Below, piece by piece: positions 1 through 64,000 of a DNA stretch of 64,000 bases. How positions within the stretch are numbered: position 1 is the first letter of the stretch; every line of letters starts with the position of its first letter. The notes below the pieces were generated by a model. That model was not told the DNA's origin. It saw only the letters and a list, made by a program, of their open reading frames with translations, and did no database searches. The position numbers and the translations under genes are program-made. Where the stretch lies: the IMG/VR virus record IMGVR_UViG_3300027996_002186, positions 310,001 through 374,000 of that record; one strand, written 5' to 3'.

Positions 1-162
1 TGGTTTAATATCTGTCAGTTCAACTGATATTAAATCATCTGATATATCTCCACCAACCTTTGATATTACGCTTATAAGATCCGGTGAAAAATAAAGAAAA
101 GATTCATTCACTAAACTCTCTAGTAACAAGTCTTCTTTAAATTTATTATACTTACTAATCAT
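1..162 (-). CDS. Partial ORF (runs off window start); putative virion internal protein, paralog of 52390..53685
   Basis: Manual translation from CAT at 160-162: MISKYNKFKEDLLLESLVNESFLYFSPDLIS...; capsid-targeting-like leader; AATATATA motif at 168-175; not in ORF track. Confidence 0.65.
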   Translation of the reverse strand, partial: MISKYNKFKEDLLLESLVNESFLYFSPDLISVISKVGGDISDDLISVELTDIKP

Positions 163-228
163 AATTCTATATATTAACTTTGTTGATTCAAAATATTTGC
201 TTATCTTTATAAATAACAAAATATAAAT

Positions 229-714
229 ATGGAACTTATAAATTTAAAGAAACCTTTCGTTATAGTACTTATTGGACCGCCACTTTCAGGTAAAACAACT
301 TGGATAAGAAATAACTTTCCAGATACGGAAGTTATTAGCCGAGACGAAATACTTATGGAGGTTTATGGTTCCAGAAATTACTCAGAAGCTTTTAAGAATG
401 TGGACCAAAGAAATGTTGATAAAGTTCTTAAAGAAAGATTGGTTAATGCTGATAAAGAAATGAAGAATACTATTATTGATATGACTAATATGAGTTCTAA
501 AAGAAGAAGAGGAAACTTAGACTACTTCTCAGATGATTATTTCAAATTAGGAGTAATATTCCCAATTTTAAAGGATGAGGAATATGAAAGAAGAAATAAA
601 AAGAGAATTGAAGAAGAAAATAAAGACTTACCAATGCACATCGTTAAAAGGATGATATCACAATATCAAAATATTAAAGAAGATGAAGGATTTGATAAGA
701 TAATTTCTTTATAA
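229..714 (+). CDS. P-loop kinase, AAA_33 / polynucleotide-kinase-like domain
   Basis: Walker A GPPLSGKTT, SRDEI, IIDMTN motifs typical of Pnk-type kinase domains. Confidence 0.75.
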   Translation: MELINLKKPFVIVLIGPPLSGKTTWIRNNFPDTEVISRDEILMEVYGSRNYSEAFKNVDQRNVDKVLKERLVNADKEMKNTIIDMTNMSSKRRRGNLDYFSDDYFKLGVIFPILKDEEYERRNKKRIEEENKDLPMHIVKRMISQYQNIKEDEGFDKIISL

Positions 715-732
715 AGAAACTGAAAATATATT

Positions 733-762
733 ACTTTAAGGTGATTTATATTGCCTTAAAGT
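733..762 (+). terminator. Hairpin terminator after the kinase gene
   Basis: Inverted repeat ACTTTAAGG / CCTTAAAGT. Confidence 0.5.
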
Positions 763-763
763 C

Positions 764-793
764 TTGCCGTTTAAAATAATTTCCGTATATTTG
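764..793 (+). promoter_or_regulatory. Bacteroidota housekeeping-sigma promoter
   Basis: TTG (764-766), 19-nt spacer, TATATTTG (786-793), matching TTG-N19-TAnnTTTG. Confidence 0.7.
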
Positions 794-818
794 TTATACA
801 CTAAAAAACAAACACAAT

Positions 819-1175
819 ATGGGATTCATCGAAAAATGCACATTAGACCTTAATAACTTAGAAGTAGTTGATACTTATATATTTTCTGATTGGGATGAAT
901 TAATCTGTGAGCATGATGGTCACTATTCAAGTGATGATCAATATATTATATTCAAGTCTAATGGGATTGAAATGTGTGTAAACTTTGAATTAAGTGTTAC
1001 TGGTTACTATATTTATGATGAAGGTGATTATTGGACACCACCAAGTAGTGATTCTGAAATTACCGATGTTGAAATAAATATTGGTGATGTTTTAATTGAT
1101 GATTCTTATGAGTTAACATTAAATAAAGAAACTCTGAATTTACTCACAAATAAAATTAAGACTTTAATTAAGTAG
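819..1175 (+). CDS. Acidic hypothetical protein
   Basis: 118-aa ORF directly downstream of the host-type promoter. Confidence 0.6.
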   Translation: MGFIEKCTLDLNNLEVVDTYIFSDWDELICEHDGHYSSDDQYIIFKSNGIEMCVNFELSVTGYYIYDEGDYWTPPSSDSEITDVEINIGDVLIDDSYELTLNKETLNLLTNKIKTLIK

Positions 1176-1199
1176 TATATTTTTTTTTATATATACCTT

Positions 1200-1706
1200 A
1201 TGCGTATTAAAGGGGTATATGAATTTTTCGATGATGATGATCTAAAATCACAATTCGAGATCCCACATCTAAGAGGTGAAATGGGTGACGAAATTAGTAA
1301 ATGGAAAACATTTGCTGAACCTTTAGGTGATGAAACGCCAAAATCCTTTCTAAATAAAATAGCATTTAAATTTCCCGTACTTAAAAGTTTTCACCAAGAT
1401 GTGAAAACAACTGATGATAATGTTGAAATATATTGCTTTTATGATTACTCACAAGAAGTTTGTGAAAATGGTAATGAATATTATGTGCAGTTAGTTATAT
1501 CATATGATATAAAAACCAAAGAATACTTCATAAACATTGTTATAAGAAACAAAGATGATTACGAAGACCAAAGTAAATGGAAGAGGTATGATGTTGAAAC
1601 TAAAGATATTACTCAAGCTTATGGATTAATCGAATCCTTTTTAACTAGTTGTATAAAACTAAATGTTATAACTCCTGAGCAAAAATCTGCTTTACTATCA
1701 AACTAA
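1200..1706 (+). CDS. Hypothetical protein (late-promoter operon)
   Basis: ORF; TATATATA at 1188-1195; overlaps the next start codon. Confidence 0.6.
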   Translation: MRIKGVYEFFDDDDLKSQFEIPHLRGEMGDEISKWKTFAEPLGDETPKSFLNKIAFKFPVLKSFHQDVKTTDDNVEIYCFYDYSQEVCENGNEYYVQLVISYDIKTKEYFINIVIRNKDDYEDQSKWKRYDVETKDITQAYGLIESFLTSCIKLNVITPEQKSALLSN

Positions 1707-2143
1707 TGAAACATATTAAAACATTCGAAAGTAAATGGAATTTACCTCAAAATAAGAGGTTAATAGTTCAGGGATCATTTAATAAATCTAACTTTACTCC
1801 AGCAACTGATAAAGTTAATTTATCACAAATATACCAATATATTATAATTGAAACCGAGGGAGGTAATATTATAACAATTGATAAGAGTGGTGTTCTTGAT
1901 ATTTGGATGAATGATGATTCTGGTGTTACTTCTGCTATCAGAAAAGCACTCGATAATATAAGTGACGAAACTTATGATGATATATATTTTGAGGATTTCG
2001 AAGATTTTAAGTCATATGAATATATAGTGAATTTGTTAGATTACAATCCTATAAACTTCCAAGAGATTGAAAATATTTTGATAGACCACGGTTATAGTGT
2101 TGATAACATATGGGGAGCTATTGATAATTTACCACAAAAATAA
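1706..2143 (+). CDS. Hypothetical protein with capsid-targeting-like leader
   Basis: Starts MKHIKTFES. Confidence 0.6.
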   Translation: MKHIKTFESKWNLPQNKRLIVQGSFNKSNFTPATDKVNLSQIYQYIIIETEGGNIITIDKSGVLDIWMNDDSGVTSAIRKALDNISDETYDDIYFEDFEDFKSYEYIVNLLDYNPINFQEIENILIDHGYSVDNIWGAIDNLPQK

Positions 2144-2149
2144 AATTTC

Positions 2150-2656
2150 ATGAAATACATAAAACCATATATTATTTTTGAATCAAAAGAATTATCTGAA
2201 TATTTTGATATTTTCATAAAAAGTGATATCATCGATGATGATAATTACGTAAATAGTTTACGTCAAAACAATCTTTGGTTTAGAGAAATAAGTCTTCAAG
2301 ATTTCATGGGGAGTAAATATAAAAATTTCAGACAAAAGAGCGATTCAGTAAGAAGAAAGGAATTTAAAAAGTATACCGTCTCATCTACACCATATTCTCG
2401 TGCTAGACAGAAAGAAAATTGTTTATGTGTGCAAATTGGATCATCCTTTAATATAGATGATGTTGAAATTTATATCAGAAGAATGTTAGATTATGCTAAT
2501 GAAAATGGATATTCTTATGAAGTTAGAAAAGAATTACAAGCTAGTCGAAAAAGTATAGATATAACAAATCTAATTAATCGAAGACTCAAACGTAAGAACA
2601 ACAGGGTTAATACACAGAAGATTCTATCTATTCAAATTTTATTCTATAAAGAATAA
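2150..2656 (+). CDS. Hypothetical protein with capsid-targeting-like leader
   Basis: Starts MKYIKPYIIFES. Confidence 0.6.
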   Translation: MKYIKPYIIFESKELSEYFDIFIKSDIIDDDNYVNSLRQNNLWFREISLQDFMGSKYKNFRQKSDSVRRKEFKKYTVSSTPYSRARQKENCLCVQIGSSFNIDDVEIYIRRMLDYANENGYSYEVRKELQASRKSIDITNLINRRLKRKNNRVNTQKILSIQILFYKE

Positions 2657-2708
2657 ACTTTTACATAATCAAATACTATATACTATCTACTCATTAAAAA
2701 AGTAGAAA

Positions 2709-2985
2709 TTAATTACAAATTAATTTGGTAGAACGAAAGTCTATCCGTATATTTGTAAGACAATTAAAGAGAACCAGTAGTTTGCGGTTTGTTCCATAAA
2801 ACTATAATACGTCATACTTTAATTGTTTTTTGAAAATAATTATAAATAAATTAGGTAGAAGAGAAAAGTCTCCTTATATTTGTAAGAACAAACAAAGACA
2901 ATGAAGTCTTCAAAAAATAAAAAAAGAAATTATAAATAAATTAGGTAGAACGAAAAACTCTACTTATATTTGTAAGACAAACAAA
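2709..2985 (+). promoter_or_regulatory. Three tandem near-identical Bacteroidota-type promoters
   Basis: Repeat unit AAATWAATT(T/A)GGTAGAA..N..TATATTTGTAAGA; -7 boxes TATATTTG at 2748-2755, 2875-2882 and 2965-2972, each 20 nt after TTTG/TTAG. Confidence 0.75.
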
Positions 2986-2992
2986 ACAAAAT

Positions 2993-3088
2993 GGTCGGTT
3001 CGTCTAGTGGCTGGTTTTCTCTTGAGAGAATCTTAGGACGGTAACCTTTTCGGGTTACAGACAGAGTGTTCGATTCCTCTACCGACTA
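2993..3088 (+). tRNA. Atypical tRNA-Glu-derived element 1 (D-loop hairpin insertion, non-canonical anticodon arm)
   Basis: Acceptor GGTCGGT/ACCGACT; D-stem GTC/GAC with TAGTGG; ~22-nt hairpin insert 3011-3033; anticodon arm GTAACC-TTTTCG-GGTTAC; T-loop TTCGATT with a bulged stem; no encoded CCA. Confidence 0.7.
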
Positions 3089-3090
3089 CA

Positions 3091-4020
3091 AGAAGTTACT
3101 CAACGGAGTAACATATGTTCTTTGAAATGTTAAATACACAGAAACTCGACTTCGGTCTTAGAGTTCTTCGGAACAGAGTGGATGTAGGGCGGCTTATAGT
3201 CCTTAAATAAACCACGAAAGTGGGATAAAGTGGATACAATGTGTAAAATGTGTCTGCGGCTCGAACCTAGTTTGAGCTCGAGTAAGCAAGTGAGATATCA
3301 CCAATCTTGAAGTACCGAGGGTAACTCCGTAGGGAAATGGATTCGTGACTGGGCAATTTGTAGGTGTTCAGTTGAGGTCGGAAGACCAATAAGAATAACT
3401 CATAGAGATTATTACAAGAAGTGTTGACTATCCGGTTAATACCATTGTGTGTCTCAATCTGAGAGGTATCTCAAAGTCGAAAGACAATTCTTCGTACAGG
3501 TGGTGCTGTTGTAGAACATTAATCTCTCTACCAAGAGAGTAGATTGTAGCAGTCTAACAAACGTACAGTTGTGATGAAGATATCTTAAATGGTTGTGGTG
3601 GAGGCATCACACGGAGAAGTCCAGTATTCTTGAGACCAAAAATTTTGAGAGCTGAGAGGTAACCACTCCTTCGAAACAATCTACAAACACTTAAATTTAA
3701 TTTTAATTCAAAACTAAAAATAAATCGAAAGTGTTACCTAGTTACTAGTGAAAGGTGACTACTTAGTCGTGAATCGTTCACGGCCACGAAAGCTCGAAAG
3801 GCGGACGTGATTTCACTGAAAAACTTATAGGGTGTCGAAACCCGAATCAGGATGCGAATCTTGAATAAGCAGAGTAAGTGGAGAGTAATTAGTAACTCAA
3901 GAAGTGGTTAGTCTAACTAACCGTCACTGACAAGATACCGTTCACAAAAGAAACGGTGGATAAGTTGGGAATTAATAATCCAACTAAAGACTTGTCACTT
4001 AAAGATGTAATCTCAGTCTT
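3091..4020 (+). ncRNA. Large ornate structured RNA, GOLLD-like
   Basis: No ORF; GC content far above flanks; many UUCG/GNRA-capped hairpins (3148-3157, 3163-3174, 3212-3223, 3476-3485, 3848-3863); long-range pairs TGACAAG 3928-3934/CTTGTCA 3991-3997 and CTGAGA 3652-3657/TCTCAG 4011-4016; tRNA-adjacent phage context and size fit GOLLD; family assignment from recall only. Confidence 0.7.
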
Positions 4021-4028
4021 TTTTATAT

Positions 4029-4123
4029 GGTCAGTTCGTCTAGTGGTGGGGTCTCTTTTAAGATACTCCGAGGACAGTAACCTTTTCGGGTTATAAACAT
4101 TGGTTCGAATCCAATACTGACTA
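4029..4123 (+). tRNA. Atypical tRNA-Glu-derived element 2 (same architecture as element 1)
   Basis: Acceptor GGTCAGT/ACTGACT; D-loop hairpin insert GGGGTCTCTTTTAAGATACTCC (4048-4069); anticodon arm GTAACC-TTTTCG-GGTTAT; canonical T-arm ATTGG-TTCGAAT-CCAAT. Confidence 0.72.
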
Positions 4124-4201
4124 CAAAGTTTTCGTAGTGGTTAACTTCTCTTTAATTAGAGGGTCTGTTTTGAACAGTTTTGATTACCTAACATCATCTA
4201 T

Positions 4202-4239
4202 AAACCCATCAATAGATTTATTTCATTGATGGGTTTTTT
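4202..4239 (+). terminator. Intrinsic terminator closing the RNA locus
   Basis: AAACCCATCAAT / ATTGATGGGTTT followed by a T-run. Confidence 0.75.
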
Positions 4240-4286
4240 ATTTATATACAATTTGTAAACTTTTCCTTTTAAAATAAAATAATAGT

Positions 4287-4898
4287 ATGGGAAAAGAGAT
4301 GTTGAAAAATAAAGAGCTTAGGATGATGGGGTTAGTGCCTTACAACCTATCAGATATACAAAAAGGTATTCAATTTGGACACGCTGTTGTTGAGTATAGT
4401 CAAATGATTAAAAAATCCAATAAAATTACTCATATAAATAGATATGAAGATTGGGCAGATAACTGGAAAACATTTATAATATTGAATGGTGGTACATCAA
4501 ATCATTCGGTTAATAGGTATCAACCAAATGAGGAATTTATCGGGTCTATGGAAACAAATCTAGAGACTCTAAAAAAGGCCGGAATACCAGTTGGTGTTTT
4601 TTATGAACCAGATCTAAATGATATGTTATCGGGTATTGTTTTCGTAGTTCAAGAAGAAGTTTTTAATAAAAAGGATTATCCTGATTTTGAAGATTGGGTT
4701 ATTGAAAATTATGGTGGTTTATTAAAAGTAGATACTGATAATCAATCATATGCTGAATCATCTAAACAACTATCGATGATGATTAAATATTCAGAGGATG
4801 AACATGATCAAAAAATCTATAATAAATGGGTTGATTTCGTTGGTGGTAGTAGTAACGCATTTATGAAAGAATTTTTAATAAATTTTAGTTTAGCATAA
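4287..4898 (+). CDS. Peptidyl-tRNA hydrolase 2 (Pth2)-like protein
   Basis: QFGHAVVE, FIILNGG and FYEPDLNDMLSGIVF motifs as in phage Pth2-like proteins. Confidence 0.6.
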   Translation: MGKEMLKNKELRMMGLVPYNLSDIQKGIQFGHAVVEYSQMIKKSNKITHINRYEDWADNWKTFIILNGGTSNHSVNRYQPNEEFIGSMETNLETLKKAGIPVGVFYEPDLNDMLSGIVFVVQEEVFNKKDYPDFEDWVIENYGGLLKVDTDNQSYAESSKQLSMMIKYSEDEHDQKIYNKWVDFVGGSSNAFMKEFLINFSLA

Positions 4899-5320
4899 TG
4901 TCTATACCAGTATTAAAACAAAATAATAAACCACAAAGTAAATGGTTTAAAATAAAGGATGATACATTTTATTCTGAATCTATTTCCTGTCAGTTATCAA
5001 TAGGTTCTCATAGTGATATTGATATATCACTGGATTTAAATAAATATACGAATTATAGAAAATACTTTTATGATTTATTTGATAAGATGTATAATGCTAA
5101 TACTGGTCAACACGGATATAAGAAAGATTATATCTTTGATATAATAACCGCACATTGGAGAGGCATTGGATGTAGTATAAAAAGTATGGATATAAATACG
5201 AATGGTTTGCTAAACTTAGATATACGTTGTGACTATATAGATATGGAGAATATACAAGAAAGAAGAGAAAATATACTCAATGATATTTTAAATGAAACTT
5301 CTGATAAGAAAAATATATAA
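4898..5320 (+). CDS. Tail-tube-fold-like small protein with C-terminal RxxI/K tag
   Basis: KKDYIFD..HWRGIGCSIKSMD..LDIRCDY resembles tube proteins; ends RENILNDIL. Confidence 0.4.
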   Translation: MSIPVLKQNNKPQSKWFKIKDDTFYSESISCQLSIGSHSDIDISLDLNKYTNYRKYFYDLFDKMYNANTGQHGYKKDYIFDIITAHWRGIGCSIKSMDINTNGLLNLDIRCDYIDMENIQERRENILNDILNETSDKKNI

Positions 5321-5338
5321 ATTAAAATAACAAATAAT

Positions 5339-7453
5339 ATGGAAGAAAATAAAGAGAAAGAATATTTGGATAAAGTTGAAGAAGTGAAAGCTTCAATTGA
5401 TGATGGTGGTGATGAGGATAGATACATTTCTTCTAAGAAACCAGACCCGAAATCTAAAACTCCGGTATTAGATACTTATAGTCGTGATCTAACTAAGATG
5501 GCAGAAGATGGTAAGCTTGATCCAATTGTTGGAAGAGAAAAGGAAATCGAAAGAGTTTCTCAAATTCTTTCAAGAAGAAAGAAAAATAATCCGATTCTAA
5601 TCGGTGAACCAGGGGTTGGTAAATCTACTATCGCAGAGGGATTAGCACTTAGAATAGTTCAAAGAAAAGTTAGTAGAATTCTTTTTAATAAAAGAATTGT
5701 AATGCTTGATTTAGCTTCTATGGTAGCTGGTACTAAGTATAGAGGACAGTTTGAAGAAAGAATCAAAGCTCTTATGTCAGAACTTGAAAAAGATCCTGAT
5801 ATTGTTCTTTTCATTGATGAAATTCATACTATTATCGGTGCTGGTGGTGCATCAGGTTCACTTGACGCATCCAATATGTTCAAACCAGCATTAGCTCGTG
5901 GTGAAATACAAATCATTGGAGCAACTACACTTGATGAGTACAGAAAGCATATCGAAAAAGATGGGGCACTTGAAAGAAGATTTCAAAAGGTAGTTGTTGA
6001 GCCAGCAACACCAGAAGAGTCAATTCAAATTTTAAGTAACATACTTGATAGATATGAAGACCATCATAATGTTACTTATACACCAGATGCTATTAAGGCT
6101 TGTGTTGAATTAACAACAAGATATATGAATGATAGATTCTTACCAGATAAGGCTATTGATGCTCTTGATGAATCTGGGGCTAGAGTACATATCGCTAATA
6201 TAATTGTTCCAAAGGAAATAACTTCCATTGAGAAAAAGATTGTCGATATTAAAGAAATGAAGAACGATGTTATACGTTCTCAGAAATATGAAGAAGCGGC
6301 TAAACTAAGAGATGTTGAAAGACAACTTAATGAATCTTTGGATATAGCAAGACAAGCTTGGGAGGATGATTCAAAAAACAATAGACAAACTGTAACTGAT
6401 GAAAATGTTGCTGAAGTTATTTCGATGATGACTGGTGTACCTGTTAGTAAGGTAAACGAGAAAGAGAATACAAAACTTGGAAAGATGAAAGATGTAGTAT
6501 CATCTAAAGTTATTGGACAAGATGAGGCTGTTAAAAAGATTGTGAAAGCTATTCAGAGAGGTCGTGTTGGACTTAAAGACCCGAATAAACCAATTGGTTC
6601 ATTTATGTTCTTGGGACCTACTGGTGTTGGTAAAACACAATTAGCCAAAGAATTGACCAAGTATCTTTTCGACTCAGAAGAGTCTTTAATTAGAATTGAT
6701 ATGTCAGAGTATATGGAGAAATTCGCAGTGTCTAGATTGATTGGAGCACCTCCGGGATATGTTGGTCACGATGAGGGTGGACAATTAACTGAAAAAGTTA
6801 GAAGAAAACCTTATTCTGTAATCTTACTTGATGAGATTGAAAAAGCTCACCCAGAAGTATTTAACTTACTACTTCAAGTATTAGATGATGGTCAATTAAC
6901 TGATTCACTTGGAAGAAAGGTGAACTTCAAGAATACGATTATTATTATGACATCAAATACTGGTTCTCGTCAATTAAAAGATTTTGGTAATGGTGTTGGA
7001 TTTTCAACAAAAGCAAAACAATCGTCTAAAGGTGAACACTCCAATGCGGTTATTGATAAAGAGTTGAAGAAAAAATTCGCACCCGAATTCTTAAATCGTG
7101 TTGATGATATCATTATGTTTAACTCTTTAGATAGAGAAGATATTAATGAGATAATCAAGATTGAAGTTGCTAAAGTTGTTGAAAGAGTTGAGCAAATGGA
7201 ATTCACACTTGACTTTACAGACGAGTCTATCAATTATATAGCTGGTGAAGGATTTGATCCTCAATATGGGGCTAGACCTTTGAAAAGAGCAATTCAAAGA
7301 CACGTTGAAGATGTTCTAACAGAAGAAATCATTGAATCTAATCCACCTAAAGGATCTAAGTTAACACTTGATTATGATAGTGAAAATGAGAAAATGATTG
7401 TTCTTACTAAGAAGAAAAGAGCTACTCGTAAGAAAAAAGAGGGTGATGAATAA
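5339..7453 (+). CDS. clpC: ClpC-type Hsp100 AAA+ ATPase lacking the N-terminal Clp_N domain
   Basis: Two Walker A motifs (GEPGVGKS, GPTGVGKT), FIDEIH, UVR motif KYEEAAKLRD, GVGF ClpP-docking loop, GARPLKR. Confidence 0.9.
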   Translation: MEENKEKEYLDKVEEVKASIDDGGDEDRYISSKKPDPKSKTPVLDTYSRDLTKMAEDGKLDPIVGREKEIERVSQILSRRKKNNPILIGEPGVGKSTIAEGLALRIVQRKVSRILFNKRIVMLDLASMVAGTKYRGQFEERIKALMSELEKDPDIVLFIDEIHTIIGAGGASGSLDASNMFKPALARGEIQIIGATTLDEYRKHIEKDGALERRFQKVVVEPATPEESIQILSNILDRYEDHHNVTYTPDAIKACVELTTRYMNDRFLPDKAIDALDESGARVHIANIIVPKEITSIEKKIVDIKEMKNDVIRSQKYEEAAKLRDVERQLNESLDIARQAWEDDSKNNRQTVTDENVAEVISMMTGVPVSKVNEKENTKLGKMKDVVSSKVIGQDEAVKKIVKAIQRGRVGLKDPNKPIGSFMFLGPTGVGKTQLAKELTKYLFDSEESLIRIDMSEYMEKFAVSRLIGAPPGYVGHDEGGQLTEKVRRKPYSVILLDEIEKAHPEVFNLLLQVLDDGQLTDSLGRKVNFKNTIIIMTSNTGSRQLKDFGNGVGFSTKAKQSSKGEHSNAVIDKELKKKFAPEFLNRVDDIIMFNSLDREDINEIIKIEVAKVVERVEQMEFTLDFTDESINYIAGEGFDPQYGARPLKRAIQRHVEDVLTEEIIESNPPKGSKLTLDYDSENEKMIVLTKKKRATRKKKEGDE

Positions 7454-7474
7454 TTAAAAAAACATCAAAAAATT

Positions 7475-7506
7475 AAAGGGAGAAGGTTAACTTTCTCCCT
7501 TTTTTT
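7475..7506 (+). terminator. Intrinsic terminator after clpC
   Basis: AAAGGGAGAAGG / CTTTCTCCCTTT plus T-run. Confidence 0.75.
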
Positions 7507-7532
7507 GTATATAAAAAATAAATAAAAAATCA

Positions 7533-8114
7533 ATGACACTTTATGTTTTTATAACACACCAGAAAAATATTAATAATTGTTATGAAACAATATCCGAAAT
7601 GATGGATTCAGATTTCATAATTGTTCAAGGTGGATTCATTAAGAATGAATATGATGAAGAAAAAAGAATTCTAAATCTAAATTGTAATGATGGATATGCT
7701 GGACTTCCAGAAAAGGTAATGAAAACATTCCACTTTTTAATTAGTGATGATAGGTTCAATAAGTACACACACTTTTGTAAATTAGATGATGATATGAAAG
7801 TTACTAAACGGTTTGAAAATATCGAAGGTGATTATTTAGGAAATGTTCATTATGTTGATGGTAGTAGAAATTGGCACATGGGTAGATGTGGTAATTTTTG
7901 GGATAAAGTACCATATATGGGTGAGTTTACTCCTTGGTGTATGGGTGGGTTTGGTTATGTAGTTTCTAGAAATGCTTTAGAAAAAGCTTTACCTAATTTT
8001 AATTATCTAGATCACATCTACGAAGATCTTTATATTGGTATCCTACTCAAAAGTGTTGGGATAGAACCAAAGATGATAAATACAAAAGAGCATTTGGTTA
8101 GTCCAGATCATTAA
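7533..8114 (+). CDS. GT31/Galactosyl_T-like glycosyltransferase
   Basis: KLDDD (DxD), WCMGGFGYVVSR, YEDLYIGIL. Confidence 0.7.
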   Translation: MTLYVFITHQKNINNCYETISEMMDSDFIIVQGGFIKNEYDEEKRILNLNCNDGYAGLPEKVMKTFHFLISDDRFNKYTHFCKLDDDMKVTKRFENIEGDYLGNVHYVDGSRNWHMGRCGNFWDKVPYMGEFTPWCMGGFGYVVSRNALEKALPNFNYLDHIYEDLYIGILLKSVGIEPKMINTKEHLVSPDH

Positions 8115-8184
8115 TAAATTATGGAGAATAATAAAAACTATTATTTAAAATGAAAGTAGCGACAATAAAATAAAATTTAAGATA

Positions 8185-8862
8185 ATGAAAATAGGATTAT
8201 TAATAATAGCAACAAATAAATACTCGCAATTTTTACAACCACTAATTGAAAGTGCTGATAGGTTTTTTCTTAAAGACCAGGATGTAACATACTTTGTTTT
8301 TACTAATGAAGATATACAGATTAATACTAATAGGAAAGTAGTTAGAATTAATGTTGAGCATAAAGAGTGGCCCTGGATGACACTAGGTCGATATGAAATA
8401 TTCTCAAATAATTCAAACGAATTATCAAAAATGGATTATCTATATTATTGTGATGCAGATATGAGATTTGTTGATTTCGTTGGTGATGAAATTTTAAGCG
8501 AAAGAGTAGCTACACAACATTGTGGTTATTATGAAGTTAGAGGAACACCCGAAACGAATACAAATTCACTCGCATATGTTGCTCCGAATGAGGAAATGCA
8601 ATATTTAGCAGGTGGATTTAATGGTGGTACATCAGAAGAATATCTAAAAATGTCAAAAGTATTATCTGATAGAACTAATAATGATTTTGAAAAAGGTATT
8701 ATTGCTGTTTGGCACGATGAAAGTCATATGAATAGATATTTCATAGATAATAAACCAACACTTATACTAGACCCTAGTTATTGTTATCATGAGGGTAGTA
8801 ATAGACCATTTAAGCAAAGATTAGTAGCTTTATCAAAAAATCATTCAGAACTAAGAAAATAA
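8185..8862 (+). CDS. GT6 glycosyltransferase (ABO-transferase family)
   Basis: IATNKY, DADM, AGGFNGG, WHDESHMNRY. Confidence 0.9.
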   Translation: MKIGLLIIATNKYSQFLQPLIESADRFFLKDQDVTYFVFTNEDIQINTNRKVVRINVEHKEWPWMTLGRYEIFSNNSNELSKMDYLYYCDADMRFVDFVGDEILSERVATQHCGYYEVRGTPETNTNSLAYVAPNEEMQYLAGGFNGGTSEEYLKMSKVLSDRTNNDFEKGIIAVWHDESHMNRYFIDNKPTLILDPSYCYHEGSNRPFKQRLVALSKNHSELRK

Positions 8863-8877
8863 AAATAAAAATAAATT

Positions 8878-9399
8878 ATGCCTTCAAAAACAGAAAATTT
8901 TAGTAAATATCCAAACGGTATCTTTATAGAAACTGGTAGTTTCATGGGAGATGGAATACAACAAGCTCTAAACGCTGGTTTTAGTAAAATAATATCAATT
9001 GAGTTATCCGATAAATATTTCGAGATATCAAAAAATAGATTCTCTAATAATCCAAATGTTGAAATTGTAAAGGGTGATTCTTTCAAAGTATTACCCGATG
9101 TGTTAAAAGACATAGATGAGCCAGTTACATTTTGGTTAGATGGACATCATTCTTGTGGAGATACAGCTTTAGGTGACCACTGGGCACCTCTAATGCAAGA
9201 GTTGGATGTTATAAAAGAACACAAAATAAAAACACATACTATCTTAATAGATGATATGAGATGTTGGGAACTTCCAAATCCAGTACACGGTTTTTATAAA
9301 GATGATATTTTCAAAAAATTATCAGAATTAAACCCAGATTACCAATTGACATATGAAGATGGTCTTCAAGAAAATGATATTTTAGTAGCACATCCATGA
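8878..9399 (+). CDS. Class I SAM-dependent methyltransferase-like protein
   Basis: FIETGSFMGDG, SIELS, GDS, FWLDGH, ILIDDMR. Confidence 0.65.
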   Translation: MPSKTENFSKYPNGIFIETGSFMGDGIQQALNAGFSKIISIELSDKYFEISKNRFSNNPNVEIVKGDSFKVLPDVLKDIDEPVTFWLDGHHSCGDTALGDHWAPLMQELDVIKEHKIKTHTILIDDMRCWELPNPVHGFYKDDIFKKLSELNPDYQLTYEDGLQENDILVAHP

Positions 9400-10046
9400 T
9401 ATCAATCCTATTAGCAACATATAACGGTGAGAAATATCTATCTCTATCCATTGAGTCTATTTTAAACCAGACATATCAAGATTTTGAGTTATTAATTGGG
9501 TTTAATGGCACTACTGATGATTCTAAGAGTATACCTGATAAATATAATGATCCTAGAATAAGGGTTTTTGATTATGGTGATGATAAAGGAAAATCTAAAA
9601 CTCTAAATAAACTCTTAAAGGAGGCTAAATATGATTGGATTGCTTTACAAGATGATGATGATTTTTGGATTCACACAAAGTTAGAAAAACAAATAAAATT
9701 AGTTAATGATTATGATGTCATTGGTACTTTCATAAATTATATTAATGAAAATGGTGATATAACTGGTAGACCAATCTTATCAAGCTTCCCAAATGATATA
9801 AAACACATATCATTAGCTGGTATTAACCAAGTAGCCAACACAAGTGCTATTTTTAAGAAATCAGATGCTTTATTGATGAATGGTTGGAAAGATGGACTTG
9901 ATGGTATAGAGGATTATGATTTTTGGTTAAGACTTATGAGAGAGGGTAAAAGTTTTATAAATATACCCGAAGAATTAGTTCATCATAGATTACATTCGAA
10001 TAGTAATTTTAATACAAAAAGACACGATTTAAGAAAAATATTATAA
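9396..10046 (+). CDS. GT2 glycosyltransferase
   Basis: ISILLATYNGEKY, LQDDDD, EDYDFWLR. Confidence 0.9.
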   Translation: MISILLATYNGEKYLSLSIESILNQTYQDFELLIGFNGTTDDSKSIPDKYNDPRIRVFDYGDDKGKSKTLNKLLKEAKYDWIALQDDDDFWIHTKLEKQIKLVNDYDVIGTFINYINENGDITGRPILSSFPNDIKHISLAGINQVANTSAIFKKSDALLMNGWKDGLDGIEDYDFWLRLMREGKSFINIPEELVHHRLHSNSNFNTKRHDLRKIL

Positions 10047-10050
10047 ATAT

Positions 10051-10689
10051 ATGTTAATAAGCTTTAATGAAATAGTAGGTAAATATGGTAAACCCAATGG
10101 TATTATACACCTTGGTGCACACTTAGCAGAAGAGATGGTTGATTATGTTAACCAAGGAATAAAAAATGTTGTATGGGTCGAAGCAAATCCGAGTTTATAT
10201 GAAAATTTAAAAGATATAATAAAAGATACTAACCATATTGCGATATCTGAGTTATTGTCTGATGTTGATGGGGATGTTATGAAGTTCAACATAGCTAAGA
10301 ACCACTACAATGGTAATTACCAATCATCATCGGTATTGGAATTTGGAACACACGCAACTAACCACCCACATATTGTTATGGAGGGTAGTGTTAATCTAAC
10401 ATCTAAAACACTAAACACCATATTTGAAGAAAGGGAATTGGATTATTCAAATTATGATTTTGTGAATTTAGATTTACAAGGATATGAACTTCCTGTTATA
10501 AAGGGATTCGGGGATAATATTTCAAAAATGAAATATATCTATACCGAAGTAAACACCGGGGAGGTTTATATGAATTGTACTAAGTTGAGTGAGTTAGATG
10601 AATACCTTGGTGGTTATGGGTTCAAAAGAGTTGAAATTAAAATGACCGAAGCTGAATGGGGTGATGCTCTGTATATAAAAATAATATAA
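10051..10689 (+). CDS. FkbM-family methyltransferase
   Basis: IHLGAH, VEANP, NLDLQGYEL, YTEVN, WGDALY. Confidence 0.85.
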   Translation: MLISFNEIVGKYGKPNGIIHLGAHLAEEMVDYVNQGIKNVVWVEANPSLYENLKDIIKDTNHIAISELLSDVDGDVMKFNIAKNHYNGNYQSSSVLEFGTHATNHPHIVMEGSVNLTSKTLNTIFEERELDYSNYDFVNLDLQGYELPVIKGFGDNISKMKYIYTEVNTGEVYMNCTKLSELDEYLGGYGFKRVEIKMTEAEWGDALYIKII

Positions 10690-10691
10690 TT

Positions 10692-11204
10692 ATGCCTAGA
10701 ATAGAAAAATTTAAAAACAAAACATCTAATTTTATAGAAACCGGATCTTATTTAGGTGATGGTATTCAATTAGCAATCGATAGTGGATTTGATAATATAT
10801 ATTCAATAGAATTATCAGATGAATATTATAATCATTGCTCTATAAGGTTTAGTGGTAATGATAAAGTAAAATTAATAAAAGGTGATTCTTATTATGAGCT
10901 TGATAATTTAATAAACGAATCAAATGAAATATTTACTTATTGGTTAGATGGGCATTATAGTGGAGGTAATACTGGATTTGGAATTTTGGAATTCCCAATA
11001 ATGAATGAATTGGAATCTATATTGAAAAGGGGAGTTAGTGGGGAAATTATTTATATTGATGATATGAGAATTTTAAGAGATTATTCAGACTCAATTAATG
11101 AGAATAAAATTATTGAGTTAATAAATAAATATAAAATTGACTATATAATTTCATATGAGAAATCAATTCATGATGAAAAAGATATAATAGTAATTGAATA
11201 TTAA
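10692..11204 (+). CDS. Methyltransferase-like protein, paralog of 8878..9399
   Basis: FIETGSYLGDG, SIELS, YWLDGH, YIDDMR. Confidence 0.65.
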   Translation: MPRIEKFKNKTSNFIETGSYLGDGIQLAIDSGFDNIYSIELSDEYYNHCSIRFSGNDKVKLIKGDSYYELDNLINESNEIFTYWLDGHYSGGNTGFGILEFPIMNELESILKRGVSGEIIYIDDMRILRDYSDSINENKIIELINKYKIDYIISYEKSIHDEKDIIVIEY

Positions 11205-11218
11205 AAAAAAATAATTAT

Positions 11219-12070
11219 ATGAATTTTTACTTTGAAGGATATTGGCATCATAAAAATCTTAATGGTTTAAAATTGATGATCAATGAGGGTATGTGTGTTG
11301 ATTTTACTTTTAATTCTAATAAAGAATATGATTGGATAGTTAATCTTAGTGAACTTAAAGTATATGATAATCACAATGGTGGTGTTATATATGGGCCGCA
11401 AATTCTATTTCATGTAATAGACATTAATTCTGTACCAAACTTAGATGGAAGAACATATTGTAATCTTTTATCTAAATGGAATAAAAAATTATGTAATGAT
11501 ATACATAATAGTAAAATAAAATGTCTTGCTCTACCATTCGGGGTGGATGTTAATAGATTTATACCGGGTGAAAAAACAGGCAAACCAGTTATTTATTTCA
11601 AACATGTTGATATCAAAAGACTTAGTGATGTTATAGAACACCTTGGTAACGATTTTATCATTTTTGACTATCAAAAGAAATATCAGGAACAATCATTTAA
11701 TGAAGCTATCTCAAAGGCTCCTTATGCTATTTGGGTAGGTAGGCACGAAAGTCAAGGATTTGCTTTTCAAGAAACATTAAGTTGTAACACACCTATATTT
11801 GTAATTGATATAAAATCTCTACGGGATGAGGTTGTTCCTAATGTTAAGACTGTGTGGGTTGATTATCTACCTGGTCATGATTTATCTGGTACAGCCGCTT
11901 CTTATTTTGATGATACTTGTGGGTTAATATCCTATCCAGAAAATTGGAAAGAAGATTTTAAATCATTTATGGATAATTTAGATAATTACTCTCCGAGAGA
12001 GTTTATAGTAAAAAACTTATCACCAAAAGCATGTTATGACCTTTGGATAAAAACATTATCAAGTCTATGA
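11219..12070 (+). CDS. GT-B fold glycosyltransferase-like protein
   Basis: HESQGFAFQETLSCNTPIFV resembles the EX7E nucleotide-binding motif; sits in the glycan island. Confidence 0.55.
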   Translation: MNFYFEGYWHHKNLNGLKLMINEGMCVDFTFNSNKEYDWIVNLSELKVYDNHNGGVIYGPQILFHVIDINSVPNLDGRTYCNLLSKWNKKLCNDIHNSKIKCLALPFGVDVNRFIPGEKTGKPVIYFKHVDIKRLSDVIEHLGNDFIIFDYQKKYQEQSFNEAISKAPYAIWVGRHESQGFAFQETLSCNTPIFVIDIKSLRDEVVPNVKTVWVDYLPGHDLSGTAASYFDDTCGLISYPENWKEDFKSFMDNLDNYSPREFIVKNLSPKACYDLWIKTLSSL

Positions 12071-12699
12071 ATCTAGTTATAATAACATCTGTTATAAACA
12101 TATCTAAAGATCCATTAGATTATAGTAGGGTGAGATCTGTTTATACACCAGAAGAAAGGTATACACAAGTAATAAAAACAATAGAAAGTATTAATGGTAA
12201 AATAGAAAACTCTGACATTCTATTTTTAGAATCTTCTGAAATTGATATAGAAAAGGAAAATACTATAAAGGATATGGTTGATCATTATGTTAAATTAACA
12301 GATGATAAAATTAAAAAGGTGATAGATGGACAATTCAAAGCGTCTGCTGAATCAACACAAATACTAGAGGGTCTTAAAAGGATTGATATTAATAAATATC
12401 ATAATATTTATAAAATATCTGGTAGATACTCTCTTAATGATAATTTTGATTATATGAAATATGATAATGATCATAACATATTTTTTGAAACATCTGATGG
12501 GTTAAAGATAGCTACTGTTTTTTATAAGATAAATAAAAAATATATTGATACTTTCATAAGCACATTAGAATATTGCTCAAATAGTAAAAATATGTTAGAG
12601 ATGGAATTTAAGAATTCTTTTGTAGATGAGTATAAAAAAATAGAAGTTCTTGGGGTAGAAGGTAATGTTAGTGTCGATGGTAATTATATAAATTGGTAA
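12067..12699 (+). CDS. Hypothetical glycan-island protein (possible GT)
   Basis: Likely start MNLVIITSVIN at 12067; KISGRY motif; operon context. Confidence 0.45.
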   Translation: MNLVIITSVINISKDPLDYSRVRSVYTPEERYTQVIKTIESINGKIENSDILFLESSEIDIEKENTIKDMVDHYVKLTDDKIKKVIDGQFKASAESTQILEGLKRIDINKYHNIYKISGRYSLNDNFDYMKYDNDHNIFFETSDGLKIATVFYKINKKYIDTFISTLEYCSNSKNMLEMEFKNSFVDEYKKIEVLGVEGNVSVDGNYINW

Positions 12700-12700
12700 T

Positions 12701-13372
12701 ATGAATAAAATAGTAATAATAGGTGATAGTCATGCTGATTTATTCAGTGATGATGATATTAGAACCAAAAGAGGAAAGTGGGTAAATAGAGATTACGTTA
12801 ATCTGTTTGATGTTAGGTGGTTAGGACCACTTACATACTGGAGAATTTGTAGGGATAAAGAGGTAGCAATGGATTTTCATAATGGTGTATCATATAACCC
12901 AACTGGTCAAAAATCTGTTTCTACTAAAATAGAAATTGGTAGTGATGTTATGATAGTTTTTGGGGAGATTGATATCAGATGTCATATAAAAAATCATGGA
13001 GGAGATGATTATAAATCATTAATAGATGATATGTCTTCTACAATAAATGGTATAGTTGAATCATATAAGGATTCTTATAATCTACACCTATGTTCTATAA
13101 CACCACCAATGTGTGAAGATAAATGTATATCAACAAATATTAATTTACCATTTGTCGGGGATGATGAATATAGAAGCGAGGTGACACTATACTTCAATTC
13201 AAAATTAAAAGAGATATGTGTAACTAATAATATTGGGTACTTTGACACACATACACAATTTTCAGATGAAAATAACATGATAGACTTTGGTAAATCGGAT
13301 AAAATTGTACATGCCATTAAAACTAAAGAGCTAGAGGATTATATAAAAGAGTACTTTGGTATTAAAAATTAA
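12701..13372 (+). CDS. SGNH/GDSL hydrolase-like protein
   Basis: IIGDSH, FGEIDIRCH, terminal D..H. Confidence 0.6.
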   Translation: MNKIVIIGDSHADLFSDDDIRTKRGKWVNRDYVNLFDVRWLGPLTYWRICRDKEVAMDFHNGVSYNPTGQKSVSTKIEIGSDVMIVFGEIDIRCHIKNHGGDDYKSLIDDMSSTINGIVESYKDSYNLHLCSITPPMCEDKCISTNINLPFVGDDEYRSEVTLYFNSKLKEICVTNNIGYFDTHTQFSDENNMIDFGKSDKIVHAIKTKELEDYIKEYFGIKN

Positions 13373-13379
13373 ATAAGAT

Positions 13380-14330
13380 ATGAAAAATAAAAAAATATTA
13401 ATAATAGGTGGGACCGGAGCACTTGGTAAAACTTTAATAAAAAGGTATCAAGGTATAAATGATATACTTATACTGAGTCGTGATGAACACAAACATGTCT
13501 ATTTAAGTAAAGAAGAATGGGTGAGTGAAGATGTTAAATTTAGAATAGGTGATGTTAAAGATATAGATTCTTTGAGAAATACGATAGAAGACTATAAACC
13601 AGATGTTATTATTAATACAGCTGCTTTAAAGCACGTTCCTATTTGTGAGGCTAACCCATATGAATCAGTTAATGTTAATGTTATAGGACACCAAAATTTA
13701 ATACAAGCTATTAAATGGTCTTCACATACAATAGAAACATTGATATTTGTTAGTACTGATAAAGCTTGTAAACCTATTAATGTTTATGGTATGTGTAAAG
13801 CTATATCAGAGAGGCTTTATATTGAGTATGCAAATCAACAAAGTGATATAAAGGTTTGTTTGGTTAGATATGGTAATGTATTAGAATCTACTGGATCTGT
13901 CATACCATTCTTTAAGAAATTATTAGAAGAGGGTAAGACTAGTCTCCCGATTACTGATATGAGGATGACTAGATTTTTATTAACTCTAGAGAGAGCAACC
14001 GAATTGATTGATTGGGCTTATAACAATGACACACATGGTAAAATTGCCATACCTAAAGTGGAATCATTTTCTATTAAATCAATAGCAAATGCTTTAATTA
14101 AATGGAAAGGTATTGATGGTGAGTTAGATATTGTTGGTATTAGACCAGGTGAAAAGTTACATGAGGAAATGATATCGGACATTGAGTGGATGAGAACAGT
14201 TGATGCTGGTGAAAATTTCTTAATAACTGATAATTTTGTAACAAATGATACCAAATCATATAATTCACTTGATTCATTAATGGATGATGATAAGGTTTAT
14301 GAATTTTTAGAAAATAGTGAGGTAATATAA
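13380..14330 (+). CDS. UDP-GlcNAc 4,6-dehydratase (PseB/FnlA/CapD-like)
   Basis: GGTGALG, AALKHVP, STDKA, RYGNV, MTRF, GIRPGEKLHE. Confidence 0.9.
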   Translation: MKNKKILIIGGTGALGKTLIKRYQGINDILILSRDEHKHVYLSKEEWVSEDVKFRIGDVKDIDSLRNTIEDYKPDVIINTAALKHVPICEANPYESVNVNVIGHQNLIQAIKWSSHTIETLIFVSTDKACKPINVYGMCKAISERLYIEYANQQSDIKVCLVRYGNVLESTGSVIPFFKKLLEEGKTSLPITDMRMTRFLLTLERATELIDWAYNNDTHGKIAIPKVESFSIKSIANALIKWKGIDGELDIVGIRPGEKLHEEMISDIEWMRTVDAGENFLITDNFVTNDTKSYNSLDSLMDDDKVYEFLENSEVI

Positions 14331-14345
14331 AAATAATAAAATTAA

Positions 14346-15590
14346 ATGCAAGTTTATAAAAAAAGAGAATGTTGTGCTAGTTGTACTAGTAAAAATCTAA
14401 GAAACATTTTAGATTTAGGTATTGTTCCGTTAGCTGGTAATTTCCCAAAAAAAGAAGAACTTTCTGAGGTAGAAACCTATCCATTAGCTTTACAATTTTG
14501 TGAAGATTGTAAGTTGGTACAAACGGACTCTGTTATAGATCCAGATGTTTTATTCAGAGATTATAGATATCTATCATCAATTGGCCTAACTGATTATTTT
14601 AAAGGTGTTGCTGTTGAGTTGGATAATAAATATAATTTAAGTGGTAAGGATATTTTAGAATTTGGTTGTAATGATGGGGTTTTACTCAAACCATTGGTAG
14701 AATTAGGGGCTAATGCCATAGGTATAGATCCTTCTATAAATGTATCAAAAATAGCTAGAGATAAAGGATTGAATGTTATTACTGATTATTTTAATATAGA
14801 TAACTTTGGTGGTGATGAGTGGGAAGATAAATTCGATATAATTATATCCAATAATACTTTTGCTCATATTATTGATATAAATAGTGTTGTGAAATCTGTA
14901 AAGCATTGCTTAAAGGATGGTGGTAAATTTATATTCGAAGTTCATTACTTAAAAAGTTTAATAGATGAGTTACAATGGGATAATATCTATCATGAGCATA
15001 TTTATTATTACTCAGTAACATCTCTTAAAAACATGTTAGGTAAATTTGGGTTGTCTATAATAGATGTTGAAAATAGAGATATACATAGTGGATCTATAAG
15101 AGTTACCGCTGAGAAATCTGGGAAAGTATCAGAAAAAGTATCAGAGATAATAGAAAGTGAGAGAGACACAATATGTGATGTAAATTATTTAGATATTTTC
15201 CAAAAATTAGTAAACAAACACATAGAAGATTTTAAGGATGAGATTAAAAAGTCTAAAGATAAAGGTCTTAAAATATGTGGGTATGGTGCCTCTGGTAGAG
15301 CTAATATGTTCTGTAACATAACAAATATTGACGATACTATAATAGATTTTATTGTTGATGAATCACCAGAAAGATGTGGTAGGTATATTGCTAATAAAAA
15401 TATACCTATTGTTGATGTGGAAACATTGAAGAATAGTGAGGTGGATTTATTGATAATATTTGCTTGGAATTATTCTAAAATGATAATGGAGAAGACAAAG
15501 TATAAAAAATATAATTATATGGTAGCTTTTCCAAAAATACAATACATAAACGAGTATGATACTGAGAAGATAAAATTTAAATCAATATAA
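14346..15590 (+). CDS. NDP-hexose C-methyltransferase
   Basis: N-terminal Zn site CxxC..CxxC, EFGCNDG, YHEHIYY, HSGSIR, YGASGR, DESP. Confidence 0.85.
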   Translation: MQVYKKRECCASCTSKNLRNILDLGIVPLAGNFPKKEELSEVETYPLALQFCEDCKLVQTDSVIDPDVLFRDYRYLSSIGLTDYFKGVAVELDNKYNLSGKDILEFGCNDGVLLKPLVELGANAIGIDPSINVSKIARDKGLNVITDYFNIDNFGGDEWEDKFDIIISNNTFAHIIDINSVVKSVKHCLKDGGKFIFEVHYLKSLIDELQWDNIYHEHIYYYSVTSLKNMLGKFGLSIIDVENRDIHSGSIRVTAEKSGKVSEKVSEIIESERDTICDVNYLDIFQKLVNKHIEDFKDEIKKSKDKGLKICGYGASGRANMFCNITNIDDTIIDFIVDESPERCGRYIANKNIPIVDVETLKNSEVDLLIIFAWNYSKMIMEKTKYKKYNYMVAFPKIQYINEYDTEKIKFKSI

Positions 15591-16432
15591 TGGAAGATTT
15601 TGGATTTATAATACCATCATATTGTGAAGATGATATACATCTTACTCAGTTATTGAGATGTCTGAATTCTATACGTAGATTTCACCCAAATAACACAATA
15701 TTAGTAATCGATGATTATTCTAAAGTAAATTTAGATGATAAATTATCATCATTTGATAATATCAAAGTTATAAAATCCTTTGTTAAAGGAGCAGGTGATA
15801 TGGTAACATTTGATGTTTTTAGAAAAACTAAACTATTTAAGAAAGCTGTTATATTCCAAGATAGTATGACTTTGGAATCTGAGTTGGTTAATATAGAAGA
15901 TATAGAAGATATTTCGTATATATGGTACTTCACAAATCATAGATTATATTGGCACATAATACCCGAGCCAAAAAATGAATATAACATAAAGAATAATATA
16001 AATGTACATGATGATGCTGTAATGGATAGCATTAAAAACTTTATAACAAATGAAAATTTTAAAAAATATGCTTTGGATATGTATCCAAAGAAGGATGAGT
16101 GGTCTGGTTGTTTTGGATGTCTTGGTATAATAGATATAGATTTTTTAGAAATATTAAATAACGAAACAGGTATAATAGATTTTCTATCTAATATGGATGA
16201 TAATAGGAAAAGGAGAGTAGCTGAAAGTATATTTGCACTAGCTTGTAAATATGTATTAGGAGATTCTGTTTTCGAAAAAGCTTATGATGGGTTATATTGG
16301 GATGGAAAAAACGAACAAAGAAATAAAAAAATGATGAATTCAAGAGAATTGGGATTTGATTTCAACATGAGATTAGATCAAGTTTGTAAGAATGATTATT
16401 TTTCAAAAATTAGCTTTAATAGAAATTTATAA
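15590..16432 (+). CDS. GT-A-like hypothetical glycosyltransferase
   Basis: FIIPSY, VIDDYS, IFQDSM; island context. Confidence 0.5.
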   Translation: MEDFGFIIPSYCEDDIHLTQLLRCLNSIRRFHPNNTILVIDDYSKVNLDDKLSSFDNIKVIKSFVKGAGDMVTFDVFRKTKLFKKAVIFQDSMTLESELVNIEDIEDISYIWYFTNHRLYWHIIPEPKNEYNIKNNINVHDDAVMDSIKNFITNENFKKYALDMYPKKDEWSGCFGCLGIIDIDFLEILNNETGIIDFLSNMDDNRKRRVAESIFALACKYVLGDSVFEKAYDGLYWDGKNEQRNKKMMNSRELGFDFNMRLDQVCKNDYFSKISFNRNL

Positions 16433-16433
16433 T

Positions 16434-18950
16434 ATGGAGAGAAAATATAGTATAATAGGTCACACTGGTTTTGTTGGTAGTTATCTATCTAATGTGTTAG
16501 ATCCAACATTTAAGTATAATTCCAAAAACATAAAAGATATTATAGTTGATGAACATGATATAATCATATGTTGTGCTCCGAGTGCTACTAAATGGTTAGT
16601 TAATAAAAACCCAGAAGAAGATAAAAATAATATCGATAATATGATTGGTATTATTTCTGAGCTGAGGGGTAAATGTAAGAAATTTATATTAATATCAACA
16701 ATAGATGTTTATGATGATTTGGATGGGTCTGATGAAGATTCTTCTATAAGTGATGATAACCACCATTATGGAACCAATAGACATTATTTCGAAAATAAGT
16801 GTTCTGATATTTTTGGTGATGATTTAAATATAATTAGATTATGTGGTTTATATGGATATGGGTTAAAGAAAAACATAATATTTGATTTCATAAACGACAA
16901 ACTGGAAAGCATAAACATAAATTCTAAATTTCAATGGTATAATATCGAGTATCTAGGAAAGGATATACAATATTCAATTGAACAAAATATTAAAGTTTTG
17001 AACTTATTTTCAGAACCAATTAAAAACACAGAATTATTAGAACTGTTTAGTGAATTTAAGGATACCACTAATATAATTAAGGATAGTGGTGTTGGGGTTA
17101 GTTACGACTGTAAAACAAAATTTTCAAATACTGGATATTGGCTTAATAATGAAACGATACTAAATGATATTAGATCGTATTTAGATAAAATGGTAAATCC
17201 ATCCAAGATAATAGTTAGTAATATATGTTGGTCAGAAGATATTGATTATAAAATATATGATAAATATGGTATAGATTCAATTGAAGTTTCACCTAGTAAA
17301 CATTTTGGTGTTAATTATATCAACGAAGATATTGAATTTTTTGATAAATTTAAAGATGATAATATCTATTCATTTCAATCTATTTTTTTTGGAAAAAACT
17401 TTACCATAATTGATAATTATGACGAAGTATTATCACACTTAAAGAAAATAATAGACATATCCGAATACTTATCTATTAAATCAATTGTATTCGGATCACC
17501 AAAGGTAAGGATTGTAAATAATGAAAATGATTATAATACAATTTTCAAATTCTTCAAGGAAATATCTGAATATTTAAATAATAAGTGTGTTATTCTATGT
17601 CTAGAGCCAAATTCCAAAGGATACGGTTGTAATTTTTTAACCAATACGGACGAAACATCAATATTTATAAAGAAGGTAGATAGTTATAATATAAAAATGG
17701 TAATAGATACCGGTTGTATGCAAATGGAGAATGAGTATATATTATCTTCCATTGAAAAACACAAAGAAATAATAGAACACGTTCATTTTAGTGCTCCTAG
17801 ACTAACTAACCTTTTCGAATATAAGGATATTATCAATTATAAACTTATAATGAAAAAATTAGAAGAAATATCTTATGATAAAAAGATAACCATTGAGATG
17901 TTAAATAAATCAAAATTAGAAATTGATAAAAATCTTTATTTATTGTTTAGTAATATCAATATATTAATTATTGGAGCCGGTTGGTATGGTTGTCATATTT
18001 CTAAAAAATTAATAAAAAGTGGTATAATACCAACAATTGTTGATAAAAAGGGAATATTTAGTGGGTCCTCATCATTGAATCAAAATAGGTTACATTTGGG
18101 CTTTCATTATCCTAGATCTTATAACACTAGGATGTTATGTAGGGACAATTTCGATTCATTTGTTGATGAGTATGGTGAATTTTTAGATGATGTCGATAAC
18201 AATCTTTATTTAATATCAAACAAATCACTATTAGATTTTAAAACATATTTACAAATAATGGAATCATCAGGTTTGAAATTTTCAACAATAGATGTTAATG
18301 ATAATTTAAAGAATATTGAGGGTGGTATACGATGTGATGAAAAATTAATAAAACATGATAGTGTTAAATCATATTTCAAAGAGACATTATCCAGGTATGT
18401 TAGTATTAAAACTATATCTAATCCCAAAGAATTGAAAAATGAATATGATTTAATATTGGATATGACTAATAATAATTATGGGTTGATAAATAATGAAAAG
18501 AAAGTATTCTATGAGAATACTATTTCATTTGTCTATAAAAAAATAAAGGATAGTGATGAAGTAACATCATATACTATAATGGATGGTAAATTTTTAAGCA
18601 TATATCCTTATGATATTAAAAATAATCTATACACATTAACTGATGTTGAATTCACACCATTTATGGTAAGTGATTCCATAGAAGATTTGGATAAGTTTAT
18701 ACCAACTAATGAGTGGTTGGAGAAAACAAAAGCTAATTTTAATAATAAGGTTATAGAGTATCTACCAGATTTTGAAGAAAAATTTAGATATGAATATTTC
18801 TTCATATCTAAAAAAAGTAAGTTTGATTTTGGTTCTGACTCAAGAGAATTGATAAGTGATTCAAATTCAAATATAATTTCATATAGTTGTGGTAAGATAA
18901 CTGGAATTTTTGAATGTGAGAGATATTTAGAAAAAATAAAAATAATATAA
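16434..18950 (+). CDS. Tri-domain fusion: NAD-dependent epimerase + xylose-isomerase-like TIM barrel + FAD-dependent oxidoreductase
   Basis: GHTGFVG Rossmann start (likely start 16434); middle VFGSPK, LEPN, IDTG, HVHFS; C-terminal IIGAGWYG, NQNRLHLGFHYPRS. Confidence 0.7.
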   Translation: MERKYSIIGHTGFVGSYLSNVLDPTFKYNSKNIKDIIVDEHDIIICCAPSATKWLVNKNPEEDKNNIDNMIGIISELRGKCKKFILISTIDVYDDLDGSDEDSSISDDNHHYGTNRHYFENKCSDIFGDDLNIIRLCGLYGYGLKKNIIFDFINDKLESININSKFQWYNIEYLGKDIQYSIEQNIKVLNLFSEPIKNTELLELFSEFKDTTNIIKDSGVGVSYDCKTKFSNTGYWLNNETILNDIRSYLDKMVNPSKIIVSNICWSEDIDYKIYDKYGIDSIEVSPSKHFGVNYINEDIEFFDKFKDDNIYSFQSIFFGKNFTIIDNYDEVLSHLKKIIDISEYLSIKSIVFGSPKVRIVNNENDYNTIFKFFKEISEYLNNKCVILCLEPNSKGYGCNFLTNTDETSIFIKKVDSYNIKMVIDTGCMQMENEYILSSIEKHKEIIEHVHFSAPRLTNLFEYKDIINYKLIMKKLEEISYDKKITIEMLNKSKLEIDKNLYLLFSNINILIIGAGWYGCHISKKLIKSGIIPTIVDKKGIFSGSSSLNQNRLHLGFHYPRSYNTRMLCRDNFDSFVDEYGEFLDDVDNNLYLISNKSLLDFKTYLQIMESSGLKFSTIDVNDNLKNIEGGIRCDEKLIKHDSVKSYFKETLSRYVSIKTISNPKELKNEYDLILDMTNNNYGLINNEKKVFYENTISFVYKKIKDSDEVTSYTIMDGKFLSIYPYDIKNNLYTLTDVEFTPFMVSDSIEDLDKFIPTNEWLEKTKANFNNKVIEYLPDFEEKFRYEYFFISKKSKFDFGSDSRELISDSNSNIISYSCGKITGIFECERYLEKIKII

Positions 18951-19705
18951 TGGAGAAAAGAGAAATATGCTTTGCTACTTTTGCTAGAAATGAAAAAGTT
19001 AGATTACCTATATGGTTAAAACACTATTCTCAATTTTCTAGTAAAGAAGATATATATGTATTTGATCAGAATACTGATGATGGTAGTACTTCTAATATAG
19101 AATGTAATGTTATACCAGAACCAAATGAAAAAGTCTTCGATCATAGTTGGATACAAGATATGATAAATAGAAGACATAAATGGTTGTTAGAAAGGTATAA
19201 AATAGTTGTTTTTATGGAATGTGATGAATTAATAATAACAAAAAACTCTGAAAATTTAAGAGATTATCTAATTAATAAACTTAAAACCCCTAATAAATTA
19301 GCAATTGAGATATTTGATATTGTGCAAAATGAGAAAGAAGGTGAGGTTTTATATGATGATACTATTAAAATTTCAAACCAAAGAAAATATTGGAGACCTT
19401 GGACAGGAGCTCACAAATCAACAATATCATCTATTGAGAAGAATATAAATATAGGATTTCATGGGAAGGATGGGTGTGAAATTGATAATAATTTAGTTTC
19501 TATACACATACAACTATTAAATATAGACTTTTTTAGACAAAAAATAAATGATAGATTGGAAGAGAGTGATAAACATGGTAAAGGTGATGATCATGCTTGT
19601 TGGGACATACACTATAAAAGAGATATGATTGATAATCATATTAATGAAGCATATTCTTTGATGGAAGAAGTGCCGGATTGGTTTAAAAATAACAAATGGA
19701 TATAA
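18950..19705 (+). CDS. GT2-like (Glyco_tranf_2_4-type) protein
   Basis: LPIWLKHY, DQNTDDGST, FMECDE, IGFH. Confidence 0.55.
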   Translation: MEKREICFATFARNEKVRLPIWLKHYSQFSSKEDIYVFDQNTDDGSTSNIECNVIPEPNEKVFDHSWIQDMINRRHKWLLERYKIVVFMECDELIITKNSENLRDYLINKLKTPNKLAIEIFDIVQNEKEGEVLYDDTIKISNQRKYWRPWTGAHKSTISSIEKNINIGFHGKDGCEIDNNLVSIHIQLLNIDFFRQKINDRLEESDKHGKGDDHACWDIHYKRDMIDNHINEAYSLMEEVPDWFKNNKWI

Positions 19706-20523
19706 TGAGTATATTAATAATAGGATCGACTGGGATGTTAGGTAATACCCTTAAAAAATATTTAACAAAAATAAATATAGATTTTAAAACCTTAGATAGG
19801 AAAGATTTGGATTTATCCAAATGTGGATTCGATATTGTAAAGGAAAAAATAATACAATCAGGCTGTAATGTTGTTGTAAATTGCGCAGGTATTGTTAAGC
19901 AAAGGAAGAATACATCAACTGCTGATTTTATACATGTGAACTCATTAATACCACACTGGATTTCCGATATATGTGAGAAGCAGGATATGAAAATGATACA
20001 CATAACAACTGATTGTGTATTTGATGGTAAAATAGGTGATTACAAAGAAAGTGATGTACATAGTGTTTATGATGATTATGGTAGAAGTAAATCAATGGGT
20101 GAACCAAAAAACTGTACTGTAATAAGAACATCAATAATTGGTGAGGAGGAAGAAAATAAACTATCATTATTAGAGTGGGTTAAGTCAAATAAAGGTAATG
20201 AAATAGATGGGTATAAAAACCATCTATGGAATGGATTAACTTGTCTTCAATTATCTAAATTGATGAAATATATAATCGATAACGATTTATATTGGAATGG
20301 TGTCAAACATATATTCTCAAACCAAGTTAATAAATATGATTTGGTTAAAATGATTAATGAAATATACGAATTGGATATTAAAATACACCCAACTAATGGA
20401 TCAACATTGGTAAACAGAACACTTGATACAGTATATGATATTGATATATTTAATATACCTAATCTAGGTAAGCAAATAAAAGAAACAAAAGACTTCCATA
20501 ATAATATAAAAATGAGGAATTAA
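19705..20523 (+). CDS. rmlD: dTDP-4-dehydrorhamnose reductase
   Basis: GSTGMLG, NCAG, HITTDCVFDG, YGRSKSMGE, IRTSIIG. Confidence 0.85.
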   Translation: MSILIIGSTGMLGNTLKKYLTKINIDFKTLDRKDLDLSKCGFDIVKEKIIQSGCNVVVNCAGIVKQRKNTSTADFIHVNSLIPHWISDICEKQDMKMIHITTDCVFDGKIGDYKESDVHSVYDDYGRSKSMGEPKNCTVIRTSIIGEEEENKLSLLEWVKSNKGNEIDGYKNHLWNGLTCLQLSKLMKYIIDNDLYWNGVKHIFSNQVNKYDLVKMINEIYELDIKIHPTNGSTLVNRTLDTVYDIDIFNIPNLGKQIKETKDFHNNIKMRN

Positions 20524-20544
20524 AAAATATTACGATAACTTATT

Positions 20545-21657
20545 ATGAAAATAGCAATAGTAACAGGGTCAGCAGGACTCATAGGATCACAAACGTGTGA
20601 TTTTTTACACGAAAAGGGATATAAAATTGTTGGGGTTGATAATGATATGAGGTCATACTTTTTTGGAGAAGAAGCTTCAACTAATGATTCTCAAATATCT
20701 TTACAAGATAAATTAGAAAATTACGAACATCAATATGTAGATATTAGAAACTATGAAGAGATGGATAAAATATTTAAGAGACATGCTGATGATATTGAGA
20801 TGGTAATACACACAGCGGCTCAACCATCACATGATTGGGCTGTTAAAGAACCACTTACTGATTTTAGTGTGAATGCGACCGGTACGATGAATATGTTAGA
20901 GTTAACAAGACTGAATTGTCCAAAAGCAACATTTATATTTACATCAACCAATAAAGTATATGGGGATAGACCAAATCTATCTTATGATAATTCATCATCA
21001 GATTTAGAATATAATGGCATGATGATAAAGGAAGAGGAAACTAGATGGGAAGCTTATTTTGAAAGTAAAGAAACGGCTTTATCAGCTATTGATGAAAAAA
21101 TGTCAATTGACAATACAAAACACTCTGTATTTGGAGCTTCTAAAGTAGCAGCCGATGTTATGTGTCAAGAATATGGTAAATATTTCAATATGAATATAGG
21201 TATCTTTAGGGGTGGGTGTTTAACTGGTCCTAACCACGCTGGTGCTGAATTACACGGGTTCCTTTCTTATCTAGTAAAATGTGCTGTTCATAATAAACCA
21301 TATACAATATTTGGATATAAGGGTAAGCAAGTTAGGGATAATATACACTCTTGGGATTTGGTTAATATGTTTTGGCATTTTCACAAAGACCCAAAACAAG
21401 GAGAGGTTTATAATGTAGGTGGTGGTAGAAATAATTCAACTTCCATATTAGAAGCAATAGATAAAATAAATAAAATATCTGGGTATAATTGGGATAATTA
21501 TACTCTAAGTGATGAAAATAGAGTTGGTGATCATATGTGGTATATATCAGACTTATCTAAATTTAAGAATGATTACCCAGGATGGGATATAACAATAGAT
21601 TTGGACGAAACTTTGAAACAAATGGTTGAGTTTGAAAAAAATAAAATAGATAAATGA
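20545..21657 (+). CDS. NAD-dependent sugar epimerase (CDP-paratose 2-epimerase-like)
   Basis: TGSAGLIG, HTAAQPSHD, STNKVYGD, FGASK, GKQVRD, R.GD. Confidence 0.8.
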   Translation: MKIAIVTGSAGLIGSQTCDFLHEKGYKIVGVDNDMRSYFFGEEASTNDSQISLQDKLENYEHQYVDIRNYEEMDKIFKRHADDIEMVIHTAAQPSHDWAVKEPLTDFSVNATGTMNMLELTRLNCPKATFIFTSTNKVYGDRPNLSYDNSSSDLEYNGMMIKEEETRWEAYFESKETALSAIDEKMSIDNTKHSVFGASKVAADVMCQEYGKYFNMNIGIFRGGCLTGPNHAGAELHGFLSYLVKCAVHNKPYTIFGYKGKQVRDNIHSWDLVNMFWHFHKDPKQGEVYNVGGGRNNSTSILEAIDKINKISGYNWDNYTLSDENRVGDHMWYISDLSKFKNDYPGWDITIDLDETLKQMVEFEKNKIDK

Positions 21658-22493
21658 TAGTAGTTAAGCTTATGGGTGGAATGGGTAATCAGATGTTCCA
21701 ATACGCACTAGGACGGAGTTTATCAATTAAATATAACACACAATTAAAGATAGATTTATCCTTTCTTAAAAATAAGAATATGGGTACTAACTTCACTTAT
21801 AGAGATTATGATTTGAATATTTTCAATATGAGTGAGGATTTTGAAATTGGTTCGGTTAATCTACTAGGTGTTAATGAGCCAAATTTTTCATATTCACAAC
21901 CACTAATAGATATGATTAAGTCTAAAATGGATGAGGATGTAAATAACTCTTTTTTGTTAAATGGTTATTGGCAAACCCCAAAATATTTTCAAGATATAGA
22001 AGATCAAATAAGAACCGATTTTACATTTAGAGATAAGGTTGAAGAAGCAGATGAAAGCATTAAGGAAATGTTAAATCAGATAAAATCAACAAACTCGGTT
22101 TTATTGAATGTGCGTAGGACTGATTATCTAAACACAGATTACCATGGGGTTATGGGTGATGAATATTTAAAAAAAGGTGTTGAGTTAATTGAATCGAAAA
22201 TAGAAAACCCTCATTATTTTTTATTCTCAGATGATGTTGAGTGGTGTAAAGATAATATAAAATTTGATAATATGACTATTGTTGATCATTCTTATAAGGG
22301 TGATAGATTTAGTTATTATTTACAACTGATGAAGAATTGTAAACATTTTATCATACCAAATAGCTCATTTGCTTGGTGGGCAGCTTGGTTAAATGAGGAT
22401 AGTGATAAAATAGTAATAGCACCTGAGAAATGGTTTACTGATAGTAATATAAATACAAGCGATTTGATACCAGATAACTGGATAAGAATATAA
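21654..22493 (+). CDS. GT11 alpha-1,2-fucosyltransferase family
   Basis: GGMGNQMFQYA, GYWQ, NVRRTDY, FSDD, IPNSSFAWWAAWL. Confidence 0.9.
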   Translation: MIVVKLMGGMGNQMFQYALGRSLSIKYNTQLKIDLSFLKNKNMGTNFTYRDYDLNIFNMSEDFEIGSVNLLGVNEPNFSYSQPLIDMIKSKMDEDVNNSFLLNGYWQTPKYFQDIEDQIRTDFTFRDKVEEADESIKEMLNQIKSTNSVLLNVRRTDYLNTDYHGVMGDEYLKKGVELIESKIENPHYFLFSDDVEWCKDNIKFDNMTIVDHSYKGDRFSYYLQLMKNCKHFIIPNSSFAWWAAWLNEDSDKIVIAPEKWFTDSNINTSDLIPDNWIRI

Positions 22494-22502
22494 TAAAAAA
22501 GA

Positions 22503-23348
22503 ATGGATTTAGGAGTAATAGGACAAGGATTTGTCGGAGGGGCTGTTAATGAGGGTATGAAAAACTTCTTTAATATGGTCACATTTGATTTAAATGGTAA
22601 TTGTACAGAACCATCATTATTCTCTTTGATAGAGAAGGTTGATGAGACATTTTTGTGTTTACCAACACCGATGAGAAAAACAGGTGAATGTGATTTATCG
22701 ATTGTTAGAAATTGTTTAAATGATGTATCAAGTATTGTAAAGTCATTGGGTAAAAAAGATTTCATTGTGGTAATAAAATCAACGATACCACCAGGAACAA
22801 CTGAGATGTTAAATAATGAATATGATAATATCAACATTGTTTTTAACCCAGAGTTTCTAACAGAAGCTAATGCTATTGAAGATTATAAAACCCAAAATAG
22901 AATTATAATTGGTGGTGATAGACCATATTCATCAAGAATAAAACAGGTTTTTGAAAAAGCTTTCCCGAAAGTTCCGATAATTAAAACATCATCAACAATT
23001 GCGGAAATGATTAAGTATGTTACTAATACATTTTTATCAACTAAAGTATCTTTTGCTAATGAGATGTATCAGATATGTGAAGGATTAGATATTGATTTTG
23101 ATAAAGTTATAGAATATACTAAATATGATGATAGATTGGGTAATACACATTGGTCTGTACCAGGACCAGATGGTGATTTTGGATATGGTGGACATTGTTT
23201 CCCAAAAGATATATCAGCACTTAAATATGTTTCTGATGAGATGGGTGTAAACACAACTATGTTATCAGCAACCATAGAAAAGAACAAAGAAGTTCGTAGT
23301 GATAAAGATTGGGAAAAACAAAAAGGAAGAGCAGTATCAGATGAGTAA
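22503..23348 (+). CDS. ugd: UDP-glucose/GDP-mannose dehydrogenase family (short form)
   Basis: GQGFVG, CLPTP, IKSTIPPG, FNPEFL, KVSFANE, GYGGHCFPKD. Confidence 0.8.
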   Translation: MDLGVIGQGFVGGAVNEGMKNFFNMVTFDLNGNCTEPSLFSLIEKVDETFLCLPTPMRKTGECDLSIVRNCLNDVSSIVKSLGKKDFIVVIKSTIPPGTTEMLNNEYDNINIVFNPEFLTEANAIEDYKTQNRIIIGGDRPYSSRIKQVFEKAFPKVPIIKTSSTIAEMIKYVTNTFLSTKVSFANEMYQICEGLDIDFDKVIEYTKYDDRLGNTHWSVPGPDGDFGYGGHCFPKDISALKYVSDEMGVNTTMLSATIEKNKEVRSDKDWEKQKGRAVSDE

Positions 23349-24198
23349 AGTATTAGTAACCGGTGGTTTAGGATTTGTAGGATCTAATTTGGTTGATAAG
23401 TTAGTTGAACAAGGTAATGAAGTAGATGTTATAGATAATTTATCATCTATATCATCATCAAAAGAATATTGTAATCCATTAGCTAATTATTACTATGAAG
23501 ATATTAACAATATAGATATTCTGAATAAACAATATGATAAGATATTTCACTTAGCGGCAGAAGCTAGAATACAACCTTCTTTCGAAGAACCAGTTAAATG
23601 GTTTGAATCAAATGCTTTAGGTACAATTAAAGTTATGGAGTTCGCTAGAAAAAATAATTGTGGGATAGTTGTTTACTCAACCACATCATCAAAAAATCAT
23701 GGTTCTGATTATATAAGTCCTTATACATATTCAAAAGTAGTTGGAGAAGGAGTACTCAAAACTTATTCAGAGTGTTATGATATAAATTGTGCGATGGCTA
23801 CTTTTTATAATGTTTATGGTTATAGGGAACCAGAAATGGGTGAATGGGCTACAGTTGTTGCTAAATTTTTAAGACAATATAAAGATAGCGAATTAATAAC
23901 GGTTGTTGGTGATGGTCAACAGAGTAGGGATTTTACACACGTTGATGATATATGTGATGGGTTGATATCAATTAGTGATGGTGAGTGGAAGGCTGATAAC
24001 TTTGATTTGGGTCGTGGAGAACCAATTAAAATACTTGATTTAGCTATGATGGTTTATGAGGGAGAGGAAGATAATATAAATCATATTCCTTTAAGAAAAA
24101 ATGAAGGACAACATACAGAATCTAATTGGAAAGAAACTTATGAAAAATTAGGATGGAGAGCTAAAAATAATTTAGCAAATTATATAAAAGAAAAATAA
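23341..24198 (+). CDS. NAD-dependent epimerase/dehydratase
   Basis: TGGLGFVG (likely start 23341), HLAA, YxxxK, NVYG, RDFTHV. Confidence 0.85.
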   Translation: MSKVLVTGGLGFVGSNLVDKLVEQGNEVDVIDNLSSISSSKEYCNPLANYYYEDINNIDILNKQYDKIFHLAAEARIQPSFEEPVKWFESNALGTIKVMEFARKNNCGIVVYSTTSSKNHGSDYISPYTYSKVVGEGVLKTYSECYDINCAMATFYNVYGYREPEMGEWATVVAKFLRQYKDSELITVVGDGQQSRDFTHVDDICDGLISISDGEWKADNFDLGRGEPIKILDLAMMVYEGEEDNINHIPLRKNEGQHTESNWKETYEKLGWRAKNNLANYIKEK

Positions 24199-24200
24199 TT

Positions 24201-24770
24201 ATGGCACACAAAGAACAAGATGATTACATCAATAGAATAAAGAATAAATTTCCGAATTTTTTCAAAAATAAAAAAGTATTAGGTATAGGAACATTTAATG
24301 TTTGTGGTACAGAAAATGAATACTTCAATGATTGTGATTACCAGGGGTTAGACCTTGGTCCGGGAGAGGGAGTTGATATAATTTGCCCGGCACAAGATTA
24401 TGACGCACCAGATGGAACATTTGATGTTATTATTTCTTGTGAATGTTGGGAACATAATCCTTATTACAAGGAAAGCATACAAAATGCAACTAGAATGTTA
24501 AAAAGTGGTGGGTTTTTTATATTCACTTGTGCTACTACCGGAAGACCAGTACATGGTGTTAAATATTTAGAAGAAGAATGTAAACTACAATATGATGATT
24601 GGAAAACAATGCCAAATGTGTCTAGGGATAATTGGGATAATGATTATTATAAAAATTTAACCGAAGGTGATATAAGAGAATGTGTTAATATAGATGATAC
24701 ATTTTCTTCTTATGAATTTGAAGTGGAAGAAAATCACTGTGATTTATTCTTCTGGGGTATAAAAAAATAA
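24201..24770 (+). CDS. Class I SAM methyltransferase (type 11-like)
   Basis: GLDLGPG.GVD, FDVIISCECWEH, MLKSGG. Confidence 0.7.
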   Translation: MAHKEQDDYINRIKNKFPNFFKNKKVLGIGTFNVCGTENEYFNDCDYQGLDLGPGEGVDIICPAQDYDAPDGTFDVIISCECWEHNPYYKESIQNATRMLKSGGFFIFTCATTGRPVHGVKYLEEECKLQYDDWKTMPNVSRDNWDNDYYKNLTEGDIRECVNIDDTFSSYEFEVEENHCDLFFWGIKK

Positions 24771-24777
24771 TAAGAAG

Positions 24778-25572
24778 ATGATAGTTAAAGAAGATGATAT
24801 AGTATTTGTTACTAATTCACTTTATACAAAGTGGATGGATTACCAATCAAAAATAATTAAAAGGCTTTTTCCAAATAGCGATCATATAATTGTTGATGGA
24901 TCAACACCAGAATTCAAGGCAAATTGGCCAAATTCTTGGTTTTATCATTTAGATGAAATAAAAAAATCAGATAAAAAATACTATATTCATATTGATGAAG
25001 ATTTCTTTTTAACTTCTAAAGAAGAGTTATTAAAAGCTGTCCAAAAAATGGAAGATGAAAATATAGACTTATTGGGGTGTCCGGATGGATATCAACACTT
25101 CAGAGGAGCAAATCCAGTTGCTATAAACACATTTTTTATGATTGGTAGAGTAGAAGATGTTAAGAGGTTGGATGTTGATTTAAAGTCAGCTAAATATTCT
25201 ATTGTTGTTTCTGAGGGCAATATCTATCATTGGTCTAATAACTTTGGGATAAAATTCGAAGAAATATTTAAAGATGATTTCAATTATAGGTGGGAAGATC
25301 AAGGTGGATCCAATTTCAAATATGACCATGAACCGTATTATACTTTCCTTTGGTCAATGAAAGAAATGGGTTGTAAGTTTGATTATTTATATCCATTTTT
25401 TGATGATAGATTTAAATCAACCAATCCTAGATTAGAAAAAGATTCAGATGATATTGGTATACATATGTGGTATACAAGAAATTGTGATAGTAATATGGAT
25501 GTCTGGGGATTACCAAATGTAGAGAGGTATAATTTGGTTGAAAAATATATTAATGAATTATATGAAATCTAA
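24778..25572 (+). CDS. Hypothetical GT-like protein ending the glycan island
   Basis: YIHIDEDFF (DxD-like); context. Confidence 0.45.
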   Translation: MIVKEDDIVFVTNSLYTKWMDYQSKIIKRLFPNSDHIIVDGSTPEFKANWPNSWFYHLDEIKKSDKKYYIHIDEDFFLTSKEELLKAVQKMEDENIDLLGCPDGYQHFRGANPVAINTFFMIGRVEDVKRLDVDLKSAKYSIVVSEGNIYHWSNNFGIKFEEIFKDDFNYRWEDQGGSNFKYDHEPYYTFLWSMKEMGCKFDYLYPFFDDRFKSTNPRLEKDSDDIGIHMWYTRNCDSNMDVWGLPNVERYNLVEKYINELYEI

Positions 25573-25759
25573 AATTAATAGTACTGAGATACAAGATATA
25601 GGTTCTGCTTATGGTATGGATGTAGAAGATGAATTAACTTCGATGTTATCGGAAGAGATAGCTAAATCAATTGATAGAGAAATATTTAAAAGTATGGGTA
25701 TAGAACTAGATAGATTTAAACGAAGAAAAACATCAATTAATAAGATATTTTCCTCTTAA
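25562..25759 (+). CDS. Mini-protein consisting of a major-capsid (gp23-like) helix fragment plus C-terminal tag
   Basis: QDIGSAYGMDVEDELTSMLSEEIAKSIDREI matches T4 gp23 QDLRAVHGMDADAELSGILATEIMLEINREV (recalled); ends RKTSINKIF. Confidence 0.65.
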   Translation: MKSKINSTEIQDIGSAYGMDVEDELTSMLSEEIAKSIDREIFKSMGIELDRFKRRKTSINKIFSS

Positions 25760-25786
25760 ATATTAGATATATAGATATAAATTCCG

Positions 25787-25794
25787 TATATTTG
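25787..25794 (+). promoter_or_regulatory. Bacteroidota -7 box upstream of the HD gene
   Basis: TATATTTG ends 5 nt upstream of the ATG at 25799. Confidence 0.55.
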
Positions 25795-25798
25795 TTAT

Positions 25799-26410
25799 AT
25801 GAACAACAACAAAAACATATCACCATTCACAGACTTCGTTTCTTTAGTCAAAAGAGCTAGAATCTTTGCTACTGAAGCTCATAAAGGAGTTTACCGTAAA
25901 GGTAAAGATGAGAATGGAGAAAAGTTAGAGTATATCACTCATCCTATTGCTGTTGGGAAAATTATACACACTCATAAGAAATCTCATAGGATTGCTGTCT
26001 TAGTAGCAGTAGCCATGTTGCATGATACGGTAGAAGACTGTGAGTGGGTTACTATCGAAGTTATCCGACAAGAGTTTGGTGACTTAATCGCTTCTTTAGT
26101 TGAAGAATTAACTTCTGACCCTAAAGGTCTTGAGCAATTTGGTAAAGAGCAATACTTAATTAACAAAATGACTTTTATGTCAACTTGGGGATTATGTATC
26201 AAATTAGCTGACAGAATTCATAACTTATCTGATGTTCAATCTAAGATTGATAGTGGTAAGAACTCTGATATCAAATGGGCTATCAAATACTCTACACAAA
26301 CTAAAAACATCGTAGCGGCTTTAGAGTCTAAAAGAACGTTAACAAATACTCACAAGGTTTTAGTTGAAGTTATTAAAGAGAAAATCGCACCGGCTTTAGA
26401 ACTAGTCTAA
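25799..26410 (+). CDS. HD-domain (p)ppGpp hydrolase, small alarmone hydrolase (SpoT/Mesh1-like)
   Basis: AH..RK, YITHP, LHDTVED, IKLADRIHNL. Confidence 0.8.
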   Translation: MNNNKNISPFTDFVSLVKRARIFATEAHKGVYRKGKDENGEKLEYITHPIAVGKIIHTHKKSHRIAVLVAVAMLHDTVEDCEWVTIEVIRQEFGDLIASLVEELTSDPKGLEQFGKEQYLINKMTFMSTWGLCIKLADRIHNLSDVQSKIDSGKNSDIKWAIKYSTQTKNIVAALESKRTLTNTHKVLVEVIKEKIAPALELV

Positions 26411-26415
26411 TCAAC

Positions 26416-27015
26416 TTAAATCTTTTGTACAATAGTTGGTAATGTACCAAGTTCAAGAAGTTTACTTTTATTAAGTAAGAACTCAATATCATAAAAGTTA
26501 TAGTTAAAGGTCATTGTAAACTCTTTAGCACTAACTTTTTGTTGTGAGTAATTGAAATCATTATCTGATAAAGACTTTAATACAATCTCATAGAATTTTA
26601 TAACATAAATAGCATCTCTGTGTATATCAAGAGCTGTTATAGTAAATGGGTTTAACCAAGAATTCTCAGTATCTAAATAATGCTTGCTAATAATATCAAA
26701 CATTAACCAATAATTCAAATCAGAATCAACTGATCTAAAAGTTACTTGTAATTCACTTGTAGTTATTATATCTTGTATATTTTTAGCAGGTTTGAAACTT
26801 CTTTCCTTACCTCTCATAGTAATTTGTTTTGGCATATCAAAAGATATACCAGGAAAGTTAACACTCTTCATAGTAGAATTAATATAATCAATAACATTAT
26901 CATACTGTATCCAATTCTTTTCTAGAATTGGTTGGTAAGTTTCAATTATCTCAGCAGGCAAAACATCACCTGGTAGATTGAATATAAACTGACTGGACTG
27001 ACTACTTAATCTCAT
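26416..27015 (-). CDS. Tail-tube-fold structural protein (T4 gp3/gp19/gp54-like)
   Basis: SVNFPGI..ELQVTF..D..LNYW..FTMTFNY pattern; late-promoter operon. Confidence 0.45.
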   Translation of the reverse strand: MRLSSQSSQFIFNLPGDVLPAEIIETYQPILEKNWIQYDNVIDYINSTMKSVNFPGISFDMPKQITMRGKERSFKPAKNIQDIITTSELQVTFRSVDSDLNYWLMFDIISKHYLDTENSWLNPFTITALDIHRDAIYVIKFYEIVLKSLSDNDFNYSQQKVSAKEFTMTFNYNFYDIEFLLNKSKLLELGTLPTIVQKI

Positions 27016-28950
27016 TTAATTTGTTTCATCTGTTTTATTTTCACCAGTTGGTTCCTGAGACACACCTGTTGGAATTGGAGCCGGAGGGACAGGAACTCCT
27101 TGTTTTTTAGTAACGGTCGCTGTTTCTTGTGCTAAACTTGTATCTGGTATAATAGAAGGGTTTGAATTTTGTTTATCCGATGCATCATTAAGATCATTAA
27201 CATTACCCTTATCATCATAAATCTTAAATAATCCGGTGTAAATAACAGATGTTGTTGATTTATTCGAGCCGATTATATAAAACACATTAATTCCTGATGT
27301 GTATATTCTTTTTATCTCAGCAAATTTATTTTGAGTAATTTTGAATGATACTTGACCAATATCTAGGTTAATATCACCACTCTCTACAAATAAAGGAAAT
27401 GCTATTTGATTTTTATCATTTCTAATAGTTAATTTAATTTCATTAAATCCAGTTAAATTAAAATATTCTGGCTGTTCATTTGTACCAGTAGCTATTGAAA
27501 ATTTAACAATATTATCATATGGATAAAGTAATATTTGAATTTTACCTAACCCAAAGAAATTCGTACTATCAAAAGTTGCATTTTCGGATTTACCAATAAT
27601 ATTAAATCTATCTATAAGAACTGGGAAAGGAATATTAACAGTTTCAACAATTACATTACCATTTCCGTTTCGACCATTTCCGGCTCCACCACCATTCCCA
27701 CTTAATAATCCACCAGCAGTAGCAGGACCTGGTGTTTGTGGTGTGTTTATTTTATTATCAACTGTTATAACACCCATTGAATTAGCAACACCCACTAATG
27801 ATGGGTCAATAGCATTCTTTATGTTATATATTTTTGGTTTATACGCATTCTTTAGATTGATTTTCATCAATTTTAATGAATATTTGGAAACTTCATCTTG
27901 TAACATACCATAACTAGCTCTTCTTATTATATAAGATTCATCAACAGCATCAATCAACCTCATCTCAACATCAATGATAGCTGTTGTTGTTGAATATTTA
28001 ATTATAGGTCTATACTCTATTGTCTCATTAAAAGAATCTGTTATAGTAACTGTTATAGTTTTACCTCTTATATTTTGCTCATACATCGTGATATTATATT
28101 GTACATAATATCTATGACCTTGTGAAACGGAGTCGTCTAGAAACTTCTTAAACCCACCTAGTGTGTCATTATAAGTTCCATATATCTCAAAGAAATCACC
28201 ATTTTCAGAATTTTCGATAACTAATCCCATTTTTTCAAATTCAGGAGATTGAGTTATAGTAGTAGTTATTTTAGGATCAGTTAAATAGGTAGTGACTCCA
28301 TTTATAGTTTGTATATTATTAACAAAGTGAAAATCAATGAATATCGGACTGGTTAAACTTAAACCAGAACCATTTGTCAAATTAGCATTTATACTATTTA
28401 CTTTTGGTCTATTATCTTCCAATTGAGTAGAAATTTCACTAAGAGCTGGTATCTCAATTTTAATATTCTTACCCCATAACTTCTCTTGAAAAAGAAGTGG
28501 TGGTGATGTAAAATTCATTAGATATTGCTGACTAACATCAGTCATATCAAAATAAAAGTTAGATAAATCGTAAGTTTTTTGATTTAATGAATCATAAGAA
28601 TAAACTTTTATGTAAAATCCTAAATATTCACCGAATGTCCAGTTTATTGGTAAATGAAATTTAAGAATATCATGTCTTATGGGAGGCCCAGCAGAATAAT
28701 TTTTTGTTTGTAAAAAATTATAATAGTCAGGGTTGACCTTGCCATATCTACCAGATACAGCATCAATTCTAAATAGTTGGTTTCCTTGTGTATTTCCTGT
28801 ACCACTTGTTTCAGTGGCCATGTATGATTGTATCTTCTCCTTTGAGTTTATAAGTATATCATATGCTTCACCTATTAAGTTACCATCATTATATACATAC
28901 TCTAAAAGAATATTTTTATCAAGCTTTACGAACTTCGATATCTTAGACAT
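27016..28950 (-). CDS. Large beta-rich putative virion structural protein
   Basis: 644-aa ORF with G/P-rich linkers; TATATATA at 28973-28980; no recognised motif. Confidence 0.5.
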   Translation of the reverse strand: MSKISKFVKLDKNILLEYVYNDGNLIGEAYDILINSKEKIQSYMATETSGTGNTQGNQLFRIDAVSGRYGKVNPDYYNFLQTKNYSAGPPIRHDILKFHLPINWTFGEYLGFYIKVYSYDSLNQKTYDLSNFYFDMTDVSQQYLMNFTSPPLLFQEKLWGKNIKIEIPALSEISTQLEDNRPKVNSINANLTNGSGLSLTSPIFIDFHFVNNIQTINGVTTYLTDPKITTTITQSPEFEKMGLVIENSENGDFFEIYGTYNDTLGGFKKFLDDSVSQGHRYYVQYNITMYEQNIRGKTITVTITDSFNETIEYRPIIKYSTTTAIIDVEMRLIDAVDESYIIRRASYGMLQDEVSKYSLKLMKINLKNAYKPKIYNIKNAIDPSLVGVANSMGVITVDNKINTPQTPGPATAGGLLSGNGGGAGNGRNGNGNVIVETVNIPFPVLIDRFNIIGKSENATFDSTNFFGLGKIQILLYPYDNIVKFSIATGTNEQPEYFNLTGFNEIKLTIRNDKNQIAFPLFVESGDINLDIGQVSFKITQNKFAEIKRIYTSGINVFYIIGSNKSTTSVIYTGLFKIYDDKGNVNDLNDASDKQNSNPSIIPDTSLAQETATVTKKQGVPVPPAPIPTGVSQEPTGENKTDETN

Positions 28951-28986
28951 TTAGTAATAAAAGATTTTGATTTATATATAAAAAAC

Positions 28987-29012
28987 AAAAACCTTTCTAT
29001 TATGAAAGGTTT
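28987..29012 (-). terminator. Intrinsic terminator
   Basis: AAAACCTTTC / GAAAGGTTTT. Confidence 0.6.
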
Positions 29013-29413
29013 TCTTTTATTAGTCTTTGTTTAACCGATTCTGCTATTTCATCATCTGTTAAATTATAATGTTTTTGTTTTATTAGTCTATAAAGTTCTT
29101 GTTCTTCTAATGCTAGTTTTTCGATTTCTTTATTCAAAGGATCAACTAGATTTTCTAATCTTTGACCCTCAATATCAACGTCTTCTAAAATTTTAAGCAT
29201 TTTACTTAAAGCTTTTTCTCCTGAAAATCCAGATTTTTTAGTATTTCGAGATTCCTCCGCTTCCTTTTGGATATCACCAACTTTAACCATAGTCTCCTCT
29301 AACCTTTCAACAACACTCTCCGCAGCTTTTCTATAAAAGTCCATATTATTAGACATTTTTAAATATGTTCTTCTTATATGAATTGCGCTTTGTAAAAAAT
29401 TCTCATCTATCAT
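29000..29413 (-). CDS. Coiled-coil hypothetical protein
   Basis: 137-aa helical ORF. Confidence 0.55.
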   Translation of the reverse strand: MIDENFLQSAIHIRRTYLKMSNNMDFYRKAAESVVERLEETMVKVGDIQKEAEESRNTKKSGFSGEKALSKMLKILEDVDIEGQRLENLVDPLNKEIEKLALEEQELYRLIKQKHYNLTDDEIAESVKQRLIKENLS

Positions 29414-30426
29414 TACATTTTTATTATTTTTCCAAGTTCTTCTATTCTTTTAGAACCTGCTTCTTTAACACTCTTAGCTTTCTCACCTATTAATGCCTTT
29501 TTAACCATATCTACTGTTTTTAATTCTGAAATAACTTTTGCTCTTTGTGAAGCATTTAGTTTTTTCAGGTTATTCATTTTATCATTAGAGGTGGTAGTTT
29601 TATCAACAATCTTTTCTTCTGTTTTAACATTTTCCGAAACAACAATTGGTTTAGGGGCTCCATAAACTAACAGTTTTATTTTTTCTGTAATAATATCTTT
29701 TATTATATTAGGATTTTGTAAAATCTTATCAGTAAATTCTTCTGCTAAAAAATCTATTAAACTAATTTCATATGAATCTTCCATCATTTCAATAAAATCC
29801 AATCTAGGAATTTTATCAGAAATTTCAACATTTATATCAAACTTAACATTTCTTTTAACTCCCTTAAACATTGTTATAATAGGGTCAACTGGTTTTTGAA
29901 CGTTAATTGGTTTTTGAACCTCTTCTCTACTTACCTCAACTCTTTGAATATTATCAACCTCCATTGTTGTTTTTGGTTGAAGTGGTGATTGTGGTAAATC
30001 TTCATCCTCTAATATTTTAGAGAAAGCTTCATTTTGTTTAGATACTGCATTTGTATCATCTACAACCGCACCATATTTCTTAGCCAATTCGGCTCTTTCA
30101 TCCTCTTCTGTTGTCATAATAACAGCACTTTCATTGGTTAATGGTTGTAATCCACCACCATCTACATTTATAGAAACTGTTCCTTCTTCATCTATCATGT
30201 TATTTACAGGAATGTTTTTTATTTTATCCGCTAGCGAATTATAAGAACCTTGGCTATTGAAAAATGAACCTGGGTCTATTTGTTCTGTGTATTTATTAGT
30301 ATCCATAAGTATATTAACATCTATTTTTTGTTTGTTTTCTAGAATAACAATATTCTCAAAAGAGTCGATTACTTTTACTTCTTCTCCTGTTAAATTATTT
30401 TTGAAAACTTTTTTTGCTAAACTCAT
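29413..30426 (-). CDS. Hypothetical protein
   Basis: 337-aa ORF. Confidence 0.6.
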   Translation of the reverse strand: MSLAKKVFKNNLTGEEVKVIDSFENIVILENKQKIDVNILMDTNKYTEQIDPGSFFNSQGSYNSLADKIKNIPVNNMIDEEGTVSINVDGGGLQPLTNESAVIMTTEEDERAELAKKYGAVVDDTNAVSKQNEAFSKILEDEDLPQSPLQPKTTMEVDNIQRVEVSREEVQKPINVQKPVDPIITMFKGVKRNVKFDINVEISDKIPRLDFIEMMEDSYEISLIDFLAEEFTDKILQNPNIIKDIITEKIKLLVYGAPKPIVVSENVKTEEKIVDKTTTSNDKMNNLKKLNASQRAKVISELKTVDMVKKALIGEKAKSVKEAGSKRIEELGKIIKM

Positions 30427-30486
30427 AATTTATTTATTATATTTTTATCCTTCCTTTTATATTAAAAAAGAAAAAATAGTTGTATA

Positions 30487-30521
30487 AAAAAACCTCATAT
30501 TAAATATAATATGAGGTTTTT
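30487..30521. terminator. Bidirectional terminator downstream of SSB
   Basis: AAAAAACCTCATATT / AATATGAGGTTTTT. Confidence 0.7.
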
Positions 30522-30537
30522 ATTAATCATTTGTTGA

Positions 30538-31491
30538 TTATAAATCAGCAAAGAAGTCATCTTCTGATTCTGTTGTAGAACTAACCTCAGATACCTTAGT
30601 TGCTTCATCCATAGAGAAATCATCAGATGATGCTTCACTAGTCTTGTTAAAAGACCCAGAAGACTTACCAGTTAAGAAATTAGAAATTTCTGTAATCTTA
30701 GCTTGTTGCTCATCTGTTAAAGGTTTAGGAGCGAAATCTTCAAGATTGTGATCTCTATCCATTAAAAACTCTTTAATTTTCCCTTGAACTTTAGCATCAA
30801 TCTTACCACCTTCGTTAAGAGGAGCATTTTTGAATTCACCCTTCTCTTTGAAGTAAATAGGTAATGATGTGTTTTCTGGTTTGAACATACTCATCTTGTA
30901 ATCAGGATAAGTTTCGTCACCAGTTTGGATTTCTTTTACTACAAGAACGAAATCTTTTCCAGCTGATAAATCAAATACATTACATTGTACTCCAGAGATT
31001 TCTCCGTTTCTCTCAGCCGAGATTTTATCTTTGATAGTTTTACCATACTGCCAAATCATTATCTTACCAACTAATTCTGGTTGTTGTTCATCTTCAAGAA
31101 CAAGAACATAAGAGTAATACTTCTTAGAATAGTTTAACATTCTTGATTTCTCCATTAAGATTGCGTTCTTTGAATTTTGCATCGTGTAATACAAATCTGT
31201 TAAAGGACACTTTTCTCCAAAATTCTTTGGTGAGTCAAACCAACCACCCAATTCTCTTGGATTTTGGATTTTCACATAGTGAGCGATTTTTTCAATCGCT
31301 GATTGACCTACTTTACCATCTTCTGTTAAGTTAGGAAGAAATCTTACTACGGATCTCCATCCTTTCTTTTTATCTTTCGCCTTTGAAAGATCAACACGGT
31401 AAATTCCGTCATTGTTTGTCTTTTTTACTTCATTCAAGAAGTCCATTTTGCTGTCTAACCCTCCGTTAAACAAATCATCTAAATCTGCCAT
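30538..31491 (-). CDS. T4 gp32-like single-stranded DNA-binding protein
   Basis: VRFLP, CPL, YYSYVLV..D...P...GKI..W.YGK.I.DKI, FDL..GKDF, acidic tail DDFFADL. Confidence 0.85.
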   Translation of the reverse strand: MADLDDLFNGGLDSKMDFLNEVKKTNNDGIYRVDLSKAKDKKKGWRSVVRFLPNLTEDGKVGQSAIEKIAHYVKIQNPRELGGWFDSPKNFGEKCPLTDLYYTMQNSKNAILMEKSRMLNYSKKYYSYVLVLEDEQQPELVGKIMIWQYGKTIKDKISAERNGEISGVQCNVFDLSAGKDFVLVVKEIQTGDETYPDYKMSMFKPENTSLPIYFKEKGEFKNAPLNEGGKIDAKVQGKIKEFLMDRDHNLEDFAPKPLTDEQQAKITEISNFLTGKSSGSFNKTSEASSDDFSMDEATKVSEVSSTTESEDDFFADL

Positions 31492-31605
31492 AATTGCTTT
31501 TTATTTTGTTATTATTCGAACCTTTTTTAGTCCGATAAATGTTATATCGATTAGTGTTGATAAAGTTTAGTAAAAAATTAGGTTATTTGAAATTATTTTC
31601 GTACC

Positions 31606-32763
31606 TTATGAAAATTTGCTAATTAGTACTGAATTCAAGGCTGAGTCTCGTTGTGTTCTTACTCCCTCGGCCAATATCGATTTTGATAACATCTCATATT
31701 CTATATCACTAACCTTACAAAGTTTTAATTCTGCGTGATATAATGTAATAATATCCCCGTTATCTTCATCCACGTAGTCTTCCATCCTCAAACCACCAAT
31801 TGGTCTAAACTCAGTAGTTTCATATATTCGTTCTAAACATTCATATAATGTTTCGAGACCTGTTTTTTCAAGTGTTATATTTATAAATTTAATTGGATAA
31901 GCTTTTATATTACCATTTAATATATTCTCATAAAATAAATCCCAAAAATTAGATGTTTTATCTTCTATGGAGTCATATTTACGAGAGAAAGTGGTTTGAT
32001 TTGTGGTGGGTTTCAAATCACTTAAAAAAAGGTATTCTACGCTACTATTTCTGAGTTTAAGTTTATTAGATTCCTCTACTGTCATAATATATTCTTTCCA
32101 ATATTCATCAGCCAATCCAGGTATTGGTTTATTTAACCAATCATCTTCAAAAGACATATCATATAACATCTGTGATCTTCTTTCTCTTGTTAAATCTGCT
32201 GATGGGAAGAAAGCATACCCACCTTGATCTACACCAAAGTTGTGGTGGTATAATTCATCAGTTATATCATAGAAAATTTCTTCAATATCGACATCCAATG
32301 GGAATTCATCTTTAGTTACAACCTTTGATTCATTTATACTCTCAGATACTTTATTTAACTTGAAATAAAGTTTTATGAAATTAGTCTCGTCTAAATTCAT
32401 CAAGTGTTTAGGTAATAAATCAATCCCCATTCCAAAATCCTTATATGTTTGTCTAATGTTATGTTTATCATCATAATTAAATGCTATAAGAGTATAATTT
32501 TTAGGATTCATATATTCTATTAATCTCATAAAAGCATCTTCATATTTCTTTACCTTAAATACTTTATTGATTTGATCCAAAAAAGTAAGCACAGGGTCAA
32601 ATTCTTCACCAATAGTTATTATAACATTACCATCTACTCTAGCATCAACCGAAACTGGTATACTATCATCTGATAATTCGGATAATATATCATTAACATC
32701 AGATATGGTATCATAATCCATATAGATTGATTCAAATAATTTATATTTCTTTAAGTATTTCAA
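31606..32763 (-). CDS. Putative virion internal protein, two repeated modules
   Basis: MKYLKKYKLFES leader; DIL.EL.DD module; internal ESINES linker. Confidence 0.6.
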   Translation of the reverse strand: MKYLKKYKLFESIYMDYDTISDVNDILSELSDDSIPVSVDARVDGNVIITIGEEFDPVLTFLDQINKVFKVKKYEDAFMRLIEYMNPKNYTLIAFNYDDKHNIRQTYKDFGMGIDLLPKHLMNLDETNFIKLYFKLNKVSESINESKVVTKDEFPLDVDIEEIFYDITDELYHHNFGVDQGGYAFFPSADLTRERRSQMLYDMSFEDDWLNKPIPGLADEYWKEYIMTVEESNKLKLRNSSVEYLFLSDLKPTTNQTTFSRKYDSIEDKTSNFWDLFYENILNGNIKAYPIKFINITLEKTGLETLYECLERIYETTEFRPIGGLRMEDYVDEDNGDIITLYHAELKLCKVSDIEYEMLSKSILAEGVRTQRDSALNSVLISKFS

Positions 32764-34046
32764 AATTTTAATAATATTTTTAATGTATAATCTTCTATAT
32801 CCCTATCATCATCGAATTGTCTATCTCCTCTACTCTTCCCGAAAATAACCTCACCGTGGTCCATTGTTGGTAATATTGTTGGTAAAACTTCATCTAACCC
32901 AGATTCTAATTTCCTTAAATTCATCGGTACTGATTTATACGGGTACATACCAACAATACCCTGATCAGTATTACCTATATCAATATAAACACAAGGAACA
33001 TACATAGTTAATATGTTTGCTGGGCTATAATTACGCAATTTTTGTAAATCATATTTATTTTTAACTATGATATCACTATTTCTAACAACCTCATAGTTCA
33101 TAATATCAAAGTTAACACATTGGAATTTTTTATCAGTTACATATTCCTCAGCTTCATCTTGTCTGATATAAACATCATTTTTATACCCACCTATTTTAAA
33201 TGTCGGTAACATAATTGATCTAATTATATCTCTCATTATCATATAAAACCTACTATCATCTTCTGTATCATAAACAGGCATTGTTCCATTATATTTATTC
33301 TTAATTGGTTCATCTTTTTTATAATAATCACCATAAGTTATAGCAGTTGTGACCCATTTACCCTTTTCAGTTGGTATTTCATCCCATATATCATATAGTC
33401 TATCATTAACATAATCTATATCAACTTTCTTCATAGAATTCCAAGTTTTAGTCAAATAATCTTCGATTATACCATACCATTTATCACCAATAAAATGGTT
33501 TGTCCATTTTTTAATATCAGACTCACTTAATTTATTATTCTTCATATTCTGATAATATAAATCATTATAAAAATCAAAAATGCTATATCTTTCTTCGTTG
33601 GATTCATTTAAACTCTCATCCATTGAATTTAATAAATCACCATAATCATCCTCTGAATAAATAAGTAATGATATACCTGGATAACTAAACTCTTCACCAC
33701 CATAAACATCGATGAATCTATCTAATGACATCCAATCTTGTTCCTTTGTAACTTCTACATCAACACCATATCCTTCATCAGCTCTCCAAACATAATCTTC
33801 TATTCTTTTAACAGCATCCTTTATATCATCCCATCTCCAAATCTCATCATTCTTTCTATAAATACCAACACATACCGATCTTATTGAGTCTGAAAACATA
33901 GGTGGTGTGTAATTAGTCTCATCTATAACTACACCAAATCCATCATCAGATAATTCTAATACAATATCCTCTAATTCTCTTTTTAGATTGGAGAATCTAG
34001 TAGAGTCTTCTGATTCAAATAGTTTATATTTCTTTAAGTATTTCAC
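32760..34046 (-). CDS. Putative virion internal protein
   Basis: MKYLKKYKLFES leader; DIVLELSDDG module; internal ESLNES linker. Confidence 0.6.
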   Translation of the reverse strand: MKYLKKYKLFESEDSTRFSNLKRELEDIVLELSDDGFGVVIDETNYTPPMFSDSIRSVCVGIYRKNDEIWRWDDIKDAVKRIEDYVWRADEGYGVDVEVTKEQDWMSLDRFIDVYGGEEFSYPGISLLIYSEDDYGDLLNSMDESLNESNEERYSIFDFYNDLYYQNMKNNKLSESDIKKWTNHFIGDKWYGIIEDYLTKTWNSMKKVDIDYVNDRLYDIWDEIPTEKGKWVTTAITYGDYYKKDEPIKNKYNGTMPVYDTEDDSRFYMIMRDIIRSIMLPTFKIGGYKNDVYIRQDEAEEYVTDKKFQCVNFDIMNYEVVRNSDIIVKNKYDLQKLRNYSPANILTMYVPCVYIDIGNTDQGIVGMYPYKSVPMNLRKLESGLDEVLPTILPTMDHGEVIFGKSRGDRQFDDDRDIEDYTLKILLKF

Positions 34047-35353
34047 TTTCTAATTACTTTAATTCTTTCTGTTTGATACTTCATTATATCAACATCTTGA
34101 TGCTCTGTTAATAAATCAACAATACCTTGATACATTTGTATTGTTATTTTACAATCTGTAATAGCATCGTGATAACCACTCATATTAATACCAAGTACTG
34201 GTCCTATTTTAGACATAGATGATGATATTAATCCATTATCTCTTGGTGAAGTACCAATAAAATCTATTTTCTCTTGAAAAGATGGGTCAGTCTCAGCTAA
34301 CTTCTGTAACAATGGTAAAAAGTATAATTGTATCAACATCTTAGTATCAAATACTTCATTCACAATCTTATTACCATATCTACCACTCAACATAGCCATA
34401 TCAAATGCCGCGTTTTGTGCAATTAATAAACAAGGTTCGTATTCACCTATGAATTTAAAGAAATCATTAACAACAGTTTCTTCGTCTTTGTACTTATATC
34501 CGCCACTACCATAATGGTTGAATCCTAAAACCCATTTAGTTCTATCTTCTGGTTCGTTATATTTAGACTTAGTATCATTTGTTAGTTTTATTTTCTCATC
34601 AAATTGTCCTAACTCCTTGAATTCGTTATTATCAAAATCACATTCAGTTACTAAACAAGATACTTGTGTTAATTGTTCTTTCTTTGGACCATTTAATCCT
34701 GTTGTTTCCACATCAACAAAAATCCAAGGCATATCAGTTTTAGAATCTAACCAAGAAAGTATTTCGGGTATTGATTTATACCACATCTTATTTTCATTTA
34801 TTGATTCTGAAACGTTATTAACTTCAAATTTGAATTCCTTACCATCAGCATGTGAATAAGTAACTTTATCAATGTTCTTAACATTATATTTATAATCGGG
34901 TTTTAGATATTTCTTACCCATACCTTTTTTAACATAAGCAATTGTTATATGTGGTTTATATTCTGGGTATTCATTTGAATTTGGTAATTCGGATAATTCA
35001 TCAAAAAGATTTTGTAATGATCCCTGTGGGTTAATATTGAATTTAACAACATCAAATTTATCATTCTCAAATATATCAACACCATCAACTTCTATATTTA
35101 TATCACCTTCAAAGGTATCGAATATAGACTTAACTTCCTCATTTGATACTTCCTTATGTAAACCATATAAAAGTGTAAGGTGTGGTCTCTTTTGTACACC
35201 ATACGTTGAATCACCGTCACTTTCATAGATGTCTTCTGGGTCTATCCAAGATGTTATTTCTTCCCAATTATTAACTGGTACGTCAACCATAACACAACCA
35301 TATTCATAGCCGTTTATTGATTCTTTAATAAATTCTTTATATTTCTTTAACAT
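34043..35353 (-). CDS. 2H phosphoesterase + DEDDh 3'-5' exonuclease fusion
   Basis: PHLTLLY and PHITIAY (two HxT motifs); FVDVETTG, AQNAAFD, HDAITD; MLKKYKEFIKES leader; ESINE linker between the domains. Confidence 0.8.
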   Translation of the reverse strand: MLKKYKEFIKESINGYEYGCVMVDVPVNNWEEITSWIDPEDIYESDGDSTYGVQKRPHLTLLYGLHKEVSNEEVKSIFDTFEGDINIEVDGVDIFENDKFDVVKFNINPQGSLQNLFDELSELPNSNEYPEYKPHITIAYVKKGMGKKYLKPDYKYNVKNIDKVTYSHADGKEFKFEVNNVSESINENKMWYKSIPEILSWLDSKTDMPWIFVDVETTGLNGPKKEQLTQVSCLVTECDFDNNEFKELGQFDEKIKLTNDTKSKYNEPEDRTKWVLGFNHYGSGGYKYKDEETVVNDFFKFIGEYEPCLLIAQNAAFDMAMLSGRYGNKIVNEVFDTKMLIQLYFLPLLQKLAETDPSFQEKIDFIGTSPRDNGLISSSMSKIGPVLGINMSGYHDAITDCKITIQMYQGIVDLLTEHQDVDIMKYQTERIKVIRK

Positions 35354-35432
35354 ATCATGTATATATTTTATTTCTATGATGGAAAAACAGAAAATATTCC
35401 TTATATTCGTAATAACTTAAAGATATAAAATT

Positions 35433-35606
35433 ATGGAACAAAGATATTCAATGAAGGAAGTAATGAAGCAAAAATTCGGTGAAACTGAAAAAAACATCAA
35501 AACTAACCAAGCTACTAAAAGGGCTTCTAAAAAAGCTTCTAAATCAAAAGGTGGTAAATACACAGTGAAAGTTGTGGATGGTGTTAAGTATATGATACTT
35601 AAATAA
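35433..35606 (+). CDS. Small basic hypothetical protein (57 aa; not in track)
   Basis: MEQRYSMKEV..KYMILK*; stop overlaps the next ATG; TATATTCG box at 35402-35409. Confidence 0.55.
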   Translation: MEQRYSMKEVMKQKFGETEKNIKTNQATKRASKKASKSKGGKYTVKVVDGVKYMILK

Positions 35607-35908
35607 TGTTTAGTACTAAAGATATAAACCAAAATTATATTCTTGTTTACTTAAATTACAGGAAGCTTCCAAATATGGATCATAAAGAAGATTCGATGTC
35701 TTCTGGTTCAGACGTTCTTACATTAGATGATTTTAATATGGTTGAGGGTAGAATGTATAATGACGAACAGACTGTTAATATACAACCAATTACTGGTAAA
35801 TTCATACCCTTTACATTAACCGAAACCTATTATAAGGATGTTGTTTTACATATAGCATTATTTGAAAGAGATAGGAAAATAGATAATATAATAAAAAAAG
35901 AGACTTAA
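35606..35908 (+). CDS. Hypothetical protein with C-terminal tag
   Basis: Ends RDRKIDNII. Confidence 0.55.
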   Translation: MFSTKDINQNYILVYLNYRKLPNMDHKEDSMSSGSDVLTLDDFNMVEGRMYNDEQTVNIQPITGKFIPFTLTETYYKDVVLHIALFERDRKIDNIIKKET

Positions 35909-35921
35909 AGGTCTCTTTTTT
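35894..35921. terminator. Bidirectional terminator between convergent genes
   Basis: AAAAAAGAGAC / GTCTCTTTTTT. Confidence 0.7.
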
Positions 35922-35923
35922 AT

Positions 35924-36193
35924 TTAGTTTAAGTTGTAGTTAAATATTGGTGTTTCATCTTCATAATCATCATCCTCAGCGTCTGTATCGAAATCAAATC
36001 CCATACTTACTAAGTAACTCATAACTTCATCAGTTAATTTCATGTTAGCATTTCTTTCTTCCATATAGTTGTCAAACATACCAACAGTAAATTGACCCCT
36101 TTCTTCTCTAAGTTTTATTAACTTAGGTAATAGGTCTTTAGCAATGTCTTCTGCTAAGTTTGAATGTGATTCAAATGTTTTTAAATGCTTCAT
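35924..36193 (-). CDS. Small protein with capsid-targeting-like leader
   Basis: MKHLKTFES. Confidence 0.6.
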   Translation of the reverse strand: MKHLKTFESHSNLAEDIAKDLLPKLIKLREERGQFTVGMFDNYMEERNANMKLTDEVMSYLVSMGFDFDTDAEDDDYEDETPIFNYNLN

Positions 36194-36620
36194 TGTCTAA
36201 CTCTGTTTTAATTTTCTCAAATGGTTTGTGGTATTGAGAGTCAATTACTTCAAAGAAGTTTTTCCAACCATCTCCCCTATAATTAAACAACAAGGTACTT
36301 TCTTTGTCTTTACTATTAAATATGTATCTTAACCTTGAACCTACTTTTTTCCGGGTGTAGAAATTAAGCAATGGAATTTCAGCCATTAATTGGTTTGAAC
36401 CCATACCCTTAATGAACTCAACTTCAATCGGTCCAGTAATATATTCTTCTTCTCTAGGTGGTGAATCTGGATGAAAAATCGTTGCTCCGTATCTTCGGTT
36501 TAGGTCATCGATATTAATTTTATAATCGAAATTAAGATTCTTCGTCAATATATTTGTTTCTACCTTTTCACCACCATAAGATGATTCGTTAAATTTTTCA
36601 AATTTATTTAAATATTTCAT
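36171..36620 (-). CDS. Protein with capsid-targeting-like leader
   Basis: MKYLNKFEKFNES. Confidence 0.6.
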   Translation of the reverse strand: MKYLNKFEKFNESSYGGEKVETNILTKNLNFDYKINIDDLNRRYGATIFHPDSPPREEEYITGPIEVEFIKGMGSNQLMAEIPLLNFYTRKKVGSRLRYIFNSKDKESTLLFNYRGDGWKNFFEVIDSQYHKPFEKIKTELDNEAFKNI

Positions 36621-36907
36621 TGTTTAATCTTTGTAACTTTTTTACCACCGAATGGTCCACTTAAATGTTTTAAGTTCCAAGATGGTATGAATTTCTTATT
36701 AGCTTTTTCATAATCTTCATAAGATTCAATGCCTGTATCAATAGGATTATGAATATATTGTATATTAGCACCTTCTTTATTCATATCAGAGATTCTATCA
36801 CCGATATCAGTACCTTTAGTTAACTTTCTTAACCTTTTAAGTTGGTCAACAGTGTGTTGCCTTGGTAGTGATTCGTTTATCTCACTAAATCTTTTTAAGT
36901 ATTTCAT
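36617..36907 (-). CDS. Protein with capsid-targeting-like leader
   Basis: MKYLKRFSEINES. Confidence 0.6.
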   Translation of the reverse strand: MKYLKRFSEINESLPRQHTVDQLKRLRKLTKGTDIGDRISDMNKEGANIQYIHNPIDTGIESYEDYEKANKKFIPSWNLKHLSGPFGGKKVTKIKQ

Positions 36908-37353
36908 AATTTGTTTATTTCATCTATTTTTACTTGTAGTGTATCTATTTTTGATTTTAGACCACTTGTTATATCTTCTTTAGATATTTTAGTGACAATC
37001 CAATCACCATAATAATCACCACCATCATAAACTCTATCATCTTTTGGATCCATAATTATTTTGAAAAACTCTCCTTCAAAAAACAAAAAATTTCCTAAAT
37101 CTGATTTATACATTTTTTGAATTCTGTAACCATCATCATTAATTATAAAGACCTTACCTTCTTCTTTAGCTCTTTTCATACAATATTCAGCTAAACTTTC
37201 TAAGTTAATTCCTGGTGTTCTTGGATTTGACCAAACCTTTTTAGATATTTCTTTATATTCATCTTCTCTTGAAGGAACATTACCATATTCAGATGCTTCA
37301 CCATTATCAATATAATCTTTAACATTTTCGTTAAATTTCTTTAAATGTTTCAT
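36904..37353 (-). CDS. Protein with capsid-targeting-like leader
   Basis: MKHLKKFNEN; AATATATA at 37374-37381. Confidence 0.6.
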   Translation of the reverse strand: MKHLKKFNENVKDYIDNGEASEYGNVPSREDEYKEISKKVWSNPRTPGINLESLAEYCMKRAKEEGKVFIINDDGYRIQKMYKSDLGNFLFFEGEFFKIIMDPKDDRVYDGGDYYGDWIVTKISKEDITSGLKSKIDTLQVKIDEINKL

Positions 37354-37447
37354 AATAAAATTATTTTATGTTTTATATATTAAATTTTAGCAACAAAAAA
37401 ACCCACCTCATAAGAAGTGGGTTAATTAACCTTGTCGAGTAATTTAA

Positions 37448-38413
37448 TTAAAAATCATCAGAAAGGTTATCATAATCAATGTTAGTATTAGATGCTTTTT
37501 GATATTCAGATACTCTTTTCTCAAAGAAGTTACTTTTATTCTGTAAAGATAACATATCCATAAAGTCAAATGGGTTCTCAGCGTGATACACTTTAGAACA
37601 TCCTAATTCAATTAACCAATAATCAGCAACGTACTCGATGTATTGTTGCATTAATACCTCATTCATTCCGATAAGAGCAACTGGTAAAGAATCTGTTACA
37701 AACTCTTTTTCGATTTCAACGGCTTCACAAATGATTTCTTTAATACGTTCTTCACTTACTTTGTTTTGAATGTATTTGTTGTGTAATAAACAAGCAAATA
37801 AACAATGAAGTCCTTCATCTCTTGATATCAACTCATTTGAGAATGTTAATCCAGGCATTAACCCTCTTTTCTTTAACCAGAAGATAGAACAGAATGAACC
37901 AGAGAAGAATATACCTTCAACTGCCGCAAATGCTATAAGTCTTTCAGCAAAAGATTCAGAATCAATCCACTTCAAGGCCCATTGAGCTTTCTTTTGAACA
38001 GAATCAATTGTATCAATAGCATTGAATAAATGGTCCTTTTCTTTATTATCCTTTATATAAGTATCAATTAATAATGAGTATGTTTCTGAGTGAATATTCT
38101 CGATTGTTAATTGGAAACCATAAAAGAATTTAGCTTCTGGATATTGAACTTCTTTAACAAAATTCTCAGCCAGATTTTCATTAACGATACCATCAGATGC
38201 CGCAAAAAATGCTAATACGTTCTTTATATAATGTCTTTCATCATCATTAAGTTTTTCTTCCCAATCAGTCATGTCTTGTGACAAGTCAATTTCTTCTGAT
38301 GTCCAGAATGAATGTTCTGCTGTTTTGTACATTTCCCAAATGTCGTGATATTTTAGTGGGAATACCACAAACCTACCAGGGTTCTCTGTTAATATGTGTT
38401 CTTGTTCTACCAT
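37448..38413 (-). CDS. nrdB: Class Ia ribonucleotide reductase beta subunit
   Basis: [43 protein letters not shown]. Confidence 0.95.
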
Positions 38414-38516
38414 TTAAATAATTTATTTATGTGTATTATATATTAATTATATCTAATTGTTTAGACTTTATTGGGGTTTTTATCTATATTTGTAGGAGAA
38501 TAATTAAAAAAGTTTT

Positions 38517-39092
38517 ATGGGAAATGAAAAGAAAGATAAGAGAGCGAGATGGTCTCAATACCCCAATAGGTTAAATGATGCCTTAATTAGTAATGTTCAT
38601 GCAAATCAATTAGATAATCTAAAATTTAACGTTTCTTCACTAAGATCTGATTTATTCAATGATAAATTAAAAAGAAAGCTATTATCATTATCAATATCAA
38701 ATGGATCAAAAGATTGTGCTTTATTCTTAATAGAACAAGGATCTATTTGTAATCCCTATCTCATACCATCAGAGTGTAGATATGATAAGATAGATGTTGT
38801 ATGTGATATCTTGGAAGAGTTGATGAACGAATACCCACAAAGTTTCACACCAGTAGATTTTGGAACAAATATAAACTTCATGGGTAAGAAAGTGTTAATT
38901 AAGAGGATACTAGACCCTTCTAAGGTAGTTGATAATCCCGGAAGAGTTGATTATTTAATGAAAAATACACATTTTTTTGATACTAAAGATATAAAGGAAG
39001 TAATAAACGAAGAATTTAAAAGTAATCCTGAAAAATGGAGTTCTCTTATATCATTATTAAGAGATATTAAATTAAAAGAATTAGGAATATGA
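38517..39092 (+). CDS. Hypothetical protein with C-terminal tag
   Basis: TATATTTG at 38485-38492; ends RDIKLKELGI. Confidence 0.6.
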   Translation: MGNEKKDKRARWSQYPNRLNDALISNVHANQLDNLKFNVSSLRSDLFNDKLKRKLLSLSISNGSKDCALFLIEQGSICNPYLIPSECRYDKIDVVCDILEELMNEYPQSFTPVDFGTNINFMGKKVLIKRILDPSKVVDNPGRVDYLMKNTHFFDTKDIKEVINEEFKSNPEKWSSLISLLRDIKLKELGI

Positions 39093-39475
39093 AATTAATC
39101 TATAAAGATGATAAGTACCCTTGTGTACTAAAAAGTGAAATGAGGAAAGATATGTGGTATTCAATGGAACCTGTTAAATTAACAGTTACTATACCATTAA
39201 CAGAATATTTCGAAATGAGAAAAGATATAACTGATAGCCAGAATAATTTTCATTTCAGGCTATTGGTTGATAAGAATGATAAATTAAAGAATTTTAATGA
39301 TAAATTCGAAAGTGGGTTGTGGGTTGTTGATACTCAATTTGAGAGATCAACAATATCATCTAGTTTTGGTAAAGGTGTTGTTAAAGTAACATTCAAATTA
39401 CATATATCAGAAAGAGAGCTTAGTGATAAAAGTGAATTAAGAGATTTTATAATGTACGACTTATTTAAAAAGTGA
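39089..39475 (+). CDS. Hypothetical protein with variant C-terminal tag
   Basis: Ends RDFIMYDLF. Confidence 0.55.
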   Translation: MKLIYKDDKYPCVLKSEMRKDMWYSMEPVKLTVTIPLTEYFEMRKDITDSQNNFHFRLLVDKNDKLKNFNDKFESGLWVVDTQFERSTISSSFGKGVVKVTFKLHISERELSDKSELRDFIMYDLFKK

Positions 39476-39560
39476 AAAGACTGAGTAGCGAATTCAGTCT
39501 TTTCTATTAGCGTAACTAATACCGGTCCTAAAGATTGGGGCTATTGCCCTCCGGTTCGTG
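39474..39560 (-). ncRNA. Candidate small structured RNA ending in an intrinsic terminator
   Basis: GC-rich island; ACCGG/CCGGT stem enclosing GGGC-AATA-GCCC; ATTAG-TTACG-CTAAT hairpin; 11-bp terminator GAAAAGACTGA/TCAGTCTTTTC; TATATATA at 39564-39571. Confidence 0.45.
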
Positions 39561-39641
39561 TAATATATATAAACTTTTAAATCTTTAGTCTAAACTTTTA
39601 TAGTAATTAATACTAATATTATAGTAAATTAAACGAAAAAT

Positions 39642-39950
39642 ATGATAAAGCACGAAATAAGAGTAGAATTGACAAACAAAGATGATTTAATGAAAATCAT
39701 TGATAAATCTTACTTCAAAGAAGGTTTTGGTGGTAAGATAACAGATTCTAAAAAAAACTTCATAAAAATTGAGGATGATGTGAATGTGGCTATCTTTAGT
39801 GGATTACACAACGCCACTGTTAAAGTAATGAATGAGGAATTAATAGATGGATCTATGAGATTTCTAATTGAGGATGATGATAAAGGAATAAGACTTTATC
39901 CAATATCAATATACTGTATCAAAGTAGAGGATAAATATTCTTTCTATTGA
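39642..39950 (+). CDS. Hypothetical protein
   Basis: 102-aa ORF. Confidence 0.55.
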   Translation: MIKHEIRVELTNKDDLMKIIDKSYFKEGFGGKITDSKKNFIKIEDDVNVAIFSGLHNATVKVMNEELIDGSMRFLIEDDDKGIRLYPISIYCIKVEDKYSFY

Positions 39951-39951
39951 T

Positions 39952-40068
39952 ATGAAAAAAATATACGAATATTTCTTCAAAGTTAATAATGGTGGCACTA
40001 TACCATTATCTTATATAATACTATTTATTGCTGCTTTAATGACTGCTCTAATAGTTTTCAAAAACTAA
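39952..40068 (+). CDS. Small single-TM membrane peptide (38 aa; not in track)
   Basis: MKKIYEYFFKVNNGGTIPLSYIILFIAALMTALIVFKN*; fills the gap between neighbours. Confidence 0.45.
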   Translation: MKKIYEYFFKVNNGGTIPLSYIILFIAALMTALIVFKN

Positions 40069-40077
40069 AACCACAAA

Positions 40078-41130
40078 ATGGATATTAAATTAGATTGGAA
40101 TGATGTTTCAATAGTGCCTTCTGAATTGAGTTCAATCTCTTCAAGATCAGAGATAAACCCATTAAAAGATGGTAAACTACCATTGTTTACAGCACCAATG
40201 GATACAGTTATTGATGATACAAACATACAACACTTTGTTGGTAATACTAATATTTGTTTACCTCGTCATGTAAAATACAATGTGTTAACTAAAGTATATA
40301 ATTCTAGTTGGATGAATGATGGTTGTGATTCTTTTTTCTTTTCTTATGGATTGGATGAAATAATTGAACTATTTGAAAATGGTTCTAAATTACCACCAAG
40401 AGTTTTGATTGATGTGGCTAACGGTCATATGCAAAAGCTTTATGATATATCTAAGAGAATCAAAGAAAAATTCGGAAATGATATTGAGTTAATGGTTGGT
40501 AATATTGCTAATCCAAATACTTATAGAAAGTACTGTGAAATTGGTGTTGATTATATTAGAGTTGGTATTGGTGGTGGGTCTGCTTGTACTACATCAGCTA
40601 ATGTTTCTATACATTTTCCAATGGCATCTTTAATAGATGAGTGTGCTAAGATAAAATCAGAATTTGATAACCCAACCAAAATAATTGCGGATGGTGGATT
40701 CAGAAACTTTTCAGATATAATTAAAGCTTTGGCAATAGGTGCTGACTACGTTATGTTAGGTGGTATTCTAAATAAATCACTTGAAAGTTGTGGCACTACT
40801 TTTATGAAAGATAAAGATGGTCAATATGAAGAAGTTGATTTTGATACGGCTAATACAGCATTGAAGACGGGTGCGTCTGTTTATAAATATTATAGAGGTA
40901 TGTCAACTAAAGAAGTCCAAAAATCTTGGAATAGAGCTGAATTGAAAACTGGTGAAGGTATAACTAAATATAACTTGGTTGAATATACAATAGATGGTTG
41001 GTGTGAGAATTTCACTGATTACTTAAAGTCAGCTATGTCATATACTGGGTATCGAAGTTTATATGGGTTTGTTGGTGGACCAGAGTTTGTTCAAATAAGT
41101 CCAATGGCATTTAATAGATTCAATAAGTAA
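40078..41130 (+). CDS. guaC: GMP reductase / IMPDH family (no CBS domain)
   Basis: APMDTV, IDVANGH, GNIA, RVGIGGGSACTT, IIADGG, YRGMST. Confidence 0.75.
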   Translation: MDIKLDWNDVSIVPSELSSISSRSEINPLKDGKLPLFTAPMDTVIDDTNIQHFVGNTNICLPRHVKYNVLTKVYNSSWMNDGCDSFFFSYGLDEIIELFENGSKLPPRVLIDVANGHMQKLYDISKRIKEKFGNDIELMVGNIANPNTYRKYCEIGVDYIRVGIGGGSACTTSANVSIHFPMASLIDECAKIKSEFDNPTKIIADGGFRNFSDIIKALAIGADYVMLGGILNKSLESCGTTFMKDKDGQYEEVDFDTANTALKTGASVYKYYRGMSTKEVQKSWNRAELKTGEGITKYNLVEYTIDGWCENFTDYLKSAMSYTGYRSLYGFVGGPEFVQISPMAFNRFNK

Positions 41131-41131
41131 T

Positions 41132-41548
41132 CTACGGTTTTATTATGATATCTTTCATTAGTTTACCCCATTTGAATTGTATCATACCATAACATAATAT
41201 TTTACCATCATATTCATAATCAGGTTCTTTAGCTAAATCATATCTTATATCTGAGTATTTATCTTGTATTCTATTAATACAAGTTTCGATTTCTTTATAT
41301 ATTTCTAAATTTTTTTCGGTGTTTTTTATAAAGTCTGATACTTTACCATGTGCCGTACCGATACTAAATCCAGTTAATTTTTTATTTAATTTGTGTAAAG
41401 TGTTTAGGTCAAAATTAACATAACACTCTTTACCACCACTATATTCAAAATCAGATCCATCATCTATAAAATCAGCAAAAACTAATTTTATATAATCTGA
41501 TACTTCATCATTATCAACAGATTCGTTATATTTATTTAGATGTTTCAT
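41132..41548 (-). CDS. Protein with capsid-targeting-like leader (start reassigned)
   Basis: MKHLNKYNES at 41548; AATATATA at 41553-41560. Confidence 0.6.
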   Translation of the reverse strand: MKHLNKYNESVDNDEVSDYIKLVFADFIDDGSDFEYSGGKECYVNFDLNTLHKLNKKLTGFSIGTAHGKVSDFIKNTEKNLEIYKEIETCINRIQDKYSDIRYDLAKEPDYEYDGKILCYGMIQFKWGKLMKDIIIKP

Positions 41549-41601
41549 AAAGTATATATTAAATCTATTTTTTATATTTCCATATATTAAATTATGGTAA
41601 C

Positions 41602-42381
41602 CTATTTCTTCACCATGTAAAACCACGAACTATTACTCTGCCCTTTGACTTCTTCTTCGACTTCTTTAACTTCTGCTTGTCCTTGTGATATCAAATCAGT
41701 TGCTTGTATCTTAATACCACCGGGGAGCGTGAAATCGTATCTACCAACCATATTACCCAATTGTTGTTTAGCATATCCAACAATATACTTAAAGAATAAA
41801 TCATCTTTATATAAATTTTCTTTGGGTATATCAGCATAAGCTTCCATAATAACATGATATTCAACCGCTGTTAGTATATTAAGTCTATGATTTAATTGGT
41901 TAAAGTGGTATTTAAGTGTATATTTATTTAATTGGTTCATCATATCAGACATCGAATCTAATATAGTCTTATAAACACCTAATTCACCTATTGTGGTAAC
42001 GTAAGATGATAGATATGGTTGATTGGTAACACCTAAATTAACTGATAGGTTCGGAGTGTTTATACCTAATTGAAATAAAGAATCACCTCTAACCTCATAT
42101 AAATAAACAACTGATTGTATCTCACAAGGAACTTGTACAAAGTTATATTTTGTAAATTCTTCTGATGTAAATGCTTCTCTGTTTATAAAGAAATACATTT
42201 TTTGAACAGCGTATTGATAATTACGATAAAACCAAGGAAGTGCTCTTACTTCGATTATTTGTCTAATCGCCGCATCTGGTAATGTTTTCGGAAGTGAACA
42301 TGCAACATTCAATTCAAATTGAACCATATCAATAAGTTCATCTATTGTGTAACCTCCTTGGTAAGGAATATAATCAGCCAT
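41602..42381 (-). CDS. T4 gp13-like neck (head-tail adaptor) protein
   Basis: KY..GYAKQQLG..VGRY..TLPGGIKI...DLISQGQAE pattern. Confidence 0.7.
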   Translation of the reverse strand: MADYIPYQGGYTIDELIDMVQFELNVACSLPKTLPDAAIRQIIEVRALPWFYRNYQYAVQKMYFFINREAFTSEEFTKYNFVQVPCEIQSVVYLYEVRGDSLFQLGINTPNLSVNLGVTNQPYLSSYVTTIGELGVYKTILDSMSDMMNQLNKYTLKYHFNQLNHRLNILTAVEYHVIMEAYADIPKENLYKDDLFFKYIVGYAKQQLGNMVGRYDFTLPGGIKIQATDLISQGQAEVKEVEEEVKGQSNSSWFYMVKK

Positions 42382-42447
42382 AAATATATTTATATTTCTT
42401 TATATATTAATTTGGTGATTTCAGTTATTTTTCATAGTTTTGATATT

Positions 42448-42627
42448 ATGAAAAAGTCCAAAATAATAAAAATCGGGAAAATTACTAGAGACCAACTTCT
42501 TAAATCTGAAAGAAAGATTTCTAGGGAAATTGAATTAGAAAGTTCAACTGGCTGGACTTGTATGCACAAAACTCATAAATCTAAGAAAACTTATACAAGA
42601 AACCCTAAGTATAAAACGGATTATTAA
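42448..42627 (+). CDS. Small basic hypothetical protein (start reassigned)
   Basis: MKKSKII..HKSKKTYTRNPKYK; promoter TTTG(42411-42414)-N20-TAGTTTTG(42435-42442). Confidence 0.55.
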   Translation: MKKSKIIKIGKITRDQLLKSERKISREIELESSTGWTCMHKTHKSKKTYTRNPKYKTDY

Positions 42628-42703
42628 TCAATACCCAATTCGGTTAACTTATTATCACGTTTAATGCAATAGATTCTAATTCCTTAATATCTTTAAATTT
42701 CAT
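42624..42703 (-). pseudogene. Frameshifted mini-ORF with C-terminal tag
   Basis: MKFKDIKELESIAL in one frame and KRDNKLTELGID* in the -1 frame; one base missing in TTAAA. Confidence 0.35.
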
Positions 42704-42712
42704 TCGGTATTC

Positions 42713-42898
42713 TTATCCATTAAATACTTTATTAATTTTATTTTTCCTATTACTTTGTTTAATATCGGTCCAAATATCTGAACGAAAAGTTAATGATTTC
42801 CACTCACCACTTTGAAAAATATAGTTATTTGATTCAATCGTGTTATAATAAATATCTCCTTCTATTGGATTCTCTGGTACTGTTGATAATACCAACAT
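42713..42898 (-). CDS. Mini-protein with fibre-like repeat and C-terminal tag
   Basis: PENPIEGDIYYNT..YIFQSGEW; ends RKNKINKVF. Confidence 0.5.
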   Translation of the reverse strand: MLVLSTVPENPIEGDIYYNTIESNNYIFQSGEWKSLTFRSDIWTDIKQSNRKNKINKVFNG

Positions 42899-43989
42899 TA
42901 AGCTTCAAAATTCTTAGATCTCTTTAGTTTTTCAAGTATATACTTTTCATCCATTGAAATCTTCGTTGGTATTCTAATATTAACAACTACGAATAAATCA
43001 CCCAATCCTAAATTAACATCAGGTATACCTTTTCCAGAAACTCTTATAGTTCTTCCGTGAGGTGTTCCTTCATCGATAGTAATTGGTAATTCACCGTGTG
43101 GTGTTTTAACTTTAAGATGTGCTCCTAAGATAGCATCTATAACGGATACTTCTTTCTCAACAATTAAATTATTACTATCTCTTTTGAAATAGAATTCTCT
43201 GAGTTCATCTATCATAATATGTAAATCCCCAGGAACACCATCTCTTACATGATTACCATAACTTCTCATATTAAGTTGCATACCGGCAGAAACACCAGCC
43301 GGGATATCTACCTCAACAACTTCATCTTTAACACTTGTACCACTTCCGTGACAAACACCACATTTATTACTGATTTGTTTACCACCGCCTTGACAATCTG
43401 GACAAGTTGCTTGTTGTCTAACTTGTCCGAATGGTGTCTGTTGTAAAACCACTCTACTTCCTCTACCACCACAAGGAATACAATCTTTAACACCAGATCC
43501 TCCTTTACCAGAACAACTATTACAAGAATCCTGTCTCTTATATTTTATCTTCTTAGTAGTACCATTTAAGACATCCTCAATCGACAATGTAACTTTTATT
43601 CTTAAATCAGATCCTCTATTTTTCCTTCTTTGTTTTGGTCCGCCGAATTGTCCGCCGCTTCCGAAAATATCACCAAATTGACTAAAAATATCTTCCATAT
43701 TAAATCCATGACCATATTGACCACCGTCACCTCCTCCACCATTGGAGAATGGATTACCTTGTCCAAATGGACTACCACCTGGTCCATATCTATCATAACT
43801 TTCTCTCTTTTCTTTAGATGAGAGTGTATCATATGCTTCTGCTGCTTCTTTGAATTTAGATTCAGACTCAGCATTTCCTGGGTTTTTATCTGGGTGATGT
43901 TTCATCGCCATTTTGCGATAAGCTCTCTTAATCTGATCCTCAGATGCCGTCTTATCTACTCCTAGTGTGTTGTAATAATCTTTTGCCAT
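42898..43989 (-). CDS. dnaJ: DnaJ co-chaperone
   Basis: J-domain HPD, G/F-rich region, four CxxCxGxG zinc repeats. Confidence 0.95.
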
Positions 43990-43992
43990 AAC

Positions 43993-44355
43993 TTATGCTA
44001 ATATCTTTGTTAGTTTAATATCTCTATATATTTGTTTGGTGCTATCCGTTAGTCTTATTTCTGTGTATTTACTATATTGTATAATAAATTGATCAACTCC
44101 GTTCTCTTTACTTATCCTATAATTCATAACAGGCATTTCCTCAATTATTTCCGCAAATACTGTTTCTATTTGAGATATTTTCAATTCTCCACTCACAACA
44201 TCAGTTAATCTATTACAAAAATAATCCATTAGTGGTGTTGCTGTTTCCACAACTTTTTTTAGAAATTTTTCACTATTATATCCACGGTTGACGCCAATTG
44301 GAATTCTACTTATCCCTAATCCTGGATTGGATATAACATACCAATCTACTATCAT
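43993..44355 (-). CDS. Hypothetical protein with C-terminal tag
   Basis: Ends RDIKLTKIL. Confidence 0.55.
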   Translation of the reverse strand: MIVDWYVISNPGLGISRIPIGVNRGYNSEKFLKKVVETATPLMDYFCNRLTDVVSGELKISQIETVFAEIIEEMPVMNYRISKENGVDQFIIQYSKYTEIRLTDSTKQIYRDIKLTKILA

Positions 44356-44909
44356 TTTGTTAAAAAATTTAATTTCTTTTCTCTTCTAATTCTTATTATT
44401 TCACCTTCTATATCATACGATTCTAAAACGTTATTAACTAATTTAGCAACGTAGTTATCAACTATTAATGATATGTTTTCAGCGGTTCTATCAAGATATT
44501 TCAATTTATCTAATATTCCCTTTGATGATATCAACATTTCAACTAAATACTCATTGAATTCATCAATATCAAACATAATTTGAAATAATTCTAATCTCTT
44601 ACCATCGTCATGTTCACCTTGGAATATAGGAGGAGGCTTCAAAAATATTTTATGTAAAACTTTAGCAACTGCTGGTAAAACTAAATCAAGTGTATCATCT
44701 TCTCCTTCATAGAAACTACCCTCTAAATCTTCTCTATCGAAAATACTAGTATCATCAATAACTTGGTTTAGTATCTTAATAAATTCAGGTTTTAGTTTTT
44801 CATCAACTCTATTTGATAACTCACCAACTATATACTGTCTGTACTTTATATTAGACTTGATATCAAATAATGTAACTTTAACTTTATCCTTTCTTGTTTG
44901 GTTTGACAT
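44352..44909 (-). CDS. Hypothetical protein with C-terminal tag
   Basis: Ends RREKKLNFL. Confidence 0.55.
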   Translation of the reverse strand: MSNQTRKDKVKVTLFDIKSNIKYRQYIVGELSNRVDEKLKPEFIKILNQVIDDTSIFDREDLEGSFYEGEDDTLDLVLPAVAKVLHKIFLKPPPIFQGEHDDGKRLELFQIMFDIDEFNEYLVEMLISSKGILDKLKYLDRTAENISLIVDNYVAKLVNNVLESYDIEGEIIRIRREKKLNFLTK

Positions 44910-45412
44910 TATTTACCCAATATTATTTTAGGATATCTAAATGGTTTACCATTTAGTGTATATCCCTTACTAATTACATCAATTATTTTAGATTCACCAA
45001 TATCAACAACACTTATAGGTTCGTGTAATTCACTATCATAAGTCTCTGTTTGTATCGATTCTATACCTTGTGATTTCAAGAAACTATTAACCTTAGAAGA
45101 TATTAGAGATACTCCTTCTTTGGCTTCTTCGTTAGTTATAGATTTCAACGCAAGTGATATATCACTATCCATATCAAGTATAGAACTAAGCATTTTAACC
45201 TTAGTATTATTTACTAATTCTTCCTTTTCCTTATAAGTTCTCTTTTTATAATTATCAAATTCAGCAGCTAATCTAAGATTAGCGTTGTTTTTATATTCTT
45301 CTAATAGCTCATTTAATGATACTTCACCAGCATCATCATGTATAATCTTAAATGATTCTTTATCTTCCGCTAATAGTTTCTTATCTCTCAAAAATTCTAT
45401 TGTTTCTTCCAT
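44909..45412 (-). CDS. grpE: GrpE nucleotide exchange factor (start reassigned to MEETI)
   Basis: LRLAAEFDNYKKRT, YD.ELHE.I, KGY.LNGK..RYPK. Confidence 0.9.
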   Translation of the reverse strand: MEETIEFLRDKKLLAEDKESFKIIHDDAGEVSLNELLEEYKNNANLRLAAEFDNYKKRTYKEKEELVNNTKVKMLSSILDMDSDISLALKSITNEEAKEGVSLISSKVNSFLKSQGIESIQTETYDSELHEPISVVDIGESKIIDVISKGYTLNGKPFRYPKIILGK

Positions 45413-45413
45413 C

Positions 45414-45899
45414 TTAATAATTAAATTTAAGCATTTTTCTAATATGATTGGAGTTATATAATTCATAAGTGATGTTCTTATCAACAATCTTATGTATCTC
45501 TAATTTCGCTAATTTTGTTTTAAATACCTCGATATAATCAACTAAATCCTTTAAAGAATTTGTCCAATTAATAGATGGTTCCCAATAATCAGGAAATTTA
45601 TCTAAGAACTTATCAACAGTATTATCAAATGCTTTTCTACTTGTTAGTAGTAAGGTACCCTCTTTCTTTGTTTTGTTTGCTAAAAACTCAGCTACATGAG
45701 TATTGAATTTGTGTATAAGGTTATCGGTTTCGATAACTTTTAATAATCCAATAATTAAAGCATCTCTTTCTGTTATTTCCATTTCTTCGTTACTCTCAAG
45801 TAATTTTTGTCCTTCTTTGTCTGATCCAAGTATGTAATATACATACGAGTCCCACACACACCTACGAATTAGGTCCTCTGCGCATAAAGTAATTTTCAT
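45414..45899 (-). CDS. Hypothetical protein
   Basis: 161-aa ORF upstream of grpE. Confidence 0.55.
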   Translation of the reverse strand: MKITLCAEDLIRRCVWDSYVYYILGSDKEGQKLLESNEEMEITERDALIIGLLKVIETDNLIHKFNTHVAEFLANKTKKEGTLLLTSRKAFDNTVDKFLDKFPDYWEPSINWTNSLKDLVDYIEVFKTKLAKLEIHKIVDKNITYELYNSNHIRKMLKFNY

Positions 45900-46085
45900 A
45901 TTTAATATCTAATTTATTATTATACACAAAATAAAAACAAAGTTTATGCAAAAACAACTAACACTAAAGTAGATCACATCTAAAATTTCGACCTTGTTAA
46001 AGGTATAAATAAATTTTTCTCAAATATTCAAATAAATTTTTTTATTTTAATTATATTATATATATTTGCAAATAAATAAATTAAA

Positions 46086-46301
46086 ATGGAATTAGAAGAA
46101 AAATTAGAATTAAACAAACTTATAAGAAAGTATGATGGTGAAAACTCATTTATACTTTCTTTACAGAAATCATTAAAAACATCTAAGTATTTGGATAAAG
46201 TTATGGTAGGGAAAAAGACTCTTAAAGTATTAAGTGATAAACAATATCAAGCGGCTAAAACAACATTTGTGATAATCTTTAACCCAGATATTGATATTTA
46301 A
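46086..46301 (+). CDS. Small hypothetical protein
   Basis: TATATTTG at 46061-46068 upstream. Confidence 0.5.
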   Translation: MELEEKLELNKLIRKYDGENSFILSLQKSLKTSKYLDKVMVGKKTLKVLSDKQYQAAKTTFVIIFNPDIDI

Positions 46302-46303
46302 AG

Positions 46304-46495
46304 ATGATAGGTATTAAAATGTTGGTGGATGTGAAAACACTATTTGGGGTTGTGTTAAAGAATAACACTTACCGTATTGGTAAATTTACATTTGGTGTCG
46401 TTAATAAACTCAACAAGAATGGATCATTTACAACAAAACATGGTAGTAAATCAATTACATTCTCACCAAATCAATTTAAACAAATAATAATATAG
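46304..46495 (+). CDS. Small hypothetical protein
   Basis: 63-aa ORF in tandem. Confidence 0.4.
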   Translation: MIGIKMLVDVKTLFGVVLKNNTYRIGKFTFGVVNKLNKNGSFTTKHGSKSITFSPNQFKQIII

Positions 46496-46562
46496 TAATT
46501 ATTGTTTATTTTGTAATAAATTCCTTATATTTGTTTATTATTAAACCACTAAAGAAAAAGAT

Positions 46563-46976
46563 ATGATTACAGACAGCAAAATTGACAAAGTACAGAATAG
46601 AATCAAAGCAGCAATAGCTAAAATTGAGAAAGAAGAAAATGTGAAAATATCTTTCGGTAATATTAGATATAATAGTGCATACTATACCTCACAACTAAAA
46701 GTATCAACCACAGAAAAGAGTAACAAAGTTACTAATGTATATGAGGGTATCTGTAAGAGATTAGGATTTACTCAGAACATAATTGGTATGAAATTCATGT
46801 CTGGTAAAATTTTAATGGAAATTGTTGATATAAAAACCAGAAATAGAAAATATCCTATCTTAACTACTGGTAGTAATGGTAAAAGCTATAAACACACAGT
46901 TGGTCAAGTTAAAACATTAATCGGCGGTGATAAAATCATCAATAGAAATGCTAATTTAGATAAAATACTAAGTTAG
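46563..46976 (+). CDS. Hypothetical protein with C-terminal tag
   Basis: TATATTTG at 46526-46533; ends RNANLDKIL. Confidence 0.6.
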   Translation: MITDSKIDKVQNRIKAAIAKIEKEENVKISFGNIRYNSAYYTSQLKVSTTEKSNKVTNVYEGICKRLGFTQNIIGMKFMSGKILMEIVDIKTRNRKYPILTTGSNGKSYKHTVGQVKTLIGGDKIINRNANLDKILS

Positions 46977-47062
46977 AATTATAAATATTTATGATATGCT
47001 AGACCGTATTCAATTATATATAATGACAGCAAAAACAGTGAAAAAATAAAAGATATAGTAAT

Positions 47063-47599
47063 ATGAATATAGTAATAATGGGACCACCCGGTGCGGGTAA
47101 AGGAACTATCTGTGAAAAACTAACTAAAGATTATAATTATAAATTGATTTCTGCTGGAGATTTACTCAGAGAAGAGAAATCGTCTGGTAGTGAATTAGGT
47201 AATGAAATTGCCTCTATCATAGACAAAGGCAATTTAGTCCCTGATGGGATGATAACCACTATAATATTAAGTGAGTTGGATGATAATGAAGATGATTCAT
47301 TTTTAGTTGATGGTTACCCAAGAACAATAAGACAAGGAAATAGCCTAGATAATATGATGGATGTTTCAAAGGTTATTTGGTTAAATGTTAGTGAAGAAAC
47401 AACTATTAAAAGAAATTTAAATAGAGGTAAAACTTCAAATAGACCAGATGATGCAAATGAAGAAGTTATAAAAGAAAGAATAAAAAATTACAATGAAACA
47501 TCCGCACCCTTAAAAGATTTCTATAAGGAGAGGATAATTGAAATTGATGGAGAAGGAACACCTGATGAAGTTTATGAATTAATTAAAAATAAGATTTAA
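47063..47599 (+). CDS. adk: Adenylate kinase (short LID)
   Basis: GPPGAGKG, GDLLR, LVPD, DGYPR, RPDD. Confidence 0.92.
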   Translation: MNIVIMGPPGAGKGTICEKLTKDYNYKLISAGDLLREEKSSGSELGNEIASIIDKGNLVPDGMITTIILSELDDNEDDSFLVDGYPRTIRQGNSLDNMMDVSKVIWLNVSEETTIKRNLNRGKTSNRPDDANEEVIKERIKNYNETSAPLKDFYKERIIEIDGEGTPDEVYELIKNKI

Positions 47600-47606
47600 A
47601 TAATAT

Positions 47607-48086
47607 ATGAGTTTTTTGGAAATGACTGTTCCAAGTCCGGGTGAATCTATTAGTGAAGTTGAAATTTCCACTTGGTTAGTATCAGATGGTGATTATGTTA
47701 AGAAAGACCAATCAATCGCAGAAGTAGATTCAGACAAAGCAACTTTAGAATTACCAGCAGAAGAATCTGGTATTATTAAGATAAAGGTTGAAGAAGGTCA
47801 GTCGGTAAGAATTGGGGAGGTGGTTTGTTTGATAGACTTATCAACATCCGAAAAAAATAAAACAGTCGTAAAGAAGAAAGAAGAAGGTAGATTAGAAGTC
47901 GGAAGACAATTAAATATAGAATATAAAATAGGAGATATTGTTAGATGGTGTTGGTCAGAACAACACAGAAGCACTTACTTCATTATCAGTATAGATAATA
48001 AGGGAGTTATGTTGAAACAGAATTTTGGAATGGGACAAACGCTAACAGGTAAAATACACATATCAGAAATTGAATTGGACTATTAA
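47607..48086 (+). CDS. Lipoyl-domain (SucB/E2-like) fused to an unrelated beta domain
   Basis: VPSPGESISEVEI..W...GD.V.KDQ.IAEVDSDKATLELPAE with lipoyl-Lys DKA; no E2 catalytic domain. Confidence 0.8.
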   Translation: MSFLEMTVPSPGESISEVEISTWLVSDGDYVKKDQSIAEVDSDKATLELPAEESGIIKIKVEEGQSVRIGEVVCLIDLSTSEKNKTVVKKKEEGRLEVGRQLNIEYKIGDIVRWCWSEQHRSTYFIISIDNKGVMLKQNFGMGQTLTGKIHISEIELDY

Positions 48087-48128
48087 AAGAACAAACCAGA
48101 TTATATCTGGTTTTTTTATATATAAAAA

Positions 48129-49394
48129 ATGAAGAAATTGTCAAAATATTTAGAATTTATAAATGAAAGCTCAGATTACAAGGGTTATTCAATTCCTTCT
48201 TATAAGGAAGCTGTTGAGTTATGCTCAAAAAATGCTGCTTTTTATGAATCTAAAATGATTGTTGATGGATTTAATGTATCTGTATTCAATTACAGACTAA
48301 CAAGTTATAAGGATTTTGCTAACCCTCTTGATCACAAACCAGAATTAAAAGGTTATGAAATGAGGGGGTTAACATTCATTTTTAATGAAGATGGTACATT
48401 ATTCAATAGATATGTGTTGCTTGAAAAATTCTTTAATATAAATCAAGTTCCGGAATCAATGTATTCCATTGTTAAGGATTATAAAATAAAATATGTTAAT
48501 AATAAAGAAGATGGTTCAATAGCGACATTCGTGAAATTACCAAATGGTAAAATTGTTGGTAAATCTAAAATGGGGTTTGATAATGACCAATCAAATGGTA
48601 TTAATAGAATATATCAAAATGATACTGAAATAAAGACATTAGTTAACTGGTGTTTAGATAATGATATAATACCTATATTTGAATATGTCGCTCCTCATAA
48701 TAGAATTGTATTGAGATATACACAAGAGGAATTGATACTTTTAAGATTAAGAGATAATAAAACCGGTAAACATATCGATATACAAGACCACTTAGATAAG
48801 ATTGGTTCGACTAAGATTGCTCCATTCGAAGATGATCACCAAGGTAACTTGGATAAGTTAATTGAATTGGTTGCTAATCAAGTTGATAAAGAGGGATGTG
48901 TTGTACAAGCTGAGGATAGTGAAGGTAGAGATTTCTTCTTCAAATTAAAGACTCCTTGGTATTGTGAGCGTCATGGTTTATTAACTAATGATATTTACAG
49001 AGAACACATTATAATAGGATATATCTTAGATGATAAGATTGATGATATTCTTAGTCAAATACCAGAGGATGAAGTTGAAGCACATACAAGAATAAATAAG
49101 ATTATTGTAATAGTTAAGAGAGCTATAGATGATAAGATGGAAGATATCAAGAAGTCATATCAGGTATTTCTTGATATGGGGGAAGACAGAAAAGAGTATG
49201 CTCTTACACATATGAAGGCAGAACCTAACTTCTGTTATGTTATGAATTTAGCAAACGGTAAAGATCTTTATGATATAGCTAAAGAGCACGTAAGAGATAA
49301 GACTAAGAGGTTGATGATATCAAGAGATTGGTTACAGAAAATAGACCCAACACTTTTCTTCCAAGACCCGGAAGAAGATGAAGAGAATAATTAA
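48129..49394 (+). CDS. rnl1: T4 Rnl1-family RNA ligase
   Basis: LEKFFN, KEDGS (motif I), EY..P.NRIV, EGCV, FKLKTPWY; leader MKKLSKYLEFINES. Confidence 0.85.
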   Translation: MKKLSKYLEFINESSDYKGYSIPSYKEAVELCSKNAAFYESKMIVDGFNVSVFNYRLTSYKDFANPLDHKPELKGYEMRGLTFIFNEDGTLFNRYVLLEKFFNINQVPESMYSIVKDYKIKYVNNKEDGSIATFVKLPNGKIVGKSKMGFDNDQSNGINRIYQNDTEIKTLVNWCLDNDIIPIFEYVAPHNRIVLRYTQEELILLRLRDNKTGKHIDIQDHLDKIGSTKIAPFEDDHQGNLDKLIELVANQVDKEGCVVQAEDSEGRDFFFKLKTPWYCERHGLLTNDIYREHIIIGYILDDKIDDILSQIPEDEVEAHTRINKIIVIVKRAIDDKMEDIKKSYQVFLDMGEDRKEYALTHMKAEPNFCYVMNLANGKDLYDIAKEHVRDKTKRLMISRDWLQKIDPTLFFQDPEEDEENN

Positions 49395-49432
49395 AGAGAG
49401 TTTTTAACTCTCTTTTTTTATATATACTATTA

Positions 49433-50116
49433 ATGGAATATCTACAAACATATAAACTATTTGAAAGTGATTCTTCAATGCCGGAATTATCCGAACAAGA
49501 ATTAAAAGATGATGAACTTTATAGTTATATAGGTGATATATGTCAAGAATTAAAAGATGATGGGTTAGAAGTTAGAATAAAAATAAGTGATTGTTCTAAA
49601 GTAGGTAATATGTTATGTGATGATGTGGTTTCTATCTGGACAAACGTTCCATCATCAATTGATATATCTAATAGGATTAATGATATTATTGAATATAGCG
49701 AGATAAAGGAAACCTATGATAGATTGATTGAGTATTTTGCATCAAAGGGGTATGATAATTATGAATTGAAAAGATTTAATTTTGAAGATGGTTCTATTTA
49801 TTTGGATTTTGATGGTGATGAGAATAAAAAATCAGAATCATTTAAGATAGAATTTTACAAATCAGTTAATCATATAATAGAATCTAAAACGACATCTAAA
49901 TTAAAATTTAACAAACAATCTAGAAAGAAAGGTGCTAAGACTGATGTTTATAACGTAGTTAAGAATGGTACTACAATAGGTCAAGTTAAATGGTATAGTA
50001 GATTACGTGGTTATGGTTTCTTGCCACCTACTGGCGATGAAGCAGAAGTAAAGGAATTTGTTAAAGAAGTTTCTAGACTACGTAGAGAAGAAATGAAAAA
50101 GAACAAAAAGAAGTAA
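49433..50116 (+). CDS. Putative virion internal protein
   Basis: MEYLQTYKLFES leader; DICQELKDDG module; TATATATA at 49419-49426. Confidence 0.55.
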   Translation: MEYLQTYKLFESDSSMPELSEQELKDDELYSYIGDICQELKDDGLEVRIKISDCSKVGNMLCDDVVSIWTNVPSSIDISNRINDIIEYSEIKETYDRLIEYFASKGYDNYELKRFNFEDGSIYLDFDGDENKKSESFKIEFYKSVNHIIESKTTSKLKFNKQSRKKGAKTDVYNVVKNGTTIGQVKWYSRLRGYGFLPPTGDEAEVKEFVKEVSRLRREEMKKNKKK

Positions 50117-50337
50117 TGGATAAGGTTGAAAAGAAAAAATATCTAAAACGATTAGAAGCTAAAAGGAAGAGCAGACGTAGAAGAATTAAGAAATTTTTAG
50201 ATTTTAGAAAGTCTGAACCAAAAACATCTAAGTTTAATTCAATAGCTAGCTCACCACTACCTGGTCCTATGTCTGTGGGTCGAAGTTTGGGTAGTGGACC
50301 AGGATCCGTAGATATTATTTCACAAACATCAAATTAA
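50116..50337 (+). CDS. Small basic hypothetical protein
   Basis: 73-aa K/R-rich ORF. Confidence 0.45.
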   Translation: MDKVEKKKYLKRLEAKRKSRRRRIKKFLDFRKSEPKTSKFNSIASSPLPGPMSVGRSLGSGPGSVDIISQTSN

Positions 50338-50392
50338 TACTAAACTTTTTATTCAATATTTATATAATTTAAGTATCATTAAAAAATGGTAG

Positions 50393-50432
50393 TGACATTT
50401 TGTCATACTATTTATTTTGGTACAATAATTGA
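50393..50432 (+). promoter_or_regulatory. Palindromic operator plus sigma54-like promoter upstream of dnaK
   Basis: TGACA-N3-TGTCA (50393-50405); TGGTAC-N5-TTGA (50418-50432) versus consensus TGGCAC-N5-TTGC. Confidence 0.4.
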
Positions 50433-50460
50433 AATTAATAATAAAAAATAAATAAATTAT

Positions 50461-52341
50461 ATGAGTAAAGAAACTACAATAATTGGTATTGACTTAGGAA
50501 CAACAAATAGTTGTTTAGCAGTTGTTCAAGGTGGAGAACCTATTGTTATTACTAATTCAGAAGGTAAGAGAACTACCCCATCAGTTGTTGGATTCACAGA
50601 CAATGATAGAAAGATTGGTGATCCAGCCAAAAGACAAGCGGTTACTAATCCTGAGAAAACTGTTTATTCAATTAAACGTTTCATAGGTAAAGACTTTTCT
50701 GTTTGTAAAAGTGAAGTATCAAAGGTACCTTACAAGTTAGTAAAAACGGGGTCAAATGTCCCAGGTGTTAAAATAGATGATAGAGTCTATACACCACAAG
50801 AAATTTCAGCAATGATTCTACAAAAAATGAAGAAAACGGCTGAAGAGTTTTTAGGTCACGAGGTGGAAAGAGCAGTTATTACTGTTCCAGCTTATTTTGG
50901 TGATGCTGAAAGAACAGCAACTATCGAAGCAGGAGAAATTGCTGGTTTGAAAGTTGAAAGAATTATAAACGAACCAACTGCTGCAGCTTTAGCTTACGGG
51001 TTAGACAAAAAGAATACAGATTCTAAGATTCTTGTATTTGATTGTGGTGGTGGTACACATGATGTTTCAGTTTTAGAAATTGGTGATGGTGTTTTTGAAG
51101 TTAAATCTACGGATGGTGATACTCATTTAGGTGGTGATGATTTCGATAATGCGATTATTGACTGGATGGTAAAAGAATTCAAATCAGAATATGGTATGGA
51201 TTTAACAAAAGATCCAATGGCTCTTCAAAGGTTGAAGGAAGCTGGTGAAAAAGCAAAAATCGAGTTATCAACATCAACACAAACTGAAATAAATCTACCT
51301 TACATCACAGCTAAAGATGGTACACCGTTACACTTTGTTAAGAAGTTATCAAACTCTAAGTTTGAACAAATGACTTCTAAGTTAGTGGATAGAACTATCG
51401 CTTGTGCGAAAAGTGCTCTCAAAAGCGCAGGGTTGAAACCAGCAGACATTGACGAGGTTATACTTGTTGGTGGTTCTACTAGAATCCCAGCTATTCAAAA
51501 AGCTGTTGAAGATTATATTGGTAAAACACCTAATAAATCAGTAAACCCAGATGAAGTTGTTGCTCTTGGAGCGGCTATTCAAGGAGCTGTTTTAGGAGGA
51601 GGAATTACAGATGTTTTACTTCTTGATGTAACACCCCTTTCACTAGGTATTGAAACAATGGGGTCAGTAATGACTAGATTGATTGATGCTAATACAACGA
51701 TTCCTACTCGTAAGGCGGAAACGTTTTCAACGGCATCTGATAATCAACCATCTGTTGAGATTCATGTTTTACAAGGTGAAAGACCAATGGCAAAAGATAA
51801 TCGTGACTTAGGTAGATTCCATTTAGATGGTATAATGCCCGCTCCAAGAGGTATTCCTCAAGTTGAAGTTACATTAGATATCGATGCTAATGGAATCCTT
51901 TCTGTTTCTGCTAAAGATAAGGCTACTGGTAAAGAGAATAAAATTCGAATTGAAGGTGGTTCTCAATTATCTAAAGAAGAAATTGAAAGAATGAAGTCTG
52001 AAGCTGAGGCTAACGCTGAAACAGATAAAATCGAAAGAGATAAAGTTGATAAACTTAATGAAGTAGATAACTTAATGTTTCAGACAAATAAGCAGATGAA
52101 GGAATTCTCTGAACAATTAACGGAGGAGGATGTTAATTCTCTAAAGTCTGATCTTGAAGAGGTTCAAAAAGCTCATTCTGAACAAGACATTGAAAAGATG
52201 GATGAAACATCCAAGAAATTGAGTGAAACTTGGTCAGTAATCAGTACTAGGCTATACCAAGAAACAAATGAGGCCGAATCGACAGAAGAGGTCGTAGATG
52301 AAGGTGAAGTGGAAGACACTCCATTTGAAGAGGTAGATTAA
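50461..52341 (+). CDS. dnaK: DnaK (Hsp70)
   Basis: [32 protein letters not shown]-like linker DVLLLDV, GIETMG. Confidence 0.97.
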
Positions 52342-52344
52342 AAC

Positions 52345-52378
52345 AAAAAACCCAGTCAATTTTGACTGGGTTTTTTTT
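52345..52378. terminator. Bidirectional terminator
   Basis: AAAAAACCCAGTCAA / TTGACTGGGTTTTTT. Confidence 0.8.
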
Positions 52379-52389
52379 ATTACTTATGT

Positions 52390-53685
52390 TTAATCATGAC
52401 ATTGTAAATCACCATCATCATCCATATAACAACCATCGGTATCTCTGAATGTTCTATTTATATATAAATCACCATCTCTATCATTAGTTAACGACCCCAA
52501 CCAATGATCGAAGCTTAAATAACACATAGTATCCATATAAGGATATCTAGTCCATTTACCACCACTGCCGGTTAACTTAACAACCAAGACAGCAGATTTA
52601 CTAGTTGAACCATTTGTGATTTTTTCACTTGGATCCATGGTTTGTGATTTCTTATACCACCAGTTATTCTTCTCAGCATATTGTTTGAATAATTCAACAT
52701 CACTATCATTCGTTGTGTATATTCTATCCATAAATGTACCTTCTGTTCCGTCAATAGTAGCTTTCCATAATAACGCTCTACCCTTTATTTGATCTGACTT
52801 AAACACACCATTACCTTTAATTTCACCATCATCACCATATAAAATAACCATTTGAATTTCTTTTGTGTTGTTACAATACATATCAAAAAATTCACTAGGT
52901 GATTCAGCCATACAAGAACTATTCAAAACACCTCCACCATCAACATATCTATCTTCATTGCTATTATCATACCAATATGCTATATCTTCACCTTTAACAA
53001 TATCGAATTGTTTTAATACGTCCTGTGCGAAATCAAATGTGGCTTTATATGTATTTGTAAATTCTTCTATGTCTTTATCAAGAAATTCTAACCCAGATGC
53101 TTTTAACACAGCTCTAACTAATCTACCAACTTTAATTTTATTTCTTGATGTAGACCATATTTTAGAATTTTCTGATGAATCTGTTTCTTCCAATGATTCT
53201 TTATTAAGAACTGTTTTTCTAGGTGAGTCGGTATCATCTTCTTCAAATATAACATATATCTTACCAGATGACTCACTAATAGTTTCTCCTAAAATAATAC
53301 CAATAGTTTGGTCTACGGGTGCCCAAGGTTCTCCTGATGGCTTTTCATAACCAAGAGCTTCGAAAAGTTTATTATTACCATTGGAGTGTGTTAAATACCT
53401 TTGTGAATCTATAACTTCCCATAATTGTGGTTTATCCTTTAATATTTCTTGTGCTTTTCTATCTGGTGTGAATGAAACAGCATCCTTAGCATCAGTAATA
53501 TCAATATAGTTGTGTGAAATTTTCACATCTTTAGAATAAAGATTCAATAATTCGGATGCTATCTTATTTGATTTCATCTTATTCAATAAGTTAATAAACT
53601 TTTTAGAAAAAACCATTTTAGATTCTAGTAATAGCTCATAAGCTACTTTTTCTGTTATATAATCATTATATTTTAATAAACTCAT
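52390..53685 (-). CDS. Conserved jumbo-phage hypothetical protein (start reassigned), putative virion protein
   Basis: MSLLKYNDYITEK leader; SSCM, GRALLW, FMDRIY, YPYMDT motifs; AATATATA at 53712-53719. Confidence 0.6.
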   Translation of the reverse strand: MSLLKYNDYITEKVAYELLLESKMVFSKKFINLLNKMKSNKIASELLNLYSKDVKISHNYIDITDAKDAVSFTPDRKAQEILKDKPQLWEVIDSQRYLTHSNGNNKLFEALGYEKPSGEPWAPVDQTIGIILGETISESSGKIYVIFEEDDTDSPRKTVLNKESLEETDSSENSKIWSTSRNKIKVGRLVRAVLKASGLEFLDKDIEEFTNTYKATFDFAQDVLKQFDIVKGEDIAYWYDNSNEDRYVDGGGVLNSSCMAESPSEFFDMYCNNTKEIQMVILYGDDGEIKGNGVFKSDQIKGRALLWKATIDGTEGTFMDRIYTTNDSDVELFKQYAEKNNWWYKKSQTMDPSEKITNGSTSKSAVLVVKLTGSGGKWTRYPYMDTMCYLSFDHWLGSLTNDRDGDLYINRTFRDTDGCYMDDDGDLQCHD

Positions 53686-53802
53686 CAAATTAGTTATTGT
53701 TTTATTATTGTTATATATTAAAATATAAAAATTCAAAACACTAAATTTTAACCAAATTGAAATTTTAATATATAACCAGTGAAGAAAATTTTATACAGAG
53801 TT

Positions 53803-54036
53803 ATGAAAAATAAAATAATTAACTTAATAAAGTTGTTAGGATTTGGTGTTAATGAACTTTTAATGGATATAAATCTACCAATGGCTGATTTTAATTCAGT
53901 TGAGTGGGATGCCGAAACAAATAAAGTTTTCTTACATATATTCAAGGATGATTTAGATATCATTATTGATTTTGATGATGTTGATGAAGAAAGTCAATTA
54001 AAATTATATCAACTATTATCAATTATTTACAACTAA
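53803..54036 (+). CDS. Small hypothetical protein
   Basis: ORF; AATATATA at 53767-53774. Confidence 0.45.
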   Translation: MKNKIINLIKLLGFGVNELLMDINLPMADFNSVEWDAETNKVFLHIFKDDLDIIIDFDDVDEESQLKLYQLLSIIYN

Positions 54037-54100
54037 TTGATAAGTGATAATTATCACTACTCAATTTCATCACTTACACCACCATAAACAACATATAATA

Positions 54101-55060
54101 TTATAATGATATTAGCATTTCTACTAATTCTTTTTGCGGAAAGCAATCATACTTATCTTTACGAACATTTGTGTGTGTCCATAACCCGAATTGGTTTGCA
54201 TTATACGCATCTTCATTAAATTCAAATGCTTCTGCAGGTGGCATTCCATATCTCAATAATTTAGGCAATCCATGTACCAAGTCCATTTTAGGATATATGT
54301 CTTTTAGATGTAGTAATAACAATCTAAGACTTTCTATTTGTTTAGTTGTGTATGCGTGCCAATATTGATGGCCTCTGAATTCGTAACCTAGATCACAAAC
54401 AAATTCTGGCATAACCTCGGTATTAACATATGTGTAGAATTTACCGTTTTTCTTAGTAAGATATCCGAAGTTACATAACTCAACTCCACCAGAAAACTTT
54501 GAAATGTTAAAACCACCGACCTTTCCTAGATGCCACCCTAGATAATTATCAGGAAAACATTCCACCGTAACTCCATCATATTTAGCTTCATTTCCTTTTA
54601 CATTAGAACCCCCGATTACGTACTGTGTAGCAACTCTACCTCTAGAATCTTTATTCCAACTATTAACTGTGTTATATGGATTATCCCAACCAGCGGTGTG
54701 GTGTATGAAAAAACCAAGTGGTTCAATCTTACCATAATCTCTTACATATTCATCTGAATCCAAATATACCTTATCAATAACTAGACCATCCTTTGTTGTG
54801 TATTTACCATGATACGCTAGCTTATCATCTTTATCGTTAGATGGTTCTTCATTTTTAGTTGTTGATGATTGATCAGTATCAATACCAGCAGCTTCCCATG
54901 TTTTCCTTCCAACTATACCATCAGCAACTAATCCGTTGTCTTTTTGAAATTGTATAGTTAACCTTTCCGTTCCAGAACCGAATATACCATCTGGTGTCGT
55001 TTTTAAAACTTGTTGCCATTCAACTACTTCAGATCCTCTGTCTCCTTTTCTAATTGTCAT
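54101..55060 (-). CDS. Peptidoglycan-binding + Amidase_2 endolysin
   Basis: PG-binding repeats DGIFG/DGIVG; HHTAG, VELCN, THTNVR, KYDCFP. Confidence 0.85.
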   Translation of the reverse strand: MTIRKGDRGSEVVEWQQVLKTTPDGIFGSGTERLTIQFQKDNGLVADGIVGRKTWEAAGIDTDQSSTTKNEEPSNDKDDKLAYHGKYTTKDGLVIDKVYLDSDEYVRDYGKIEPLGFFIHHTAGWDNPYNTVNSWNKDSRGRVATQYVIGGSNVKGNEAKYDGVTVECFPDNYLGWHLGKVGGFNISKFSGGVELCNFGYLTKKNGKFYTYVNTEVMPEFVCDLGYEFRGHQYWHAYTTKQIESLRLLLLHLKDIYPKMDLVHGLPKLLRYGMPPAEAFEFNEDAYNANQFGLWTHTNVRKDKYDCFPQKELVEMLISL

Positions 55061-55093
55061 AATATTTTTTATTTTTTAATAATTTTATATACT

Positions 55094-56125
55094 TCATAAA
55101 GTGTTTAACATTTCTATCATCTCCTTCTGTGGGAATATATCAAATTTACCTGTTCTTACTTGTGTATTGTTTCTAAGACCACCATGACTAAACCACTTAA
55201 CATCATACTCAAACCATTGTTCGTCATAAATACCAGTCTCAATTTGTATATCCCATCTTTTTTTCAAATATAAAATAAGTTTTCTAGTACTTTCTATTTG
55301 AGCATCTGTATATCTTTCATAATGTGTATATCCTCTGAAAGGTTTATCTAACTCAACAACATCCTCATCATTAATAGGTTGATTAACATAATTATAATAT
55401 CTACCATCTTTACCTAATGTCAATGGTCCATAATTACATATCTCAATACCAATAGATTTTGAGTTTAATGCTTTACTTTTTGTGTGTGATATATCTAAAT
55501 GATAAGCCCAGTGTCTATCATCAAATGATCTTAATACTTTACCATCCCATAATATATCATTTTTAGATGAAGAACTTCTACCTATTACAAATTGTGTTCC
55601 AACTCTTAATGGTTTCGGATTACCCTTTTTATCTAAAATAGCATTACCCTTTTTATCTTTTTGGAAATCTCTTTCCCAACCACCGATAGTCCAATCTGGT
55701 CTAGACCCACCAGCAGTGTGGTGTAACCAAATTGTATCTTTTACTGTTTCTGTTTTATAATATTCATCATCTTCTAAAAAACAATCATATATTGTTAATG
55801 AATCCTCGCCGATATAAGATATTTTAAATGGTATATTTTCATTTCTAGGAGTTGGAGTGATAACAACATCAGTCTCAATACCCTTTGACTCTTTTTCTTT
55901 TTTATTTTCTAAATGGTTAGTTATTTGACTCCAAGTTTGTGGACCAATAACACCATCAGCTTTTATACCAACAGACCTTTGATAATTAGTAACTGATACT
56001 AATGTATTTTGAGTGAAGTTCCCATCAATTATATTTTTGTGATATCCATATTCTTTTAATCTAGTTTGTACCCAACGGACATCATCACCGGACATTTTCA
56101 GCATTAAAATTCTCTTTAGTTTCAT
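55094..56125 (-). CDS. Second PG-binding + Amidase_2 paralog (Zn-ligand His replaced)
   Basis: DGNFT/DGVIG; HHTAG, IEICN; GLRNNTQVR where the paralog has GLWTHTNVR. Confidence 0.8.
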   Translation of the reverse strand: MKLKRILMLKMSGDDVRWVQTRLKEYGYHKNIIDGNFTQNTLVSVTNYQRSVGIKADGVIGPQTWSQITNHLENKKEKESKGIETDVVITPTPRNENIPFKISYIGEDSLTIYDCFLEDDEYYKTETVKDTIWLHHTAGGSRPDWTIGGWERDFQKDKKGNAILDKKGNPKPLRVGTQFVIGRSSSSKNDILWDGKVLRSFDDRHWAYHLDISHTKSKALNSKSIGIEICNYGPLTLGKDGRYYNYVNQPINDEDVVELDKPFRGYTHYERYTDAQIESTRKLILYLKKRWDIQIETGIYDEQWFEYDVKWFSHGGLRNNTQVRTGKFDIFPQKEMIEMLNTL

Positions 56126-56640
56126 AAACTATTATTATTTTTATATCTTTCTTTTTGCTTATTATCTAAATATGCTTTCAAATCAGCATAAGTAACATTT
56201 CCTGGGTTTTGAAGTATATTTTCAGCAATACCATCTGCCTTAACTTCAAGCTTCTTAAGCTCTTCATTCTTAACCCTTTCCTCATACTGATCTTCAACAT
56301 TCTTTAGAATGTGTCCTAGATAAAAATCTATATTATTTTTGATTACCATAATTTTATCGAAAGTATATAAAAATTCCTCGAAGGTATCACCATAATAAAC
56401 AGCGAAGGTATCATCTTTTATAAAATGATCAGCATAGAATTTTATATCACCAACATTTCCTTGGCCATATATCGTAGCTTTGTATTGATTAAAATAGAAA
56501 TAAGTGAATTTATCGTTTGGGTTAAAAGTTCTTTTACCATTTTTCTCAACAGTAGCAACTAATCCAAGATTTATCCTAAAATAACTTGATCTTTTAAATT
56601 CTGTTATAGTTTGATATGATGAAACAACGTGTAAAGCCAT
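56122..56640 (-). CDS. Hypothetical protein
   Basis: 172-aa ORF heading the amidase operon; AATAAATA at 56645-56652. Confidence 0.55.
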   Translation of the reverse strand: MALHVVSSYQTITEFKRSSYFRINLGLVATVEKNGKRTFNPNDKFTYFYFNQYKATIYGQGNVGDIKFYADHFIKDDTFAVYYGDTFEEFLYTFDKIMVIKNNIDFYLGHILKNVEDQYEERVKNEELKKLEVKADGIAENILQNPGNVTYADLKAYLDNKQKERYKNNNSL

Positions 56641-56732
56641 AGGTTATTTATTAAAAAAAATGTGCTTCCTAATGTATATGATTAAAAATAATGATAATTA
56701 TCAACGATTGTAGAATTTTATGTGTGAAAATA

Positions 56733-57302
56733 TTACTCAGTCTCGATTGCAAACTCATCACTATCATCACCAAATTTATCATCAAGTTCTATCTTTAAAT
56801 CGATTAAGAACTCCTCATCTATATCTTTGATATCAATATTTTTACTAATTTGACCAATTATTTCAGTAAGTTTATCTAAGCTATATTTCTTAAATTTAAT
56901 ATAACATTTTTCTATATCATCACTATCGAAATTTTTCTCTGGATCTTTAGGTATAGCTTCTTTAATATCTATCATTAATATAAGAGTATATGTATTTTCA
57001 TCATCCATAAATTTAATTGTTAATGAGTCATACATTTTAGAATATTTTGATACTTCTGAACTTAGTAAAGAAACACCCAAATCTTCAAAGGTCATTTTAT
57101 TACTATCCTTCATTGATATTTTTTTAATCTTTGTTGGATCTTCTTCTGCTTCTTCTTCTGGGTTATCTATATCACCATCTTGAAAAACAAACATTTTATC
57201 TATCTTTAATTTGATTTGTGATAATGCCGTTGCTATATAACTCTCAGGAGTTTCAGCAAATAACTCTTCTTTTATAAAATCTAAATATTTTCTAACTATC
57301 AT
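56733..57302 (-). CDS. Acidic protein with capsid-targeting-like leader (start reassigned)
   Basis: MIVRKYLDFIKEE at 57302; AATATATA at 57307-57314. Confidence 0.6.
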   Translation of the reverse strand: MIVRKYLDFIKEELFAETPESYIATALSQIKLKIDKMFVFQDGDIDNPEEEAEEDPTKIKKISMKDSNKMTFEDLGVSLLSSEVSKYSKMYDSLTIKFMDDENTYTLILMIDIKEAIPKDPEKNFDSDDIEKCYIKFKKYSLDKLTEIIGQISKNIDIKDIDEEFLIDLKIELDDKFGDDSDEFAIETE

Positions 57303-57373
57303 ATCATATATATTAAAATAATATAACCTTTTTATCATTTGTTATATTAATATTTAATCACTATATTTATAAA

Positions 57374-58297
57374 ATGAGTAATATAGGATATTGTTGCATA
57401 CCATTAGGTTGTAATTTAAATAAAAAAGCAAAAGAACACATTAAAGTTAACCGAGGAATGATTCGTAGAACATTTCTTTCAAAAGGCATATCTTATGTTT
57501 CTGAATTAGTAATTGAGAATCTCAAAGATACTTTAAAGGTATTGGATTATAATCTGAGCCAAGATATTTATATCTACCGATTATCATCGGATTCATTTCC
57601 TTGGATGTCTGAGTATGAATTTGAAGATTTACCAAATTTTAACAAAATACAATCTTTGTTATTAGATATCGGTGATAAAGTTAAGTCTAATAGTATAAGA
57701 GTTTCATATCATCCAGGTCCTTTTAATGTATTAGCTTCTGAGAATGAGGCAGTTGTTTTAAAAACTATCAAAGAGTTAAATAAACATGCTGAGATAATGG
57801 ATTTGATGGGTTTAGAACAAAACACATTTTACCCAATTAATATACACATCAACACAACAAAACCAACTAGAGAAGAAGCTGCTCAAAGATTCGTAGATAG
57901 ATTTAGTGAGTTAACTGAATCTTGTAAAAAAAGATTAACTATTGAGAATGATGATTCACCAAATCAATACTCAGTTAAGATGTTACATGATTGGTTACAT
58001 AAGAAAATAGGTATACCAGTTGTTTTTGACCAACATCACTTTTTATATGGACCTCAAGACCAAAGTATGGAAGACGCTATAAAACTAGCATACTCAACTT
58101 GGAATACGAGAGTAATGACTCACATGAGTTCATCAAAAACATTAGAAGATAAAACAGGTAGAAAAACAGCTCACTCAGATTATATTTATGAAGAGATAAA
58201 AACTTATGGATTAGATTTTGATACAGAGATTGAAGCTAAGGCTAAAGACCTCGCAGTTATAAAATACAGGAAACAATTTCAGGTTCTAAAAGGATGA
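57374..58297 (+). CDS. uvdE: UV-damage endonuclease (UvdE/UvsE)
   Basis: IGYCC, YRLSS, SYHPG, IENDD, VFDQHH, HSDY, EIEAKAKD. Confidence 0.9.
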   Translation: MSNIGYCCIPLGCNLNKKAKEHIKVNRGMIRRTFLSKGISYVSELVIENLKDTLKVLDYNLSQDIYIYRLSSDSFPWMSEYEFEDLPNFNKIQSLLLDIGDKVKSNSIRVSYHPGPFNVLASENEAVVLKTIKELNKHAEIMDLMGLEQNTFYPINIHINTTKPTREEAAQRFVDRFSELTESCKKRLTIENDDSPNQYSVKMLHDWLHKKIGIPVVFDQHHFLYGPQDQSMEDAIKLAYSTWNTRVMTHMSSSKTLEDKTGRKTAHSDYIYEEIKTYGLDFDTEIEAKAKDLAVIKYRKQFQVLKG

Positions 58298-58299
58298 TG

Positions 58300-58533
58300 T
58301 TAAATACCTAATGATTTTATTTTCATATGTCTTTTAACTTTTAAGTAATCATCCTTATCCATTGATAATGTTATTTTCTTGTCTCTGTAATAAGTTACAC
58401 CTTTACAAACCCAATCAATTTTCACATAATCAATAAAAACACTACTTGTGTATTCAGTTGCTTTTAATATTTTTATCTTATCAAAAAAGCTTATATCGAT
58501 CTCATATATTTCCCCATATATTCTAACTGTCAT
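58300..58533 (-). CDS. Small protein with C-terminal tag
   Basis: Ends RHMKIKSLGI. Confidence 0.55.
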   Translation of the reverse strand: MTVRIYGEIYEIDISFFDKIKILKATEYTSSVFIDYVKIDWVCKGVTYYRDKKITLSMDKDDYLKVKRHMKIKSLGI

Positions 58534-59011
58534 CTCCTAATATTGAACTTAGTTTATTATCCCTAACTTCATATTTCTCAGTTATATCAGCATATCGAAT
58601 AACATAAAAACTACTCATTTTAGATAAATCGGCGAATTTTGAAATGGTGTAGATTGCGAATTTTTTCCACTTACCCTCTTCAAAGAACTTATGCAAATCT
58701 GATTCGGTTTTGAATGTATAGGCACGTGTCTCATATGTTCTTGTTATGATTTTATTACCTTCCAATTTCATTATGTTAAAAACGGGTGATTTACAAACAT
58801 ATGATATCTTATCCCAATACTTATCAAGTAAATCATCTAACCATAAAGAAGTATTGAATGTTGCTAAATTCACATTAACATTAGAACTATCATTACAAAC
58901 CTCACAATTTTCAACTAAATATTTAAGAGCTTCTAAATTATACTCAGATATTGGATATACTGATAATTCTCTTTTTGGATTCACACTTTTAATAAAATCA
59001 CCAAACATCAT
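58523..59011 (-). CDS. Hypothetical protein with C-terminal tag
   Basis: Ends RDNKLSSILG. Confidence 0.55.
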   Translation of the reverse strand: MMFGDFIKSVNPKRELSVYPISEYNLEALKYLVENCEVCNDSSNVNVNLATFNTSLWLDDLLDKYWDKISYVCKSPVFNIMKLEGNKIITRTYETRAYTFKTESDLHKFFEEGKWKKFAIYTISKFADLSKMSSFYVIRYADITEKYEVRDNKLSSILGDDS

Positions 59012-59420
59012 ATTTTTTTATTTCTATTCCAGCTTCCTTTAGGAAATCCAAACCGGATGTATCTTTATATTCTATAACATAAACCAATCTTTTTATACCA
59101 GATTGTAAAATCAATTTAGAACAATCTTTACAAGGTGAATGTGTTTGATATAAAGTAGCACCATCACATGAATGTCCATGTCTAGCACATTTCAGAATGG
59201 CGTTTGCTTCTCCGTGTATAACACTCCAACTTGTAGTACCATCATCTATTTCACAAGCGTTATCGAACCCTGTGGGTGTACCATTATAACCATCTGATAT
59301 AATCATACCATTCTTTACAATAAGAGCACCTACTTGTTTACGTGTACAATGAGAGAGATTGGACCACTCTTTAGCCATCTCTAAATATGTTTTATCATAT
59401 CTTTCTTGCTTAGTATCCAT
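58998..59420 (-). CDS. dCMP deaminase
   Basis: HCTRKQVGA, GYNG, HGEAN, PCKDC. Confidence 0.92.
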   Translation of the reverse strand: MDTKQERYDKTYLEMAKEWSNLSHCTRKQVGALIVKNGMIISDGYNGTPTGFDNACEIDDGTTSWSVIHGEANAILKCARHGHSCDGATLYQTHSPCKDCSKLILQSGIKRLVYVIEYKDTSGLDFLKEAGIEIKKYDVW

Positions 59421-59571
59421 TACTTCGATTTTTATTAAATATTCTTTTAATTTTCTCTTTTCTAACTTCTCTGGATAAGTTTAATATATTCTTAATAGCC
59501 CAATCAGTACTGATATATTGATTACCAGTTATCATAAGCTCTTTCATTAATTCCCACTTAAAGTTATTCAT
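59410..59571 (-). CDS. Mini-protein with C-terminal tag (start reassigned to MNNFKW)
   Basis: Ends RKEKIKRIF..; FKWELMKELMITGNQY weakly resembles a portal helix. Confidence 0.5.
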   Translation of the reverse strand: MNNFKWELMKELMITGNQYISTDWAIKNILNLSREVRKEKIKRIFNKNRSNGY

Positions 59572-59737
59572 TGAATATATTTTTAATTTTATACATCCTC
59601 TCAGATCTTTTATCAAGCCCATTAATCATGTCACTAACAACCTGACTAGTAACTATGTAATTACCAACTCCTCTTCTCGAATATTTGTTTATTTTAGAAG
59701 CAGTTTTTAATATTTTATCAAATAAATTTTTAGACAA
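59564..59737 (-). CDS. Mini-protein: major-capsid (gp23-like) fragment + C-terminal tag (TTG start; not in track)
   Basis: Manual translation LSKNLFDKILKTASKINKYSRRGVGNYIVTSQVVSDMINGLDKRSERMYKIKNIFNE*; matches T4 gp23 LLFQIDKEAVEIARQTGRGEGNFIIASRNVVNVL (recalled). Confidence 0.65.
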   Translation of the reverse strand: MSKNLFDKILKTASKINKYSRRGVGNYIVTSQVVSDMINGLDKRSERMYKIKNIFNE

Positions 59738-59743
59738 TGATAT

Positions 59744-60283
59744 TTATTTCTTTTTGTCTATTTGCATTATATTAAGATCCATAGGTGTTTTTCTACCAAA
59801 AATAGCAACGGATACTGTAATCCTATCACCATTAATAGCTTCAATGGTACCAATCATTGTATCAAATGGGCCATCTGTTATTGAGACATCCTCACCAACA
59901 ATAAACATATCACTAATATCCATTTCTTTTTGTTCTTCTTGTTGACCTATCATTCTTTTTATCTCTTTTTCTTTCATAGGATTTATACTACCATCTCTTT
60001 CTGTTAAAAATCCGGTTGCTCCGTCACAACCACTTAGAAAGTATTTCAACTCACCAATAGAATTGGCTTCAACAAAAATATAACCAGGAAACATTATTTT
60101 ATCTCTGACAACTTTTTTACCATTTTTAAGATTCACAACAGTTTCCATTGGCACAAGTACTTGACTAACAGCCTTTTGTAATTCCGGTTCTTTTTGTATT
60201 CTCTCACAAACTTTTCTTTCTTTATTACCCTGTGTTCTGATAATATACCAATTCATTGTTTTTTCTTTTGTTCTAGTTCTCAT
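59744..60283 (-). CDS. nusG: Transcription elongation factor NusG
   Basis: NGN domain WYIIRT..E.KV, FPGYIFVE; KOW GE.V.I.DGPF, IFGRKTP. Confidence 0.9.
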   Translation of the reverse strand: MRTRTKEKTMNWYIIRTQGNKERKVCERIQKEPELQKAVSQVLVPMETVVNLKNGKKVVRDKIMFPGYIFVEANSIGELKYFLSGCDGATGFLTERDGSINPMKEKEIKRMIGQQEEQKEMDISDMFIVGEDVSITDGPFDTMIGTIEAINGDRITVSVAIFGRKTPMDLNIMQIDKKK

Positions 60284-60600
60284 AATATTTGTATTAATTT
60301 ATTTATCTTAAAGTCTCTTAATTTCTCTTTAGCTTCACTATTTTTTGATAACCATTTCTGGAATTCTTCATTACTTGTAACTTCTTCTATTTTAGAAACC
60401 TTATTAAGTTCAATATATTTTATTAAAATTGAATCTTTTTTATTCTCATCTGATTTTTGATATATTTCAAAATCTACACTATCAAACTCAACCATACAAA
60501 AATAAAACTTATCACCCTTTAAATAATTAAAGAAAACTAGGTTATCAAACCTTCCCATTTCCTCTTCCTTAAATAATATTATTTTATCCGATCTTATCAA
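60280..60600 (-). CDS. Hypothetical protein with C-terminal tag
   Basis: Ends RDFKINKLI. Confidence 0.55.
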   Translation of the reverse strand: MIRSDKIILFKEEEMGRFDNLVFFNYLKGDKFYFCMVEFDSVDFEIYQKSDENKKDSILIKYIELNKVSKIEEVTSNEEFQKWLSKNSEAKEKLRDFKINKLIQIL

Positions 60601-60976
60601 GAGCTTTATAATATTTTAATTCCTCTTTAATAAAATCAAAATGGTTTTCAATTAAATAGTGTAGGTCTAAATCCTTAATCTTTAATTTCATTAAAAGTAG
60701 TTTGAAGTCTTTGTTTGGTATAACTGGCTTCTCTTTTTTACTTTTAGACCAAAACCAATTAGGGTATGATTTATTTAACATAAAATAATACCATAAGTCC
60801 ATAGAGGATACTTTATCTATACTTTTTGAGTTAAGAAGTTGTGATTTATCTGGAAACTTTTTAGAAAAATACCGATTGAATATAAAGAAGTTTTTATCCT
60901 TTTCATCATCCGTAATATTAACCCAATCACTTTTATTTCTAAACATTGCGTTAGCAACATCAACTAATTCTGCCAT
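60584..60976 (-). CDS. Possible T4 gp62-like clamp-loader small subunit
   Basis: FIFNRYFS..QLLN..W.K pattern; replication-gene neighbourhood. Confidence 0.4.
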   Translation of the reverse strand: MAELVDVANAMFRNKSDWVNITDDEKDKNFFIFNRYFSKKFPDKSQLLNSKSIDKVSSMDLWYYFMLNKSYPNWFWSKSKKEKPVIPNKDFKLLLMKLKIKDLDLHYLIENHFDFIKEELKYYKALDKIG

Positions 60977-60977
60977 A

Positions 60978-61175
60978 TTACTTGTATATTATTACAACCT
61001 CTTTGTTTGTTTTCAATTTAGTATCATTTATACATTTAATAGCTAAATCAAAAGTATCAAATACACCATAACCAGCATCACTACCATTCATCGGTTTTTC
61101 ATAATCATACCAACATTTTTCAGTAACCCAATATTTATCTTGTTTATCCTTTAATAATTCTAAAAATAGTTTCAT
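60978..61175 (-). CDS. Small hypothetical protein
   Basis: 65-aa ORF in operon. Confidence 0.45.
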   Translation of the reverse strand: MKLFLELLKDKQDKYWVTEKCWYDYEKPMNGSDAGYGVFDTFDLAIKCINDTKLKTNKEVVIIYK

Positions 61176-61561
61176 AATATTTTATTTAATGAGTGTTCTC
61201 TCCACTTCTGTTTATCTAATTCTCTAATAAAATCAACACCAAATAAATCTACTAATTCTTCTGTTGTTGGTTCCCTTTTGAATTTGTTTTTCTCTGTTAT
61301 AATAAATCCATTTTCCAATTCATATTCAATCTCTCCGCTTATTGGATTATACAAGGTCCTTTTAATTTCACTCTTTTTAGATTTTTTTAATTTTGTTAAA
61401 AGATGATTTATCTTTTCTGGTAAATCATCTTTATCAGGATTACTAACACAATAATCTTCACAAAAAAAACTAATTATCTCTGCTAAATTTTTGTTGACAA
61501 TTCCTAAACCCTGCGTTATAGGAATCCATTTGTCAAGTATTTCACTTTTTGTATTTATCAT
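61172..61561 (-). CDS. Protein with MCP-N-terminus-like segment and C-terminal tag
   Basis: ILDKWIPITQGLGI resembles the L.EKW.P.L start of gp23-type capsid proteins; ends REHSLNKIL. Confidence 0.5.
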   Translation of the reverse strand: MINTKSEILDKWIPITQGLGIVNKNLAEIISFFCEDYCVSNPDKDDLPEKINHLLTKLKKSKKSEIKRTLYNPISGEIEYELENGFIITEKNKFKREPTTEELVDLFGVDFIRELDKQKWREHSLNKIL

Positions 61562-62522
61562 TATATGTAATAATCATTTTATTAACAACTTCCGTTGGAA
61601 GATTAGATATTCTCAAATCTATAAGTGTAAAATTAGATTCAATATTTTCAACTATCTCATCTATTTTAGTCTTACTTAATTTCTTTTTCTCACAGATTAA
61701 ATCTGCTATATTTTCATTCATATCAGGGTCAGTAAAACTCATCTCACCAAACTCAAGTAAATAGTCATCATAAATAGTCTGTGCTCCTTTATATCCAATA
61801 CCTCTCTTCTTACCATTTTTAATAACAGACCAAACAGATCCAATGTTATCCGACTTATCACCAGATATAATCTTAACCATTAAAGATTTCATATAATTTA
61901 TCTCAACAACTTCATACTTCTTAATAAAGCCATTTATAAATCTTAAAAATTCAGTATTATCATTTATATCAAATATATTATCATTTGGTATTTTCTGCAC
62001 TTTGTTAATAAAGTTTTGATAGTTCTCTGGTAAGAATAACTTTTCTTTATTATACATTTCATTAGTCATCATATTAACCCAAAGTGGATCAAAACTATGC
62101 TTAACCATTTGTTTAATATCATAATCATTCGATACTATTATAGTAGATCTTCCTTCTTCATTAGCCTTCTCAACTAAATAAGCTATCCAGTCATCACCCT
62201 CTATATGTGGTGCTTCTAATATTTTGAAAGTACCCTCCATTGATTCTTTGAATTCACCATAAGCCTCATAAACAAACTTCCAATCAATATCAGTATTTTT
62301 CTTTCGGGTGCCTTTATACTCGTCTATGTATTTCTTTCTCCAAGATTTTTCTTTGGAATCAGAAACTAGGTAAACGTTAGCAAACGGATACCATTTCTTA
62401 TATTTTAACATAGCATTTTCTAATGCTTTATGTAATGCTCCGTAAAGTAAATTATTTTTGTGTAAAGTGAAAACTAAACGACTAAGAATATAATTTCCAT
62501 CGATGATTAAGTCACATCTCAT
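61542..62522 (-). CDS. rnh: T4-like RNase H / 5'-3' exonuclease (PIN fold)
   Basis: IIDGN, SWRK..EYKGTR, EGDD.IA, SND.D..Q, GDKSDNI. Confidence 0.88.
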   Translation of the reverse strand: MRCDLIIDGNYILSRLVFTLHKNNLLYGALHKALENAMLKYKKWYPFANVYLVSDSKEKSWRKKYIDEYKGTRKKNTDIDWKFVYEAYGEFKESMEGTFKILEAPHIEGDDWIAYLVEKANEEGRSTIIVSNDYDIKQMVKHSFDPLWVNMMTNEMYNKEKLFLPENYQNFINKVQKIPNDNIFDINDNTEFLRFINGFIKKYEVVEINYMKSLMVKIISGDKSDNIGSVWSVIKNGKKRGIGYKGAQTIYDDYLLEFGEMSFTDPDMNENIADLICEKKKLSKTKIDEIVENIESNFTLIDLRISNLPTEVVNKMIITYNDKYKK

Positions 62523-62566
62523 AGCGTAAAAGTATTATTTAATATATATATGAAAAAAGGTCAATT

Positions 62567-64000
62567 ATGTTGTTAACTATTGAGATAAAAGTAAAAATGA
62601 ACAGAGGTAATCTTGGATATTATAATAAAAAAATGAATAGGAAGTTTAAAATTGATGATGAGGTATTAATACCAATAGATAAAATACCAAAGAGTTCGTA
62701 TTTTGATGTTGGTGTAATGTGTGATATTTGCTCAATGGAGAAAGAAACAACATATAGAAATTATAATGATTGTTTGAAATATGGATTTTATTCTTGTCAA
62801 AAATGCAAACACATCAAAAGGAGAATGACTAATAAGATTAAATATGATGATGAAAATTTCACAAACATAAAGAAGCGAAAAGAAACTATGATATCCAAAC
62901 ATGGTTGTTATTTTAACAATAATGAAAAATCCAAAAAAACCGTTAAGGATAAATATGGTGTTTGTAACATTTCACAATTAGATTCAATTAAATGTAAAAA
63001 GAAAGAAACAACATTATTGAATTGGGGAGTTGATAATCCAACTTATATAAAGGATAATAAGTTTATCTATACACAAGATGGTTATATCGAATATAACAAA
63101 GTAGATAAATATCACAAAATTAAATGTGGAGTTGGTCATGAGTTTAATATAACTACAAATTTATTTTATAGTAGATATTATAGAGGATCAACAATATGCA
63201 CTACATGTAATCATATAAACAAACTAACATCCGAGGGTGAGAATGAAGTATATGATCTAATAAATGATAATTATGATGGGAGAATAATTCAATCATATAG
63301 GGATGTTTTGGAGATAGATATTTATCTACCGGATTTGAATATAGGATTTGAATTCAATGGATTATATTGGCACTCAGAAGAACATAAAAATAAAAATTAT
63401 CACCTACACAAAACCGAACATTTCAAGGAAAGGGGTATCAGGATTATACACATATGGGAAGATGATTGGTTGAAAAGGAGAGAAATAATGAAATCAATTA
63501 TTTTAAATAAAGTAAAAAAATCTAATAGAATATTTGCACGAAAATGTAAAGCATGTGAAATTAATAATATAACAGAAGTTAAAGATTTTTTGAATACCAA
63601 CCATATTCAAGGGTTTAATAATAATATCAAAAAATCAATTGGTTTATATTATAATGGTGAATTGGTATCAATAATGTCATTTAATGATATCGAAGGAAGA
63701 AAAAGAATGAAAAATGGGTTTAATATAACTAGATTTTGTAATAAGTTAAACACATCAGTCATAGGAGGAGCTTCAAAAATAATAAGCTTATTTAAATCCA
63801 AGTACAGATATGACTATATGATAAGTTATGCTGATTATTCACTATCAGATGGTGGTCTTTATAAATCAATTGGATTTGAATTGGTTAATAAAAGCTACCC
63901 GGATTATACTTATATAGTTGGTGGAGTTAGAAAACATAAATCAAATTATAAGAAAGATAAATTAGGTATAAAGGGTAAATCAATCACGGAATCAGAGTTC
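62567..64000 (+). mobile_element. Hef-like free-standing homing endonuclease gene, truncated by window end (not in track)
   Basis: Reading frame from ATG 62567 runs off the window end: CxxC pairs, KYGV.N.SQ, EIDIYLPDLNIGFEFNGLYWHSE, IWEDDW, FL..NHIQG, RFCNK...VIGGASK, SYAD..LY. Confidence 0.8.

What the first reader, a model, noticed from the sequence alone, without database searches (positions are those of the whole stretch)
1..57314. N-terminal capsid-targeting-like leader on about 15 unrelated proteins
Seen: the leaders MISKYNKFKE (162-), MKHIKTFES (1706), MKYIKPYIIFES (2150), MKYLKKYKLFES twice (32763-, 34046-), MLKKYKEFIKES (35353-), MKHLKTFES (36193-), MKYLNKFEKFNES (36620-), MKYLKRFSEINES (36907-), MKHLKKFNE (37353-), MKHLNKYNES (41548-), MKKLSKYLEFINES (48129), MEYLQTYKLFES (49433), MSLLKYNDYITE (53685-) and MIVRKYLDFIKEE (57302-). 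Known: T4 internal proteins carry a ~10-aa capsid targeting sequence (MKTYQEFIAE) that gp21 removes after [I/L]-x-E. Inference: this phage packs a large, diverse cargo into its head and injects it with the DNA.
Basis: partly seen in the sequence, partly recalled or inferred. Interest (0 to 1): 0.8.

Follow-up and report, generated by a model that had tools for sequence, protein, structure and literature searches.

The report
Capsid-targeting-like leaders in a huge phage
About one gene in six in this stretch of a huge (over 480 kb) phage genome starts with the same 8-14 residue tag, which closely resembles the tag phage T4 uses to load proteins into its head, so this phage may carry a very large protein cargo into the host cell, although nobody has yet shown this experimentally.

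Summary
All 15 leaders are at the stated coordinates; two start with TTG or GTG. The motif occurs only at N-termini: 14 of 82 window genes and 0 of about 18,600 internal positions.

The window belongs to a 483-kb IMG/VR phage contig of the Mahaphage clade. In its 635-kb relative LR745206, 84-90 of 917 genes carry the leader. Equally AT-rich relatives (PTm1, LR756500, Lak) have essentially none.

Synonymous codons vary freely, so selection acts on the peptide. The invariant positions are Leu/Ile-4, Phe/Tyr-7 and a Glu at 8, 9 or 11. They match the residues that direct targeting and gp21 cleavage in T4's capsid targeting sequence.

LR745206 has a T4-type portal, capsid protein and gp21-family protease. 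The protease is fused to a scaffold made of 14-residue YSEYIAEN repeats, which copy the leader motif.

Best reading (about 0.65): these are T4-type targeting propeptides, expanded to roughly 10% of the proteome. Tagged proteins include an RNA ligase and an Acb1-like phosphoesterase-exonuclease. Packaging, cleavage and injection are untested.

The parts
1..162 (-). 5' part of a gene that runs off the window. Leader MISKYNKFKE is at 133-162.
   Evidence: The LR745206 orthologue (416232-418202, 656 aa) starts MISRYNKFRE. A TAATATATA-like motif lies at 168-175.
1706..2143 (+). 145-aa protein of unknown function. Leader MKHIKTFES is at 1706-1732.
   Evidence: 11.4 bits. No Pfam match. No LR745206 homologue.
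2150..2656 (+). 168-aa protein of unknown function. Leader MKYIKPYIIFES is at 2150-2185.
   Evidence: 7.4 bits. No Pfam match.
31606..32763 (-). 385-aa protein with a TTG start. Leader (M)KYLKKYKLFES is at 32728-32763. An internal junction motif ESINES lies at 32326-32343.
   Evidence: Shares its post-leader domain with 49433-50116 (E 4e-6).
32760..34046 (-). 428-aa protein with a GTG start. Leader (M)KYLKKYKLFES is at 34011-34046. An internal junction motif ESLNES lies at 33600-33617.
   Evidence: (12.5 bits). The LR745206 orthologue starts MKYLTKYKLFE with ATG.
34043..35353 (-). 436-aa fusion of a 2H phosphoesterase (LigT/Acb1-like) and a DEDDh exonuclease. Leader MLKKYKEFIKES is at 35318-35353. 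The junction motif ESINEN at 34790-34807 lies between the two domains.
   Evidence: Pfam 2_5_RNA_ligase2 7.8e-8, RNase_T 3.8e-6, Acb1 9.2e-6 (just below its cut-off). PADLOC DEDDh 2.5e-11. Both HxT motifs are present.
35924..36193 (-). 89-aa protein. Leader MKHLKTFES is at 36167-36193.
   Evidence: 14.9 bits. The LR745206 orthologue starts MKYLKTFES.
36171..36620 (-). 149-aa protein. Leader MKYLNKFEKFNES is at 36582-36620.
   Evidence: 9.1 bits.
36617..36907 (-). 96-aa protein. Leader MKYLKRFSEINES is at 36869-36907. The body equals the C-terminal domain of a two-domain LR745206 protein.
   Evidence: the window's 'SEINES|LPRQH' aligns with the internal 'DNINES|LPRQQ' of LR745206 451902-452537.
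36904..37353 (-). 149-aa protein. Leader MKHLKKFNEN is at 37324-37353.
   Evidence: 16.8 bits, the best in the window.
41132..41548 (-). 138-aa protein. Leader MKHLNKYNES is at 41519-41548.
   Evidence: 16.2 bits. The LR745206 orthologue has MKYLKKYNES.
48129..49394 (+). T4 Rnl1-type RNA ligase, 421 aa. Leader MKKLSKYLEFINES is at 48129-48170.
   Evidence: Pfam RNA_lig_T4_1 2.7e-21. Window residue 27 aligns with residue 8 of the T4 Rnl1 chain 2C5U. Nearly all of 120 orthologues keep Y-x-x-F-[ILV]-x-E-[SNG] before a variable linker. AlphaFold2 gives a helix at 2-11 with low confidence and a loop at 12-24.
49433..50116 (+). 227-aa protein. Leader MEYLQTYKLFES is at 49433-49468.
   Evidence: 7.8 bits. 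The LR745206 orthologue starts MKHLKSYQLFES.
52390..53685 (-). 431-aa phage-only protein. Leader MSLLKYNDYITE is at 53650-53685.
   Evidence: The orthologue starts MILLKYNEYITE. The Atlas gives only viral hypothetical proteins, with a weak GNAT-like C-terminal half.
56733..57302 (-). 189-aa acidic protein. Leader MIVRKYLDFIKEE is at 57264-57302.
   Evidence: 6.5 bits. The orthologue starts MKIRKYIEFITED. A TAATATATA-like motif lies 4 nt upstream.

Best explanation
The leaders are T4-type capsid targeting sequences. Each is a short amphipathic N-terminal helix. The proposed mechanism has three steps.
1. The hydrophobic residues at positions 4 and 7 (or Y-x-x-F-I in the second form) dock the protein onto the scaffolding core of the assembling prohead. 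They probably do so by imitating the scaffold's own 14-residue repeat.
2. A gp21-family prohead protease then removes the leader by cutting after the conserved Glu (hydrophobic-x-Glu, followed by Ser, Asn or another small residue).
3. The freed proteins stay in the head with the DNA and would enter the host with it.

Shown here:
- the motif, its strict N-terminal position, and selection at the peptide level;
- T4-type head genes, with conserved catalytic residues in the protease, in a close relative;
- scaffold repeats that carry the same motif.

Inferred: docking, cleavage, retention in the virion and injection.
For: (1) Position and selection.
- The motif is only N-terminal, in the window and in LR745206. 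There, 84 N-terminal HMM hits compare with 7 'internal' ones that all begin with Met and so are mis-called starts.
- Synonymous codon use in the leaders matches the genome, for example AAA/AAG 79/21 against 74/26 and GAA/GAG 71/29 against 72/28.

(2) Match to functional T4 data.
- In the 55 strict type-A leaders of LR745206 (selected with a regex that already requires L/I at 4 and F/Y at 7), Glu falls at 8, 9 or 11 in 50 of 55.
- In T4 IPIII, residues 4 and 7 direct targeting and residues 8 and 10 direct processing (PMC9026906).
- The T4 record gives IPII/IPIII as MKTYQEFIAE and IPI as MKTFKEF.... The window has MLKKYKEFIKES and MKHLKKF...

(3) Machinery in the relative. Its DNA is 80.5% identical to the window across the aligned 47% of window 26000-50000.
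- Portal_T4 2.7e-57 and Gp23 1.8e-26; terminase 4e-50.
- A protease-scaffold gene lies directly upstream of the capsid gene. The profile of its N-domain hits the T4 gp21 structure 5JBL at E 1.3e-7, with the catalytic His and Ser conserved.

(4) Scaffold link.
- The T4-CTS pattern [YF]xx[FY][ILV]xE[SNGA] occurs 29 times in the LR745206 proteome, against 6.4 expected.
- Eleven are N-terminal leaders, 8 are scaffold repeats, 3 are in a small scaffold-like protein, and 7 are singletons, which is about the chance level.
- The scaffold holds 23 hydrophobic-x-E-[SAN] sites against 3.5 expected (P 3.5e-12).

(5) Other likely cleavage sites end like the leaders.
- Capsid protein...HSINE|NAY, conserved in 76 relatives.
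- Protease C-terminal boundary: [LIV]NE|S, aligned with T4 ITE|S.

(6) The leader is an add-on.
- The RNA ligase has about 19 extra residues compared with T4 Rnl1. The leader is conserved, the linker is variable, and the leader is predicted as a detached helix.
- A domain junction 'NINES|' in LR745206 equals the leader end 'EINES|' in the window.

(7) The cargo looks like T4 internal proteins. It is diverse and mostly without known domains: 3 Pfam families in 40 leader proteins against 26 in 40 length-matched controls.
Against: - There is no experimental evidence of any kind. No cultured phage carries the leaders; PTm1, the cultured relative, has none.
- The head module was seen in a relative, not in the window or its contig.
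- Roughly 90 tagged proteins per genome would be far more cargo species than in any studied phage.
- Leader proteins are on average acidic (median pI 5.0 against 5.7), unlike the basic IPII and IPIII.
- The class with Glu at residue 8 (MKHLKTFE|S) has no hydrophobic residue three positions before the cut.
- The shared TAATATATA promoter-like motif also precedes nucleotide-metabolism genes, so it gives no evidence of late expression.
- Leaders are no more conserved between orthologues than the rest of the protein (62% against 64-66% identity).
Confidence: 0.65

Rival explanations
1. The leader is a peptide tag for some other machine, not the prohead. It could be a docking helix for the phage's own chaperones (the window encodes Hsp70, DnaJ and a ClpB-like AAA+ protein). 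It could also be an N-terminal degradation tag that times the removal of these proteins, or a tag that gathers them at a replication or assembly site.
For: Selection acts on the peptide and the motif is strictly N-terminal. The phage encodes its own chaperone set. Tagged proteins include cytoplasmic-type enzymes, namely an RNA ligase and a phosphoesterase-exonuclease. The proteins are acidic.
Against: This does not explain several findings: the same motif is the repeat unit of the protease-linked scaffold; the leaders end like the probable cleavage sites of the capsid protein and the protease; and the conserved positions coincide with the functional residues of the T4 CTS.
Confidence: 0.2
2. 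The conservation is really at the DNA or RNA level. In this view a promoter-plus-start cassette spread by recombination, or it is a start-region sequence needed to translate leaderless or near-leaderless mRNAs in a host that lacks Shine-Dalgarno pairing.
For: In half of the leader genes a TAATATATA-like motif ends only 4-9 nt before the ATG. That holds for 26 of 33 leader genes that have the motif, against 82 of 196 other genes. No Shine-Dalgarno sequence is visible.
Against: - Synonymous codons vary as in the rest of the genome.
- Many leader genes lie inside operons with no motif upstream.
- Invariance falls on Y, F, I and E while neighbouring residues vary in 120 RNA ligases.
- The same peptide is written with GC-rich codons in contigs of 42-53% GC (few cases).
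- Equally AT-rich relatives lack it.
Confidence: 0.08
3. The proteins are one paralogous family and the leader is simply their shared N-terminus, or the pattern is a chance product of composition.
For: Three window proteins do share a post-leader domain. Leader genes cluster: 25 adjacent pairs against 8.8 expected.
Against: The other leader proteins show no similarity once the leader is removed, and they include a bona fide Rnl1 ligase and a 2H/DEDDh enzyme. The motif has zero internal occurrences, and AT-rich control genomes have none.
Confidence: 0.04

Closest known systems
Capsid targeting sequence of T4 internal proteins IPII/IPIII (MKTYQEFIAE, cut by gp21 after Glu-10)
   Same: It is N-terminal and 10-14 residues long. 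The second leader form (MLKKYKEFIKES, MKKLSKYLEFINES, MIVRKYLDFIKEE) has the same Y-x-x-F-I-x-E spacing. It is attached to unrelated proteins. The related genome has T4-type portal, capsid and gp21-family protease genes.
   Different: The motif is shifted by 1-3 residues from the Met. It is followed mostly by Ser or Asn rather than Ala. It is used on about 10% of genes rather than a handful, including enzymes of 420-440 residues. Function is untested.
T4 IPI propeptide (MKTFKEFTSTTTPVSTITE|A)
   Same: The main leader form MK[HY][LI]Kx[FY] matches IPI at M1, K2, hydrophobic-4, K5 and F7. IPI is the best T4 hit of the leader HMM, although the hit is weak (3.4 bits).
   Different: The IPI propeptide is 19 residues and is cut at ITE-19. 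Here the conserved Glu comes at residue 8, 9 or 11.
Long propeptides of head and ejection proteins in phiKZ-like giant phages (SPN3US, 201phi2-1)
   Same: The prohead protease is related to gp21 and cuts after Glu. Many internal head proteins are processed, about 50 head proteins in all (PMC5694885).
   Different: Those propeptides are mostly over 100 residues, use an A/S-x-E motif, and show no shared short N-terminal consensus. Only 8 of about 50 SPN3US head proteins are processed.
Cargo-loading peptides of encapsulins
   Same: A short peptide tag directs diverse cargo into a shell with the HK97 fold (my own knowledge, not tested here).
   Different: These tags are usually C-terminal, are not removed by a protease, bind the shell rather than a scaffold, and have no sequence similarity to the leaders.

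Membership tests
T4-type capsid targeting sequence (CTS) propeptides | Short propeptide (10-20 residues) at the extreme N-terminus | tested here: met
   Leaders are 8-14 residues long and always start at Met-1. There are no internal copies in the window and none in LR745206 once mis-called starts are allowed for.
T4-type capsid targeting sequence (CTS) propeptides | Hydrophobic or aromatic residues at positions 4 and 7, which are the targeting determinants in IPIII | tested here: met
   All ten type-A leaders in the window have L/I at position 4 and F/Y at position 7. The 55 strict LR745206 leaders were selected by a regex that requires these residues, so they are not an independent test. The second leader form keeps Y-x-x-F with the same spacing. 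The functional data come from PMC9026906.
T4-type capsid targeting sequence (CTS) propeptides | Ends in a gp21-type cleavage motif (Leu/Ile-x-Glu, cut after Glu) | tested here: inconclusive
   Glu is at residue 8, 9 or 11 in 50 of 55 strict leaders, followed mostly by S, N, E, A or G. [FILY]-N-E and [IL]-F-E fit a hydrophobic-x-E rule, but the Glu-8 class (x-F-E) does not. Actual cleavage was not tested.
T4-type capsid targeting sequence (CTS) propeptides | The genome encodes a gp21-family (S77) prohead protease and a T4-type head | tested here: met
   This was seen in the close relative LR745206, not in the window. Portal_T4 2.7e-57, Gp23 1.8e-26, protease profile against PDB 5JBL 1.3e-7, with catalytic His and Ser conserved.
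T4-type capsid targeting sequence (CTS) propeptides | Carried by otherwise unrelated proteins | tested here: met
   All-against-all BLASTP after removing the leaders finds only one trio that shares a domain.
T4-type capsid targeting sequence (CTS) propeptides | Tagged proteins are present in virions with the leader removed, and the tag is sufficient to package a foreign protein | not testable with these tools
   This needs virion proteomics or reporter fusions. No cultured member of the leader-rich subclade was found.
Sec, Tat or lipoprotein signal peptides | Hydrophobic core of 7-15 residues after a basic N-region, or a twin-Arg motif or lipobox | tested here: not met
   The sequences show this directly. 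Leaders are charged and amphipathic (for example MKHLKKFNES), with no hydrophobic stretch, no RR motif and no Cys.
Long propeptides of phiKZ-like giant phages | N-terminal propeptides mostly over 100 residues that end in A/S-x-E | tested here: not met
   Leaders are 8-14 residues, and the residue two positions before the Glu is hydrophobic rather than Ala or Ser (PMC5694885).

The most novel reading that the evidence does not exclude
About a tenth of the proteome of these phages (about 90 proteins in the 635-kb relative, 15 in this window) is loaded into the prohead by a short tag that copies the scaffold's own 14-residue repeat. The phages in question have genomes of 480 to over 600 kb and infect Bacteroidota. 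The phage would then inject a ready-made early proteome with its DNA. That proteome would include an RNA-repair ligase and an Acb1-like phosphoesterase fused to an exonuclease, and so could blunt host defences before any phage gene is transcribed.
Probability: 0.35. Interest if true: 0.85.

Novelty: new variant of a known kind. Interest (0 to 1): 0.72.

Why it matters
If the leaders work like the T4 CTS, three things follow.
- The largest known phages would use part of their big heads to carry dozens of different proteins, most of unknown function, into the cell. That would change how we read their genomes: a simple N-terminal motif would mark the injected set.
- The motif would point to a large pool of candidate counter-defence and host-takeover proteins.
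- It would give a testable rule for how cargo recognises the scaffold, namely that the tag imitates the scaffold repeat.

My searches of the paper library found no report linking huge phages to capsid targeting sequences.

Tried and rejected
- Expression timing. The TAATATATA-like motif precedes structural genes in LR745206. In the window it also precedes the RNR, DnaJ, adenylate kinase and 5'-3' exonuclease genes. It cannot be called a late promoter, so I dropped it as evidence.
- Orthologue conservation. Leader identity between the window and LR745206 (62%) is no higher than in the rest of the protein (64-66%). This is uninformative.
- Cleavage-motif avoidance or enrichment inside leader proteins. 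Observed 1-2 sites against 3-6 expected in LR745206, which is not significant.
- PTm1 as an experimental proxy. This cultured relative has the same protease-scaffold gene but no leaders in 95 kb sampled.
- Function of the cargo. Pfam, PHROGs, PADLOC and the ESM Atlas gave almost nothing beyond the RNA ligase and the 2H/DEDDh enzyme. There was only a weak GNAT-like lead for 52390-53685.
- Co-variation of leaders with scaffold repeat type. The result is suggestive: genomes with leaders all have YSEYIAEN repeats, while PTm1 and LR756500 have neither. Only six genomes were partly sampled.
- A single-sequence PDB search with the protease failed. A six-sequence profile succeeded.
- I did not retrieve the window's own head module. 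Its contig was not among the 80 loci returned.

Full report
**Observation.**
The window is 29% G+C and densely coded.
- Two of them (32763-, 34046-) start with TTG and GTG, in TTGA/GTGA overlaps with the preceding stop codon.
- The one at 162- belongs to a gene that runs off the window.

The leaders come in two forms.
- Type A is MK[HY][LI]Kx[FY], followed by Glu at residue 8, 9 or 11 (MKHLKTFES, MKHLKKFNEN, MKYLKKYKLFES).
- Type B is M-x(1-4)-K-[YF]-x-[EDK]-[FY]-[IK]-x-E (MLKKYKEFIKES, MKKLSKYLEFINES, MSLLKYNDYITE, MIVRKYLDFIKEE).

The type A core is at residue 2 of 10 of 82 genes and at none of 18,581 internal positions. Type B is N-terminal in 4 genes and never internal. With leaders removed, only three proteins (31606-32763, 32760-34046, 49433-50116) share a domain; the rest are unrelated.

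**Where the window comes from.**
- Window 31494-37617 is 100% identical to a piece of IMG/VR contig IMGVR_UViG_3300027996_002186, which is 483,262 bp long.
- The nearest public genome is LR745206.1 (634,780 bp), 80.5% identical across the 47% of window 26000-50000 that aligns.
- LR745206.1 is one of the four largest curated genomes of Al-Shayeb et al. 2020. It belongs to the Mahaphage clade, and its host is predicted to be Bacteroidetes (PMC7162821).

I fetched all of LR745206 and used it as a genome-wide stand-in.

**Scale and specificity.**
- Among 917 ORF-genes of LR745206, a strict pattern finds 64 leaders at residue 1.
- A profile HMM finds 84 N-terminal hits at 6 bits or more. The 7 'internal' hits all begin with Met, so they are mis-called starts. 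That makes about 90 genes, or 10%.
- The 55 strict type A leaders were selected with a pattern that already requires L/I at position 4 and F/Y at position 7. Among them, Glu is at residue 8, 9 or 11 in 50 of 55.
- Synonymous codon use in the leaders matches the genome-wide use. Examples are Lys AAA/AAG 79/21 against 74/26, Glu GAA/GAG 71/29 against 72/28, and five different Leu codons. Selection therefore acts on the peptide.
- A 27-nt degenerate pattern for MK[HY][LI]Kx[FY]NE hit at least 120 places in IMG/VR. Most were in low-GC contigs, many of 100-640 kb. ORFs around these hits carry further leaders.
- Related phages that are equally AT-rich lack the leader: PTm1 0/130 ORFs, LR756500 0/128, Lak-B5 at most 1/84. 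The motif is not a product of composition.

**The machinery it would need.**
LR745206 has T4-type genes for:
- terminase (phmmer 4e-50), sheath and tail tube;
- portal (Portal_T4, 2.7e-57) and major capsid protein (Gp23, 1.8e-26).

Directly upstream of the capsid gene lies a 707-residue gene. Its first 170 residues or so weakly match T4 gp21 (Pfam S77 E 0.005, below the cut-off; BLASTP E 0.002). A profile of this domain from six related phages hits the solved T4 gp21 structure 5JBL at E 1.3e-7. The invariant His (GEFDHP) and Ser (VSSRA) align with the gp21 residues that are replaced in that inactive crystal form. The authors of PTm1 annotate the homologue as 'prohead core scaffolding protein and protease'.

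**The scaffold link.**
The rest of that protein consists of 14-residue tandem repeats, NIAYSEY[IL]AENLDK. Their core, Y-S-E-Y-I-A-E-N, has the pattern of the T4 CTS and of the type B leaders.
- Across the whole LR745206 proteome the pattern [YF]xx[FY][ILV]xE[SNGA] occurs 29 times, against 6.4 expected from shuffling.
- Eleven are N-terminal leaders, 8 are in the scaffold, 3 are in an 83-residue scaffold-like protein with the same 14-residue period, and 7 are singletons, which is about the chance level.
- Sixty-three protease-scaffold genes from IMG/VR relatives each hold 7-9 copies.
- The scaffold also holds 23 hydrophobic-x-E-[SAN] sites against 3.5 expected (P 3.5e-12). It is the only protein with three or more hydrophobic-N-E-[SAN] sites.

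The leader therefore looks like a single copy of the scaffold repeat, with the same candidate cleavage site.

**Other probable cleavage sites end like the leaders.**
- The capsid protein N-terminus reads ...WMSEYAEFHSINE|NAYANASNVSGMG. This stretch is conserved in 76 relatives and in more distant Mahaphages; PTm1 has IINE|S.
- The boundary between protease and scaffold is [LIV]-N-E-[SA] with an invariant Glu. It aligns with T4 gp21 ITE|S. C-terminal self-cleavage of such proteases is known (PMC5694885).

**Comparison with T4, from data and papers.**
- The T4 record gives IPII and IPIII as MKTYQEFIAE|A and IPI as MKTFKEFTSTTTPVSTITE|A.
- The first 10 residues of IPIII suffice for packaging. Residues 4 and 7 mainly determine targeting, residues 8 and 10 determine processing, and Asp at residue 10 blocks processing but not targeting (PMC9026906).
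- All T4 internal head proteins join the core through a CTS. T4 and giant-phage proteases cut after Glu (PMC5694885).

Type B reproduces Y-x-x-F-I-x-E. Type A reproduces the M-K-x-hydrophobic-K-x-F of IPI and keeps the two targeting positions.

**The leader is a detachable add-on.**
- The window's Rnl1-type RNA ligase (Pfam 2.7e-21) aligns from its residue 27 to residue 8 of the T4 Rnl1 chain 2C5U.
- In nearly all of 120 orthologues (66% identity or more) the leader keeps Y, F, [ILV], E and [SNG]. The 5-12 residues that follow vary in sequence and length.
- AlphaFold2 gives a helix at residues 2-11 with low confidence, a loop at 12-24, and then the enzyme.
- The window gene 36617-36907 equals the C-terminal domain of a two-domain LR745206 protein. 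The internal junction DNINES|LPRQ of that protein aligns with the window's leader end SEINES|LPRQ.
- The three large window proteins at 31606-35353 each carry ES[IL]NE[SN] at a domain junction. In 34043-35353 the motif lies between the 2H phosphoesterase and DEDDh exonuclease domains. These may be internal processing sites or relics of gene fusion.

**What the tagged proteins are.**
- Only the RNA ligase and the 2H phosphoesterase-exonuclease have known domains. For the latter: LigT family 7.8e-8, T4 Acb1 family 9.2e-6 (just below its cut-off), both HxT motifs present, DEDDh 2.5e-11.
- Forty of the largest LR745206 leader proteins hit 3 Pfam families. Forty length-matched non-leader proteins hit 26.
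- Leader proteins are more acidic (median pI 5.0 against 5.7, p about 1e-5).
- Leader genes cluster along the genome: 25 adjacent pairs against 8.8 expected.

This diverse, fast-changing and mostly unknown set resembles the T4 internal proteins, which are described as a varied set of anti-defence proteins that share only the CTS (PMC3012670).

**Weaknesses.**
- Nothing here shows packaging, cleavage or injection.
- The head module was seen in a relative, not in the window.
- About 90 cargo species would be unprecedented.
- The Glu-8 class does not fit a strict hydrophobic-x-E rule.
- Acidic cargo differs from IPII and IPIII.
- The TAATATATA-like motif is not specific to a gene class.
- Leaders are not better conserved than the protein bodies.
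- The link between having leaders and having YSEYIAEN scaffold repeats rests on six partly sampled genomes.

**Rivals.**
- Another peptide-tag function, such as a chaperone client tag, a degradation tag or a localisation tag, stays possible (0.2). It does not explain the scaffold and cleavage-site parallels.
- A DNA- or RNA-level start cassette (0.08) is contradicted by the codon data. It is worth noting, though, because the promoter-like motif sits only 4-9 nt before the ATG in most leader genes that have it.
- Paralogy or chance (0.04) is excluded for most members.

**Verdict.**
The best explanation (0.65) is a T4-type capsid targeting propeptide that imitates the scaffold repeat, expanded to about a tenth of the proteome in a subclade of huge Bacteroidota phages. 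I file it as a new variant of a known kind. My searches of the paper library found no earlier report of it.

Noticed in passing
window 3612-4019 (+), inside the ORF-free gap 2657-4286: A full-length match to GOLLD RNA (Rfam RF02032, 278 bits, model positions 1-416 of 416). No tRNA gene lies anywhere in the window.
   Followed up: partly
window, e.g. 1187-1195, 35360-35367, 41553-41560, 48116-48124, 49418-49426, 57307-57314 (short spacing) and 38437-38444, 47014-47022, 62543-62550 (long spacing): A promoter-like motif T(T/A)ATATATA shows two spacing classes. It ends either 4-9 nt before the ATG, mostly at leader genes, which suggests leaderless or near-leaderless mRNAs. Or it ends 19-40 nt before the ATG, at RNR, DnaJ, adenylate kinase, exonuclease and, in LR745206, all head and tail genes checked. 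No Shine-Dalgarno sequence is visible.
   Followed up: partly
window 32326-32343, 33600-33617, 34790-34807; LR745206 451902-452537: An ES[IL]NE[SN] motif sits at the domain junctions of three adjacent leader proteins. In LR745206 such a junction corresponds exactly to the leader end of a separate window gene (36617-36907). This suggests polyprotein-like internal processing or repeated fusion and fission of leader-tagged genes.
   Followed up: partly
LR745206 198546-200669 (L015:38546-40669) and 460435-460686: The prohead protease is fused to a scaffold of about 12 tandem 14-residue repeats (NIAYSEYIAENLDK). An 83-residue protein elsewhere in the genome carries three or four units of the same repeat. 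It has no counterpart in the window.
   Followed up: partly
window 5339-7453, 42898-43989, 44909-45466, 50461-52341: The phage encodes its own chaperone set: a ClpB/ClpA-type double AAA+ protein, DnaJ and Hsp70 (Pfam). A probable GrpE was judged by eye only. None of them carries the leader. They might refold proteins after passage through the tail, but that is speculation.
   Followed up: partly
window 34043-35353 (-): This is a fusion of a 2H phosphoesterase with both HxT motifs and a DEDDh exonuclease, behind a leader. The phosphoesterase gives a near-threshold match to the T4 anti-CBASS Acb1 family. It is a candidate injected counter-defence enzyme.
   Followed up: partly
window 25553-25759 (+); LR745206 93266-93520: A 68-residue window ORF weakly resembles T4 gp23/gp24 (phmmer E 0.0012 and 0.056). 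An 84-residue LR745206 protein reads MRYLKPYKKFIE|NADGSSTSGMGAVSSAQP. That is a leader joined to a copy of the capsid-protein segment that follows the putative cleavage site.
   Followed up: no
window 1200-1706 (+): A possible sixteenth leader: MRIKGVYEFFDDDD (MSIKRLYEFFDDED in LR745206), with the promoter-like motif 4 nt upstream. Asp stands where the Glu would be. In T4, Asp at that position blocks processing but not targeting.
   Followed up: no
window 8185-25572 (+): A long same-strand run of about 20 genes whose N-termini look like glycosyltransferases, sugar-nucleotide epimerases/dehydratases and methyltransferases. This was judged by eye only and not checked against Pfam.
   Followed up: no
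LR745206 control set: One non-leader protein carries PKD domains plus a type IX secretion C-terminal sorting domain (Por_Secre_tail, 1.9e-12). This fits a Bacteroidota host.
   Followed up: no

Follow-up and report, generated by a model that had tools for sequence, protein, structure and literature searches.

Three tandem promoters of the host type probably drive a single non-coding transcription unit for a GOLLD RNA in a huge phage, as parts of an array that is probably ancestral. The promoters belong to a group, here called class 1, that consists of TTTG-GT, a 20-nt spacer, and TATATTTG-T. The tandem promoters put forward in the first-pass annotation are borne out by the sequence and by comparison with relatives: the sites have the anatomy of Bacteroidota primary-sigma promoters, belong to a family of about 34 sites in the genome, are conserved copy for copy, and precede a non-coding, terminated unit. 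On this evidence, we regard the promoter array as real and conserved, and the RNA encoded downstream of it as a member of a known family. GOLLD RNAs are among the largest non-coding RNAs of bacteria and phages and are known to build a 14-mer cage. The locus described here represents a complete, compact, and conserved GOLLD transcription unit with predicted starts, processing borders, and a terminator. The type of its promoters can be tested in Flavobacterium or Bacteroides, which makes the timing and dosage of the unit and the link between GOLLD and tRNA-like elements addressable.

The window, which is the whole 64-kb stretch of DNA that was analysed, corresponds to the minus strand of a 312.7-kb IMG/VR virus record. 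The locus is identical in a 483.3-kb record, which is near-identical to the 312.7-kb record, and in a 492.8-kb metagenome contig. The phage is therefore larger than the 312.7-kb record, which is probably a fragment of a genome of about 0.49 Mb. The 312.7-kb record is rated 91% complete, contains four canonical tRNAs according to ARAGORN, and yielded no matches to Pfam capsid or terminase families. The nearest genomes identified using blastn are LR745206.1 (634,780 bp) and LR756502.1 (642,428 bp). The size class of huge phages to which they are assigned was predicted to infect Bacteroidetes (PMC7162821), and we infer that the two genomes are the huge phages of that study. A Shine-Dalgarno-like 4-mer precedes only 13 of the 335 open reading frames (ORFs) of the 312.7-kb record, and a scarcity of Shine-Dalgarno words is a trait of Bacteroidetes (PMC6847099). 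The rarity of these words and the nearest genomes lead to the prediction that the host belongs to the phylum Bacteroidota. An alternative genetic code is unnecessary, as translation table 11 gives 88% coding.

Scans of the large ORFs of the window against PHROGs provided only a rough functional split, and the small ORFs upstream of the promoter repeats have no Pfam or PHROGs match. The genes located downstream of the unit on the same strand, in the stretches 5339–7453, 7533–8862, and 13380–23348 of the window, encode a ClpA/B-type double AAA ATPase, two glycosyltransferases, one of which belongs to family 6, sugar-nucleotide epimerases and dehydrogenases, and a tRNA-methyltransferase-like protein.

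Promoter repeats and the GOLLD unit

The repeats form one direct-repeat family with three copies on the plus strand of the window, at positions 2706–2776, 2833–2903, and 2923–2993. Across 71 nt, copy 1 is 66% identical and copy 3 82% identical to copy 2. Three imperfect direct repeats of about 45 nt had been described previously; their number is correct, whereas the likeness extends over approximately 71 nt, because it includes an A/T-rich stretch upstream of the -33 element and a conserved stretch just 3' of the -7 box. The G+C content of the repeat region is 25%. The core pattern of the repeats is 37 nt long, with 23 bases specified. It has exactly three matches in the 64-kb window, all of them on the plus strand (2724–2760, 2851–2887, and 2941–2977), and none in 100 dinucleotide shuffles.

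The first promoter, P1 (2706–2776, plus strand), has the -33 element TTTG at positions 2724–2727, separated by a spacer of 20 nt from the -7 box TATATTTG at 2748–2755, and its predicted start is at approximately position 2760. P2 (2833–2903, plus strand) is composed of TTAG at 2851–2854, a 20-nt spacer, and TATATTTG at 2875–2882, with the start predicted at about 2887. The corresponding elements of P3 (2923–2992, plus strand) are TTAG at 2941–2944, a 20-nt spacer, and TATATTTG at 2965–2972, and its start is predicted at around 2977. The exact matches to the core pattern confirm the earlier description of each repeat as a -33 TTTG or TTAG, a 20-nt spacer, and the box. P2 and P3, with TTAG in place of TTTG at -33, score below P1. 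The predicted starts were extrapolated from start-site maps of Flavobacterium, in which the box occupies positions -12 to -5 (PMC9723704, PMC6847099). P3 is predicted to start 16 nt ahead of a tRNA-like element. Between the end of the last box (2972) and the beginning of this element (2993) there is a gap of 20 nt, in agreement with the approximate distance given in the first-pass annotation.

The spacers (2727–2747, 2854–2874, and 2944–2964) tend to be internally self-complementary, with a GGTAGA-type 5' part facing the 3' part. These dyads could be an operator or a hairpin. The leader downstream of P1 (2758–2828) folds into a long AT-rich hairpin that is followed by a T run, and the whole leader region (2756–2995) has a fold z-score of -3.8. 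L028, a close variant of the window, has the 2758–2828 hairpin region as well, and the aligned relatives that are more distant lack it. The hairpin could be an attenuator or the scar of a lost tRNA, and together with the T run it could stop P1 transcripts short of the unit, lowering the contribution of P1.

The region 2657–4286 does not contain any ORF of at least 50 aa; the flanking ORF stops at 2656 and the next one starts at 4287. The variable 5' domain of GOLLD occupies positions 3093–3611 of the plus strand, where the start is approximate, and its length is about 520 nt, none of which belongs to an ORF of at least 50 aa. The domain is 75–79% conserved with LR745206.1 and LR756502.1. It is followed by the conserved 3' domain at 3612–4019 (plus strand), which matches the Rfam model RF02032 along its entire length (model positions 1–416 of 416) with 278.4 bits, compared to a gathering score of 150, and an E-value of 2e-78. 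The assignment to the GOLLD family is based on the whole 3' domain scoring above the gathering score, the long 5' domain, which takes the RNA past the length of about 800 nt expected for the family, and the phage context beside tRNA or tRNA-like elements. Each genome contains one copy of GOLLD.

Downstream of the second tRNA-like element, a spacer of about 75 nt (4125–4201, plus strand) is near-identical to a stretch after the second tRNA-like element in LR745206.1, and does not match any Rfam family. In LR745206.1, the counterpart of 4125–4201 stands between two tRNA-like elements. The unit is closed by an intrinsic terminator (4202–4243, plus strand), in which a stem-loop of about 14 pairs (4202–4236) runs into a T tract; the stem-loop is present in both the minimum-free-energy and centroid folds. 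Equivalent hairpin and T-run terminators close the unit in LR745206.1 and LR756502.1. The earlier description of a purely non-coding operon thus holds, with no ORF of at least 50 aa and a terminator that bounds the unit. It is not an unknown operon, however, because the downstream RNA belongs to the known GOLLD family. At the sequence level, the locus has the arrangement of rrn operons, in which at least two co-oriented promoters are located directly before a unit that contains only stable RNA.

GOLLD is bordered by two tRNA-Glu-like elements. The 5' element (2993–3089, plus strand) folds as a cloverleaf in which a 24-nt hairpin is inserted into the D loop, the T stem is bulged, and the anticodon arm is longer by 1 nt. 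The 3' element (4029–4124, plus strand) has the same 24-nt D-loop hairpin and the additional nucleotide in the anticodon arm, and its T arm is regular. ARAGORN calls neither of them. The Rfam tRNA model RF00005 matches the 3' element with 43.5 bits, compared to a gathering score of 29, with the 24-nt D-loop insert and one extra base in the anticodon loop, and does not report the 5' element at E-values of up to 1. A covariance model, R1, constructed from nine copies, gives 107.7 bits for the 5' element and 104.2 bits for the 3' element. In the nine copies, which come from five loci, 97.7% of the cells of the cloverleaf with the inserted hairpin are paired, including 13 compensatory pairs, compared to 33–56% in slid controls. 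In each of four genomes, the only matches to R1 with more than 70 bits are those next to GOLLD. The next-best match in the genome of the window is the canonical tRNA-Glu(UUC) of the phage, which has the D arm, the G-U first pair, and the 3' tail in common with the elements.

The anticodon arm is 18 nt long, instead of 17 nt, in all nine copies, and can form either six pairs with a 6-nt loop or five pairs with an 8-nt loop, whereas the canonical tRNA-Glu of the phage has a normal 17-nt anticodon arm. The loop letters of tRNA-Glu are kept in the 18-nt arms. Because the 18-nt anticodon arm occurs in every copy, the elements are named tRNA-Glu-like and not tRNAs. The hairpin inserted into the D-loop is 24 nt long here, and has a length of 0, 16, or 45 nt in relatives. 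Further tRNA genes of the array in relatives (L001 1548–1639; L025, L033, L023, and L034) were assigned anticodons of two or four bases by ARAGORN, which corresponds to loops of 6 or 8 nt; one of these tRNAs has a long variable arm and is positioned between P1 and P2. Non-standard anticodon loops seem to be recurrent in the GOLLD-linked array.

Promoter classes of the phage

The consensus of promoters recognized by the primary sigma factor of Bacteroidota, sigma-ABfr, is TTTG at -33 and TANNTTTG (TAnnTTTG) at -7 (PMC6847099, PMC9723704, PMC4747536, PMC10620806). Within the -7 element, T-12, A-11, T-8, T-7, T-6, and G-5 are nearly invariant, and G does not occur at -10 or -9 (PMC6847099, PMC9723704). 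All three boxes of the array agree with the -7 consensus, including the exclusion of G from the two n positions. P1 has the -33 word TTTG 20 nt from the box, and P2 and P3 have TTAG at the same place. The canonical spacing between the -33 and -7 elements is approximately 19–21 nt. The array thus resembles sigma-ABfr promoters in that the near-invariant -7 positions are all present and TTTG is located 20 nt upstream in P1, and differs from them in the TTAG of P2 and P3, the additional GGTAGA and GTAAGAC, and the partly conserved spacer. The extra conserved positions suggest a phage-specific strong subclass.

Outside the array, 36 other intergenic TATATTTG sites, counted with P1–P3 left out, have TTTGgt at a fixed distance and Tcc right before the box. 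A position weight matrix (PWM) trained without P1–P3 was used to rank positions on both strands genome-wide, and placed P1 3rd, P3 16th, and P2 19th. Scores of at least 19 bits were reached by 34 sites, compared to none in Markov-shuffled genomes, a count that involves some circularity for the training sites, though none for P1–P3. The high-scoring class-1 sites, of which there are approximately 34, are intergenic and oriented with the downstream genes. The GOLLD locus, in which P1–P3 are located within 230 nt, is the sole place in 312.7 kb with three sites within 300 nt. The same extended motif precedes the gene of a 205-aa protein elsewhere in the genome, and the protein has no Pfam or PHROGs match. 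Because it also occurs before this protein gene, the extended promoter is not special to RNA genes, and we assign P1–P3 to a strong subclass of the general promoter of the phage and not to an RNA-specific signal. Two other class-1 doublets are located outside the window, at 90297/90381 and 224152/224253 in window-oriented coordinates. The box at 90381 is followed by an ATG after 4 nt, which would result in a leaderless or near-leaderless mRNA.

The enrichment of sites is clear only with the fixed-spacing PWM of the genome itself, and is weak for looser motifs. A strict two-box pattern with a variable gap was found 10 times in the window, compared to five expected. A scan for E. coli-type sigma-70 promoters was uninformative, with 17 sites compared to 13.5 expected, and a loop-size rule caused the terminator to be missed.

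The phage contains two genes of ECF-type sigma factors, of 202 and 199 aa, which are located outside the window, at approximately 218.6–219.2 kb and 20.0–20.6 kb of the 312.7-kb record (L013 1165–1773 and L015 1213–1812, each on the minus strand of the locus). The first of them, encoding the 202-aa protein, is kept in four of four related huge-phage genomes. Because the phage encodes these two factors, recognition of P1–P3 by the host primary sigma is no more than the likelier reading of the promoter sequences. Promoters of ECF sigma factors usually look different, and typically do not have such a -7 box.

A second promoter-like motif, TTAATATATAA, occurs five times in the window, compared to one expected, at positions 37373, 38436, 42400, and 53711 on the minus strand and 53765 on the plus strand, and is found preferentially a short distance upstream of ORF starts. 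Its 9-nt core is present 97 times genome-wide, and 65 of these 97 occurrences are within 60 nt upstream of an ORF start. In the window, the motif precedes genes for a ribonucleotide reductase subunit, and is also found on the strand with the genes of a single-strand-binding protein, a polymerase-related protein, and an endolysin-like protein. The host-type class is located almost wholly on the other strand, before auxiliary genes, such as those of the Clp-type ATPase, sugar-nucleotide enzymes, and glycosyltransferases. TTAATATATAA may be the target of a phage factor. The resulting two-class promoter map of an uncultured phage of 0.3–0.5 Mb was obtained from sequence alone. The layout fits a programme in which the host-type promoters act first, but is not proof of it. 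The first-pass annotation had expected very high, early output of the downstream RNAs. Early output is suggested by the host-type consensus of the array and by the presence of the second class before replication and lysis genes, and very high output may be expected by analogy.

Relatives and history of the array

A 22-nt word from the 5' domain of GOLLD retrieved 13 metagenomic loci. Scans of viral contigs returned the same phage only, and the relatives came from the metagenome scan. Where enough upstream sequence is available, at least ten metagenomic relatives, and likewise both huge-phage genomes, carry one to four copies of the promoter module before GOLLD. No module was found in the scanned region of L027 or L032, although both loci have ample upstream sequence. 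The 29 unique copies, from approximately ten loci, are composed of an A-rich upstream stretch, TTTG-GTAGA at -33, a spacer with a constant length of 20 nt and partly conserved sequence, and TAT(A/C)TTTG-TAAGAC. The -33 word is TTTG in 26 of the 29 copies of the relatives.

In an alignment of six loci, P1 aligns with P1, P2 with P2, and P3 with P3. Because the modules align copy for copy, the triplet is considered ancestral. A tRNA of 84–88 nt is located between P1 and P2 in LR745206.1, L025, and L033. In eight related loci, a tRNA-Met directly precedes GOLLD and separates it from the tRNA-like element. Neither this tRNA-Met nor the tRNA between P1 and P2 is present in the window or in L028, and the distance between P1 and P2 in the window is shorter by roughly the length of one tRNA. 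At least five diverged loci have P2 and P3 as direct neighbours, without an intervening gene, and in each of these loci the two copies have stayed similar; in L025 they are identical from the -33 element to the box.

We read the array as a promoter–tRNA module, represented by P1, combined with a conserved promoter doublet formed by P2 and P3. Since a tRNA gene follows P1 in the relatives, part of the promoter multiplicity may be ascribed to a module array that lost its tRNAs. The retention of all three promoters after the tRNA loss suggests that selection has favoured transcriptional input into the GOLLD unit. P1 itself may be a leftover of a lost gene and not a dosage device.

Proposed function, rival readings, and known systems

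In the mechanism that we propose, the polymerase with the host primary sigma factor would start at all three sites and produce transcripts of approximately 1.27–1.48 kb that contain the first tRNA-Glu-like element, GOLLD, the second tRNA-Glu-like element, the spacer, and the terminator. The transcripts from the three starts would differ only in their 5' leaders, with lengths of about 233, 106, or 16 nt. At the first tRNA-like element, the leaders would be cut off by RNase P, and tRNA-end processing at both tRNA-like elements, 3–9 nt from the borders of GOLLD, would set this RNA free with defined termini. The presence of several strong sites with A-rich upstream stretches may make initiation more frequent, as it does in the operons of rRNAs and tRNAs. 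P1 would have once served its own tRNA gene; the intervening tRNAs were presumably lost and the three promoters kept. We infer the firing of the sites, the identity of the sigma factor, the additive high output, the early timing, and the tRNA-like processing from the features of the locus.

The history of the array can also be read differently: each repeat may have once been the private promoter of a tRNA, with P1 and perhaps P2 now decaying and only P3 serving GOLLD, so that the triplication would be uninformative about dosage. The relatives with a tRNA between P1 and P2 and a tRNA-Met before GOLLD, both of which are missing from the window and L028, the P1–P2 distance reduced by about one tRNA length, and the hairpin with the T run after P1 are consistent with such a vestigial array. 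However, P1 is the best of the three promoters and the 3rd genome-wide, and is thus not decayed. P2 and P3 adjoin gene-free in at least five diverged loci, and their likeness within loci, 82% over 71 nt in the window and identity from the -33 element to the box in L025, indicates ongoing selection or gene conversion. We consider the vestigial reading rather unlikely. Reading of the repeats by a phage-encoded sigma factor or a phage-modified polymerase, in which case the timing would be set by the programme of the phage and need not be early, is unlikely. The two ECF-type sigma genes of the phage, with their conservation in related genomes, the strong strand bias of the class, and the positions beyond the host consensus that are conserved in the 29 copies (GGTAGA after the -33 element and GTAAGAC after the box) speak for it, but the six near-invariant -7 positions of the host and the -33 word are present at the canonical distance, ECF promoters are generally known to be without such a box, and TTAATATATAA, located before replication and lysis genes, is a more natural target of a phage factor.

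It is very unlikely that the repeats are mainly operators or iterons for a DNA-binding protein, to which the promoter likeness would be secondary. The spacer is partly conserved, and the mean longest helix in the 29 copies is 5.1 within copies compared to 4.2 between copies, with none of 2000 permutations reaching the observed value, but this evidence is weak because the copies are related to each other. The two-box motif is found at approximately 34 intergenic sites oriented with the downstream genes, the cumulative GC skew has no turning point at 2.7 kb, and an operator located within a promoter would complement the promoter reading instead of replacing it. The reading of the repeats as an origin with iterons was rejected because the motif occurs throughout the genome and there is no turn of the GC skew at this position. 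The probability that the repeats reflect chance similarity in AT-rich intergenic DNA is negligible. The region has a G+C content of only 25%, and the loose scans are near chance (10 versus 5 and 17 versus 13.5 expected), but the three exact core matches compared to none in 100 shuffles, the copy-by-copy conservation of the modules in diverged relatives, in which blastn does not otherwise detect the flanking intergenic DNA, and the alignment of the modules refute it.

Tandem promoters before operons of stable RNAs, such as P1 and P2 of E. coli rrn and those of tRNA operons, are textbook knowledge, and a tandem array before a stable-RNA unit is by itself textbook biology. As at E. coli rrn P1/P2, several co-oriented promoters are located within a few hundred nucleotides upstream of a unit that contains only structured RNAs, an A/T-rich stretch precedes the -33 or -35 element, and the differing leaders are predicted to be processed off. 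Unlike rrn, the array has three sites instead of two, its promoters are of the Bacteroidota -33/-7 type, it is located in a phage genome, its product is GOLLD, and part of the promoter multiplicity is derived from promoter–tRNA modules.

GOLLD RNAs are known from the tRNA arrays of phages and prophages, and some of them contain a tRNA (10.1101/2024.12.08.627333; PMC6582537; PMC12990946). Other members of the family self-assemble into a multimeric cage, a 14-mer (10.1101/2024.12.08.627333; PMC12990946). The locus is similar to known GOLLD loci in its 3' domain, which scores 278 bits, its variable 5' domain, and its position in a phage beside tRNA or tRNA-like genes. The tRNA-Met directly upstream of GOLLD in the relatives has the same position as reported for the GOLLD env-38 RNA, the source of the solved 14-mer cage. 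Unlike known GOLLD loci, this one belongs to a huge phage predicted to infect Bacteroidota, and its flanks are derivatives of tRNA-Glu and not ordinary tRNAs. The word "promoter" occurs zero times in PMC12990946, and is used for T7 templates only in the GOLLD cryo-EM paper. The cited GOLLD papers do not appear to describe how the promoters of a GOLLD unit are arranged, the presence of such a unit in this huge-phage lineage, or the modified tRNA-Glu-like borders.

tRNA-punctuated processing is known from the mitochondrial punctuation model and from MALAT1–mascRNA. Similar to tRNA-punctuated transcripts, GOLLD is a long structured RNA with tRNA-shaped borders 3–9 nt from its ends. Purely by analogy, RNase P and a nuclease that processes the 3' ends of tRNAs would define the ends of GOLLD. 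In contrast to the mitochondrial and MALAT1 punctuation, the tRNA-like elements of the locus may have functions of their own. It is conceivable, if improbable, that the promoter array, the two tRNA-Glu-like elements, and GOLLD represent a single functional device, in which the elements, besides marking cleavage sites, would associate with the GOLLD cage as its partners or its cargo, delivered with GOLLD in a fixed proportion and in large amounts within the first minutes of infection. As parts of such a device, the tRNA-Glu derivatives might remain covalently tethered, might serve as decoys, as substrates of tRNA-targeting host defences or of the glutamyl-tRNA machinery of the phage, or might be non-triplet decoders.

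What the first reader, a model, noticed from the sequence alone, without database searches (positions are those of the whole stretch)
2709..4898. Possible tRNA-punctuation cassette that excises the giant RNA
Seen: the order is promoter x3, tRNA-mimic, giant RNA, tRNA-mimic, terminator, Pth2-like gene. The giant RNA fills the interval between the two mimics almost exactly (3089-4028). Known: RNase P cuts 5' of tRNA folds and RNase Z or exonucleases mature their 3' ends, as in mitochondrial punctuation. Inference: the mimics keep acceptor and T arms only to recruit host processing and release the giant RNA with precise ends, or they are its cargo. This may be an undescribed phage RNA system.
Basis: inference. 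Interest (0 to 1): 0.8.

Follow-up and report, generated by a model that had tools for sequence, protein, structure and literature searches.

The report
GOLLD RNA flanked by tRNA-Glu-like genes
A giant lake phage carries a non-coding RNA operon in which the large cage-forming GOLLD RNA sits between two odd tRNA-Glu look-alikes; these belong to a widespread, apparently undescribed phage RNA family and are more than cutting signals.

Summary
Window 2724-4242 is one same-strand non-coding unit. It has three Bacteroidota-type promoters, a tRNA-like gene (2993-3088), GOLLD (3095-4019; Rfam 278 bits), a second tRNA-like gene (4029-4123), a conserved three-hairpin spacer, and a terminator. A gene with a Pth2 fold follows.

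The "mimics" keep all four arms. They derive from tRNA-Glu and belong to a family of about 95 distinct sequences, found almost only in viral and lake-metagenome DNA. The cloverleaf is supported by covariation. The anticodon loop is sealed into a 6-bp stem with a U(U/A)UUCR hexaloop. D-loop hairpin inserts range from 0 to over 100 nt.

Sixty-one percent of well-flanked family loci hold a GOLLD, always on the same strand. In GOLLD relatives the 5' neighbour is a mimic or an ordinary tRNA-Met (31 of 33). A 3' mimic is present in only 14 of 38; the others end at a terminator. The family also occurs without GOLLD.

Release of GOLLD by tRNA-type processing is therefore plausible: U at -1 in 94%, fixed gaps of 6 and 9-14 nt. 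It is optional and untested. GOLLD lying next to tRNAs is already published; the mimic family appears not to be.

The parts
2724..2755 (+). Promoter 1, Bacteroidota sigma-A type: -33 TTTG at 2724-2727, -7 box TATATTTG at 2748-2755; predicted start near 2760
   Evidence: -7 box consensus and its position (-12 to -5) from PMC9723704. Orthologous motifs seen in L001 and L002.
2760..2832 (+). Possible small RNA from promoter 1: long AU-rich stem followed by U6
   Evidence: Fold -13.9 kcal/mol, z -2.3. 97% conserved in L062 only. Weak evidence.
2851..2882 (+). Promoter 2: -33 TTAG, -7 box TATATTTG at 2875-2882
   Evidence: Repeat family, 3 copies against 0 expected.
2941..2972 (+). Promoter 3: -33 TTAG, -7 box TATATTTG at 2965-2972; predicted start near 2977, about 16 nt before the first tRNA-like gene
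2993..3088 (+). tRNA-Glu-derived tRNA-like gene 1: G1.U72, A73, a 23-nt hairpin inserted in the D loop, 6-bp stem with UUUUCG hexaloop, one bulged U in the T stem
   Evidence: Model R1, 71 bits, E 1e-19. Missed by ARAGORN and by Rfam tRNA. Insert folds as a hairpin.
3095..4019 (+). GOLLD RNA: variable 5' domain 3095-3611, conserved 3' domain 3612-4019
   Evidence: Rfam RF02032, 278.4 bits. First hairpin at 3095-3112. Homologous over its full length in L001 and L002.
4029..4123 (+). tRNA-Glu-derived tRNA-like gene 2: 24-nt D-loop hairpin, same hexaloop, regular T arm; 78% identical to copy 1
   Evidence: Rfam tRNA 43.5 bits. R1 78.7 bits. Centroid fold is a cloverleaf plus insert hairpin. Identity.
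4127..4197 (+). Conserved three-hairpin spacer RNA with an invariant 18-nt 5' segment (GUUUUCGUAGUGGUUAAC)
   Evidence: 32 distinct copies in related loci, each starting 2-3 nt after a tRNA-like gene. RNAalifold finds 17 pairs, 4 of them with compensatory changes.
4202..4242 (+). Intrinsic terminator: 12-bp hairpin plus U6
   Evidence: Fold. Aligned to a terminator stem. A hairpin of different sequence plus a U run sits at the same place in L001.
4287..4898 (+). Gene for a 203-aa protein: Pth2 (peptidyl-tRNA hydrolase 2) fold at residues 10-119, plus a helical C-terminal part
   Evidence: AlphaFold pLDDT 85.3. Foldseek top hits are all Pth2: probability 1.0, TM by target 0.58-0.70. PHROG 3668 'hydrolase', E 3e-16. 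No Pfam or PDB sequence hit. Lies downstream of the RNA cluster in about 25 related loci.

Best explanation
The locus is a polycistronic non-coding RNA operon of a roughly 0.5 Mb phage whose promoters are of the Bacteroidota type. Up to three tandem sigma-A promoters drive one transcript: leader, tRNA-Glu-like RNA 1, GOLLD, tRNA-Glu-like RNA 2, three-hairpin spacer RNA, terminator.

The two tRNA-like RNAs are conserved products in their own right. They are tRNA-Glu derivatives in which the anticodon loop is closed into a 6-bp stem with a U(U/A)UUCR hexaloop, and a hairpin is grafted into the D loop.

Because they keep a normal acceptor/T-arm module and the junction signals of real tRNA genes, host RNase P should cut at G1 of each, and a 3' tRNA-processing activity should cut after A73. 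As a by-product this would free GOLLD with a 5' leader of about 6 nt and a U-rich 3' tail of about 9 nt.

Shown here: the parts, their order, family membership, covariation, co-occurrence with GOLLD and the junction conservation. Inferred: the cleavages themselves and any function of the tRNA-like RNAs.
For: - Parts and spacing.
- Cloverleaf: 95.9% of cells paired against 73.5% in shuffles; covariation score 0.561 against 0.136, and at most 0.096 when partners are slid.
- Loop closure: the closing pair covaries, mostly C-G but U-A five times, G-C once and U.G once.
- tRNA-Glu ancestry: the best-scoring ordinary tRNA under the family model is a cellular tRNA-Glu (64.8 bits; every other clearly ordinary tRNA in the loci first searched scored under 50). 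Ordinary phage tRNA-Glu(UUC) genes share the same acceptor stem.
- Junction signals: U(-1) 94%, A73 98%, C74 97%, A76 86%; tRNA-Met genes have the same tail.
- Fixed gap of 9-14 nt between the GOLLD 3' end and the next mimic in 14 distinct GOLLDs.
- Co-occurrence: 48 of 89 mimic loci hold a GOLLD, 20 of 33 among those with at least 1.6 kb on both sides, and 85 of 85 copies share its strand. Starting from the Pth2-like protein instead, 3 of 4 distinct gene neighbourhoods (5 of the 6 loci fetched) show tRNA-Met, GOLLD, mimic just upstream.
- The family is almost absent from 185,579 cellular genomes: one true member.
Against: - No transcript ends were measured.
- Copy 1 has a bulged T stem, and both copies carry D-loop hairpins at the tRNA elbow, which RNase P contacts. 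Cleavage efficiency is therefore unknown.
- In 24 of 38 related GOLLDs there is no 3' mimic and a terminator follows directly. In some, a promoter lies between the upstream tRNA and GOLLD. GOLLD maturation therefore does not depend on this arrangement.
- Published structural work raises the alternative that tRNAs stay covalently linked to GOLLD.
Confidence: 0.55

Rival explanations
1. The tRNA-like modules are not cut off. They stay covalently joined to GOLLD and work as appendages of the multimeric GOLLD cage, as displayed or stored tRNA-like domains.
For: - Spacers are very short (6 and 9 nt) and the strand is always the same.
- D-loop inserts include GNRA-capped hairpins that could make tertiary contacts.
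- The hexaloop UUUUC is complementary to the single conserved GAAAA in an internal loop of the GOLLD 3' domain.
- Published papers propose covalently linked or embedded tRNAs on GOLLD cages.
Against: - The junctions keep the same U(-1) and A73-C74 signals as genuine tRNA genes.
- The family occurs in 50 loci without GOLLD.
- Mimics are often separated from GOLLD by the spacer element, a promoter or a terminator.
- The GAAAA/UUUUC pairing cannot be tested by covariation, because both sides are invariant.
Confidence: 0.15
2. They are working tRNA-Glu variants used in translation, for example resistant to a host anticodon nuclease, or frameshift-prone because the loop can open to 8 nt. They sit next to GOLLD only because GOLLD lives in tRNA islands.
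For: - All four arms, the tRNA-Glu-type D arm (U11-A24, U13.G22), A46 and the 4-nt variable loop are kept.
- The triplet UUC followed by a purine is retained in the loop.
- In one 26-tRNA phage array the hexaloop gene is the only Glu-type gene in the part held.
- The window also encodes a T4-type RNA ligase 1, a tRNA-repair enzyme.
Against: - Covariation of the closing pair argues for a sealed 6-nt loop.
- D-loop inserts of 12 to over 100 nt at the elbow, and a bulged T stem, are hard to fit into elongation factor and ribosome binding.
- Another GOLLD clade carries sister RNAs whose anticodon arm is replaced by unrelated hairpins, including UUCG tetraloops.
- An ordinary tRNA-Glu coexists in one array.
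Confidence: 0.15
3. The flanking copies are mainly a DNA-level feature: duplicated tRNA-like repeats left by, or promoting, recombination that moves the GOLLD cassette, with little RNA function.
For: - In L001 two 95-nt copies that are 100% identical flank tRNA-Met plus GOLLD.
- The position of the mimics relative to GOLLD varies among relatives.
Against: - Strong compensatory covariation in all four stems, and in the insert hairpins, shows selection on RNA structure.
- The window's two copies are only 78% identical.
- Copies occur singly and without GOLLD.
Confidence: 0.05

Closest known systems
GOLLD RNA in phage and prophage tRNA islands (Rfam RF02032; Kretsch et al., bioRxiv 10.1101/2024.12.08.627333; PMC6582537; PMC12990946)
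   Same: A GOLLD gene lying next to tRNA genes. Relatives of this locus have tRNA-Met directly upstream, as reported for the env-38 GOLLD used for cryo-EM.
   Different: Here the neighbours are a dedicated family of non-canonical tRNA-Glu derivatives (hexaloop, D-loop hairpins). I could not find this family described in the held literature.
tRNA punctuation of polycistronic transcripts (mitochondrial model; bacterial operons with tRNAs beside other RNAs) - from established knowledge
   Same: tRNA folds directly abutting another RNA, so that RNase P and 3' tRNA processing would define that RNA's ends.
   Different: It is facultative here. Most relatives end GOLLD at a terminator, and some start it at its own promoter. 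The flanking elements also have conserved features unrelated to cleavage.
MALAT1/mascRNA-type tRNA-like 3'-end processing - from established knowledge
   Same: A tRNA-like, non-decoding fold immediately 3' of a long non-coding RNA that could recruit RNase P to make its 3' end.
   Different: That system is eukaryotic and has no sequence relation. Here the tRNA-like RNA is a full cloverleaf derived from tRNA-Glu and also occurs on its own.
tRNAs with expanded anticodon loops, i.e. frameshift suppressors such as SufJ (PMC4238358)
   Same: One extra nucleotide in the anticodon arm compared with a normal tRNA.
   Different: Covariation indicates that the extra base pairs with position 38, giving a 6-nt loop rather than an open 8-nt loop.
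Peptidyl-tRNA hydrolase 2 (Pth2/PTRH2, Pfam PF01981)
   Same: The downstream protein has the Pth2 fold at residues 10-119.
   Different: No sequence-level match to PF01981 or to Pth2 chains in the PDB. It has an extra C-terminal helical part of about 80 residues. Catalytic residues were not checked.

Membership tests
GOLLD RNA (Rfam RF02032) | Match to the covariance model of the conserved 3' domain above the gathering score (150 bits) | tested here: met
   278.4 bits, model positions 1-416 of 416, at window 3612-4019.
GOLLD RNA (Rfam RF02032) | A variable 5' domain of several hundred nt joined to the 3' domain, total length around 800 nt or more | tested here: met
   3095-3611 is non-coding and conserved with L001 and L002. 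Total length about 925 nt.
tRNA (Rfam RF00005; ARAGORN) | Cloverleaf recognised by standard tRNA finders | tested here: inconclusive
   ARAGORN finds neither copy. Rfam tRNA passes for 4029-4123 (43.5 bits against a threshold of 29) but reports nothing for 2993-3088.
tRNA (Rfam RF00005; ARAGORN) | Seven-nucleotide anticodon loop presenting a triplet | tested here: not met
   The arm is 18 nt. The closing pair covaries (C-G, U-A, G-C, U.G), giving a 6-bp stem and a 6-nt loop. ARAGORN labels insert-free relatives 'tRNA-???', with a 2-nt anticodon.
tRNA-Glu isotype | tRNA-Glu-type core: UCGUCUAG.GG...AGGAC D arm with U11-A24 and U13.G22, A46, 4-nt variable loop, UUC in the loop | tested here: met
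   These positions are invariant or nearly so in alignment A2, although AGGAC and the loop were fixed by the search pattern. A cellular tRNA-Glu is the top-scoring ordinary tRNA under R1. Ordinary phage tRNA-Glu(UUC) genes share the acceptor stem.
tRNA-Glu isotype | Charged by GluRS and used to decode GAA/GAG | not testable with these tools
   Needs aminoacylation and translation assays.
tRNA-punctuated transcript | tRNA folds directly abut the RNA to be released, on the same strand and in one transcription unit | tested here: met
   Gaps of 6 and 9 nt; promoters upstream, and the only strong terminator lies after the second mimic.
tRNA-punctuated transcript | Mature ends produced by RNase P and RNase Z at the tRNA borders | not testable with these tools
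   Indirect support only: U(-1) 94%, A73 98%, C74 97%.
tRNA-punctuated transcript | The arrangement is conserved in homologous loci | tested here: inconclusive
   The 5' neighbour is a tRNA or mimic in 31 of 33 relatives. A 3' mimic is present in only 14 of 38. In other GOLLD clades a tRNA lies near the 5' end in 27 of 57 and within 300 nt downstream in 11 of 65.
Pth2 (PF01981) | Sequence match to the Pfam family | tested here: not met
   No PF01981 hit even at E up to 10. A profile search of the PDB finds no Pth2.
Pth2 (PF01981) | Pth2 alpha/beta fold | tested here: met
   Foldseek: the top 11 PDB hits and all 30 listed Swiss-Prot hits are Pth2; probability 1.0 (0.94 for the eleventh PDB hit), TM by target up to 0.70.
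Bacteroidota sigma-A promoter | -7 box TAnnTTTG with a -33 TTTG about 20 nt upstream | tested here: met
   The -7 box is exact in all three copies. The -33 element is exact in promoter 1 and is TTAG in promoters 2 and 3.

The most novel reading that the evidence does not exclude
The hexaloop tRNA-Glu-like RNAs, GOLLD and the neighbouring Pth2-fold hydrolase form one functional module aimed at host translation or at tRNA-targeting defences. The tRNA-like RNAs would be dedicated partners or cargo of the GOLLD cage, for instance docking through the UUUUC hexaloop, GNRA-capped D-loop hairpins or the elbow. Alternatively they would be glutamylated decoys handled by the hydrolase. Either way they would offer the first concrete molecular partner for GOLLD.
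Probability: 0.2. Interest if true: 0.85.

Novelty: new variant of a known kind. Interest (0 to 1): 0.6.

Why it matters
GOLLD is one of the largest bacterial and phage non-coding RNAs. It is now known to assemble into 14-mer cages, and its function is unknown. This locus and about 40 distinct relatives show that in lake giant phages GOLLD travels with a specific, structurally elaborate family of tRNA-Glu derivatives, and often with a Pth2-fold protein.

That turns the general remark "GOLLD lies near tRNAs" into three testable questions:
- Are these RNAs cut out by RNase P?
- Do they bind the cage?
- Are they charged or hydrolysed?

Independently, the family (about 95 distinct sequences, nearly all viral) is a clear case of phages remodelling a tRNA into something that standard tRNA finders miss.

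Tried and rejected
- ARAGORN on the window found nothing, so standard tRNA finders are blind to these genes.
- Rfam at relaxed thresholds gave no hit for copy 1.
- The sigma-70 promoter scan was not enriched (11 found against 14.7 expected). The host-type motif TTTG-N18-22-TAnnTTTG is not enriched window-wide either (8 against 4.4). The promoter call therefore rests on the three-fold repeat plus the published -7 consensus.
- L003 and L004 are identical to the window and were dropped as evidence.
- My first D-arm-anchored pattern found only 3 viral loci. The anticodon-arm-to-T-loop pattern worked. Because that pattern fixes the loop sequence, I re-derived loop variation from covariance-model hits.
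- Two metagenome pattern hits (L027, L037) and four of the six genome hits (L120, L121, L123, L124) were chance matches; a fifth genome locus (L122) holds only ordinary tRNA-Glu genes.
- The idea that the spacer 4127-4197 is a third, degenerate mimic was not supported: no R1 hit.
- Kissing between the hexaloop and the GOLLD GAAAA is compatible with the data but untestable.
- Pfam and sequence searches of the PDB gave nothing for the downstream protein. One hhalign call was a self-comparison and is uninformative.
- Two key GOLLD papers (Weinberg 2009, Morgado 2020) were not in the held library.
Full report
**What is in the window.** Rfam finds one family above threshold in the 64 kb: GOLLD at 3612-4019 (+), 278.4 bits, covering the whole 416-position model of the conserved 3' domain. 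The 5' domain runs back to a hairpin at 3095-3112. ARAGORN finds no tRNA in the window. At relaxed thresholds the Rfam tRNA model hits 4029-4123 at 43.5 bits, with a 24-nt insertion in the D loop and one extra base in the anticodon loop; it finds nothing at 2993-3088.

Upstream lie three copies of a 34-nt repeat, none expected by chance. Each ends in TATATTTG. That is the TAnnTTTG -7 box of Bacteroidota sigma-A promoters, which sits at -12 to -5 (PMC9723704), so the third promoter would start transcription about 16 nt before 2993. Downstream, a 12-bp hairpin plus U6 at 4202-4242 is the only strong terminator. No ORF of 50 aa or more lies between 2657 and 4286.

**Source.** The closest annotated records are two uncultured phage genomes of 634,780 and 642,428 bp, at 85% and 75% identity over the RNA region. 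Contigs identical to the window reach 483-551 kb. ORFs read normally under the standard code.

**The flanking elements are a family.** In the two relatives the same elements recur. They share a G1.U72 acceptor stem, a UCGUCUAG.GG...AGGAC D arm, an anticodon-type stem whose sequence changes while pairing is kept, and the loop C-UUUUCR-G. One copy has no D-loop insert and one has an insert of about 50 nt.

A pattern spanning the D stem, that loop and the T loop found 14 loci in IMG/VR, 91 in JGI metagenomes and 6 in 185,579 cellular genomes. A few were chance matches (L027 and L037 in the metagenome set; L120, L121, L123 and L124 in the genome set), and a fifth genome locus (L122) holds only ordinary tRNA-Glu genes. 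That leaves a single true cellular member, in Novipirellula.

On 38 insert-free members the cloverleaf is strongly supported. 95.9% of cells are paired against 73.5% in shuffles. The covariation score is 0.561 against 0.136 in shuffles, and at most 0.096 when partners are slid. Fourteen of 22 pairs show double changes. A covariance model from this alignment (R1) hits exactly two places in the window: 4029-4123 (78.7 bits) and 2993-3088 (71 bits). In the loci first searched it largely separates family members (55 bits or more, about 150 hits) from ordinary tRNAs (under 50 bits). Genuine tRNA-Glu genes overlap the lower end of the family range, at about 55-67 bits, so score alone does not define membership.

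**They derive from tRNA-Glu, and the loop is sealed.** The best-scoring ordinary tRNA under R1 is a cellular tRNA-Glu(CUC) at 64.8 bits. Ordinary 72-nt phage tRNA-Glu(UUC) genes in GOLLD-bearing contigs have the same GGUCGGU/ACCGACUA acceptor stem as window copy 1, and a normal UUUUCAU loop.

My search pattern fixed the loop sequence, so I tabulated loops from model hits instead. Of 95 distinct sequences, 81 have C-UUUUCR-G. The rest keep U(U/A)UUC, but the flanking pair changes to U-A (5), G-C (1) or U.G (1). That covariation argues for a 6-bp stem and a 6-nt loop, not an open 8-nt anticodon loop.

D-loop length in distinct members ranges from 7-11 nt (no insert) through 16-57 nt among the sequences tabulated to over 100 nt. 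Of the 47 tabulated with a D loop of 18 nt or more, most fold as one or two hairpins (94% with z below -1). One class has a GNRA-capped hairpin with compensatory stem changes. The window's two copies are 78% identical.

**Link to GOLLD.** I built an nhmmer profile of the GOLLD 3' domain and ran it on the loci that had been found only through the mimic pattern. Forty-eight of 89 hold a GOLLD, as do 20 of 33 with at least 1.6 kb on both sides. All 85 mimic copies in those loci are on the GOLLD strand.

Over 41 distinct GOLLDs of this clade, the element at the 5' border is tRNA-Met in 17, a mimic in 14, absent in 2 and undetermined in 8. Within 25 nt of the 3' end there is a mimic in 14 (gaps 9-14 nt), nothing in 24 and undetermined in 3. 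Where nothing follows, a classical terminator comes within 10-70 nt. In a few loci a promoter lies between the upstream tRNA and GOLLD.

A GOLLD-first sample of IMG/VR gave 96 new loci, mostly of other GOLLD clades. There tRNA-Met is again the commonest neighbour. A tRNA lies near the 5' end in 27 of 57 determinable cases and within 300 nt downstream in 11 of 65. Eight of those loci carry Glu-like RNAs with D-loop inserts. Some are arrays of five or six whose anticodon arm is replaced by other hairpins.

Conversely, 50 mimic loci have no GOLLD in the part held. These include ordinary tRNA arrays and GC-rich contigs where the mimic stands alone.

**Processing signals.** Across 111 distinct junctions the base before G1 is U in 104. 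Position 1-72 is G.U in 147 of 152 and the discriminator is A in 149 of 152. The next bases are C (108/111), N, A (96/111). Genuine tRNA-Met genes in the same loci have the same A-C-A-A tail. U at -1 is the preferred RNase P context in bacteria (established knowledge). These features fit normal tRNA-type maturation, which would leave GOLLD with short flanks. No ends were measured.

**The downstream gene.** ORF 4287-4898 has no Pfam or PDB sequence match. It has more than 3,000 unnamed homologues and matches PHROG 3668 'hydrolase'. Its model (pLDDT 85.3) matches only Pth2 peptidyl-tRNA hydrolases over residues 10-119: probability 1.0, TM by target 0.58-0.70.

Homologues lie downstream on the same strand in about 25 mimic loci, with or without GOLLD. 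Starting from four homologous proteins, 3 of 4 distinct gene neighbourhoods (5 of the 6 loci fetched) show tRNA-Met, GOLLD, mimic upstream, then the Pth2-like gene, a small ORF and a ClpB-like ATPase. These phages are related, so this may be inherited gene order rather than functional coupling.

**Comparison with what is known.** The held literature already states that GOLLD lies in tRNA islands, that env-38 lies downstream of tRNA-Met, and that tRNAs or pseudo-tRNAs can be embedded in GOLLD. It offers 'covalently linked' or 'stored' tRNAs as hypotheses. I found no description of a tRNA-Glu-derived hexaloop or D-insert family, nor of RNase P processing of GOLLD precursors. Two key papers were not held, so this absence is not proof.

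**Verdict.** The punctuation idea is plausible, but it is facultative and is not the reason the mimics exist. The new element is the mimic family and its tight but non-obligate association with one GOLLD clade.

Noticed in passing
window 4127-4197; 32 distinct copies, e.g. L001 4470-4549, L007 953-1032, L056 874-953 and 1027-1106: A conserved spacer RNA of about 70 nt with three hairpins and an invariant 18-nt 5' segment (GUUUUCGUAGUGGUUAAC). It always starts 2-3 nt after a tRNA-like gene and usually precedes the next one. In the window it is followed by the terminator instead.
   Followed up: partly
window 2760-2832: The stretch after promoter 1 folds into a long AU-rich stem followed by U6 (z -2.3). 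It may be a separate small RNA. It is conserved only in the closest relative, L062.
   Followed up: partly
window 4898-5320 and 5339-7453: A 140-aa ORF and a two-domain ClpB/ClpA-like AAA+ ATPase follow the Pth2-fold gene. The same gene order recurs in relatives found by protein look-up (L125-L130).
   Followed up: partly
window 48129-49394, 34043-35353, 50461-52341, 42898-43989: The window also encodes a T4-type RNA ligase 1 (a tRNA-repair enzyme family), a 2H-phosphoesterase fused to an RNase T-like exonuclease (with a weak Acb1-like match), DnaK and DnaJ.
   Followed up: no
L001 2914-3001, L041, L072: A class-II-like tRNA-like gene with a long variable arm and a 6-nt loop (ARAGORN 'anticodon gt') sits behind its own promoter upstream of the cluster in some relatives. 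It gives a weak tmRNA-model match at 22.8 bits.
   Followed up: no
L010 81-240, L029, L050, L068, L015 394-579, L061, L072: Some family members carry D-loop inserts of 85-112 nt. These contain a T-loop-like hairpin (GGUGCCAAUCC or GGUGCUAAUCC), as if a second tRNA-type module were nested at the elbow.
   Followed up: no
L196 1323-2229, L170 1463-2237, L210 8109-8986, L204 4155-4619: A different GOLLD clade is accompanied by arrays of four to six tRNA-Glu-like RNAs with D-loop hairpins. Their anticodon arm is replaced by varied hairpins, including UUCG tetraloops.
   Followed up: partly
L119 352-425 (Novipirellula herctigrandis NZ_SJPJ01000002.1): The only true family member found in 185,579 cellular genomes (89 bits). 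I did not check whether it lies in a prophage.
   Followed up: no
L086 6287-13521: In a phage array of 26 tRNA genes the hexaloop Glu-like gene lies on the opposite strand. It is the only Glu-type gene in the part held, which leaves open a decoding role in that lineage.
   Followed up: no

Follow-up and report, generated by a model that had tools for sequence, protein, structure and literature searches.

The GOLLD RNAs are among the largest non-coding RNAs of bacteria and phages, and since 2025 they have been known to form an RNA-only cage that is larger than the ribosome. The env-38 GOLLD, an 833-nt RNA from the marine GOS scaffold JCVI_SCAF_1096627009515, was resolved by cryo-EM as a D7 nanocage of 14 copies (Kretsch et al., 2025, PMC12286853; the structure is PDB 9MEE, as given in PMC12990946). 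In this cage each half-shell has a cap built by the 5' domains and a ring built by the 3' domains, and 14 copies close the D7 cage (PMC12286853, PMC12990946), the stoichiometry depending on the peripheral helices P9, P11a-c and P21b (PMC12990946). The GOLLD of Streptococcus agalactiae (Sag GOLLD), 700 nt long, has none of these three peripheral elements and assembles into dodecamers, and its 3' domain alone gives mainly decamers (PMC12990946). GOLLD also occurs among the tRNA genes of mobile or phage-derived DNA in Mycobacterium tRNA arrays (Morgado et al., 2020, PMC7549688, as cited in the GOLLD literature). ROOL is a further large RNA of phages and prophages, which lies near tRNA islands and forms an octameric or hexameric RNA-only cage.

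We analysed a 64,000-nt stretch of phage DNA (the window, to whose positions all coordinates refer), in which a sequence-only reading had proposed a GOLLD-like RNA at 3091-4020 and an Infernal search as the way to check it. That search matched the Rfam GOLLD family RF02032 over the 3' half of the region, at 3612-4019 on the plus strand, at 278.4 bits and E = 2e-78 (the gathering score is 150), and the match covers the model in full (positions 1-416 of 416). It was the sole match when the whole window was scanned with cmscan against all 4227 Rfam families at the gathering threshold, and the phage genome holds a single GOLLD copy. A permissive scan of 2500-4400 (E up to 5) added a tRNA at 4029-4123 and a chance-level Phe_leader; the models of ROOL, of group I/II introns, which had been put forward along with ROOL as competitors, and of other large RNAs matched nothing in that interval at the same cut-off. 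The RNA further agrees with GOLLD in its size, its phage context and its linkage to tRNA, the linkage here being to atypical tRNA-like elements. The locus is an additional member of the GOLLD family and the RNA class is not new. Taking all the evidence together, we consider it very probable that about 3091-4019 on the plus strand is a two-domain, env-38-like GOLLD RNA gene in a marine jumbo phage with Bacteroidota-like promoters.

The description of the region as an ORF-free, GC-enriched stretch was accurate. No ORF of at least 50 aa overlaps 3091-4020 (the largest have 40-47 aa and lie mainly on the minus strand), ORFs of 118-704 aa crowd the flanks, and GC content is 0.37-0.42 over 3000-4050 against 0.23-0.31 in the flanks and 0.294 in the genome. 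The tetraloop hairpins and 3'-half motifs that had been pointed out are likewise all present where they had been placed: GAGAGTA at 3882-3888, TAACTCAAG at 3893-3901, GGTGGATAAG at 3956-3965 and GTAATCTCAG at 4007-4016, beyond which a T-run occupies 4019-4024, together with abundant UUCG and GNRA-type hairpins (GACTTCGGTC at 3148-3157, GTTCTTCGGAAC at 3164-3175, CACGAAAGTG and GTCGAAAGAC). GOLLD at 3091-4020 is non-coding: it has no ORF of that length, and its substitutions take the form of base-pair covariation. On the plus strand it can be divided into a 5' leader (3089-3160) with a hairpin at 3095-3112 and, at 3117-3125, the motif GTTCTTTGA, which recurs throughout the family (65 of 73 unique GOLLDs), a 5' domain (3161-3611) and a 3' domain (3612-4019). 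The 3' domain comprises the P13/P14 hairpin (3612-3673), an A/U-rich linker (J13/15, about 3674-3739) whose length and sequence vary among GOLLDs, and further helices up to a terminal hairpin (4002-4020).

The virus record from which the window comes, as the minus strand of positions 118099-182098, has 312,709 bp and a completeness rating of 91%. Over 9,340 bp it is 100% identical to a contig of 483,262 bp, and among GenBank entries the nearest relatives, uncultured phages, measure 634-642 kb, so the true genome probably exceeds the record in size. The host genome of this GOLLD is that of a marine jumbo phage, which itself probably infects marine Flavobacteriia. It encodes four canonical tRNAs only and, unlike several relatives, no tmRNA; the neighbouring genes encode a polynucleotide-kinase-like AAA_33 ATPase, a hydrolase and a ClpB-like ATPase.

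The GOLLD sequence was found in many seawater and brine DNA runs and in at least eight marine metatranscriptomes. Over 2400-4800, we compared the RNA contigs of four metatranscriptomes from four studies; these are Logan contigs, which are strandless and have their low-coverage ends dropped, and they cover 3163-4007, 3161-4004, 3165-3805 plus 3824-4006, and 3146-3938, with 0 mismatches throughout. Contigs spanning both GOLLD domains measure 831-845 nt, and contig depth is zero over 2400-3145 and 4008-4800 in all four. The plus strand is assigned by the RF02032 match and by covariation that includes G-U pairs. As the RNA is present without its flanking genes, DNA carry-over is an unlikely source and a discrete, stable RNA the better reading; in the sea, GOLLD accumulates as a discrete RNA of at least about 860 nt that includes both domains, its neighbours being absent. 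Neither a GOLLD-tRNA precursor nor an RNase P product appeared in any read, and the absence of the tRNA-like elements from the RNA data could reflect the loss of small structured RNAs in library preparation. These data also bear on the proposed boundaries, of which the 3' side agrees with RF02032 (to 4019) and the 5' start lies outside the contigs, which begin at 3146-3165. From these starts, the mature 5' end may lie some 55-70 nt inside 3091. The leader at 3089-3160 may be removed from the mature RNA or may be under-sampled, which places the mature 5' end somewhere between 3089 and about 3165.

Upstream of the RNA, three promoter-like sites follow one another on the plus strand, P1 (2724-2755), P2 (2851-2882) and P3 (2941-2972), one in each of the three copies of direct-repeat family D1, with TTTG or TTAG at -33 and TATATTTG at -7. 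P1 (TTTG-N20-TATATTTG), in the first of three stacked repeat units of about 70 nt, matches exactly the Bacteroidota-type pattern of -33 TTTG and -7 TAnnTTTG; P2 (TTAGGTAGAA...TATATTTG) belongs to a motif class found genome-wide; and P3, with its -7 box at 2965-2972, is nearest to the RNA operon, the box ending 20 nt upstream of the first tRNA-like element. The extended motif TTdGGT-N17-19-TAnnTTTG has 12 genomic occurrences where 1.2 would be expected, three of them stacked upstream of GOLLD. The simple pattern TTTG-N19-21-TAnnTTTG shows a marginal excess in the window, with 6 occurrences for an expectation of 2.4, a count reached by 3 of 100 shuffles. From these motifs we infer that P1-P3 are promoters of the Bacteroidota type. 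In about 38 of the 73 related loci, a P3-type box precedes the conserved GOLLD 5' motif by 21-64 nt. Other relatives have a tRNA-Met or a tRNA-like gene between the promoter and the GOLLD leader, and an upstream tRNA-Met ends 25-29 nt before the motif.

GOLLD is flanked by two plus-strand tRNA-like elements with a tRNA-Glu scaffold, element 1 at 2993-3088 and element 2 at 4029-4123, which constitute direct repeat D2 and are 81% identical. Both keep the acceptor stem (with G1-U72) and the D stem of the phage tRNA-Glu(UUC); element 2 also keeps the T arm, which is perfect, and element 1 has a bulged T stem. A 24-nt hairpin is inserted in the D-loop of each. The anticodon arm reads GTAAC-CTTTTCGG-GTTAC in element 1 and GTAAC-CTTTTCGG-GTTAT in element 2, with a loop of 8 nt, one more than the TTTTCAT of the phage tRNA-Glu. 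RNAfold closes this arm as a 7-bp stem with a UUUC loop, and the centroid fold of element 2 is a cloverleaf with the extra D-loop hairpin. ARAGORN reported 0 tRNAs in the window, leaving both elements uncalled; given its blindness to such atypical flanks, we relied on Rfam and on manual parsing. The Rfam tRNA model gave element 2 a score of 43.5 bits, with the 24-nt insertion, and did not recognise element 1. Judged by a 7-nt anticodon loop, a standard D-loop and recognition by tRNA finders, neither is a canonical tRNA.

Related elements exist in other phages, with D-loop inserts of 0-43 nt that contain a conserved CUCU/AGAG hairpin, and acceptor stems covary among copies from different phages. 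A strict tRNA-like pattern retrieved 5 loci and a loose one 35, the latter mostly chance matches in coding DNA. The idea that tRNA-like elements with an 8-nt loop are exclusive to GOLLD loci was rejected, as they also occur in six GOLLD-free arrays (L028, L035, L038, L048, L052 and L054). Across the family, tRNA-Met is the commonest neighbour of GOLLD, and a tmRNA lies directly upstream in seven loci.

On the 3' side, a U-rich spacer of 9 nt (4020-4028, plus strand) separates the end of GOLLD from element 2, which is followed by a conserved element of about 80 nt with four hairpins (4125-4204, plus strand) that starts with AAGTTTTCGTAGTGGTTAACTT. Eight GOLLD loci have this four-hairpin element; three of its hairpins show compensatory changes, and in most relatives it is followed by another tRNA-Glu-like gene. 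It matches no Rfam family, the only hit being Phe_leader at the chance level of E = 3.1. An intrinsic terminator (4202-4242, plus strand), consisting of a 14-bp hairpin and a U-run, closes the series (-16.8 kcal/mol, z = -5.3 against shuffles). Within the window, no promoter box or terminator was found between these parts, and the gaps between them are of 0-9 nt, which makes co-transcription followed by processing the simplest model. We thus infer a single non-coding operon that extends from the promoters to the terminator. Up to three stacked promoters of the sigma-A type would drive one non-coding transcript, in which tRNA-like element 1, GOLLD, tRNA-like element 2, the element of about 80 nt and the terminator would follow in this order.

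How the ends of GOLLD would arise from such a transcript admits two readings. In the one that we favour, to which we give an even chance on the arrangement of the locus, the 3' end would be formed at the U-tract and/or by an RNase P cut at the 5' end of element 2, 9 nt downstream, and the 5' end by cleavage after element 1 and subsequent trimming of the leader. An analogy is offered by 3' ends that RNase P defines at tRNA-like structures, such as that of MALAT1-mascRNA, and by tRNA-punctuated polycistronic transcripts. Here too a long structured RNA has directly behind it a tRNA-shaped element that could bring in RNase P to form the 3' end, but these precedents are eukaryotic or organellar, and the GOLLD case is analogy only. 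Alternatively, and with a probability that we put somewhat short of even, the flanks are bystanders: the ends of GOLLD would come from a promoter of its own, from its U-tract and from ordinary RNases, and the tRNA-like elements would be independent, possibly decoding, members of a tRNA island. This would explain why tRNA-Glu-like genes with the 8-nt loop sit in phage tRNA arrays with no GOLLD nearby, why every GOLLD ends in a U-run with or without a tRNA downstream, and why the RNA contigs start 55-75 nt past element 1. Moreover, in three relatives (L005, L010 and L011) GOLLD stands between a promoter directly before it and a terminator behind it, without a tRNA, which indicates that tRNA flanks and their processing are not obligatory. 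It accounts less well for the uninterrupted, closely spaced arrangement described above and for the fact that variants with the extra D-loop arm are almost confined to GOLLD loci. Furthermore, a same-strand tRNA located 3' of GOLLD begins 7-17 nt beyond its end in 19 of 28 loci, which come from divergent phages. Such a spacing agrees with a part for RNase P in defining the 3' end of GOLLD, without proving it.

The extent of the RNA in the 5' direction had to be established separately, as RF02032 is limited to the 3' domain of GOLLD and stops there, leaving about 520 nt upstream. When compared with the env-38 sequence (taken from the supplement of PMC12286853), this part of the window contains two matching blocks, at 3274-3300 (25/27) and 3370-3406 (35/37), where the chance expectation is 0; a third env-38 block had no match in the window within 3 mismatches. 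These shared 5' 'cap' blocks and a conserved GAAA loop at 3479-3482 place the RNA in the two-domain subclass of env-38, and, judged by the blocks, it looks like a complete GOLLD type. Close relatives of env-38 itself were absent among the loci fetched, none of which had more than one env-38-specific word. The sole viral contig matching an env-38-specific 20-mer (L059) was rejected as a chance match in coding DNA.

The same arrangement recurs in other phages. A 16-nt word from the 5' half retrieved 14 viral contigs, and the Rfam-modelled GOLLD 3' domain is complete in 11 of them; in 14 of 14 GOLLDs measured (the window, L001 and L002 included), this domain lies 390-440 nt downstream of the word. 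A two-block pattern of the 5' domain retrieved 99 contigs, and a profile made from the alignment delineated full-length two-domain GOLLDs of 798-960 nt at 88 loci, 73 of them unique. In an alignment of 11 sequences, RNAalifold predicted 187 pairs, with double compensatory changes in 103; the 5' half accounts for 105 pairs, 97% of them canonical, and 60 covary, against 8-15 in controls in which the pairing partners were slid by 1-3 columns. With all 73 sequences, 75 of the 102 pairs in the 5' half covary (97.1% canonical; 22-27 in slid-partner controls), as do 69 of the 87 pairs in the 3' half (97.4% canonical; 24-31 in controls), covariation support being equal in strength for the two halves. 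Chance falls far short of explaining this degree of structure. Covariation also supports three non-nested pairings: two of pseudoknot type, 3754-3759/3923-3928 and 3657-3660/3736-3739, and a third between a hairpin loop of the 5' domain (3359-3362) and the start of the linker (3681-3684). RNAalifold further proposes a long-range pairing 3120-3123/3986-3989, which is invariant across sequences and so neither supported nor refuted.

The start of the Rfam model at 3612, and the description of GOLLD 5' regions in the literature as less conserved, might suggest that only the 3' 408 nt are GOLLD and that the 520 nt or so before them are an unrelated spacer or a separate RNA upstream. We regard this as very improbable: single RNA-seq contigs run unbroken from 3161/3163 to 4004/4007, the motif spacing is fixed and 88 full-length loci exist, most pairs of the 5' half covary, the env-38 5'-domain blocks are shared, and a loop of the 5' domain covaries with the linker in the 3' half. 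The 5' half (about 3091-3611) is part of the same RNA as the 3' domain. Weaker still, to the point of being negligible, is the possibility of a different large structured RNA (ROOL, a group I/II intron, an rRNA or RNase P fragment, or a tmRNA) or of a DNA-level or protein-coding feature, which the large size, scarcity of ORFs and enrichment in GC would allow as generic traits of structured RNAs, but against which stand the Rfam scan that returned only GOLLD and tRNA from 2500-4400 even at E up to 5, ORFs of at most 47 aa, G-U-containing covariation that suits a plus-strand RNA, and the occurrence of GOLLD in RNA libraries without its flanks.

By its likeness to env-38, this GOLLD would consist of a 5' cap and a 3' ring domain, and its copies would self-assemble into a closed multimeric cage. 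Such a fold and cage, probably a 14-mer with the A/U-rich linker (3674-3739) in its interior, are a likely outcome as far as homology can tell. During infection, the cage might scaffold, store or sequester a tRNA-related partner. The constant coupling of GOLLD to tRNA, tRNA-like and tmRNA genes makes a role in tRNA and translation economy our best guess, and an action of the cage on the phage tRNAs and the translation economy of the infected cell is put forward tentatively, as a possibility on the doubtful side. Less likely again is a more specific proposal, based on the tRNA traits that the flanking tRNA-Glu-derived elements have kept (the acceptor stem in full and most of the T arm) and on their deviations (the D-loop arm and the extra nucleotide of the anticodon arm). 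They would be dedicated, non-decoding partners of GOLLD, serving as RNase P/Z handles that free the cage RNA from an operon punctuated by tRNA-like elements, and possibly as tRNA mimics that act with the cage against host tRNA-targeting defence. If this proved true, GOLLD and the tRNA mimic would form one functional module, a first handle on the role of GOLLD.

The locus provides an env-38-like GOLLD with a natural setting, that is, a large marine phage, a unit from promoter to terminator, and expression in the ocean. The order found here recurs among relatives as a promoter or tRNA, a leader of about 25 nt, GTTCTTTGA, GOLLD, a U-rich spacer of 7-17 nt and a tRNA, and this recurrent flank architecture makes the shaping of GOLLD by tRNA enzymes directly testable. 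In addition, the 73 unique full-length homologues provide ready material from which to build a covariance model for the 5' domain, a model that Rfam does not have.

Compared with the known systems, the window GOLLD resembles ROOL as a large phage RNA near tRNA islands, and ROOL is known to form a cage, but the two differ in sequence and fold, and no ROOL match was found in the window. In Mycobacterium GOLLDs a tRNA can sit within J13/15, whereas the corresponding linker here (3674-3739) is short and A/U-rich and the tRNA-like elements lie outside both ends. Sag GOLLD shares the Rfam family and the conserved 3' domain, P14-P27, with the window RNA; it resides in a Firmicute prophage and the window GOLLD in a marine phage. 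The env-38 GOLLD lies downstream of a tRNA-Met, as do four of the related loci (L004, L009, L015 and L016), and the window GOLLD is also tRNA-adjacent, although its flanks are tRNA-like elements derived from tRNA-Glu and its 5' part is longer (about 450-520 nt, against 420 in env-38). Both RNAs are of marine origin and have two domains, with a full 3' domain and a homologous 5' domain, and the GAAA loop at 3479-3482, which is invariant, falls at the position of L11a in env-38.

Within the GOLLD RNA, the loop of a 5'-domain hairpin (window positions 3359-3362) pairs over 4 bp with the start of the inter-domain linker (3681-3684), and all four positions of this pairing covary among 73 unique full-length two-domain homologues, the variants being GUAG/CUAC, GUGG/CCAC, GCAG/CUGC, CCGA/UCGG, and ACCG/CGGU.

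On either side, GOLLD is flanked by members of a phage gene family derived from tRNA-Glu (window 2993-3088 and 4029-4123), whose anticodon loop has 8 nt (C-U-N-UUC-A-G) and which ARAGORN returns as tRNA-??? with an anticodon of 2 or 4 bases. The family was also found in the viral loci compared with the window (L002:3847-3919, L006:873-948, L028:1052-1126, L031:851-924, and L052:10799-10872), and in some of its genes the D-loop carries an additional structured arm, 16-43 nt long. These genes adjoin GOLLD, but also sit within ordinary phage tRNA arrays, and they may act in decoding, in evasion of anticodon nucleases, or in mimicry. The kinase adjoining the tRNA-like genes, an AAA_33 ATPase (window 229-714) with PHROG matches to polynucleotide-kinase and RNA-ligase families, hints at RNA repair. 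Also nearby are genes for a hydrolase (phrog_3668, 4287-4898) and, at 5339-7453, for a double AAA+ ATPase resembling ClpB/ClpC.

A conserved element of ~80 nt (window 4125-4204, starting AAGTTTTCGTAGTGGTTAACTT) displays four hairpins, three of them with compensatory changes, matches no Rfam family, and lies between tRNA-like genes in eight GOLLD loci; it may be a small RNA sharing the GOLLD transcript. Upstream of GOLLD, a long closed hairpin followed by a U-run (2756-2832, z = -3.6) is located immediately 3' of P1, the first of three promoter-like sites stacked ahead of the GOLLD operon. This hairpin is either a small RNA of ~75 nt or a terminator closing the block of genes that precedes it. 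In LR745206, a promoter-like site of the P1 class heads instead an odd 88-nt tRNA-like gene (L001:2910-2997), reported by ARAGORN as ???(gt) and showing a weak tmRNA-like match. In many relatives, phage-encoded tmRNA genes occur at most 2-3 kb from GOLLD or directly upstream of it, with tag peptide ANVDYSTEYYAVAA (L005:6705-7091, L010:6768-7152, L011:9631-10016, and L012:2678-3064; further loci are L060, L066, L069, L115, L130, L133, and L145), and none was found in the window's own genome.

The genome contains 12 copies of the promoter-like class TTdGGT-N17-19-TATATTTG(TAA), where 1.2 would be expected. They lie at window 2724-2972, at genome positions 88457-88582, and at nine other sites; the copies at ~88.5 kb form a second tandem pair. 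Its fit to the Bacteroidota -33/-7 consensus points to a Bacteroidota host. Finally, genome positions 177985-187324 are 100% identical over 9.3 kb to L008:1-9340, part of a 483,262-bp IMG/VR contig. This match makes it probable that the 312.7-kb record, which is rated 91% complete, covers just a fragment of the genome, whose full length would be at least 483 kb, in agreement with the 634-642 kb of its relatives.
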